From the NCBI GenBank assembly GCA_002269645.1, contig NIVC01000618.1, positions 445,711 through 509,710 on the forward strand: a stretch of 64,000 nt of DNA, read 5' to 3'. This DNA is from Macrostomum lignano (Eukaryota). This document shows, piece by piece, positions 1 to 64,000 of this stretch; position 1 is the stretch's first letter; every line of letters begins with the position of its first letter. The notes under the pieces were generated by a model that had not been told where the DNA came from, ran no database searches, and saw only the letters and a program-made list of their open reading frames with translations. The position numbers and the translations under genes are program-made.

Positions 1-503
1 GGCTTGTCCCACTGCTACAGCAATCTTGCCGGCTACGGCTACGGCTACGGCTACGGCTACGGCTACGGCTACGGCTACGGCTATGGCAAAAGCTACTAGC
101 CTGGCGCCGCCGCGAGCCAGTCCGGAATTTTCCGACGTCGATCCGTCGAATTCGCCTCGCCGACCGCGATTATTGGCGCTGATGCGCCGGGCATCTGTCA
201 CGGCCGTGGCGGCGGCGGCGGCGGCGGCACCGACAACGACGACTGGCGAAGGTAAAGACGCCGCTGTCGGGACGGCGATGCAGCCGGCTGGCAGTCGGCG
301 ATCCTCGTGGAACAGCTCGTCCGGCGCTACGAACACTTGGCGCCGGCTGACTCTTGGCTTCGACGAGGCAGCCGACTTTTATTGCCTCGCTTCGTCTGCC
401 GGAGACGACGACGGAGGCGAGGGCGAGGCGAAAGCGACGGAAGCTGGGGTTGATGGTGAGCAGCTGCTATGAAGAATGTTAGACTAGTCTGTCCGGCTGT
501 CTC

Positions 504-558
<55 letters not shown>

Positions 559-1343
559 GCCTGTCTGCCTGTCTGTCTTAGTGCCTGTCTGTCTGTCTGC
601 CTGTCTGTCTTAGTGCCTGTCTGTCTGTCTGCCTGTCTGTCTTAGTGCCTGTCTGTCTGCCTGACTGTCTGTCTGTCAGTGTGGGATCAAAGCGCATGCA
701 GCCAAGCGATTCAGAATTCAAGGCCAAATGAGATAAAAGTTGTTTGTATTTACTCGCTTCGGTAAAAAGTGTCGCTTCTTCATTCCCATAAGAGTTCCAA
801 CACGATGCTGTTGAGAATCAAGCCGTGATTTCCCTGGCGGAACCGCCGTCTCTGCCACTGCCGGTACTCCAATTTGGACGAGACGTAAACACACACACAC
901 ACACACACACACGCAGTTTCTTGTCAGTAGATTCAGCAAATTGAGTCAACTTGGCTTGGATTTGGGGGACGGCCTGGGCAAAACGGGAGGAGTTTATTAC
1001 TATGATTGCCACGAGGGCGTTGCTGTTCCTATTTCATATACTTTGCCTGTTGAGGAGCACAGGCGAGGTCGAAAGTAGGAAGAAGTGCGAAAAATTCGAA
1101 AATTGTAGGGGACTGATTCTCCCAAGAGTAGACTGCAAATTGCATTGCTCTCCCTTTAGAGAGTGACTCGAATTGTTCCTGGAGACAGGGTGGGGAGCAA
1201 CTTTTTCTGGCGGCAATGAGAATTGGCGCAACAGAACTCATCAGGGCGCTGCGGGTTGCGTGCAGCCGAACTTTTTGGCTAACAGCTCGCCTGTCAGGAC
1301 AAGGCATCCTCTGTCTGTGTGTCTGTCTGTGTGTCTGTCTGTG

Positions 1344-1374
<31 letters not shown>

Positions 1375-1667
1375 GTGTCTGTCTGTCTGTCTGTCTGTGT
1401 GTCTGTCTGTCTGTCTGTCTGTCTGTCTTAGTGTCTGTGTGTCTGTCTGTGTGTCTGTGTGTCTATCTGTGTGTCTGTCTGTGTGTCTGTCTGTCTGTCT
1501 GTCTGTGTGTCTGTCTGTGTGTCTGTCTGTGTGTCTGTCTGTGTGTCTGTCTGTGTGTCTGTCTGTGTGTCTGTCTGTCTGTGTGTCTGTCTGTGTGTCT
1601 GTCTGTGTGTCTGTCTGTGTGTCTGTCTGTCTGTCTGTCTGTGTGTCTGTCTGTGTGTCTGTCTGTG

Positions 1668-1758
<91 letters not shown>

Positions 1759-1791
1759 GTGTCTGTCTGTGTGTCTGTGTGTCTATCTGTG

Positions 1792-1826
<35 letters not shown>

Positions 1827-1935
1827 GTGTCTGTCTGTGTGTCTGTCTGTGTGTCTGTCTGTGTGTCTGTCTGTGTGTCTGTCTGTGTGTCTGTCTGTGT
1901 GTCTGTCTGTGTGTCTGTCTGTGTGTCTGTCTGTG

Positions 1936-1970
<35 letters not shown>

Positions 1971-2017
1971 GTGTCTGTCTGTGTGTCTGTCTGTCTGTGT
2001 GTCTGTCTGTGTGTCTT

Positions 2018-2066
<49 letters not shown>

Positions 2067-5000
2067 GTGTCTGTCCATCACCTGCAGCACACGCAAACCC
2101 GTGCTCTGGCCGCGCACATTCCAGCCAGTCTCCAGCTGCATCGCCGATCACTGCCAGACGAGGCCGGCCCGAGATCTGAGACGGACGCCCGGAAAAGCGT
2201 GGCCGAATGTGAGCAGCTATAAGTCTTTGGCCGTTTATTTTACTTTTTTTACACCATCCTACTCGTATCTCCCCTATTTCTATCTGAGAAAAGGTTTTGA
2301 GTGAGTAGGCATACTCACTATACCAGTGTTACTGAGCGTGCCAAAAAATTGGTGGCTGTATGCGCTAGCGGCAAGTGCGTGCAGACACATGTATTTGGAG
2401 CTGCTGTAGTGGCCTACATGTATACCGGTAGGGATCGCACACCCAGGATAGAGGGATGGGAAGAGGAATACAAAACAGGGAAAATTGAATAATTCAGTGG
2501 CTTTCGCCATGGCCGCCTCTCTCTGACTGACTGAGAGAGTTACTTTCTTCTCGTGACTAGTCGAAGCTTTTTTCTGCTTTTAAAAGCAGCGTCCCGACCT
2601 CAACACCGCACAGTACCAAGCGTCCAAGGGGTTCACAGGCTGCCTCTCCTGTCAAAGCCTCCGTATCTGGTGTTTGTTCGCCAATTTTCAACATTGCTTC
2701 TCCCTTGCACTTCGTTTGGTTCTCTCAATGTAGCTGTGTAGTCTCCCTTACGCGTCATTATTTGCCTAAACTCTCGTCTGTTCCACAGCCTCACTTGCAA
2801 AGTTTGCATTCATTAAACGGAGCATTGTTTTGTGGTTGAGAAAGGTAAATAAAATTTCGTGTTACATGAAGCTACCATATGTACGCGAGATCGTGAACAG
2901 GTTTCTTGTCGGGCAGCAGACGTGTATTTCCAATTCCCAAGCTTTAATATTATTAATAACTGATGGATTCTTTACGTTCCATTCAACTGCAACTCGAATA
3001 TTATAATAAATTCAAGCAGTACATTGCCAGACAGTAGAAAAAGTCCCTTGAAAAGTGCACTGACTTATGCGCTATGTAGACAGAATTGACGTTGACCGAT
3101 TTTTCTACGGTTTCCAATTGAAGAATAGATGTTTTAGCAGTCTAGAGCAGTCCTGACTTAAAATTGCTCAATATCGCAATAGTTGAGGACTGCTCGCTAC
3201 TTGGTTCCGTTCTTAAGAACCACGGCTCTTAATTTTGGCTGCTGAGCGTGTGTGTTCAACGAACAGCTTGCCAGAGGCTTCCTACTGCAGCCTCAGATAA
3301 CAATTCGTCCCCCTCCGTTCATTCAACCTGTTTCAGTTCTCTGGGATCGGATGCGGCTGGCGGTGAAGCGGCTGGTTAAGCACCGGTTCTTTCAGCGCGG
3401 CATCCTGTTTGCCATCCTTATCAACACGCTCAGTATGGGCATTGAGTACCACGATCAGGTGCGTTGCAAGGAGCTTTAGTTCAGAAACATAAGCAAGGGT
3501 ATGAAAACAGTTAGATTACCGCGCACCTCTTATTATACATTATACATTAATATATTTTGTTTGTAGTCGCAGGTAGAAGAGAATGGGACTACAGAGTGGG
3601 CAAAACACTTCTCCTGGGTCAGTTCACACGGCATGTCTGGACACGAGTAGACATGGGGATTAGAAGTAAAGAATGCAACGCATGTAGCAGATTCGATGTG
3701 AAAAGAAGCTCGTGGCAAACCTTATTAAAGTCCCAAAAAATCTTTAGCTGATCGACGAGCGTATGTTAATCCAAGTTTATTGCTTCGAAGTGTCTTCTGT
3801 GGCTTAAGAAACCATGGTTGTTTGAATCCATTCACGCATATGGTGTAAACTTCTCAACCAAGAGCTACAACGAGGATACTTGAAGATACTTGAAGCCGAT
3901 TGCCATATAGCATATGCAACATACTTAATAGCACATTCAATTCTTGCAGCCTAAACAACTGACGGACATCATTGAATACAGCAATATAGTATTCTGCGTC
4001 ATATTCGGTCTGGAAATGGTGCTCAAGCTCACTGCCGAAGGCCCACTGCTCTACATTAGCAGCGGGTTTAACGTGTTTGACGCGGTCATTGTCATTCTCA
4101 GGTGAGGCGGGTCTACTGCTCTCAAACACACACGGTTATATCGTAATAATCGTACAGAATTAACCAGATATCAATTGGCACCTTTTGCTTGCATACTCCA
4201 TCCAGCATCTTTGAGCTGATGCAAGGCCACAGCAGCGGCCTGTCTGTGCTGCGCACCTTTCGGTTGCTGCGGATTCTCAAGCTGGTCCGGTTCCTGCCGG
4301 CGCTCCGGCAGCAGCTATTTGTCATGCTCAAAACCATGGACAATGTGGCCACCTTCTTTGCACTGCTTGTTCTCTTCATATTCATTTTCAGGTTAGTGCG
4401 CGCAAGCCTCATTGTGACGAATGTAAAATTTACTGAACTCAATTTTGTCTGTAGTCGTGCACGAATCGATTTTTTAAAGCTTTTTCTTATTTTCAAGGCT
4501 GAAGAGAAACGGGTAATTATCGTAGTATTGTTGGGTCCAACAATCTCGCCTTGCACGAGGTTGGGCTCCTGGCTTACCTGAGCTCAGGCACGGAGACAGT
4601 CCCAGACTTATTGCCACACGTCGCAGCTGTTTTAGTAGGGTATTTTTATCTACTCTCGCTATATTCAGGTGAAGAGGTCCGACGGGACGAGAGTTCACTT
4701 TGAACACTCATACATGTATTGATGTGCACGTGCAAGCAATGTGCTTAGACCCAATTCTCAATAGTTTTAATGAAGGTCTTGGACACTTGAGTCATGTCCA
4801 TACTGCTCTTGTTTCAGCGACTTGGGGATTGTTAGTCAGGTATTGTTCTGCACAATTGACTATTGTATTACAACAGACTGCACAACTGAAAGCAGAGGCA
4901 CTGAGCCTTGAAGCTCTGTAATGCATGTCTCAATGCAGCTGCTTTTAGTGCCTTGGTGGGTTCTCTATTGGTAGCATTTGCTGTTTTTATTGGGATTTGG

Positions 5001-8000
5001 CCCAATCGTCCTTTTTTCTAAAGCTTCTTTCTCTCTCAAGTACTTTAAATCAGAGCTTAAACTTTCCAGCGTACTTGGAATGACATTATTTGGTGGCAAA
5101 TTCTGCTGGCACCCAGACGGCACCACTTGCACCTGCGCTGAGCGAGCAGATCCAAACGGAGACTGCACCTGCGACCGGGCCAACTTCGACACTATCATGT
5201 GGTCGTTGGTGACAGTTTTTCAGGTGATTGGCTCTTTAATGATTTTCAAATCGCTTTCTTATCGACTCCTGTTGTCCACGCATATGGGGGTGCTCTGTAA
5301 ACCTTTTCACTGTAAAATCTTTCTACTTCATTTTGTTTTGATTATTTGGCCAATATACTATGCTAGCCTTGAAACTTCTGCTCAACAGTGTAACTTTGAA
5401 AACCCCAGGAAGCAGGGGCGTCGCCATGGATTTTATGGTGGGGGGGGGGCAAAGACAAGAATTCAACATGCACATGTACAGGACTAAAATCCTAAATTTC
5501 CATTATTTTAAGAATCGTGTTGTCAGCGCTCATTTAGGCGCCGCAGGCACCCATTTTGGAACCGCAGGCATTTATTTTAGCGCTGACGGTATTCCTTTTA
5601 GCGCTGACGGTATTCCTTTTAGCGCCGACGGTATTCCTTTTAGCGCCGACGGTATTCCTTTTAGCGCCGACGGTATTCCTTTTAGCGCCGACGGTATTCC
5701 TTTTAGCGTCGACGGTATTCCTTTTAGCGCCGATGGTATTCCTTTTAGCGCCGACGGTATTCCTTTTAGCGCCGACGGTATTCCTTTTAGCGCTGACGGT
5801 ATTCCTTTTAGCGCCGACGGTATTCCTTTTAGCGCCGACGGTATTCCTTTTAGCGCCGACGGTATTCCTTTTAGCGCTGACGGTATTCCTTTTAGCGCCG
5901 ACGGTATTCCTTTTAGCGCCGACGGTATTCCTTTTAGCGCCGACGGTATTCCTTTTAGCGCCGACGGTATTCCTTTTAGCGCCGACGGTATTCCTTTTAG
6001 CGCCGATGGTATTCCTTTTAGCGCCGACGGTATTCCTTTTAGCGCCGACGGTATTCCTTTTAGCGCTGACGGTATTCCTTTTAGCGCCGACGGTATTCCT
6101 TTTAGCGCCGACGGTATTCCTTTTAGCGCCGACAGTATTCCTTTTAGCGCCGATGGTATTCCTTTTAGCGCCGACGGTATTCCTTTTAGCGCTGACGGTA
6201 TTCCTTTTAGCGCCGACGGTATTCCTTTTAGCGCCGACGGTATTCCTTTTAGCGCCGACGGTATTCCTTTTAGCGCCGACGGTATTCCTTTTAGCGCCGA
6301 CGGTATTCCTTTTAGCGCCGACGGTATTCCTTTTAGCGCCGACGGTATTCCTTTTAGCGCCGACGGTATTCCTTTTAGCGCCGACGTTAATTCTTTTAGC
6401 GCTGACGGTATTCCTTTTAGCGCTGACGGTATTCCTTTTAGCGCCCTGAAGAAAAATTATTGATTACCACAACGGTTTACAAGGTGGGATGGGGGACAAA
6501 CCATTAAAATGTCCCCCCCCATAGCTTTTACTGAGGCGACATGTTCCCCCTGTCCCCCCTGTTGGCGACGCGCCTGATAGGAAGAACAACACCTGATGCT
6601 CACATCGAACAGCTCCCTGTCTCTGAACAGCCTACGCACTACTGTTCTCAAACTCCATTAACTTCAGATTCTCACCCAGGAGGACTGGAACACGGTGCTG
6701 TACAATGGCATGGCCAGAACGTCCCCCTGGGCTGCTCTGTACTTCATTGCTTTGATGACGTTCGGCAACTACGTACTGTTTAATTTGTTGGTTGCCATCC
6801 TGGTTGAAGGCTTCTCCAGCGAGGTAAGCTATGAAAATTCAAATTTTGATCAAACACAATGTTTGATTGCTGGCTTGCAAATAAATGTAGCCCTCAGTGA
6901 CACACCGCCTTTGATGAGGCCAGAAAATTCTGCATGTACAGTCACTCCTTCCACAGTGCTTGCAGTGGTCGGCCTTCAAGCTGACTTTGGAAGATTTTAC
7001 AACCCAAAATAGATTAATGCAATATTGAGTCAAGGTTATGTGGCATACACACTTGGTAGACAGATTATATGTAAGATTAAAAGGTAAATCAGGTAAAATA
7101 TAATTTTTTTGGATATTTCGAGCTAGGAGCATAAAGTATACTACTATATTAGAAAAAAATCTGTGTACATAGTCAGTTCCTCCGCAGAAGACACTTGCAC
7201 GAATATAGAATGCATGATACTGACTTTAGTTTATTGTGTTTTAATTCCCGATTGGCTCGTATCGTACTACTAGTAATTAGTAGTGAAGAGGAGTTTCTGA
7301 AGCAGACAGTCTATTTAAACGCCGCATTTAATTCAGAGAAAATACTATATCATGGAGAAATACCGACTTCAAAAGGTAATGTTTTGCTCTACAATAATCT
7401 CGGTCTCTATTTATTTCTATATTACTTATAGTACAATACGAGGCCAACTCCTCCTCTAGAGGAGAAAGGGGAAGAACTCCCATCACCGGAATTCCATTCC
7501 CTGAAATCCATCAGCTGAAATTCCATGACTTGAATCCCATCTTCCAAATCATCTCCAAATCCTCTGTAAAGCCTTTCAAATACCATATCTTGTTTTCCCT
7601 GTTCGCAAAAACTGACTGCCATTGTCCAGACTCAGATTCTTCTGTCTCCTCTCTTCTCTTTTCTCTCCTCTCACGTCTCTCATCTCATCACCTTATTTAT
7701 CTCTTCTCCCTCGTCTTTCGTCTTTCTCTTCTGTCTCCTTTATCCCCTGTTTTCTCCTCTCTCCTCTCTCCTCTCTTCTCTCCTCTCTCATCTCTCATCC
7801 CTCATGCCTCATCTCACTATTTCTTTCTCCTCTACTCTCAGCTCCTCTCTTCTCTCTCCTCTCATCTCTCCTGTCTCCCTCTGCTATCTCATATATTCCC
7901 TCTCATCTCCTCTCTCCTCTTTTCTTCTCTCTCCCTCTTCGTTCCCGCCTTACTCCCCTCTTCTCTCCCATCTGTCATGTCTAATCTGTCCTCTCTCATC

Positions 8001-11000
8001 TCTACTCTCTTTTCTATAATCTCTTCTCTCTTCTCTTTTCACTCTTCTCTTTACTCTCTTTACTGACTGACTGAAGATACCAAATCCATCAAAATCCCTC
8101 CGTGAAACAGAAATCCTCTCCGCGAAACAGAAATCCTCTCCGTGAAACTGGGCTCCATGGAAATCCTCTGAGTGAAACTGACATCCATCAAAATCGTCTC
8201 CGTAAAACAGAAATACATCTAAATTCTCTCCACGAAAAATAAATCCTCTCCGTGAAACCGAAAACCATCAGAATACTCCGTGAAACTGGACTCAATCGAA
8301 ATTTTCTCTGTCAAAAAGAACTTAACTTTCAGAATTCATTGGTTAGGGTTAGGGTTCGAGCTGCACAGAGCTGCGTGTTGAATTAATTGAATCAATTAAT
8401 TGCGCAAACCATTTCTCAGTCAGACAGTATCAGTCTTATTTAAAGTTAAATAAACAGTTGCGCAATCTAAATCAACCCTCCAATACACAGCAGCAGTGAG
8501 AAGTTGAACCCTCCCCCAACTTTATCTATTACGTCTCGCAAAACTAAGTACAATCTTTGCAGAAAGTTAAAAGTATGAAAATAGTTTTTCAAATGCTGTG
8601 CTTTTTCTTTTCATATATAAAGCAAACAACTTATATCCCCAAACTCAGCGTTGCAAGATCTTTCCAGCAATATAAGTCTCTCCTCTCAAAGTTTAAAACT
8701 CGAGGAACAGTTAGCGTTTGAAATTTACCGATTTCCCGACTGCTTGCTAGAGAAGCTCGCAAGTTTATTCATTGAATTTCACTGCCAAACTAATACACAG
8801 GGCTGCCAATAATAAAACCAAATGAATCTCGACACAGTCTATCTATTTACACTGTACAACTGCTATGTACACTCAGCCCAAGCCCAACCCCCCAGTCTGG
8901 GGGAATCATTAAATTGAACTTAACCCCCCAACACGCGGGGGGTTTTATTTGCATTGAACGCAGAACACGCGCACCCACCACCCCTCAATACACAGCGGCC
9001 CGCGGGCGGAGGTTGGGGTGGCTATTTTTACAAACTGGCTGAAGCCCCAGGCAGAGTGACCAAAGAAGGTTATTGGGGGTTAAAAAAGCAGTTTTCTGCT
9101 TTTTTAGGGATGTTAAAATGTGAAAATTAAAAATTAAAATAGCCTAAAGCCTGCTCCGGAAAATTTGCAGTTTTCCCATATAAGTTTCGACGTTGACTTG
9201 GCAGAATTGTAGGAGTTCACTTGCTACATACAGACAGACAGACATACAGACAGACAAACATCGCGTCGGTTTTAGTATTAGGATTCTAACGCTGTGCTAT
9301 CAGAGCTTTCTTTTTGTTGTAAAGAGCTGTGATAGCTGCAGCTGTACAGTCTACCGCAACAGATACTTGAGCCTATCTTTGATATTCAAGACTATTCTAT
9401 CACTTTTCTTCTTAGCCATTTAGACTCTACCTGTGGAAACAGGGCCGTTTCTGTTGTGCCGGGACGTTGCATGCGCGCTTTTTATCAACTCATGACGAGC
9501 CATCTATGCTATTGTACCATGCTTTGTAATTGTTTTTTCTTCTGACCTAATTGTTTTCCGAATATTTTGCCATTGTATCGGGAAAGGAAGTGTACAGACA
9601 GACAACACTTTTATTTGGGGAATATTCCTCAGGTGGTTGTCTAACATACATGCTGCTTACTGAAGAGTTCTGATCCTGCACTGGAGACGGGAGTTTTTGA
9701 AGGTGGAATTTCAACAATTTGCAGAAGGCAGCAAACTCAGCTCGAGGCTCCATCAATGATAATGATTGCTCGGAATCGTCTCAGTCGGACTCAGACAGCT
9801 CAACTTCATCGCATCGCTGTCAGAAGCAGCACCAGCAGCAACAAAATTTTCGACAGGCAAAACTAAGTGAGTGGGACACTGAAGCAAAATTGGGTTGACT
9901 CTGTAATCAAAATCGCATTCAGTAGGCTTTCTCTAAAAACACTGACTCAATAAAAGTCAGTTTTATTAAGTGGGAAGTTTTGACACCATATCTTAGCTCG
10001 GATCATTCGACTTCTCGGATCTATAATACTAATAATAATAATAATTGATTACACCTGCTTAAATTGGCGGATGTGCAACCGACCGCAGCTATTGCGCGGC
10101 GCATCTGAAGGCTGCGTACGGCTGTACAGTCTAAGGACTGGGGGGGTCGCCACACACACCCTAATGCTGGCACCCATTTAACAGCTGGGTGAACTGAAGC
10201 AATACAGAGTCAAGTGGCCTTGCTCAAGGACACAAATTGTTCCAGTGGAATCGGGAATCGAACCCCCGACCTTCAAGTCGTGAGTCCGACGCTCCAACCA
10301 CTAGGCTACAACCCCCGGATCTATAAGAGTATCCGATGACAGTGTCAACTCTATCAGTGCTCAAACGCCTGCAGCCTGCTATAATACAAATTTTCTTCAC
10401 CATCAGAGTGCCTGCCGCCTCGCGAGGCACCCGCAGCCGCTGGCAGCGCCCTCATCCCGCCGATCATCACGCACACGGCGGCCACTCCGCAGCCGACGCC
10501 GCAGGGCAGTCCGGCCAACGAGGGAACAACCAAAGGTGGCAGCGATAGCAGCCCTATCAAGGGTGACCAGCTGAAAACAGCATTCGATACAGCTTTTCAT
10601 TACAGCTCGTCTAGCATAGACACCATCGACAGGTCTCTATCCGTAAGTATGACAGAAGAAACAGCCATTTAGTAACAGTCTCTCTGTACAGACAGTTACA
10701 TGTCTCGCATTGCTCAACTGTTCAAACGCAGGCCACAGATCCAACTGGGCAGCAGGTGCTTTCGGCACGGTCTGATTCTCCAGGCGGATGCAGCAATGCT
10801 AACAGGTGAGCACAGTGGCTGGAAAAGTAACAAACTGGTTCTGTGTAGATCGCTATCAAGTTCTAAACCATTATTTTCTAATGAAGATTTCAACATTTTT
10901 AAGCTCTTTGGCTCTTACCGTTTAATTTTTATGTCTTACATTGTAGTGTAAATTTAATGCGTTTAACGCGAACCACGGATACTAGAATAACTAGATGTGC

Positions 11001-14000
11001 CACTCAGCACATTTGCGTGCAAACTACTTTCAGTTCGGTAGTAAGTTAAACAGAAGTTTTAATGTATTTTTAAAGCCAAAGCTCATTTTATTGGCTCTTA
11101 CCTCCAGTTTAAAGTTTAAACCCCCCAAGCGCGCCTTTCCACATTACCCCCTCGCCCACCCCAATTTTTATTGCCCTTCTCGGAATTCCAGCCTAAAGCT
11201 GCCATGTACATTTCAGTGGACTGGCTAATGTACATTATCGCTGAACCAATTAGCAAGTTGTTTGCGCCTGCTGGCTTGGGATTCTAAACTTATCAAAGTC
11301 GTTTTAGCTGCCTTAATTTTTATAAAATAGCTTATGTATTCTTCTTTGCTACTGAACTGAAAGTAGAAAGCAGTTATTATTTTTTTTATTAGAGGCAGGG
11401 GGGTTGTGTGCACCCTGGCGCACTTTAAGCGACATAGGCACACAACCGGCGAGAGGCATTGCTGCCCATTCCGCCGACTCCCCTGAGCAGGCATACAAGC
11501 GCGCGGATGCGTACGCAGGCACACACTCACACTGGAGTGTACAGCGGCCTTAACTTTATTTTTTCGTTAGGTATGTACACTTCACTGCGCCTTGGGGGGT
11601 TGGCTCTCAAGGCCGTTAATTGCACGAGCAGAGCCAAGCCGAGATTCCAATTCAGCCCCACATTAATGTGACTGCACTTGGAATCGAGCCTGGGTCGCTG
11701 GCACACCAGAGCCTGCGCTACCGCTGGGCTACGGCCCCTTAGAAAGCGTTTTTATTAAGTATTTATGCCTGAGTGGCCATCTAGTTATTTTAAAGAGACC
11801 TGTGACGCGAACTAATAAATAAAGGCAAGAGAACTCTGATCGCTTTCACAACATTGAAATTTACAACGTTGAGCCAATCAAGCTAAATAAATCCTGAATT
11901 TCACTACATTGAAAAAGTGAGCTGTCGGCCTCTTTCACTTTCATTAACCTTTCTTTATCAATAAAGCTATCAATTATCAATATATCAGCGTTATAACTTG
12001 GACTTCAAATCCTCGATAAATGAATTATACAAGTGTGTATATAGATAATCATGTTGAGTCACTGGACTATGGTTGACCACAAAAGTCTCTCTGACCCAGA
12101 TGCTTCACTTTAATCCAGTCCTACCAGCCAATCAAGCGGCGGGACGCTGGCAGCGTTCGCTTCATTCGACTGGGGCGAGCAGTGCGCCTCGTGCTCGCTT
12201 GGCTGGCTGGGGCCCGGCGGACACTCGCACAGGTCAGCAGTCGCTAGCGGGCAAAATGCTTCAAGTGCTACTCGTAACCAGCGCCCGTCACTTTAGTCCT
12301 GACCCGCAGCCAATCACCGGAATGCACTTTATTCTCGCAAGCAAATCTCAACGTAGCTTATGCTTGATAGCAGTTAAAAGTTACATACTAGCCAAACGAA
12401 AAATACACACAAAAACGGGAGAGAGGCTTGGAAAATGAAACTTTTTTGGTTTGAAAATTCACATTAAATGGGCTTTCTAGTTGACCTTCTGAAAAGCGTT
12501 GTCACATCCACTCTAACTGGTGCTTATCCATTAAAAATGTGACTTATATTCATTCAAATTTGTTCTGTTGCTTTCAGTTTAAATTGGCGCGTATCACATG
12601 TATTTAACAAACGCTTCACTTCTCCACCGCACCACCGCACCACCGTATCGTCGTGACTGCACCTGATAATTTGAGTGGAGGCTAACCATCTAGCATTAAA
12701 ATAATCTACCCTTTCGTGTAAATTTTCAATTTATGGGTGTAAATTTTACTTTGCCATAATTTTTTGGTTCAACCGACTCTCAACAGCATAATTTTACTAA
12801 AATATTTTAGTACGAGATTTTATGTCTAGAATCGTTACTGCGTTTAACCAAATTTATTCTCAAAAAAAGTTCTTGCTTATCAAAATGCAGTTAATAAAAG
12901 GTAATCGATGAAGACAGGGTTGAAAGGGTTAGACTGAGCACCTGGCCGAACTCAAAATCAATATAACTGGAACTTTCTCCACAGTGATTTCGAGCTAAAG
13001 TTCAAAACTTCATTGAACCGCCGACTGTCCTCATTAACAGCTGCAACGGCCATCTGTCAGCTCGAGCACCTGCAGCCGATCTACTCGGTCGTAACGGTCG
13101 CATCTTCCGCCCGGTAGCAGACACCCAGGCTGATACCACTGCCGTCGCCGCGGACGCCTCCGCTGTTGCCACCGCAGCAGTTTCCGCGGCCTGCGGAGCA
13201 ATCGGTGTCTCACCTCGCAGTAGTCGCGGCAGCATCGGAATCAGCGTCGGCGGCTGCCGCAGTCACCGGACCGTGACGCCGCAGAACTCAATTAGCAGCT
13301 GCAAAGACACCATGGGACACGCCTGGGTGAAGGACGGCGGCAAGGAATGTCAGCTGGGAGGTCGCGGACAGCAGTCAAGAAGGGTGAGTTGCAGGTCTAC
13401 TGGTTTTTTCATTGATAAATTGTCGGTAACACTTTTGTTTCGTAGTACGCAGGGCCAAAATTTTACTAAACATTATGCTGTACTTAAAAACCAATCTCAG
13501 AGTCGGTTCTGCCTGGCCAAACTGTTGCCGAAGCCGCACGGCTGCTTCCAGGATAGGCGGGACTATGCCCTGTACTTGCTGCATCCGGAGAACAGGTTTG
13601 AATACGTTTGCTAGCAAGCTATTCCATTTTGCATTAAACACCTAGCCGAAAGACGTCTCGTATTTGTTTTCCACAAATATCAAATTTGCAGATTTCGCGT
13701 CCTCTGCCAGACAATGATTTCTAAGAAATGTTTCGACTATACGGTTCTGTTCTTCATCGCTCTCAACTGCATCACTCTGGCCATGGAACGACCATCGATA
13801 CCTCCTGATAGCATCGTGAGGCAACACCCTTTTTAGTAGTACTAGTTAAATAAGGGAGTCGCTCTGAATTGAGTAAAGGCAATTTTACACCAGAACAGCC
13901 CCGCTCCACAGTCAGGTAGTGGAGTTCCCAGCCACATCATCCATCTGGCTTCTCTTAACAAAAGATAAATTTCTACTTTATGATATCTCATTAAATCACG

Positions 14001-17000
14001 TATATACCACTCAATATTTCCTTTCAGGAGCGGCAATTCCTCAGTATTAGCAACAATATATTCACACTGATCTTCGCGATCGAGATGTTGGTAAAAGTAC
14101 TGGCCAAGGGCCTGATCATCGGGGATCACACCTATCTGCGAAGCGGCTGGAACGTCATGGACGGTTCTCTGGTCGCAGTGTCTCTGACAGACGCATTTGT
14201 CACTCTGTTGATGGGCAGCTCCAGCCGGATATTTGGCATCCTGAGAGTGTTTCGTTTGTTGCGGACTCTGCGACCGCTGCGCGTTATCAGTCGAGCTCCG
14301 GGATTGAAACTGGTTGTGCAGACGTTGTTGTCATCGCTGCGGCCAATTGGAAATATAGTGCTCATCTGCTGTACTTTCTTCATCATCTTTGGGATTCTTG
14401 GTAAGTTATTGGGTTTTTTTGTACATTATGTTTGTCTACTTACCTCTAGAAATTTGAATGTTCACAATAGAGTACGCTCGTACATTAACTTGTTCAAAGT
14501 AATATTGCGCTCAATTGGAGGATTAAAAATGTGACCTTGTAGTCAGGTAAACTAAAAAGGTAATTTTTTTGTAAGGATAGAAATATAGACTCATTAAAAA
14601 CTTCCGATAGCCTTCTAGTCTATCCCAATTTTTCAGGTGTACAACTGTTTAAAGGAAAGTTCTACTATTGCGAAGGTCCCGACGTGAAGAACGTCGTTAA
14701 CAAGACCGACTGTTTGGCCGACAAACGAAATGACTGGAAGAAGCACAAGTACAACTTCGACAATTTGGGCCAAGCTCTCATGGCACTTTTCGTGCTATCG
14801 ACGAAGGACGGCTGGGTGCAGATTATGTACACAGGATTGGACGCGGTTGGAGAAGACATGCAGCCTCAGGAAAACTACAACGAATTTCTATTGGTGTACT
14901 TTATCTCGTTTCTACTGCTGGTGGGATTCTTCGTGCTAAACATGTTCGTCGGCGTTGTGGTAGAGAATTTTCACAAGTGCCGCGCCAGCCAGGAGAAGGA
15001 GGAGAAGGCGCGACGGGCGGCCAAACGGGCTCGTCGAATGGAGAAGAAGCGGAAGCGTAAGTTGCACGCAGACCTGACAGCACTTGGGAAGCCCACGTTG
15101 AATGGGAGAGGCTGCTCGGGATAGTCAGTTACTGGATCAAAATGTGAACATCTATACGACTTATAAGATAGCCAGAAAGATTTTTCCCACAGGCATTCGC
15201 GAGATCCCGTACTGGGCTGGGTACTCACGTTGGCGGCACACAATACACAGCTTTGTGGACAGCAAGTACTTCGACCTGGTGATAGCTACCATCATTGGTT
15301 TGAACGTTATTACAATGGCTATGGAGTTTTATCTCATGCCGAAGGTAAGAAAAACGTTGAATAAATTCATTTTCCACATTATTTGGGGGTTGTGCACGAA
15401 GAGTTGGCCGAGCGTTTTTCGTCCGATTCACACCTCTGAAAGGTAACCTCTAAGGCACAGAGTGTGTACATGCCTGACGATTAGAAAGTCAGGGCCGCTG
15501 TACTCCTGTGTGAGGGTGAGAATGACTGTACGCTCGTATTAGAATATGCTCAGCGGAATGAATGGAATTGATTTAGAGCTGGTGAAGAATTTAGGAGTGG
15601 TGATCAATCACTCGAAAACTCCCACTTCTAGATACTGGGGAACAAGTGCCTAGGTGTATGCAAAATCGAATAGCTCTACTGCAGCGGATCCTTTAGTAGC
15701 TTGTATAGACGTCTGGGTTTGGAGTAGTGACTCGTTACATGTACCTCTGTGAGTCGTTGACTTTATCTGTGGGTCGACCAAAAGCGAGAGCGAATCAGAA
15801 TTTCTTGACGGTCCTCGAGTTTGGAATTAGCAATAAAACATGCGCCTTAATGAGCAACTGATTTCTCTCTGTTTCTGTAATAGGTCCTCCTAAAGGGCCT
15901 ACTTAATCTTAGAGTACTACTTTAAGTAGGGAATTACGGTATGGTTTTAATAGCTCTCTACACTGGTTGGGAGAAGATGCCACCGAAGGCGTTGCTCCCG
16001 CAGCCCTCTTGCAAATATGTATTATATATTTTTTGACATTAATTGTAACCCCAACCTGATATGCCTTCTAAAAAATACAGGAACTTGACTACGCGCTAAA
16101 GACTGCAAATTACATATTCACATCCGTCTTCATTATCGAGGCAGTGTGCAAAGTGGTCGCCCTTGGCGCTAAGAGATACTTTAAAGACAGGTAGGTAGAA
16201 TGACTGCTCTCACCCGTACTATTTTCTAGTTCAGTAGTTGCAGTTGACTGTCTGAAAATGTTGCAAAAGGTCTTAAATTAAAACTGCATCATGGTAGCAA
16301 CAAAAGACTCAAGCGCACTAATTATTTAATAATGCTAAAATTATCAGCACTAGAAAGCAATCTTGACAGTATATTTGTATTGACCGTGGCTACCTGGCTC
16401 ATCACTTTCTATTTTGTTCCCGTCATTTACAGCAGGTGAGTTGACAAATTGCTCGCGAGCACGGAATGTCATAGCTGAGAATTGATGACGCCTTTTATCG
16501 TTGATTTTATTTTCGCTGCTTTGTCTGGAGTTTTTTGTTTTTATTCTGTTTCGCCTCTTTTGAAAAATATTTTCATAAGAAGTTTATGAGCTTTAATATG
16601 CTCCTGCCTGCAGCAGATACTCAGTGTGTTGCTTTTATTCTAGAATAGTCAGCTCTGCAAAGCGTGTGCATTTTTTGAGCACTGCATATACGAGCGTCGT
16701 ATTTATAGCTTTCGCCGATTCTGCAGATACTTTGTAGAGGTTTGATGAAATGAAGAGCTAGGCGGTGCTTCTTTTTGTTTTATTAGCATATTAGGGAGGA
16801 AGTAAGAAAATGGAAATAGTGAGAAGTTGGCAATGCGCCTGCCGTATGTTTATAGATATGATTTGGTTTCCAAAAAGTAATATTTCTTACAGTATAACAA
16901 ATTTAAAGTGCAGATAAATTACAGATAATTTTACCGATATTGACTATGCTTTTTTAATATAATAAGTAAATTAATAATCATTAATAAATGCTTGAAATTA

Positions 17001-19570
17001 GAATATCATTAAGCAAAGAGAAATTTCTGAAAGATCGCGACATTTGGATTTGTGCTTCCTAGAATTATCGATCAATACGGTAAATGGAAGTTTCTCGAAT
17101 GAAGGGCGCCACCGCTTTTTGAATTGAGAAAAACAATTTTGATATTCCAGAACATCAATGGTACTCTGAATATGATTATTCCGCGGTGTATTTTGATTGA
17201 TTTTTCGCCAAAATCAGTTGATTTTTTTGTTCAAAATGCGAGCGCGTTGTTTCGGTTTGAAACCACCAAAAGCACAGAAGACGATAATATTAAATGAAAA
17301 GTTGAATTGACGATAGTGAAGTGTAGAAGGTTTTAAAAAGAAATTTTATATTAAATATATTTTTTTCGAATTTCTTTGTCACTTTGAATCTGTAAAAGTG
17401 GATTACGGGTGGTACCGTTTGGGTTGTGTTTCATGAAAACTTTAAATAGTATGCGACGAATTTACATTTTTTAACCACAACGTAATAGCTATTTTGCCAA
17501 AAGTATGTATTTTAAAAACGTAATATAACTACGTCAGTCTTAGATTATTGTTATACTGTTGCATGTAAACCCAGTTTCACTAACTTAGCCAGGCAATTTA
17601 TTTTGTGCTGAAAGCGCTTGAACTTCTCAATTTTTTAATAACAGATGGAACCAGCTGGATGTACTCATCGTTGTACTATCGGTCAGCGGTATTGTGCTGG
17701 AGGAGATGGAGGCAAAAATTATACCAATTAATCCGACTATTATTCGGGTGATGCGAGTGCTGAGGATTGCTCGAGGTGAGTGGCTCTTCATTTCCAATTC
17801 ACGTGGGTCTACACGATTGGAAATTTAAATTAACACAATAAAACAAAAAATGCATTGACAGTTTTGAAGCTCCTGAAGATGGCCAAGGGCATCAGAGCGT
17901 TGCTGGACACGGTGATACAGGCCCTGCCGCAGGTCGGCAACCTGGGCCTTCTGTTTTTTCTTCTATTCTTTATCTTCGCCGCGCTGGGTGTCGAACTGTT
18001 TGGAAGGCTGGGTGAGTAGCAAGATCTCTGCTGATATCCCACCGATTCCACCAGCTTGTCTATATTTTCCATATCCAAATATCTCATGTATGTTTGCATG
18101 CGTGCAATGCGTAACCAAGTGCCCCTAGAGTAACAGGACGAAACGTTTTAAATCCACTGTAAACATTTGTACGTCCAAAGTCCTTCAAAATACATAAGCA
18201 GAACGTGTATAAATTTTGTAAGAGGTGGTTTCACAAGTTTATGGGCACATTGCAACTTAATTTAACTTTACTGAGTATTCGATTAACTTCCTGATACCCG
18301 AAGTTTTAAGTCCTCTTTCTACTGGAGGTCAATACGCATAACCTACTCTTATACTCGTTTAATGATTAGAAACAACTCTCCAACAGAGCTTTAGTTGAGC
18401 TTGAATTTGACACGAATTCCCTAGCTTAGTCGTTGCAAAAAACCATAGCTGAAACCATGATTTTAAACATGCGGCTATTTCAGAGTGCTCGCTCGACAAT
18501 CCCTGCGTGGGTCTGAATCGGCACGCCCACTTTGAAAATTTCGGAATGGCTTTCTTGACTCTGTTCCGCATAGCAACGGGCGACAACTGGAACGGTATTA
18601 TGAAGGACACGTTGCGTAAAAAGTGCGACGCCAGCGATCAGTGTGTAAAGAACTGCTGCGTATCTCACGTGATCGCGCCGATTTACTTTGTTGTGTTTGT
18701 ACTAATGGCTCAGTTCGTTCTCGTCAACGTAGTCGTCGCTGTCCTTATGAAGCACCTTGAGGTAAGTGGAAGCTGGGAGCCTAGGTGCGATATGCACCTA
18801 TCTAGCGGTTTGGCAAGGTATAGTAGAGTACAAGGGGTACAACCGGTAGCAAACTACGATACAAAATGATGAGAGTGAGCTAGTTGCGGTCTAATTCTTG
18901 CCTAAGCGACAATCACACACCGGAAAATCTTCAGGAGTCGCACAAGATGATGTCAGACGATGACGAATTGGAGAAGGAGATTCGACGCGAGCTCGAGGAA
19001 GAGAATCGAGAGAACCAACGGCAGAGGGATCGGCGAGAACGAGAGAGAAAGGAGGTGAGCACTTCATGTTCGTAAATAAAAACCGAATTGAAACTTCATG
19101 GGTGCTCTAAGAGGATTTTACCTGTGCCCCATCGACCCAATGACAATAAACTATACATGTACATGTACTTAAGAAAGGTAAGATATCTCTCTAATTTTCT
19201 GTTGCACCCGTTCCGCCAGCAGCTGACCCGCAATTCGGCGACAGTAGGCAACAAGACGACTCTAGCCGTTGCCAAAACTGTGGTTGTCGATGTGAACGCA
19301 TCCGCCTCAGACTTCGTTGTTGAGGACGGCAGTACCGCCAGGACTGGCGCTGCGGCTGCTTCCACTGCTACCGCAGAAGTTACTGACGAATACATCGCCA
19401 ATAGCAACGACGAAGAAGAAGATCTGCTGCTCCAGGAGGCTGAGCTCGAAGCCGTGGCTGCTTGCCGCAAAGCCTCACTGCCAGCCTCGGAAGCTGCGGC
19501 AGTGTCTCTGACTGGCGCATCTGTCGCTGCAGTCCAAAGTCTGCAGCCGTGTCTTGTAGAAGAGCGATGA
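1..19570 (+). CDS. Cav3: T-type voltage-gated calcium channel alpha-1 subunit (Cav3), 5'-partial multi-exon gene (I-II linker to C-terminus)
   Basis: Phase-consistent GT-AG exons: <1-455, (823-884 tentative), 2088-2208, 3337-3458, 3950-4101, 4206-4391, 5070-5223, 6668-6823, 9725-9866, 10407-10642, (10732-10805, 12119-12273 tentative), 13001-13383, 13501-13595, 13692-13815, 14028-14400, 14637-15056, 15193-15344, 16081-16190, 17645-17775, 17862-18011, 18484-18761, 18935-19054, 19220-19570. Pore motifs TQEDW (DII), STKDGW (DIII), TGDNW (DIV) give E-D-D, matching the Cav3 EEDD filter. S4 motifs [45 protein letters not shown]; Cav3 linker motif [10 protein letters not shown]. Confidence 0.95.
31..82 (+). 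repeat. (GGCTAC)n hexamer inside a Cav3 linker exon, encodes poly(Ala-Thr)
   Basis: Tandem GGCTAC in a frame open from base 2 to the donor at 456. Confidence 0.8.
490..680. repeat. (TGTC)n microsatellite, intronic
   Basis: Direct inspection. Confidence 0.95.
1311..2075. repeat. Compound (TGTC)n/(TG)n microsatellite, intronic
   Basis: Direct inspection; accounts for the spurious CLSV/TDRQ ORFs. Confidence 0.97.
3337..6823 (+). CDS. Cav3: Cav3 domain II exons (S1-S6)
   Basis: [25 protein letters not shown]; [22 protein letters not shown]; turret [29 protein letters not shown]; [15 protein letters not shown]; [17 protein letters not shown]. Confidence 0.95.
5413..6576. mobile_element. Non-autonomous hAT-like TIR element carrying an internal 21-bp minisatellite
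   Basis: 14-bp TIRs CAGGGGCGTCGCCA (5413-5426) and TGGCGACGCGCCTG (6563-6576), 13/14 match; 8-bp flanks ccaggaag/ataggaag (6/8) resemble a TSD. Confidence 0.6.
5575..6445. repeat. 21-bp minisatellite (TTTTAGCGCCGACGGTATTCC) x ~41
   Basis: Direct inspection, near-perfect units. Confidence 0.97.
7630..8070. repeat. CT-rich low-complexity tract
   Basis: Pyrimidine-rich (CT/CTC/CTT) degenerate repeats. Confidence 0.9.
10027..10316 (-). mobile_element. tRNA-derived SINE with CORE/Meta-like central domain
   Basis: Minus strand: A-box TAGCCTAGTGG, B-box GGTTCGATTCCC, then GTGTCCTTGAGCAAGGCCACTT...CACCCAGCTGTTAAATGGGTGCC and an (ATT)n tail. Confidence 0.75.
11380..11738 (-). mobile_element. tRNA-derived SINE (family 2), copy 1
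   Basis: Head GGGGCCGTAGCCCAGCGG...GGCTCGATTCC; poly-A tail; flanking TAGAAAGC duplication; homologous to 45774-46136. Confidence 0.85.
13692..15056 (+). CDS. Cav3: Cav3 domain III exons and start of the III-IV linker
   Basis: [18 protein letters not shown]; [10 protein letters not shown]; [34 protein letters not shown]; [14 protein letters not shown]; [18 protein letters not shown]. Confidence 0.95.
15193..18761 (+). CDS. Cav3: Cav3 domain IV exons
   Basis: [22 protein letters not shown]; [10 protein letters not shown]; [26 protein letters not shown]; [17 protein letters not shown]; [17 protein letters not shown]. Confidence 0.95.
15500..16010 (+). mobile_element. Degenerate LINE (CR1/L2-like) RT C-terminal remnant in a Cav3 intron
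   Basis: Fragments such as [10 protein letters not shown] and TGWEKMP resemble VKDLGV and WNxLP motifs; many stops. Confidence 0.35.
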
Positions 19571-20550
19571 GGTTCCTCGTCGATAACCTATTCTAGTCTG
19601 CGAAGTGGCAGAGTGACTCAGGAAGATGAGGTGCGACCATGTGCACGGACAATCTAAGCATCTTATGACGCTTGAAATTCCATTCCGAGACCTTCCCTCG
19701 TGGCAACCTGAATTTTGGGCAGAGAATCCTCTTACAGAAGAGACCAAACGTACTTCTGATTCACAAAGCCATCAAATAAAAGGACTGAGAAACAAAACTG
19801 CACCAACTTTGATCTCAGGTAATGGCGGTGGCGTGAAGAGGTTGGATTGCACATATCAATGGCGTGGAGTTGAGACGGGGATCTACTGGGAAAAGTACGC
19901 TAGCTACGAATGCATAGATTTTTATTTCGATTTGAAAATAATTGTTTGTATTTTTTTAAACATTGTACTCGTAAAAAGCCACTTGCGAACTTTTTTATCG
20001 TACATGTACGAGTATTGCCCTGAAAGGAACAACAATTTCATGCGATAAAAATGCGTTTTCTTCAAAACTCGAACCAGTTACCAGAGCTAGATTGTCTGTT
20101 TCACTTTCTCGCATAGTTTTAGCATGCTCAGATTTCTTCTAATGTTTGCCTGTTTTTTATTGACGCGATACAACATGCTCTACTGGCTATTGCTGGCAGT
20201 AGCAGTGTTCAAATTCGACATTCGAAGCAATCATGTCAACAGTTCCCTCCACTGCTACCTTGCGTCTGTTTGCGTCAGCCAAACATTTTTTATAGAAAGA
20301 TAGGCTCCATCTTTTGATAGATAAGTTTCAATTCCTGGTGTTTATGAGTAATGATCTTTTTGATTTGTAGACAAAGCACATGACGGCATCCCGCGACATC
20401 AACCAGCGCGCCTGAATCAAAACAGAGACCTTTGTTTGTTTTTGCATTTCATTTCACTTTTGATCTCGCCTTTTCTTCTCTGAATATAGTTTTCTACCCG
20501 AGGTAGTTGCAAGGCAAAGCTTCTCAGAACCACTGTCCAAAATGACACAG

Positions 20551-21198
20551 GTGTCACTGGTGAGTAGGTAGTGTCACTGGTGAGTAGCTAGTGTCACTAG
20601 TGAGTAGCTAGTGTCACTGGTGAGTAGCTAGTGTCACTGGTGAGTAGCTAGTGTCACTAGTGAGTAGCTAGTGTCACTGGTGAGTAGCTAGTGTCACTAG
20701 TGAGTAGCTAGTGTCTCTAGTGAGCAGGTAGTGTCAATGGTGAGTAGCTAGTGTCTCTAGAGAGCAGGTAGTGTCACTGGTGAGTAGGTAGTGTCACTGG
20801 TGAGTAGGTAGTGTCACTGGTGAGTAGGTAGTGTCACTGGTGAGTAGGTAGTGTCACTGGTGAGTAGGTAGTGTCACTGGTGAGTAGGTAGTGTCACTGG
20901 TGAGTAGGTAGTGTCACTGGTGAGTAGGTAGTGTCACTGGTGAGTAGGTAGTGTCACTGGTGAGTAGCTAGTGTCACTGGTTAGTAGCTAATGTCTCTAG
21001 TGAGCAGGTAGTGTCACTGGTGAGTAGGTAGTGTCACTGGTGAGTAGCTAGTGTCACTGGTGAGTAGGTAGTGCCACTGGTGAGTAGCTAGTGTCACTGG
21101 TGAGTAGGTAGTGTCACTGGTGAGTAGCTAGTGTCACTGGTGAGTAGCTAGTGTCACTGGTGAGTAGCTAGTGTCACTGGTGAGTAGGTAGCGTCACC
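20551..21198. repeat. 20-bp minisatellite (GTGTCACTGGTGAGTAGGTA) x ~32
   Basis: Direct inspection. Confidence 0.97.
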
Positions 21199-22069
21199 AA
21201 ATTGTATTACCGGTGTTTCCATAGCAACTCTTCAAAAACAACTAGACTCCCTATCAATTCAAATTTATTCTTAAACTACTAGCTAGATTGTCACTTTTCT
21301 CGATTGCATCTAGTTTTGAAGTTTTTGCAAACGTATTTTGCACCTTTGGTCTCCTCCATTCTTACAAGTAACTTAAGTAAATCCCATTCTTTAACTATAT
21401 TAGCATACTTGTTTCTCTGTCGTCATCTGTCTTTCCCTGTTACTATGCTAGTTTTCAATGCGCCCGTTATTTATTGTGCAGAGTCTTGTGTCGAGTCAGT
21501 AACTGTAATTTGCGAAAATTAATCGAACTCAAATACAAACGCGGTTTGGTTTGCAGCACAATTAACTCAATCTGGTAGCCATGACGAAGCCAAAATTATG
21601 AGTACACTCTTGTTTCTTGAGGCGTCTCTCAGCAGATTTACAATGCACTTCAATAATAGTAACATTTTATAATCACAAAAAGGGACAACAAAAATAAAAG
21701 GGGGGTGGCTCAAGACTCACTCGTAACTGCCAACGACAAAGAGTGACGCACAGAAAACCGTAGCATAATTATATGTTGAGACCGAACTTAAAGCATGAAT
21801 GAAATCTGGTGGCAAGATTTTTCTAGCTGGGAGATTTAATCGCATTTTCACATTTCAAAATTCAGCTTTGAATATGACAGAGCGGCTGGTCATTTGGCCA
21901 ATGGGTACAGTGAGTTTTGACGAGCAGGAGAAAAGTACTCCGAATCGGGTAAATCCTGTGGGGAATCCTACTCGTATACAAACCACCGAAGCAACGGGAT
22001 TCTTAGAGATAAAATCCCAAGTAGTCCCAAAAAATCCCTGAACTCCAGTCAAGTTCTTTTAGACAATGT

Positions 22070-22270
22070 TATCACAATCAGGCGAATCTCAGGCAAGGGA
22101 ATCCAATCAATGGGAATCCCAGGCACGGCAATTCAATCAGTCAGGAGACTCCCAGGAGAGGGAATCAATCAATCAAGGGAATCCCAGGCAAGGGAATTCA
22201 ATCAGGGGAATCCCAGGCAAGGAACTCGAATCAGGAGAATCCCCGGCAAGGGAATCCAATCAATCAAGGG
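22070..22270. repeat. Degenerate GGGAATCCCAGGCAA-type tandem repeat
   Basis: Recurrent gggaatcccaggcaaggga/atcaatca units. Confidence 0.8.
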
Positions 22271-22405
22271 AAATTTACAAGATCGACTTCAATTCGATTC
22301 TCAGAGACCCTCTGACAATGGGAGATCGCAGCAGAGCAAAAAGAATAACAAATCTCACAGAACCCTTGATTAACCGATAAGTCACAAATTATCGAGCACT
22401 CCGGA

Positions 22406-43015
<20,610 letters not shown>

Positions 43016-44534
43016 CAGGTCAGGGATCGCCTCAGGTCTAGGATTCCTTCAGGTCTATGATCGCTTCAGGTCACCGCTTCAGGTGAGGGATGGTTTTTAT
43101 TTGTAAAGAGCTTACAAACAAATATTGCACTCATTTACCCTAAATGACTACTTTCAGTAAGCGTATTTCGATTCCGATAAATGTTTTCAATGTAACTTCT
43201 AGCATGCAGGGCTTGAACGGCTTTGTATAACTAATATGATTCTCTGATTTAGACAAAATAATATAGAGGCTGCTTAACATACACGCGTTCATGCATACAT
43301 ATATAGAGTCATTAAAAAGTTAACAGATTACTGGTAGACATGGCAGGCAACCGGCAGATCAGATGCCAGAATTGCCGATCCTGCTCAGTTCCCAATGCAG
43401 GCTCTCAACTCAATGCGGTACAGTTTCCGGGTCTCAGACAGGTCACAATTGATATGAAATCAGGTATCGGATGAGAACTGAGGGGAGAAGCGGGACAGGA
43501 AGATGGAGTGGTTATTTATATTGCTGGTGCCGGGATGCCTGCCACCTCCGCGCAGTGAAGGCTTTTCAGAGTGGCGTACACAACCGGGGTGCTATTTGTT
43601 TTTCTGGAGTTGACATGGTCGCTCAACCAGATAATATGGTTCGCACAGATCCCATTTTTATTGTTTGGTGTAGCTACAAATATTGGGTGCTACAACTAAG
43701 AAAAAGAGTGAAAGCTAGGCTTGCCTGCATTGGGACTAGCCAATGACAGGACTGGAATGGGGCAGGAGCGGTTTTACCGGTGCCTGAGTGCCTGAGTGAC
43801 GGGCTTCGACCATAGACAATTTATGAGAGTTAGCTGAATGCTACGAGTATGCTGAAACAGAGGGATACAACATACGAGCGTAACTTTACTTCCCTCTTGC
43901 CAGTTACCAGCTTTGCTTTTGCATCAAATTTAACTCATCCGGAGATATTGGTATTTGAGTTTTCGCTTTTGAAAATTAATACACGGTTTGCGAGTGTTGC
44001 ATTTTTCTTTCTGAAGGTGTCTTTGGCCTATGGATTTATTATCCGTGCTTATAATTAAATATCAATACCAGCCGTACAGACGAACTTCATCGATGCTCAT
44101 ATCAGGGTTTGATTTTTAAATCTAGAAATCGTAATCCAGACTTGATGGAAGAGCAGCTAGCAGCTAGGAATGGCCTCGAAGCAGACTCTCCGAACATTCA
44201 AAGAGCAACTTTTCTCATTTTATCAGGTCCATGGTGCCATCCTAAATCACTAAGTGATAGCGCAAGCGTTAAAGCGAATATAATGTCGACTTCTTTGTGC
44301 TGTGCAACCTAAACCGCTAGAGACTGTTTAAACATTACTGTGTATGCGACTATAAGGTCAAATGGACCGCAATGAATTGAATACACTTGCACGGAGAAGC
44401 TCTCGAGATTTACCTGCTTGATTGACAGCTGTCGTCAAGCAAACAAAAGCTGCATCATTTTTGTGGGAAAGCAAGACAGTCTGCTCCGCTCTGACATGTG
44501 AAAGCAGAAAAGTCAAACAACGTCACTCTTTCGA

Positions 44535-44567
44535 CCGGAAACACGTGCCAATCCGATGCGCATAAAT
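44535..44567 (+). promoter_or_regulatory. Conserved promoter core of peptide gene A
   Basis: CCGGAAACACGTGCCAATCCGATGCGCATAAAT about 90 bp upstream of the ATG; ETS-like CCGGAA, E-box CACGTG, CCAAT, TATA-like CATAAAT; shared by all paralogs. Confidence 0.75.
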
Positions 44568-44658
44568 TCAGAACTCCCAACTGCTCAAGAAGTCAACTTC
44601 AAACTCGACTCAATCTACACACAGCTCGAAGACTCGACTCGACTCGACTCAAGCAATC

Positions 44659-44853
44659 ATGAAGTGGCAACTCGCTCTCGGACTTCTGCTGTGCGCAGCC
44701 CTGGCCGTCGCCATGCCCAGCCAGGAGGAGAAGGCCATGGCCGAACGTGTGCTGGAGGAGACTCTGTCCAACCTGGACGAGTCCAGCGTGTCGGAGGAGC
44801 AGATTCCGAAGCTGAAGAAGAAGATCTTCCGTGTTCATGTTAGGTTCGGTTAG
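44659..44853 (+). CDS. Secreted peptide precursor A (signal + acidic pro + KLKKKIFRVHVRF-G)
   Basis: Intronless ATG-TAG ORF; hydrophobic signal ending AVA; E-rich pro-piece; cationic C-terminus ending in Gly; paralogs conserve the frame. Confidence 0.88.
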   Translation: MKWQLALGLLLCAALAVAMPSQEEKAMAERVLEETLSNLDESSVSEEQIPKLKKKIFRVHVRFG

Positions 44854-45773
44854 ATAAGCACTCAGATACGCCTGAGATTGACAAGGCTTCATCGAAGATT
44901 ATCTGGCCCTGACAACTGACCTGACTCTGAACTTTTACTCGTTTGCGAATAATCCTTAAGCGTTGACAGTAAAATTAGTGATTACAGTTGAACCAAATAT
45001 ACAAACGAAACACCAACAATACTCTGTTTAAGCAACCCATGTAACTAAAAGCTCCTCCTTCTTAATTATTGTTTTTTATTTCTGAAAGTCGTGATTCGGT
45101 TTGGCCATAGTAGAGGAGTCATTAATTTATCATATTGCTTTTCTTTCCTTTAAAGGTCCAATGTTTTGACTCCTTATTTTGACTTCTTATCCCTGAGATA
45201 GGAAAATGAAACACAAAGCCAAATGAAGCAGTCGTTTTTATACGAGATCACCTACTTAAGAATAGTAAGATAAGATTTTGAACCGAATCATTTTATAGTG
45301 TGTGACTGTGCACCGATAAAATTGAATAGAACTTCAAACTTCAACGTGTGTGTTCACCAGTAAGGTTTTGGATTTGTGGTTTAGCTGTCTAAAAGTAAGG
45401 ACTCAGAAGCTGGTCCTGACCTATCACGAAATTGAGTCTTAATTTTACTCGTAAACACCCAATTTTACTCGGAGGCTCAATCTTGTACCTACTTTGTAGC
45501 AATCTACAGGCAGTTTACTGAATTTCACATATAAGTCCGTAAATTTAATGGTCTTTGCTGTTTCCCTCACCGCATTGATAAGTTATTTAAGCGGAAATTT
45601 ACAATGAGAAGGACTGTAATCTAACCTATTCATGTCGCAGATATTTTCAAAGATTTTTTGGGATGAATATGCCTTTTTCTAATTTCAATTTTTTTTTCAG
45701 AGAATGTGTCCCCGAAGATACCGCTAGGCATGTGTCTTTGGGTATGGGTCATTGGAAGTATGGTTGATGAAAA

Positions 45774-46136
45774 GGGGGGCTGTAGCCCAGCGGTAGCGCA
45801 GCTGCTCTGGTGTGCCAGCGACCCAGGCTCGATTCCAAGTGCAGTCACATTAATTTGGGGCTGAATTGGAATCTCGGCTTGGCTCTGCTCGTGCAATTAA
45901 CGGCCTTGAGAGCCAACCCCCCAAGGCGCAGTGAAGTGTACATGCCTAACGATAATATAAAGTTAGGGCCGCTGTTCACTCCTGTGTGAGTGTGTGCCTG
46001 CGTACGTATCCGCGCGCTTGTGTGCCTGCTCAGGGGAGTCGGCGGAATGGGCAGCAATGCCTCTCGCCGGTTGTGTGCCTATGTCGCTTAAAGTGCGCCA
46101 GGGTGCACACAACCCCCCTGCCTCTAATAAAAAAAA
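45774..46136 (+). mobile_element. tRNA-derived SINE (family 2), copy 2
   Basis: A/B boxes, poly-A tail, 14-bp TSD ATGGTTGATGAAAA; homologous to 11380-11738. Confidence 0.9.
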
Positions 46137-46829
46137 TGGTTGATGAAAATGTCCATGAGAATGTGTATAATATGAGTTTTATTTGTCTCCCTACTAATAT
46201 CTTACTCGTATTCGCTCGATCGCTCGATTCGCTCGAAACCTGTCTTTAGCTGAAGTTGGTTTTTGTCGTTATCCTGAAAAGTTTTTCAATTTTAAATCTG
46301 TTATGCGACCAAAGCAGTCGTCCATATACGAGCTATTATTTAATGATATGCAACTAGTTACTGAAAAGTCAAGCAATTAAATTAGTACAATAATTAAACT
46401 CTACCCTCAGTCGTTAAAATTCGCTTAGGGAACACACTGTAGGACTGCCGGTATTTGCTAGCTCATTTGGTGCGTGAACCTCGTCTGGGGGCACATCGCG
46501 TCACTTGAATTTTACTTGACGCGATTTCCCAGTATTGTACTTGAACAAGTGGGAGAAAATTCCATACTCGAATCCCCCATCGTCACAGAATGGAGCTGCC
46601 AAAGCACACAGAGGCCTGAAATAATTGCACGCGATAACTACTTGAAATATCTTCACTCGGGTATCTGCATTAGGCTTTGAAAAGGACATCGCTGTCTATT
46701 GGATACCGAACTTTTGAGAACTTCTTGCCAGTCTTAGTCAATAGCCTTCCAGTGCACCAATGTTATTTGGTTGAACTTGTACTGACACAGCATTAGAGCA
46801 GTACTTGACTTGTTTGATTGTCAAGATGT

Positions 46830-46965
46830 CATCAAACAAAAAGTACTGCAGACTCGCAGACAGCAAGCCAGTCACTGCTCCGCTCTTCTCACGTGAAAGC
46901 CTTCAACTCAAACAGCGCCGCTCCTCGGACCGGAAAACGTGCCAATCTGATACGCATAAATTCGC
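46830..46965 (+). promoter_or_regulatory. Orphan copy of the peptide-gene promoter (no downstream CDS)
   Basis: CTCACGTGAAAGCC...GGACCGGAAAACGTGCCAATCTGATACGCATAAAT (core 46930-46961). Confidence 0.65.
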
Positions 46966-47816
46966 AGCCAGTGTTTTCATCAAAATCGTGGTGTCTGCAG
47001 TCACAGATAGTAAATTTTAGTGTTGAAGATGTCGAAATTATATTTGAACTGCTCGTGAACATGATTGCAACAATATTTTTTCATTAGACACTTTTTAGAG
47101 AGACAATTAAAAAACTATCCAATAAAATCGCGGCCCATGATCCAGCCGGCGTCCATGTCATCAAGAAGATATCGCGGCAAAATATTTTTGCTGAAAAACA
47201 TTAATCACGCGCTCGTAGCTGCTGACCGCTTAAGACAACTTCAGAATCAGAATCGACCAGAGAGCGACCAAAATGAATCAGACAACTGGTTGGATTATTG
47301 CGAGCTAGTCTTCGCGGAAAAGCCAAGCTTGAACCGAGCCCATTCGAGGCCTGATAGAAATACAAATGCTCGCACTCTGTTCCGAGAGGGTACTGAGGTA
47401 GCAGCTCTGCAGATGTACTCACTCGAGATTTATCTGGCTTCTGCGCCATTCAATGTGTCCCTCAATTCTTGTTCTCAAGCCCTGGAATCATTGTACTGCA
47501 CAAGTGCGGAAAAGGCTGAGCGGTAAGTACATGTATGATCTCTACCAAATCAGCTAGAAAAAATTATATGGCACCCTCAGCAGCTTTGGCACCTTTTCCT
47601 TGAGGGTCATGTTAACGAGGTTTACAGTGGCCGAATCGTGGACTAGGGAACAGATTGCCATTGCACTGCCTCAAGTTCCAGTACTAGCAGCAATGCATTA
47701 AACTGATGGGCACCTAGGCTCTCTCAGACAATGCTACACATCACTTGAGGGAAGGCTGCTTTGGAGGTATTTTAATGTTCTGAAACAATCATAAATAGCT
47801 ATTTGATGAGCCCTCC

Positions 47817-50800
47817 TGGTTGCTAGAATAACTCGAGATGAAAGACAAACTATATGCTGCGCTATTGAAACGATGAAAAACGAAAAGGGGCTCTTGAGCG
47901 AGATGCTCTGGGTCGATATATTTAATGAGCTGAGTGAAAGCGTACAATACACGTGAGCGTAATGTGGGGTGGGGCGATCAGTGAAGAATGAAAGTGGTGC
48001 GATCAATAATTAGGGACTGTACGTATGAGCAAAATAAATATGTTAGCCTAATTGAACGTACATGTAGCTATTGCAAACGAAAAGTTTAAGAAATACCACG
48101 AGACAGTGGCAGCTCCAGAACATACCCCCCACCTTGACATGTCTATGGCAAAAACAAAATAATGATGCAAAAATGTAATTTTGAAAATGAGTGGCAGTGG
48201 AAGCAAAACCTATGAGATAAAGATGCAGAAAAGTTATAACGCAGAACTTACGCAATTCGTACTTGTACAAAACTTGACTAAACAAAATTGTCTTGGTGGG
48301 CTCTGTTACAGTAACGAAAAATGTAGAAAAAAAAGAAACGCGCTTGAGTTCGAAAACATAAACTGCAGTTGTAGCATTTCACGAAAAAAGATTTTAAGAC
48401 GATCAACCCATTACCAGAGAGTGATGTGATTACAAGACAAAGGACAACGTGAAATCGCGATGCAACATGGTTAAATTTGGATTACGATATAAATAATAAT
48501 CGATTCAAAAAATTAACAACCTAAATTACGAAGGCAAACACCAAACTCAAAATTTAAACATGACTGAAATAAACGTATTTGACAAACAAACAAAATAAAA
48601 CTAAGTAATCATTCGCATACCGAAAAAAACACTGTCTAGAAAGCGACAAAAATGATAATGACAAAATGACGAAAACGAAAATACGAATCGACACAGGGAT
48701 TAACAGTTACAGTCCATCGATCAGTGAGTCATAGTCAGCCTTCAATCAGTAATCAATGGGCACAGTCTGTTGATTGGCCGCGTCAGAACCTTGTCCGCCA
48801 GCTGCACTTTTACTACTCGAACATGGCCGTCTCGACCCGGGTACACCTCCAGGACTCGAGCCAGTGGCCAATGACCCCGAGGGCTGTCCGGACAGACATA
48901 CAGCACGACGTCCCCAGGCTTGAGGTCGGGCTGCTCTCGCCGCCATTTGGTTCTCGCACCGAGGCCGGGCAGCCACTCTCGAAGCCATCGCCGCCAAAAC
49001 GACTGCACCAGCCGCTGCACGTAGCGCCACCGCTTGGTTGGGTTGAACACCTCGTCAGCCGAGATCTCCGGTGCCAGCTGTCCGCCAACGTGCCCGTACA
49101 GGAAGTGCGCTGGCGTCAGGACCGGATCGTCACCAGGATGGGACGACTGGTAGGTCAAAGGCCGTGAGTTCAGCAGCAACTCTGCTCCGGTAAATGCTGT
49201 TACAAGCTGCTCATCGCTGACTTCTGCCGATCTCAGGATCGCGTTTATCGCTCTCTTTGCTGATTTTATCATTGACTCATGCACGCCGCCGAAGTGCGGA
49301 GCCGCGGGCGGATTAAAGTGCCACTTGATCGGTACGTGAGATGTGCGTGACTGCAATGCGTTCTTGTCCATCGACTTGCACAGCTCCTTTAGTTCTCTAT
49401 CCGCACCAACAAAATTAGTTCCATTGTCTGAGAAGATTTCCAGAACTTGACCTCGGCGATTGATCATGCGAAACAACGCGTTTAGGAAGCTGCTTGCATC
49501 AAGGCCGTACGCCATTTCTAAATGAACTGCACGCGTTGCCATACAAGTGAAGAGCGCAAAGTACCGCTTCTGACGCACACGTCCCCGACCCTGTTTCGTC
49601 AGGAATGGACCTCCGAAATCTATTGATACTTTCGTAAATGCTCTCAACGGTTCTAGCCGACTGGGAGGCAGTGGTGCCATCAACTGCGAAGCTGGCTGTG
49701 CCTTTCTTCTCCTGCACTCAGCACACTTGACTTCCCAAGCTCGGATGGCCTCTCGGGCAGCTGGGATCCAAAATCGAGCAGTCACTGCAGCAAGTACTTG
49801 ATTGGTGCCCGCGTGATACGCTTTTTCGTGATGGTGCTTGATTATCAATTCTGTCACGTGATGGCACTTTGGCAAGATGATTGGTGATCTGATACTAACC
49901 GGCAATGCTTCGGCCAACTGTAGACGACTCTCTGAGCGAAGAACGTCGCTAGGATCGAGTCTGGGATGCATTCTAGCCAGCTTGCTGCTCTCAGAAACGC
50001 TATTGTTCTTCCTCAAGGCGGAAAGCTCCGTGCTGAATGCATCTTGCTGCACATCCTTGATGATTCTTAACTCCGCGTCTTCTAGCTCCGACGCCTGCAG
50101 CTCTCCTCGAGTTCGGTACTGTGGTTCGAAGCGACAATTGTTGGAAAATCTGCTAATCCAGGCATTTACCCTCAGGAATTTCATCCAGCTGGAGAACTTG
50201 CTCGGATCAAGCCGCTCTACTTGATGCTTTCTTTGCTCGCTGGTGACCATTGTTGCAGACATGACCGTTTCGGACGGGACTGAATCTTTCGCCGAACCTT
50301 TCGTCTCCAGGTCTGCTGGTCGCTCCAACCTGGTACTTGGCCACTTGTAATCGTCATGATGTAAAAACTCTGGACCGTTTTTCCATTTCTGATCCTCGGC
50401 CAGCTGAGTTATCGTTGCGCCTCTTGACAGCAGATCGGCAGGATTGCACGCCGTTGGCACGTGTCTCCACTGGTTCGGATCAGTTGCCTGCTGGATTTCT
50501 CCGATGCGATTCGCAACGAACGGTTTAAAGAAGCGTCCTCTTCCACGAATCCAAAACAGAACGTTCATGCTGTCCGACCAGAATACCGCATCTTTGATGT
50601 TCATCTCTAGTGCCTTGGCAATCTTGACCGCTAGATTCAGCCCAATGACCGCTGCCATCAGCTCCAGCCTCGGAATGCTCATAGTTGCTATGGGTGCAAC
50701 TCGAGACTTGGCAGCGATGAGCCGAACGGATATCGAGGCGTCGGTGTACTTGCATCGTAGATAACACACTGCTCCGTAGGCCTTCTCCGAAGCATCGACA

Positions 50801-53800
50801 AAGCAGTGAAGCTGAGACTGCGTAGGTACGCAAGAGAACTGCAGACAGCGATAAACTCGAAAGCAGTTCAGCTTCGTCAGGTCAGCACACCATGCTTGAA
50901 TCCTCCTTTGCAGAGCCTCGTCCGGCGCTTCATCCCAATCAAGGCCGCTGCACCAGAGCTCCTGCAGTAGTATCTTTGCCTGCGCGGTGAAAGGTGCTAT
51001 CAATCCGAGAGGATCGTACATTGAAGCCAATCTCTTTAGCAGAATCCTCTTTGACTTGACTGGTCTCAGCTCGCTATCAGCAACAAAGGTGAATTCATCG
51101 TCCTCACTTTTCCAGACTACTCCAAGCGTCTTCGAAACTGGCAACGGCTGACCATCCAGGCTCACCTCCGCGACTCTATCCTCTGGTGCTACACACGCAA
51201 GCAATGCTCTCGAGTTTGAAATCCACTTCCTAGCGTGCATACCAGCTCGCTCCCACAATTGGCTCAGCTCCTGATACAACTGAATAGCCTCTGAATCAGT
51301 CTTCTTCGAATCCAGGCAGTCATCCATGTAAGTTGACTGGAGCACTGTTTCTGCGGCCGATGGAAACTCCTGCTTCAGCTTCTTTGCGTGCTCCTGAGTC
51401 ACGAATTGCGCCAGAAATGGTGAGCTCGTTGCTCCAAAAACCACTCGGTTGAACTCGAATGTCTGTGGTACCTTTGTCGGATCCATGTCCCGCCACAGAA
51501 AGCTGTGCGCTGCCCGATCTTCTGGTGCGATCGCGATTTGCAAGTACATTTCAGAAATGTCGCAAGCAACCGCCACTGGATGCCTCCTGAAGCGCAGGAG
51601 CACATCAACCAGATCTTTCTGAAGCTTCGGTCCTGCCAGCATCAGGCTATTCAACGACTCCTCACCGCCAGCTGAAGCATCAAAGACGATGCGCACTTTG
51701 GTAGTTGCCTTATCCATTCGAACCACTGGGAAATGAGGAAGGTGATACCTGTTCGCTGGTTGTTGCTCATGCTCCAGTACTCTTCTGATGTAGCCAACAT
51801 TTTCGTAGCGACTGATGACGTCCTGATACTGCTTTGCTAGATCCGGATCTTTGCGGAGCCTCTTCTCGGTATTTGCAAGCCGCCTGATAGCCATTTCAAA
51901 GTTGCTATCATTAAACGTGACATCCGGTTTCCACGGAATGCCAACTTGGTATCGCCCATCGAAGAACTTTAGCGATGATCGAGTTCTTTCCAAAGCGAGC
52001 TGCTCTGCATTAGTAAATGAAGATGGTTCGATGCTTCTCACCTCTTCTACTTCCCAAAACTGGCGTAACAGTGGCGCTAGATTCTCAGACCCGCCTCGGC
52101 TGAAGAACGTGTTTGCAAACAACGCGTGCTCCGAAGCTCCATCAACTCTACCGATACAAGTCCAACCTAAAGGTGTCAGCCGCGCTTGCGGATCTCCGGG
52201 GTCGCCGGTCACTTCCAACTGTGATGCATGCAAGTCTGGGTGATCGACTCCGATCAGCAAGTCAACCTCCGCTGGCGTTTGCATTCTTGGAAACGGAATG
52301 TTTGCTAAGTGCGACCATTTCGACGCCAATTCTTGCCAATCTACTACTTCCATGTTCCCTGTCACTCTATCTACCGTCAGCGCAGTAATCTCCTTGCTTA
52401 TTTGGCCGTCAGTACTCTCCAAGGTGCATGACACTGGTGCTGTTATGAAGGTTTCCACCTGTCCGTTCAACACGTTTACCTGCATTGATTCCTGTTTTCC
52501 GTGCAGGCCAAGCTTGGATGCTATCGCCGTATTCAAATAGGTCTTTGTGCTGGCGTCATCAAGTAAGGCATTGACCTTCACCGCTCGCCTATTCGCCTTA
52601 AGAATGACCGGAACCGTTCGAAGTGAAACCGCACTGGCTTCTCTAGCGACCATTGTCACGGTTGCAGCTTTCGGCTTCGACTGCATTTCTTGCTCAGCAC
52701 CGACTTTGACTTCTGACTTCTCTTTCGATTCCGACCTTGCTGTCGAATGCAGCAGACGATGGTGGGATTTGGTGCATCCATCAACGCCGCACTTTCGACC
52801 TCGTCGGCAGTTCATACCGTTGTGACCATGGCCAAGACAGCGGAAACAGGCTTTGGCTTCCTGAGCAGCCTTCCATCTGTTCTCAGACGACAGTTTCCCG
52901 AATGCGGGACACTTCCATAGATCGTGCGCCTCCTTGCAGACTACACAGGAGTAGCTCCCCTTGCTTGAGCTCTTGCTTAGCTGTGCTACATGGAAGGCCT
53001 TCTGCTTGCTGTCCTTTCTTGGTTGCTCCTGACTCGATGCGGCCACCCCGTACACAATTTCTGCTGCCTCAGTCCGGAACTCTGCCTCACGCAAAACCCA
53101 CTCTCGAAGGGTCCTAACGCCTTCTGCTTTCGCCTTCTCGAAGATCCATCGTCGAAATGCTGCGACCATCGGCTCTGGTAACTTTTTTTGCAATCTAGCA
53201 TAAAGCAGTCCATCACTAAGTTCGGAGTTCTTACCAGCTTCTTCCAAATTAATTACAGCCACATCGAGGATGTTCGCGAATTTCTTCAGCTCCTCGGCAC
53301 TATTCTGCTTCACGGGTGGAAAACTATCTAGCTCTTCCAAGTAGTGCGCCAACTGTCGTCGCTTGCCGCCGTACTCACGCTCCAATCTCTCCTTGGCCGC
53401 CTGATAGGCAGCAGCCGAATGACCCAAGTGCTCTATTACCTTCAGCGCTGATCCACGCAAATACTGACGCAACTGCAGCAGTTTGAACTCTGGTGTTGCT
53501 GGAGCCCTATCGATGCAAGCCATGAAGGCAGCCTTCCACGCTTCATACTGTTGCTTGTCGCCATAGAATGTTGGAATCTCCACTCTGCGCAACATCTTCC
53601 AGAGATCCTTCGACAGCTCTTGCTCCGAAGAGTTGCCGAGCCTGCATTCGTCTACTGATTCAGAAGAGCTTGTTCGATCCTCCGCTCTCATCTCGAAACC
53701 CGCATGCTGATTTGAAGAAGGCAGGTAGCCAAACTCACCTAGGTCTCTGTAGGGCCTCTGCTGTCTCTGTCCTCGCATGAAGTCCGGCTCTGCAACACTG

Positions 53801-54646
53801 AATCCGATTTGCCGATCTAGATTGACTGCACCCAGCGATTGGGCTGTCGCTGCCGCCGACTCTGCCGCCGGCTCTGCTGCCGACGCTGCCGCTGTCTCCT
53901 GAGGAACTTGTGCCGCTGCAGATGGTGACTGCTGAGTTGCTAGGAAACGCTGGACCTCTCGCATGCTGACGCGGTAGTCCTCCTCGACGGTTTCTATTTC
54001 ATCGAGCAGCCGAGAGTGCTGTGCTGCGTCGCTGTTGTTTCGTTGCAACTCGTCGCTCAACTCATACAGCGCCTCGATTGTTCCCTCGAAGATCTCGGTT
54101 ACGGCTTCGCATTGGTGCTGAATTTCGCTCTTGTCAGAACCGTCTTGTAATAGCCAGGCCAGTTTATTTCGATTCTTGGTCAGCGCAGACTTGAACTTGG
54201 TCTTTTGTCGCCTCAGAGCATTCAGCGAAGCAACATCGGGCTCTGGCGCTTGCTTCTGTTTTTCGTCGTCGCTCATACTGATCTAACAGACTATTGGACA
54301 CGATGTACTGTGGCTTGAGTAACCACGCTCTGCTACCAAATGGTTGCTAGAATAACTCGAGATGAAAGACAAACTATATGCTGCGCTATTGAAACGATGA
54401 AAAACGAAAAGGGGCTCTTGAGCGAGATGCTCTGGGTCGATATATTTAATGAGCTGAGTGAAAGCGTACAATACACGTGAGCGTAATGTGGGGTGGGGCG
54501 ATCAGTGAAGAATGAAAGTGGTGCGATCAATAATTAGGGACTGTACGTATGAGCAAAATAAATATGTTAGCCTAATTGAACGTACATGTAGCTATTGCAA
54601 ACGAAAAGTTTAAGAAATACCACGAGACAGTGGCAGCTCCAGAACA
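47817..54646 (-). mobile_element. Full-length BEL/Pao LTR retrotransposon
   Basis: 306-bp LTRs 47817-48122 and 54341-54646 (TG...CA, identical by eye); TSD CCTCC; PBS TGGTAGCAGAGCGTGGTT (tRNAi-Met-like) at 54321-54338; PPT next to 48122. Confidence 0.97.
48742..54276 (-). CDS. BEL/Pao gag-pol polyprotein, 1844 aa, uninterrupted
   Basis: IPTFYGD gag motif; three Cys/His knuckles; ALLDDAS protease; YMDD RT; HCFVDASEKAYGA RNase H; IDFGGP, SDNGTNF, HFGGVHESMIK integrase. Confidence 0.97.
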   Translation of the reverse strand: MSDDEKQKQAPEPDVASLNALRRQKTKFKSALTKNRNKLAWLLQDGSDKSEIQHQCEAVTEIFEGTIEALYELSDELQRNNSDAAQHSRLLDEIETVEEDYRVSMREVQRFLATQQSPSAAAQVPQETAAASAAEPAAESAAATAQSLGAVNLDRQIGFSVAEPDFMRGQRQQRPYRDLGEFGYLPSSNQHAGFEMRAEDRTSSSESVDECRLGNSSEQELSKDLWKMLRRVEIPTFYGDKQQYEAWKAAFMACIDRAPATPEFKLLQLRQYLRGSALKVIEHLGHSAAAYQAAKERLEREYGGKRRQLAHYLEELDSFPPVKQNSAEELKKFANILDVAVINLEEAGKNSELSDGLLYARLQKKLPEPMVAAFRRWIFEKAKAEGVRTLREWVLREAEFRTEAAEIVYGVAASSQEQPRKDSKQKAFHVAQLSKSSSKGSYSCVVCKEAHDLWKCPAFGKLSSENRWKAAQEAKACFRCLGHGHNGMNCRRGRKCGVDGCTKSHHRLLHSTARSESKEKSEVKVGAEQEMQSKPKAATVTMVAREASAVSLRTVPVILKANRRAVKVNALLDDASTKTYLNTAIASKLGLHGKQESMQVNVLNGQVETFITAPVSCTLESTDGQISKEITALTVDRVTGNMEVVDWQELASKWSHLANIPFPRMQTPAEVDLLIGVDHPDLHASQLEVTGDPGDPQARLTPLGWTCIGRVDGASEHALFANTFFSRGGSENLAPLLRQFWEVEEVRSIEPSSFTNAEQLALERTRSSLKFFDGRYQVGIPWKPDVTFNDSNFEMAIRRLANTEKRLRKDPDLAKQYQDVISRYENVGYIRRVLEHEQQPANRYHLPHFPVVRMDKATTKVRIVFDASAGGEESLNSLMLAGPKLQKDLVDVLLRFRRHPVAVACDISEMYLQIAIAPEDRAAHSFLWRDMDPTKVPQTFEFNRVVFGATSSPFLAQFVTQEHAKKLKQEFPSAAETVLQSTYMDDCLDSKKTDSEAIQLYQELSQLWERAGMHARKWISNSRALLACVAPEDRVAEVSLDGQPLPVSKTLGVVWKSEDDEFTFVADSELRPVKSKRILLKRLASMYDPLGLIAPFTAQAKILLQELWCSGLDWDEAPDEALQRRIQAWCADLTKLNCFRVYRCLQFSCVPTQSQLHCFVDASEKAYGAVCYLRCKYTDASISVRLIAAKSRVAPIATMSIPRLELMAAVIGLNLAVKIAKALEMNIKDAVFWSDSMNVLFWIRGRGRFFKPFVANRIGEIQQATDPNQWRHVPTACNPADLLSRGATITQLAEDQKWKNGPEFLHHDDYKWPSTRLERPADLETKGSAKDSVPSETVMSATMVTSEQRKHQVERLDPSKFSSWMKFLRVNAWISRFSNNCRFEPQYRTRGELQASELEDAELRIIKDVQQDAFSTELSALRKNNSVSESSKLARMHPRLDPSDVLRSESRLQLAEALPVSIRSPIILPKCHHVTELIIKHHHEKAYHAGTNQVLAAVTARFWIPAAREAIRAWEVKCAECRRRKAQPASQLMAPLPPSRLEPLRAFTKVSIDFGGPFLTKQGRGRVRQKRYFALFTCMATRAVHLEMAYGLDASSFLNALFRMINRRGQVLEIFSDNGTNFVGADRELKELCKSMDKNALQSRTSHVPIKWHFNPPAAPHFGGVHESMIKSAKRAINAILRSAEVSDEQLVTAFTGAELLLNSRPLTYQSSHPGDDPVLTPAHFLYGHVGGQLAPEISADEVFNPTKRWRYVQRLVQSFWRRWLREWLPGLGARTKWRREQPDLKPGDVVLYVCPDSPRGHWPLARVLEVYPGRDGHVRVVKVQLADKVLTRPINRLCPLITD

Positions 54647-54963
54647 CCTCCTAATCGTAAGTTCAACTGTGTTAATTCAGGAAAGCATTCCTCAAGCATG
54701 GGCTCGAATCGCCATTCTATCTATACACTTTCCTGAGCCGAGGAATTACTCGTACCTCTGCTGCAAGCGGCTGTCAATTAACTTTACAGTGCAGCTGGCC
54801 AAGAGTAAAATAGAAAGCGGCAAGTCGAATACACTTGCATAGAAAGAGTTCCTGTGAGTTACCTGCTTGATTGACGGCTTTCATCAAACAAATATATTCT
54901 GCGAGATATGCGAGCTCTGCTCACGTGAAAGCCTATAACTCAAACATCATCGCAGCTGCCAGA

Positions 54964-54996
54964 CCGGAAACACGTGCCAATCCGATGCGCATAAAT
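54964..54996 (+). promoter_or_regulatory. Conserved promoter core of peptide gene B
   Basis: Exact 33-bp match to the gene A core. Confidence 0.75.
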
Positions 54997-55087
54997 ACAT
55001 ACCTCTCAACTGCTCAAGAACTCAACTTCAAACTCGACTCAATCTACACACAGCTCGAAGACTCGACTCGACTCGACTCAAACAATC

Positions 55088-55306
55088 ATGAAGTGGCAAC
55101 TCGCTCTCGGACTTTTGCTGTGCGCAGCCCTGGCCGTCGCCGAGCCCTCACGAGAGGAGAAGGCTGAGGCCATGGCCGCTCTGGAGGCTCTGTCCAACGT
55201 TGACGAGTCCAGCATGTCGGAGGAGGCCGTGGACACCGCCAAGAAGTGGCTCAGAGTTAGGGCCAGGGTTAGGGTCGGATCCAGGAGGAGGTCTAGGTCC
55301 GGTTAG
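55088..55306 (+). CDS. Secreted peptide precursor B (signal + acidic pro + KKWLRVRARVRVGSRRRSRS-G)
   Basis: 18-aa signal identical to A and C; diverged acidic pro-piece; extended Arg-rich C-terminus ending Gly-stop. Confidence 0.88.
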   Translation: MKWQLALGLLLCAALAVAEPSREEKAEAMAALEALSNVDESSMSEEAVDTAKKWLRVRARVRVGSRRRSRSG

Positions 55307-55673
55307 ATGCGCCTTGCACTGCATCTGAGACCGACGTCATTTGGCTGGCATTGACAACTCAGCTGATTTGACTCTGAACTTTGTCTCGCGACCGCAAAGT
55401 TCTCAAATTTTGAAACCTACCCAGCTCCTATTCACTGATAAAGTTTACCAAATATAACGACAGTAAAAGCTGAAGTGCTACGCAAAAGTAACTGCATTGA
55501 CTTTTCGATCTTTTTTAACTTTTCCAAGGCGCAACTAGTAATTATATGCACGGGAACTGCTGTTGGATACGAATTGTACCATGACCTTTGTGCCCGCTGG
55601 GCACTTATTCTTGCCTTTTAATCCCATAGACTACATTTAAGCCCGCTTGCAGGAGTCAAACTTACTTTAATGC

Positions 55674-55886
55674 AAATTAGCGGGCAGTTAATGTCATTAA
55701 CTGCCCGCTAATTTTGTCCCACTTTGTCAAGGACACAAATGTCTATGGCACAATAATAGTAATACCCATGCTTTAGGGGCGTTAATGAGAAATCCTCGGG
55801 AGCCTAACGGCGCCCTCTGATTTTCCCATTAACGCCCTTAAAGCATGGGTACTAATGTACATGTACTATTAGCGGGCAGTTAATGA
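55674..55886. repeat. Nested inverted repeats (probable MITE-type remnant)
   Basis: Perfect 20-bp hairpin 55674-55714; ~35-bp imperfect IR 55757-55855; third copy of ATTAGCGGGCAGTTAATG at ~55868. Confidence 0.75.
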
Positions 55887-56199
55887 TATATTCTTCTGCA
55901 CTATTTTTGAGTGTTTTTTGAGTATTTTTTGAGTATTTGAGTATTTTTGAGTATTTTTGAGCTCGTGACTGCAATAGACAAAGTATTTTTCGTCTCGTTT
56001 TCGTTTTCGTTCTCCTCTGAAAGGTATGTTCCAGAATAGTACGAGCTCGCAGCAAAATATGCTTTCAGCCAATAGGAAGGAACGGGGGGGAAGGGATGTT
56101 AAAAGCGAAAATCGAGCGAGATAAAAATAACTGGCTCAGATTAGCACTCCATTCTATTCTTTCCTCTTTCCTCTTTCCTAGGCAAGCCTAGCGCAAACC

Positions 56200-56292
56200 G
56201 CAGCCGATACTCTTAGACAGCAAGCCAACTCTTCTCACGTGCAAGCCTTTAACTCCTCGGACCGGAAGACTTGCCATCCGATACGCATAATT
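56200..56292 (+). promoter_or_regulatory. Second orphan, more degraded copy of the peptide-gene promoter
   Basis: GACAGCAAGCCA...CTCACGTG...CTCGGACCGGAAGACTTGCCATCCGATACGCATAA. Confidence 0.55.
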
Positions 56293-57559
56293 TTTTGGGG
56301 TTTTAAGTGTCCAATTAGGGTTTTAACTACATATGTAGATGATTGCAAAAATATTACGTCTGTCATTAGCTATTTTCTAAATGTTTTCGAAAAAACTACT
56401 TCGAACGTTGGGGACAAATGGAAAGTGGATAATGGCTAATTATTGACAATCTACTTCAGTATTGTCAAATTTTGCATGTATATTTCATGTCCAATGATGC
56501 AGGCAAAATAAGCCTTCAGCCTTAGCCTTTAGCCTTCATTGGTGGCTCATCAAATGAGCGTAGACTCGCAGATGAAGACTGTGAGATGATGAGGGACGGA
56601 GAGGAAGAAATGCGACGCAGAGAGGTAGAGGCAGTGGTAGGGAGTTTGGTAATGAGTTTCTGAATCAGAAGTGATCTCACTCGATCAATGTATCGAGGAG
56701 GTGTCAAGGCTTAATGGGAAAGGGGTTTCGAAGGAGCCCTAGAGTAAATCGGGAGTTGTTGGTTGGACAAGAATCAAAGGGAGAGTAAGTGTTAACGTCA
56801 GCCATGATTTTGATTTCGAAGCTCAAAAGGGATACTGATATCTTAGTCAAGATAGCTAGCTGACTTTCAGGGCAAATTTTTATTTACTTTAAATGATTTT
56901 CGTAAGTAACTAACAATATTGAATGCAGGGACTACTCAAACAGTGTTTTAGCAGTCCCTGAGTGTATGTACGCTTTTCACGTTCTTTGTTGCCTCCTGAA
57001 AGGGGGCGAAGGTGGCTAGTCACAGGCTGCAATTTTAAGTAGAAATGAATTGCACTTGTTTTTGAGCTACAATAAAAACAGAAAAAACAGTCTTACAACG
57101 ACTGGTTGGAGCGTTTTTCACTAAGAAGAGCTGACTAAAGAAGATTACCTTTGGAATTTGGAATAATGTCAGGAAAAGGCGGAATAAAATACAGAAAGAA
57201 ACAACTTTTTAAGCACTGATAAATCATATTCGAATAAATCCAACCCTTAACTATTTGGAAGCCAAAGGCCTGCACTGCAGGCCATACCGAAACGGCCCAG
57301 AAACCCAGAGATTTAAAAATGTCTATAGCATCAAAAACCATCTCCCAATCACTAAAGCAAGTGCCCAGTATGGCCTGCTGTGCAGGCCATGACTGATTTA
57401 AAGACGTCCATTATGCATTTCCATTGTGTTTTCACTCAAATGGGAAATGTTAAAGGGGAAATAAAGCGTGGATGAATTAGCATGGATCTGGACAGAGACC
57501 AGGATTTCCGGGACATTGGCTGCAGCAAAATACTGTCTTCTTAGCTGGAACGTCAGGTT

Positions 57560-57935
57560 TCAAATTCGGAATCGTTTGCTTGGGCGAGTCTGGGCTTCCG
57601 TTGCTGGGAGTCGTCCGTGTATATGTGGTATCCTTCGCCCAGCACTTCGCGACTAAGCTCAGCAACAACTCTCGCTCTCTTCCTCGCCATTTTCTGCACT
57701 CTCCTGCTGGAACTCCCTGACTGCCAACCACATTCGCTCATTGGTCCATGTGACAAGACTGTGGTGAGAAACTCTTCAGTCAGGAAGATTGATAAAAAAC
57801 TCAAAAACCGTCGAATCATTGCTTGATAAAGCGTCTTCCGAATCGGAATCGAGTCCCAGTCTACGCAAGGCGTCACTTTTAGCTGTCCTATTCGGCGGCG
57901 TAGAAGCCATTTGTGGGTAGGAAGGTTTGAACAGG
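57560..57935 (-). mobile_element. Possible piggyBac-type transposase remnant
   Basis: RVVAELSREVLGEGYHIYTD resembles the piggyBac GYHIYTDN motif; short acidic N-terminal-like ORF upstream; no TTAA/TIR ends confirmed. Confidence 0.35.
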
Positions 57936-58474
57936 AGCTAGCTGAAAAACTATGTGATATACTTTACTTCTGGGCTTCTAGGGTGTGCACTCGATTCAGC
58001 AAAAAAGACAAATTTGTCTATGGACTGCTCTGCAGGCGTTTGGGCTTTTAAGCCATCTTACAGAACCAAGCTTGGGCGCGAAGTGGTTTTAAGCACGTAG
58101 TACCGATGAATACCGTCTGGTAAAAGTCACTGATTTCACTAATGGGAAGTCAATAAATAATTGAATGTGGCATTAATCGAACCGATAGACGATGAAAAAT
58201 AACAATTTTCTTTGCAAATGCTTTCCTTTCACGGTCGATAGCTAACAATATTTTGAATTAGTATAAGAAATCGATGAAGTCTGTTTTGTGCTCAGTGATT
58301 ATTTAACTGATTGCGTTTGTCTTATTATTTGGTAAAACTGATCAGCGAACAAGCTTCGTATATTTCACCAATAGTGTTTAGGACTGTGCTGTCATAGTCA
58401 GAGTTCAGAGTCCGGTCAGCTTGTGAGTCGTCAGTGCCAGTTAGCCTTAAACTTCAGTGTGGCGACAGACATAT

Positions 58475-58669
58475 CTAACCGATGCGGACCCTAACCCTGA
58501 AGATCTTCTTCTTCAGGTCCATGGCCTTCTCCTCCGACACGTTGGGCTCGTCCAGGTTGGACAGAGTCTCCTCCAGCACACGTTCGGCCATGGCCTTCTC
58601 CTCCTGGCTGGGCACGGCGACGGCCAGGGCTGCGCACAGCAAAAGTCCGAGAGCGAGTTGCCACTTCAT
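58475..58669 (-). CDS. Secreted peptide precursor C (signal + acidic pro + KKKIFRVRVRI-G)
   Basis: Close paralog of A with the same architecture and the shared promoter core at 58761-58793. Confidence 0.9.
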   Translation of the reverse strand: MKWQLALGLLLCAALAVAVPSQEEKAMAERVLEETLSNLDEPNVSEEKAMDLKKKIFRVRVRIG

Positions 58670-58760
58670 GATTGCTTGAGTCGAGTTGAGTCGAGTCTTC
58701 GAGCTGTGTGTAGATTGAGTCGAGTTTGAAGTTGAATTCTTGAGCAGTTGGGAGTTACGA

Positions 58761-58793
58761 ATTTATGCACATCGGATTGGCACGTGTTTCCGG
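58761..58793 (-). promoter_or_regulatory. Conserved promoter core of peptide gene C
   Basis: 32/33 match to the gene A core on the minus strand. Confidence 0.75.
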
Positions 58794-59446
58794 TCGGAGG
58801 AGCGACGCTGTTTGACCTGTCTTCTTTTAACGGAGCAGAGTCTGGGTGACTGAGCAGTAATTGCTCTTTTGATGACAGTGAGCAATTAAACAATTAACGC
58901 GAGAATGAATTTCAAGTAGAAGTGTATTCGCCTAGTTTAAAGCTCATCAATTAAGTTTATTGACAGATTCTAATGGTTAAGGTTCGTTGGTATTTGTCCC
59001 CTTCATTTTTTCTCGGGGTATTTCCTAATATTTTTAAAGGCTACATAACCGAAATAGAAGAAATTTAAATTATCTAATTAACTATATTATCTTAGTAAAG
59101 GCAGCGGAGCTGTGTGAAATTTAAGCGACACAGGCAAGTGACAGAAATCTAATTGCAGAGACAGATTTATTATATATTTTCAGGAATGGCATTTCCGTGT
59201 GCTAAATTAGACTTGGACTTCTAGCGTTCTCGTAAGTAGTCAGTGAATCGAAAAAAAGAATGCCCTTGTCATGAAATAGGAAAACATTACAAATTCTGAG
59301 TCTAAACTCTTTATGAGGCTCATACTCATATACCTAAAACAAGGTGAACTAAAACGGTAAACGGCAGTAACAAGTGAAGGTGGCTAATCGATCATTATTG
59401 ACTATCTACTTCAGTATTATCAATAGTTACATATATCTTGTCTAGC

Positions 59447-62374
59447 TGTTGTGTTCTAGTGACACAGAGAGTTTCGTTTGATTGTAGCTTTTTGAGCTCA
59501 GAGATACACATCTCGCTCACAATATATTTATAGAGATCAAACTCCTACTTGCACGTTGCACGTTGCACGTTGCAATCTCCTACTCATTCTAGTATGAGTA
59601 CAGTATACACCCACGCATTCAATAAGGCCAATAGTTCATTGTCAGTAGTCAGTTCATTGCGCGAGCATTGTCAATCACAACATTCTTTCCCCTTCCGGAA
59701 GAGGATAACACGCCGGTTGCCGTCGAGCTCGAGTCGACCTTCGGAGCGCCGCCTCGGGTAGTGGCTCGCCAGGCGGTGGTGGCGGCACCGTCGCCGCCCT
59801 GGCCACCGGCTCAGGCAGCAGGAGCGCCTCGAACAGCTCGTCCGCTCGGTCTTTGCTTCGCCTTCGCTTGTTGGTGTAGTCGGCATTCTTAGCTCGCCTC
59901 TGTGCGATGCTGTCGCGCAGGTCGTCGTCGCTCGGCAGTTGCTCTTGAGTCGGCCTGAGTAGTTTGCCTGAGGAGCCGCCGCGACCTCGCGGAAGATGTC
60001 GATTTCGATCTTGTCCCATGGACCTGCTGGCCACTCGTCTGTTGAGGCTTGCCAGACTCCTCCCCCAGAGTGCAGGCCGTGCAGTTCTCGACGTAGTCCT
60101 CCACCTGCCGGTCAATTCCAGGAAACCAGACCGTGTCGCGGCACCGCTGCATAGACCGAAAGACCCGGATGCCCTTCGTGGGCCTCCTCGATGACTTGAA
60201 GTCGCAGGCTCGTCGGGATGATCGCGCGTTCACACGACCGAGGCACTGACCGTACTTCCAGCAGAACAGCTCGTCCCGGACGTTGAAGTACGGCTTCAGA
60301 GAGCTGTCCACCTTCGTCGGCCAGCCACCCGAGATGTACGCAGAACCGGCTGCAGCACTTCGTCCTCCTTGGTCGCCGTTGCCAGTGCGTCTGCCGTCAG
60401 CGTTGTCTTCGAGTTGACGACTGCGTAGACGTAACCTCCTCATCAGTCTCCTCGGCTGGAACACGCTCCTTCGTGGCCCATCTGGACAGCATGTCCGCGC
60501 ACACTTGTTGTCAGCGCCAGGGATGTGCTCAAACCGGACGTCGTAGCCGCGAAGTCTCGACCCATCGATGATGTGCCCCATGCCTTTCGAGTCGAGCAGA
60601 GTTGTCAGGGCCTTGTGGTCGGTGCGCAGCGTTACTCGTCTGCCGTATAGATAGTAGTGCCAGCGTTCGATGCTTCATACACAGGCCAGGGCTTGTCGCT
60701 CTCCGGCTGAGTATCGCTTTTCCGCTGGGCTGAGTGCTCTCGATGCGAACGCGATTGGCACCTTTTTCCGTTTTGTACTTGGCTGAGTACCACCCCAGTC
60801 CGTCTAGACTTGCATCGCAGGTGACGTACGTCTCAGCTTGGCAGTCAAAATGAACTAACACTGGGCTGCTGGTTACGGCTGACTTGAGTGTACGGAAGGC
60901 TGTACGTTCTCGCTCACCCCAGTGCCAGTCCGCGTCCTTTTTGAGCAGTTGTCTCAGAGCTCGGCGATCGCTGAGTAATGCGGTATGAACTTGTGCAAAA
61001 AGTTCACTGCGCCGAGGAACGATTAAATTTGCGCGACCGTTTTTGGCTCAGGAATTCTTAGAATTGCGTCGATGTTGGACTTGGTCGGTTTGAGGCCGTC
61101 TGCAGAGATGACCAATCCGAAGAAATCCACGCTCGCCTGCCGGAATTTGCACTTCTCTCGATTGAGTGTAAAGCCTTCGCGGTGAATTCGCCCTAAGACT
61201 TCTCGGAGGTTCTTGTCGTGCTCAGTCTCGTGCTTGCCGTGCACCAGGATGTCGTCCACGATGTTGATGGCGCCTGGAGCTCCTCGAAGCACCGTCTGCA
61301 GGGCTCGCTGGAAGGCAGCTCCGGAGCTGGATAGCCCGAATGTCACCACAGTGAACTGGTACAGGCCGGCATCGGTGATGAAGCACGTTAGTCCTCGAGA
61401 GTCTGGATGCAGTGGAATCTGCTGGTAGCCTTGACGTAGGTCCAGCTTGCTGAAGCACTTCGAGCCGTTGATGCTGGCCGATAGGTCCTCGATTGACGGT
61501 ACCGGATAGCTGTCCGCGATCACCGCCCGTTGACCTGCCGCAGATCCACGCAGAGACGAACCTTGTTGGACTCCTTCTTGCGCGTCACGACTACGTTGCT
61601 GACCCACTCGGACGCGTCGACTTTCTCAATGATGCCCTGTTGCTCCATCCGGCTGATCTCTGACGTCACTTCGTCCTTCAGGCCGATCGGCAGCTTCCGC
61701 ATTGGCTCAGACACTGGCTTGACCGAGGCGTCGATCTTTGTCCGGTTAATGAAGCTCTTGGACCGGCCCAGACCGTCGAAGATTCCGGAGAAGTCGCGCT
61801 CGATCGTAGTCTCGCTGATGCTCATCACTCTTTTCGCCTTGGAAGATTCTGAATCCGAGGGCCTAAAACAGGTCGCGGCCCAGGATCTTCGCTCTTTTGT
61901 CGGCGACATAGAATGTGGCTTCTGTCCAGATGTCGTTAAACGTCACTGGAAGCTCGACCTTGCCGATGGTTTTGATCGCAAATCCGCCGTATGCCTCCAG
62001 TCTTGTGCTCGTCGGGAGCAGCGGGTGCCTAGCGAAGGATTTCTTGAACGTCTCCGTGTTGAGCAATGAGACGGCAGCACCGCAGTCGATTTGTAGTCGG
62101 ATCATTTGTAGTCGCAGAATAAGTTGTCGATGCTCCTGTTGTTCACTGCCAAGACCGCAAGGCTAGACTTTGATTGTAGCTTTTTGAGCTCAGCGATACA
62201 CATCTCGCTCACAATATATTTATAGAGATCAAACTCCTACTTGCACGTTGCACGTTGCACGTTGCAATCTCCTACTCATTCTAGTATGAGTACAGTATAC
62301 GCCCACGCATTCAATAAGGCCAATAGTTCATTGTCAGTAGTCAGTTCATTGCGCGAGCATTGTCAATCACAACA
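59447..62374 (-). mobile_element. Internally deleted Ty3/Gypsy derivative
   Basis: Termini TGTTGTG...CACAACA; TSD CTAGC (59442-59446, 62375-62379); full LTR 59447-59682, truncated LTR 62169-62374; PPT; frameshifted pol pieces (IDCGAA protease, IVDDILVHG RT, TCDASLDGLG RNase H); no gag or PBS. Confidence 0.9.
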
Positions 62375-63467
62375 CTAGCAATGCAGGGAAAATAAGTCGG
62401 GATCATGAAAACGGGAGCATTGTGTGAGAGCGTCAGATTAAGAAAATGAGCGGCGCTAGGGGAGAAGGAGAGGGAAGAGGTTGAGTGCGAAGCAGGGAGG
62501 TAGAGACAGTGTAGGGAGAAAGAGTTACGGCATAGAAAGAAGAAATGGTTCGAAATTCAGTAGCTACAGTAGTAGTTTCACAGCTAAATGAAAGTTGATG
62601 AGTGTATTAGCTCTGCTTCCGTCTGTCTCCATCTGAGTTTCTACGCATATCTGATAAGCCCTAACGCAGGCTAGCGTCACAAGTCGAAAGACAAGTCAAG
62701 GCGTATTTGAGCCTGATATAAAATTTACCCAAGCAACAGGCTTGCTTGCTTTGAGAGTTTTAACCGTTTCGTTTGACCTGAAGCTACCAGTCTAAGCGTG
62801 CAATTTGGACTCCGAGGAGGTGCTACTTTTCTCCAACAAGGCCGTCGGCTGTTTTGAAGCTGCCGATTTGACTAAAAACATCACTGTTACAGTCAATTAG
62901 TCCGCATGCGGGGTGTCAACCCTGACTTTTAGGCGGCCGACAGACAAAGACTACTGGCAGCACTACTCGATGCAAATAGTGCTCGTGCTCAGCGACTCAG
63001 CACTCACGAGTGCGACCTCGGCACCAGCGCCTCCCTCCCACAAAATCTGATTCTATCTTGGCAAGTGAAGAATCGATCTGGACATCAAGATCTATTTAAA
63101 CAAAGCAGTTTCAATGATGAATTTTTAGTTATTAAATTCGTATCCTTGACTGAATGGAAGTTAGGCCGGATGATCTATTACAAGCAGCCAATCATTAGCT
63201 ACGAGTTATATGCATTTAGGTACCAGTCCTCCACACAGCGACTTTCGAATTGCAAATTGAAACTAAAATAGCTCAACGATACGACTTTTAACTTTTAGTT
63301 TGCTGAGTGCTTGAACGGTTGTGATTGTTGTTATATTTGGTAGAACTAATCAGTAAACAAGTGCTTTTAAAATTTCACTCTGAATACCGGTCACAAGTCA
63401 GGGTTCAGAGTCAAGCCAGTCATATACGGTGAAGGGACTTCAATCTCAGGTGTATCTGAGAGCTCAT

Positions 63468-63647
63468 CTAACCAATCCTGACACGAAGACGGACGAACTT
63501 CTTCTTCAGCTTCGGAAACTGCTCCCGACACGCTGACTCGTCCAGGTTGGACAGAGTCTCCTCCACACATCGTCGGCCATGGCCTTCTCCTCCTGGCTGG
63601 CACGGCGACGGCCAGGGCTCGCACAGCAAAAGTCCGAGAGCGAGTTG
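63468..63647 (-). pseudogene. Degenerate peptide precursor D (C-terminus KLKKKFVRLRVRI-G)
   Basis: Homologous to A and C but the ATG region is deleted and there are several 1-bp deletions; promoter core remnant at 63718-63748. Confidence 0.8.
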
Positions 63648-64000
63648 TTCTTTTGACTATTCGAGCTAGATTGAGTCGAGTTTGAGTTGACTTCTTTGAG
63701 GCAGTTGGAGTTTCCGAATTTATGCGCATCGGATTGGCACGTTCTGGTCGGGGAGCGACGCTTGTTTGACCTGTTTCTTCACGTGAGAATAGCGGAACAG
63801 AGACTGTCTTGCTTTCCTACAAGAAATGATGCAGCTTTTGTTTGCTTGACGACAGCTGTCAGTCAAACAGATAACTCTTGAGAATTTTCTCTCTGAAACT
63901 GGTCTATAGACCATTCGGATTAAGCTATTTGACTTTTAGTTGCATAGTAGAGTTTACCGTCAGTCTACAGCTGACTTGTAATTGTTTGCGCAGAATAGAT

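Follow-up and report, generated by a model that had tools for sequence, protein, structure and literature searches.

The window, the whole 64,000-nucleotide stretch of Macrostomum lignano DNA that was analyzed, holds a tandem cluster of tiny genes: A, B, and C are intact single-exon ORFs, and D is a damaged copy (Table 1). All four share a promoter/5'UTR of about 270 nt, an acidic propiece (net charge −5 to −9), a KK/KKK junction, and a Cys-free tail that leads into a Gly-stop. The 18-residue signal MKWQLALGLLLCAALAVA matches exactly among A, B, and C. These observations bear out an initial annotation of the same DNA, which had claimed an identical signal peptide for three ORFs at coordinates that the ORF list also gives, and which had read the junctions and tails as KKK-IFRVHVRFG, KK-WLRVRARVRVGSRRRSRSG, KKK-IFRVRVRIG, and KKK-FVRLRVRIG, each followed by a stop. 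The B tail contains an in-frame insertion (GSRRRSRSG) directly 5' of the stop that is missing from other WLRVRARVRIG-type paralogs; a second copy of this long tail lies at L003:17220(−).

Table 1. Coordinates of the gene cluster, promoter relics, and retroelements in the window
Feature	Positions	Strand	Description
Gene A CDS	44659..44853	+	64 aa: MKWQLALGLLLCAALAVA, acidic propiece (net −6), KKK, IFRVHVRF, Gly-stop
Gene A promoter + 5'UTR	44380..44658	+	motif CGGAAACACGTG (44536-44547), CCAAT, TATA-like GCATAAAT (44560-44567)
Relic E	46859..46963	+	family promoter core (TCACGTGA … CCGGAAAACGTGCCAAT … GCATAAAT) without family coding sequence
BEL/Pao-type LTR retrotransposon	47817..54640	−	between A/E and B; outside the family, splits the cluster
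Gene B promoter + 5'UTR	54828..55087	+	motif and TATA-like box at 54965-54996
Gene B CDS	55088..55306	+	72 aa: MKWQLALGLLLCAALAVA, acidic propiece, KK, tail WLRVRARVRV-GSRRRSRS, Gly-stop
Relic F	56228..56290	+	second partial promoter core, likewise without coding sequence
Gene C CDS	58475..58669	−	64 aa: MKWQLALGLLLCAALAVA, acidic propiece (net −7), KKK, IFRVRVRI, Gly-stop
Gene C promoter + 5'UTR	58670..58950	−	motif and TATA-like box at 58761-58792
Degraded retroelement	59477..62374	−	between C and D; flanked by 206-nt direct repeats
Copy D	63468..63656	−	ATG gone, several 1-2 nt deletions; …KLKKK-FVRLRVRI-G-stop in frame; tblastn 63653..63471
Copy D promoter + 5'UTR	63657..63883	−	homologous to that of A; many small deletions

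Inside the window, tblastn similarity among A–D runs from E = 1e-13 to 1e-38, far above chance, and a DNA identity of 82–92% reaches about 270 nt 5' of the ATG. Neither tblastn nor the promoter motif pattern found superfamily members beyond A–D within the window. The annotation had counted four genes, D among them as degenerate; A, B, and C are intact here, but D is not. Because of its missing ATG and its deletions, D is in frame only in its C-terminal half, where the tail ORF ends at 63468. An intact counterpart lies at L003:5868-6059(−); D is a pseudogene or a mis-assembled copy, and the damage may be an assembly artefact. The description of the genes as intronless holds for the coding sequence, as paralog gene models in GCA_002269645.1 are single-exon (e.g., 195 nt, or 64 aa plus stop); the UTRs lie outside that evidence and may contain introns. 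The NCBI paralog gene models come from transcript-based annotation (PMC5730564).

The promoter elements of gene A are kept in A–D and also in paralogs and subfamilies at other loci. A core, CGGAAA[CA]ACGTG … [CT]ATAAAT, located about 95–125 nt 5' of the ATG, is kept in all subfamilies, and the promoter motif pattern has three matches in the window against zero expected. The promoter and 5'UTR match the signal in their degree of conservation, while sequence 3' of the stop has diverged. Relics E and F match a single promoter-only relic in the paralogous locus L003, with the counterpart of E at L003:1892-1996. The possibility that they drive another peptide gene was rejected, as there is no family CDS or shared ORF 3' of either. 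The BEL/Pao-type element has 300-nt LTRs that are 100% identical and one 1844-aa ORF with Peptidase_A17, RVT_1, and integrase zinc domains. In the degraded element, the RT and integrase frames are split into several ORFs.

Family Size, Tail Pattern, and Sister Subfamilies

The window and nine other loci contain at least 24 intact copies of what is here called the RV/H family, arranged in arrays of two to six genes; they comprise 20 different coding sequences, which encode 18 different proteins. None of the 24 intact copies has lost the ATG, the reading frame, the KK junction, or the Gly-stop; among distinct coding sequences, 20 of 20 have the Gly-stop, and KK/KKK is invariant. The signal, by inspection, consists of MKW, a 15-residue hydrophobic core, and A-V-A at positions −3 to −1. 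The annotation's proposal of a duplicated family whose members carry a signal, an anionic propiece, KK(K), and a cationic tail ending in Gly is thus confirmed for A, B, C, and their paralogs.

All 13 distinct tails fit the pattern Φ-Φ-(basic-Φ)n-Gly, with n = 2–4. Tails are 6, 8, or 10 residues long, so that indels proceed in two-residue steps, and the tail indels are multiples of six nucleotides. At least 18 tail replacement events have occurred, all of them class-preserving, with 0.44 expected per event (P ~4e-7). This pattern indicates that the alternation in the tails is under selection. The hydrophobic moment of the tails peaks at 180 degrees. Tails end in RF-G, RI-G, RL-G, or RV-G, but also in HI-G and HF-G, and Arg to His swaps are free within them (FIHIHF, IFRVRVHI). 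Cys is absent from RV/H tails. Tail charge, with His, the flanking Lys, and the free N-terminus uncounted, is +2 to +4 (+8 for the B type) and 0 for FIHIHF, which has no fixed positive charge at neutral pH because it contains neither Arg nor Lys.

Divergence is distributed unevenly along the precursor. The pS/pN values are 0.091/0.025 for the signal, 0.095/0.093 for the propiece, and 0.333/0.221 for the tail, in agreement with the earlier claim that variation is concentrated in the mature region. The comparison of dN/dS by region that the annotation had proposed confirmed the tail as the most diverged part and gave it a ratio of 0.59 (region-wise Nei-Gojobori; few sites). As this ratio is not above 1, the tail shows no sign of positive selection, and diversifying selection is not claimed.

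Judged from these sequences, the RV/H family is a single branch within a larger superfamily of M. lignano proteins. A profile searched against 1.84 billion representative proteins had 11 matches at E ≤ 0.001. Ten of these are short signal-bearing superfamily proteins, nine recorded from M. lignano (two of them encoded by the window itself) and one from a sequencing-run assembly; the eleventh, P0022, is a protein of 2492 aa with E = 8.8e-4. Relatives were pooled from this search and from a second, word-indexed search of 5.8 billion proteins. Superfamily members have the same promoter core, the same nearly invariant signal, and an acidic propiece, while their tails are unrelated and strongly cationic. 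The tails of these relatives include WRRRRRFRWRKAIRVAGKVAKAVL, FLRVRLPRVRMPRVRLPRVRLPRLRVRFRWSKK, GFHVHFHG, WRIKSACKIFRRLLHLARKCYAKKG, WRIRFRRIRIRWRRVYRVVRTAYRIYRHLPFPGK, and FRIRIRWGRVARNVLRLLGK; tail charge is +6 to +14, and several end in G or GK, both classical amidation signals. Sister subfamilies have tails of 18–33 residues in this charge range. No clear relatives outside Macrostomum were found among the 1.84 billion representative proteins of the profile search. The family appears specific to Macrostomum lignano, and each gene is probably a small TATA-driven unit with a single coding exon for a prepropeptide.

Database Searches and Known Peptide Systems

The initial annotation recognized no named family, and searches of Pfam, the PDB, and the literature agree. 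In Pfam hmmscan, A, B, and C match no antimicrobial-peptide family (cecropin, dermaseptin/FSAP propeptide, melittin) at E ≤ 10, and P0011, P0013, and P0007 match none at E ≤ 1. Resemblance to PF22991 (Lock_Gag1-like) was treated as due to chance: A, B, and C score 19.2, 16.6, and 12.6 bits against a gathering cut-off of 27, and the alignment covers only 17–22 residues inside the acidic propiece. The cut-off is passed only by P0011 (27.1 bits), owing to a duplication of that stretch. Among PDB sequences, a profile search gave nothing significant, with a single chance-level match (E = 6.2). AlphaFold2, run on a 13-sequence alignment, returned an all-helix, low-confidence model of the precursor (pLDDT 62, pTM 0.24), which speaks neither for nor against a β-strand in a processed 8-mer. 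In the full-text literature searched, 22 Mlig gene IDs and six peptide strings were absent, and no gene-encoded antimicrobial peptide family from M. lignano was described. Nine of the 22 gene IDs were also absent from M. lignano supplementary tables on neoblast/germline and ploidy differential expression, a seminal-fluid ISH screen, and intestinal knock-downs. Records of the family do exist: its members are already deposited in NCBI and UniProt as uncharacterized M. lignano proteins, annotated solely as 'hypothetical protein'.

A comparison with known systems reveals similarities of layout. Dermaseptin-type prepropeptides (Pfam 'frog skin active peptide signal and propeptide') are generally known to combine a signal, an acidic propiece, a basic site, and a cationic, often Gly-amidated mature peptide, and dermaseptins and cathelicidins to combine a conserved prepro region with a hypervariable mature part in a multigene family, a pattern measured here. 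The M. lignano family differs in its flatworm host, in having no sequence homology to them (no Pfam antimicrobial match at E ≤ 10), in its KK/KKK rather than KR site, and in its far shorter mature peptides, which are predicted to be of strand type and not helical. Hydra arminins are likewise a lineage-restricted invertebrate family; a signal and an anionic N-terminal part precede a Cys-free, highly cationic C-terminal peptide that is freed by processing, but that peptide has about 30 residues and does not alternate. Homology to arminins was undetected, the clear relatives in profile searches being only of Macrostomum type. Arenicin and tachyplesin share with the M. lignano tails an Arg/Val-rich composition and an amphipathic β structure (predicted here), but they are disulfide-locked hairpins of about 17–21 residues, whereas the tails are Cys-free and too short for a hairpin.

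The closest resemblance in the mature part is to designed peptides. Amidated 8-residue [hydrophobic-cationic]n designs, such as [IR]4-NH2 and IRIKIRIK, are antimicrobial β-strand formers (PMC8757834; PMC4330034). Like [IR]4-NH2 and IRIKIRIK-NH2 (IK8L), the 8–10-residue M. lignano tails alternate, lack Cys, and are predicted to carry an amide. The only departures of IFRVRVRI-NH2 from the [IR]4 design are the identity of its hydrophobic residues and the doubled hydrophobic N-terminus. The designed peptides are synthetic; the natural tails open with two hydrophobics, draw their hydrophobic residues from a mixture of Val, Ala, Ile, Leu, Phe, and Trp, and employ His in addition to Arg.

Candidate Functions of the Peptides

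As read from its sequences, this gene family is laid out like a host-defence (antimicrobial-type) peptide family not previously described: an N-terminal signal, an anionic propiece, and a conserved prepro region joined to a hypervariable mature region, a likeness of kind and not of homology family. A conserved prepro with a hypervariable cationic mature part is the pattern of antimicrobial-peptide families, and the reverse is found in neuropeptide families. The cleavage site, amidation, conformation, membrane activity, and defence role are inferred, and processing is proposed to run as follows. The AXA-type signal peptide, cut after …AVA, would direct the precursor into the secretory pathway, where the acidic and probably helical propiece would offset the cationic C-terminus in storage. 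A prohormone-convertase-type enzyme would cleave at the conserved KK/KKK junction, and the terminal Gly would be converted to a C-terminal amide. The products would be peptides of 6–10 residues (18 for the B type) of the form Φ-Φ-(Arg/His-Φ)n-NH2, which as extended β-strands would have a maximal hydrophobic moment, with a hydrophobic face opposite a cationic face. Their most likely role would be that of secreted, membrane-active, antimicrobial-type host-defence effectors, and the chances that they are secreted, KK-processed, amidated amphipathic β-strand defence peptides appear about even. The annotation's interpretation is partly supported, in that all its sequence-testable parts held. Against a defence role count the tail dN/dS of 0.59, as positive selection is often seen in defence peptides, and the FLP/NPP-1-like size and C-terminal chemistry of the products (6–10 residues, -VRF/-VRI/-VRL-amide). 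The Val-rich 8-mers and the His 6-mer FIHIHF may be weak antimicrobials.

This chemistry suits precursors of neuropeptides or peptide hormones, each gene yielding one amidated -VRF/-VRI/-VRL-amide whose target would be a GPCR or a peptide-gated channel. The predicted products are of 6–10 residues with a basic pair before and Gly after, their ends are those of RFamides and the last three residues of the schistosome Sm-npp-1 peptides GFVRI-NH2 and AFVRL-NH2, and amidation machinery is best known from neurons. Like the flatworm I/Lamide and FMRFamide-like peptides, they would be short amidated products of small secreted precursors, and the genes would be a Macrostomum-specific expansion akin in kind to those families. 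Such a function is nonetheless unlikely. The C-terminal R-F/I/L-amide motif of neuropeptide precursors is present, while a conserved mature peptide with variable spacers is not; conservation is inverted, with signal and propiece nearly fixed and the predicted bioactive part most diverged, in length steps of two residues. Arg is freely swapped for His, and basic residues recur along the tail. Behind the promoter, signal, and propiece that they share with this family, sister subfamilies bear the long polycationic tails described above, which are unlike neuropeptides. There are dozens of near-identical tandem copies with a single peptide each, and a multi-copy precursor was not found, whereas neuropeptide precursors often contain several copies. 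Conservation between species is described for flatworm npp families, whereas clear relatives of this family do not extend beyond Macrostomum in the representative protein set. The superfamily, with its fixed promoter, signal, and propiece and its unrelated cationic tails, strengthens the host-defence over the neuropeptide reading.

A slightly less probable function is that of components or modulators of some secreted material, for example mucus, rhabdite/rhammite content, a secretion for adhesion or release, or material of semen or egg shells. Here the strands would self-assemble into β-sheet fibrils or bind polyanions or, in the His variants, metals, with microbe killing secondary. High gene dosage fits a bulk secretory product, and strict hydrophobic/charged alternation is the design rule for self-assembling β-sheet peptides. 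The His-alternating FIHIHF and GFHVHFH, which at neutral pH carry neither Arg nor Lys, are similar to heptapeptides designed to bind metals and form fibrils. A minireview notes the strong tendency of alternating sequences to form amyloid-like fibrils (PMC8757834), but according to its Figure 1 legend, mutual repulsion keeps +3/+4 peptides of only 8–10 residues apart if neither polyanions nor phosphate is there. Moreover, the genes are linked to no gland or material, and the sister tails are non-alternating, helix-like or Pro/Arg-rich and cationic, which is typical of antimicrobial peptides and not of fibril formers. Slightly more doubtful is a specific form of this proposal, in which the RV/H peptides would be the natural equivalent of designer self-assembling peptides. 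They would assemble after secretion into cationic β-sheet fibrils or gels, by metal- or pH-switched assembly in FIHIHF-NH2 and GFHVHFH-NH2, and so give flatworm mucus, adhesive, or rhabdite secretions a functional material that may also be antimicrobial. That the ORFs have no functional peptide product and belong to a repeated non-coding or decaying element, their frames persisting only through the youth of the copies, is highly improbable. Copy D is broken, E and F are promoter-only relics, and part of the conservation reflects mere recent duplication because the copies are very similar. Yet the 24 other copies retain the ATG, frame, KK junction, and Gly-stop despite the tail pS, the tail indels and replacements obey the rules given above, the signal pN lies well under its pS, and divergent subfamilies keep the open architecture.

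If the peptides are indeed host-defence effectors, they would provide a flatworm case of 'conserved cassette, hypervariable warhead' evolution, to our knowledge otherwise known from frogs, mammals, and Hydra. They would also be natural linear [hydrophobic-Arg]n-amide β-strand peptides, a class mostly designed by hand, and linear β-stranded antimicrobial peptides are regarded as uncommon in nature (PMC8757834). Were self-assembly true, this would be an animal gene family making minimal functional amyloid building blocks; as neuropeptides, the products would form an unusually expanded, fast-changing amide family. M. lignano, a regeneration model open to transgenesis and RNAi, inhabits microbe-rich intertidal sand. 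Since all copies share it, the compact promoter region of about 270 nt is a ready reporter for the cell type that makes the peptides.

Gene cluster and precursor anatomy

The ORF list places four loci where the initial annotation had put them: three intact genes, A, B and C, and a broken copy, D. With A–C as tblastn queries, matches in the window fell at these loci (E 1e-13 to 1e-38) and no fifth family locus was found there; seven divergent members of the wider superfamily, which combine the same promoter core, signal and acidic propiece with different tails, likewise matched the window at A–D only. The ~270 nt before each ATG are 82–92% identical among the copies, and 3' of the stop codon this similarity falls at once.

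Searching proteins with A yielded 15 clusters, two of which are window-encoded products and the rest M. lignano entries named 'hypothetical protein BOX15_Mlig…', which identifies the window as M. lignano DNA. In the window and nine paralogous loci taken from GCA_002269645.1, intact copies number 24 and represent 20 distinct coding sequences and 18 different proteins; they lie in arrays that each pack two to six genes into 3–17 kb. One of these loci, L003, corresponds to the window cluster in rearranged form; there a D-type gene is intact (…KKKFVRLRVRIG) and B's long tail occurs a second time. The paralog gene models have one exon (e.g. 195 nt for 64 codons and a stop); they derive from transcript-based annotation (PMC5730564), which indirectly supports transcription of the family. 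The earlier description of a duplicated family stands, and that of intronless genes holds for the coding sequence. Two database entries are unusual. P0011 (NIVC01002033.1) has a 21-residue internal duplication in its acidic propiece (…AMAVLEALSNVDESSMSEEAVDN twice), through which alone a short chance match to PF22991 (Lock_Gag1-like) rises just above the cut-off; that assignment was rejected. P0015 (UniRef A0A1I8G6Q8), a B-type precursor, ends in …WLRVRARTDVIWLALTTQLI, where its tail runs into B's 3'UTR sequence, probably reflecting a mis-predicted intron or a deletion; its UniRef name, 'SERPIN domain-containing protein', ill suits a 73-residue peptide precursor.

Every intact copy has the proposed layout: a signal, M-K-W-Q-[LI]-A-L-G-L-L-L-[CF]-A-A-[LM]-[AV]-V-A, in which the residues at −3 and −1 are small; a propiece 33–35 residues long with a net charge of −5 to −9; KK or KKK; and a Cys-free tail, the predicted mature peptide, closed by Gly-stop. 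Tails have six residues (FIHIHF), eight (IFRVHVRF, FVRVHVRF, IFRVRVRI, IFRVRVHI, FVRLRVRI, FVRVRVRL) or ten (WLRVRARVRI/V, FVRVRARIRL, FVRARVRVRL, FIRARVRVRL, IFRVRARIHI). The suggested alternation of hydrophobic and basic residues holds throughout, as all 13 distinct tails fit Phi-Phi-(Arg/His-Phi)n, where Phi is hydrophobic and n is 2, 3 or 4; length therefore shifts by two residues and the register is preserved. At least 18 replacement events occurred over the aligned tail columns, none of which mixes the hydrophobic and basic classes, whereas 44% of random non-synonymous single-nucleotide changes in tail codons are expected to keep the class (P ~4e-7). The Eisenberg hydrophobic moment is maximal at 180° per residue, the extended-strand value, in each Arg-containing tail tested, and at 160° in FIHIHF.

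Nei–Gojobori values summed over every pair of distinct coding sequences were pS 0.091 and pN 0.025 for the signal, 0.095 and 0.093 for the propiece, and 0.333 and 0.221 for the tail. The signal is constrained, and the propiece behaves as a spacer that bears charge. At both kinds of site divergence is by far the greatest in the tail, its pattern still kept, which agrees with the claim that variation is concentrated in the mature region. The proposed dN/dS calculation by region gave 0.59 for the tail; this is no excess of non-synonymous change, and positive selection on the tail is therefore not claimed.

Features of the window
Feature	Position	Strand	Description	Basis
Gene A	44659..44853	+	MKWQLALGLLLCAALAVA-MPSQEEKAMAERVLEETLSNLDESSVSEEQIPKL-KKK-IFRVHVRFG	ORF list
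Gene B	55088..55306	+	…AVA-EPSREEKAEAMAALEALSNVDESSMSEEAVDTA-KK-WLRVRARVRVGSRRRSRSG	ORF list
Gene C	58475..58669	-	…KKK-IFRVRVRIG	ORF list
Copy D, broken	63468..63629	-	final 53 codons, still in frame, …KLKKKFVRLRVRIG-stop	ORF list
Promoter cores	44536-44567, 54965-54996, 58761-58792			sequence pattern
Relic E	46859-46963		upstream element alone	
Relic F	56228-56290		upstream element alone	
BEL/Pao LTR retrotransposon	47817-54640		between A/E and B; identical 300-nt LTRs (100%)	
Degraded retroelement	59477-62374		between C and D; flanked by 99%-identical direct repeats of 206 nt	
Ty3/Gypsy-type retroelement	24010-28145			
Exon-like ORFs	~4100-5500, 14085-15124	+	voltage-sensor S4-type motifs, Ion_trans Pfam match	
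Inverted repeat, 153 nt	41942-42094 / 42423-42575		97% complementary, arms 328 nt apart	

Promoter core and the wider superfamily

Alignment of upstream DNA from nine genes of six subfamilies revealed an invariant core, CGGAAA[CA]ACGTG … [CT]ATAAAT, ~95–125 nt before the ATG. CGGAAA[CA]ACGTG lies 10–30 nt upstream of the TATA-like [CT]ATAAAT (canonical TATAAAT in two subfamilies), is common to all subfamilies, and may be an enhancer specific to a cell type or stimulus; a palindromic E-box, TCACGTGA, often lies further upstream. The window contains the core pattern at A, B and C, three occurrences where none would be expected, and it is also present at L001, L002, L010, L011, L013 and L014.

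A profile of nine family members, searched against 1.84 billion representative proteins, gave 11 matches. Ten are short signal-bearing superfamily proteins and the other is P0022, of 2492 aa (E 8.8e-4); further members came from a word-indexed search that used a profile of 13 sequences. Named matches are M. lignano proteins, and among the matches whose source was looked up the one exception is L010, a 929-nt contig (Logan SRR31628392). The relatives retain the signal M[KR]WQ[LF][AV]LGLLLC… and the acidic propiece …AEAMAALEAL…, followed by a Lys or Lys-Lys junction. Behind these stand unrelated tails: WRRRRRFRWRKAIRVAGKVAKAVL, FLRVRLPRVRMPRVRLPRVRLPRLRVRFRWSKK (the Pro/Arg-repeat tail of L010), GFHVHFHG, WRIKSACKIFRRLLHLARKCYAKKG, WFSRWFRITYRRRGGERRYLRSYFRLG, WRIRFRRIRIRWRRVYRVVRTAYRIYRHLPFPGK, WLLRRIRIRWRRVLRVASRVYRIYRYLPIGK and FRIRIRWGRVARNVLRLLGK. 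The longer ones, of 18–33 residues, have net charges of +6 to +14, and several end in G or GK, classical amidation signals. It follows that promoter, 5'UTR, signal and propiece form the conserved unit, and the cationic tail and 3'UTR the exchangeable one. L010 combines its Pro/Arg-repeat tail with the superfamily promoter core, and may be either a gene absent from the M. lignano assembly or a gene of a related species.

Function and novelty of the tails

Signal peptides direct secretion, dibasic sites are cleaved by prohormone convertases, and a C-terminal Gly, or Gly with a basic residue, leads to alpha-amidation; the precursors are fully compatible with this chain, through which the tails would be released. 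The direction of conservation is taken as the discriminator between neuropeptide and host-defence function. In neuropeptide families the mature peptide is retained and the spacers diverge, while host-defence families such as frog dermaseptins, cathelicidins and Hydra arminins show the reverse. Schistosome neuropeptides, I/Lamides included, are reported to be strongly conserved across species. Here conservation is of the host-defence type within the family, from one subfamily to another and also in the promoter. The sister-subfamily tails, in their charge and length, look antimicrobial-peptide-like rather than neuropeptide-like. Moreover, the alternating tails share their design with the synthetic amphipathic beta-strand antimicrobials [IR]4-NH2 and IRIKIRIK-NH2, which are active at eight residues (PMC8757834; PMC4330034). 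On these grounds, secreted, processed, amidated, membrane-active defence peptides rank first among the readings, with roughly even chances of being correct. The caveats are that Val-based alternating peptides are reported to be weak and 6–8 residues to be the threshold length (PMC8757834), that FIHIHF, without Arg or Lys, carries no permanent positive charge when the pH is neutral, and that the tails lack a non-synonymous excess.

A neuropeptide function is suggested by peptide length, by the amidation signal and by C-termini in -VRF, -VRI and -VRL, which echo RFamides and, in the latter two, GFVRI-NH2 and AFVRL-NH2 of Sm-npp-1; the conservation pattern, copy number, His replacements and sister subfamilies make it unlikely. 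Less probable still would be a secretory material that self-assembles or binds polyanions or metals: fibril-forming peptides also obey strict alternation and the His-containing members are suggestive, but nothing ties the genes to any gland. That the loci are non-functional repeats is scarcely credible, contradicted as it is by the preservation of frame, Gly-stop and residue class over 24 copies.

The sequences themselves are not new, as public databases already list the proteins as uncharacterised and from M. lignano. Pfam, PDB and literature searches turned up neither a family name or Pfam model nor a solved structure or paper, in keeping with the initial annotation, which had recognised no named family. 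The predicted layout is of a known kind, the cationic prepropeptide. Undescribed in the literature searched is the combination, in a flatworm, of predicted ultra-short linear Phi-Phi-(Arg/His-Phi)n-amide strands with the use of one promoter-signal-propiece cassette before many unrelated cationic tails. The finding is solid and open to test, M. lignano being a tractable model for which transgenesis exists (PMC5730564); the function is one that we infer.

Copy D, relics and neighboring elements

Copy D, called degenerate earlier, is indeed broken in the window sequence. Compared with its intact counterpart (L003:5428-6417), the 955 nt at 63032-63986 show 16 mismatches against 33 gap events, of which 27 are deletions in the window and six insertions, the damage being almost wholly deletions of 1–6 nt. 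Most gap events (29 of 33) fall within 63526-63778, the multi-copy promoter/5'UTR/coding unit, and three in the unique flank 63032-63500. In other homologous stretches of window and L003 mismatches are far commoner than gaps (72/13, 101/22 and 43/5). Being near deletion-only, confined to the repeat and poor in substitutions, the damage looks more like a long-read consensus or polishing artefact than ordinary pseudogene decay, and D is possibly intact in the animal.

Relics E and F, partial copies of the upstream element, contain the E-box, CCGGAAA-ACGTG, CCAAT and GCATAAAT, and no coding sequence was found behind either. Taken together with the flanking 46701-47077 and 56288-57223, the two match a single continuous stretch, L003:1734-3055; a duplicated relic therefore encloses the window block 47077-56228, which contains the LTR element and gene B. 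This BEL/Pao element has one uninterrupted 1844-aa ORF (DUF1759 gag-like, Peptidase_A17, RVT_1, integrase zinc domain, DUF5641) and its insertion is probably very recent. In the degraded element between C and D, minus-strand RT and integrase-like frames are split over several ORFs, e.g. 61023-61607 (RVT_1).

The Ty3/Gypsy element carries a gag-like ORF with CCHC knuckles (24010-24492), then a 1195-aa pol ORF with protease, RT, RNase H and integrase; a (CTAT…)-type tandem array lies directly upstream, at ~23.4–24.0 kb. The S4-type motifs and Ion_trans match place a voltage-gated cation channel gene in the first third of the window, where long microsatellite-like arrays lie at ~1.2–2.3 kb and 5.5–6.4 kb. 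The 153-nt inverted repeat could be a MITE-like or hairpin element.
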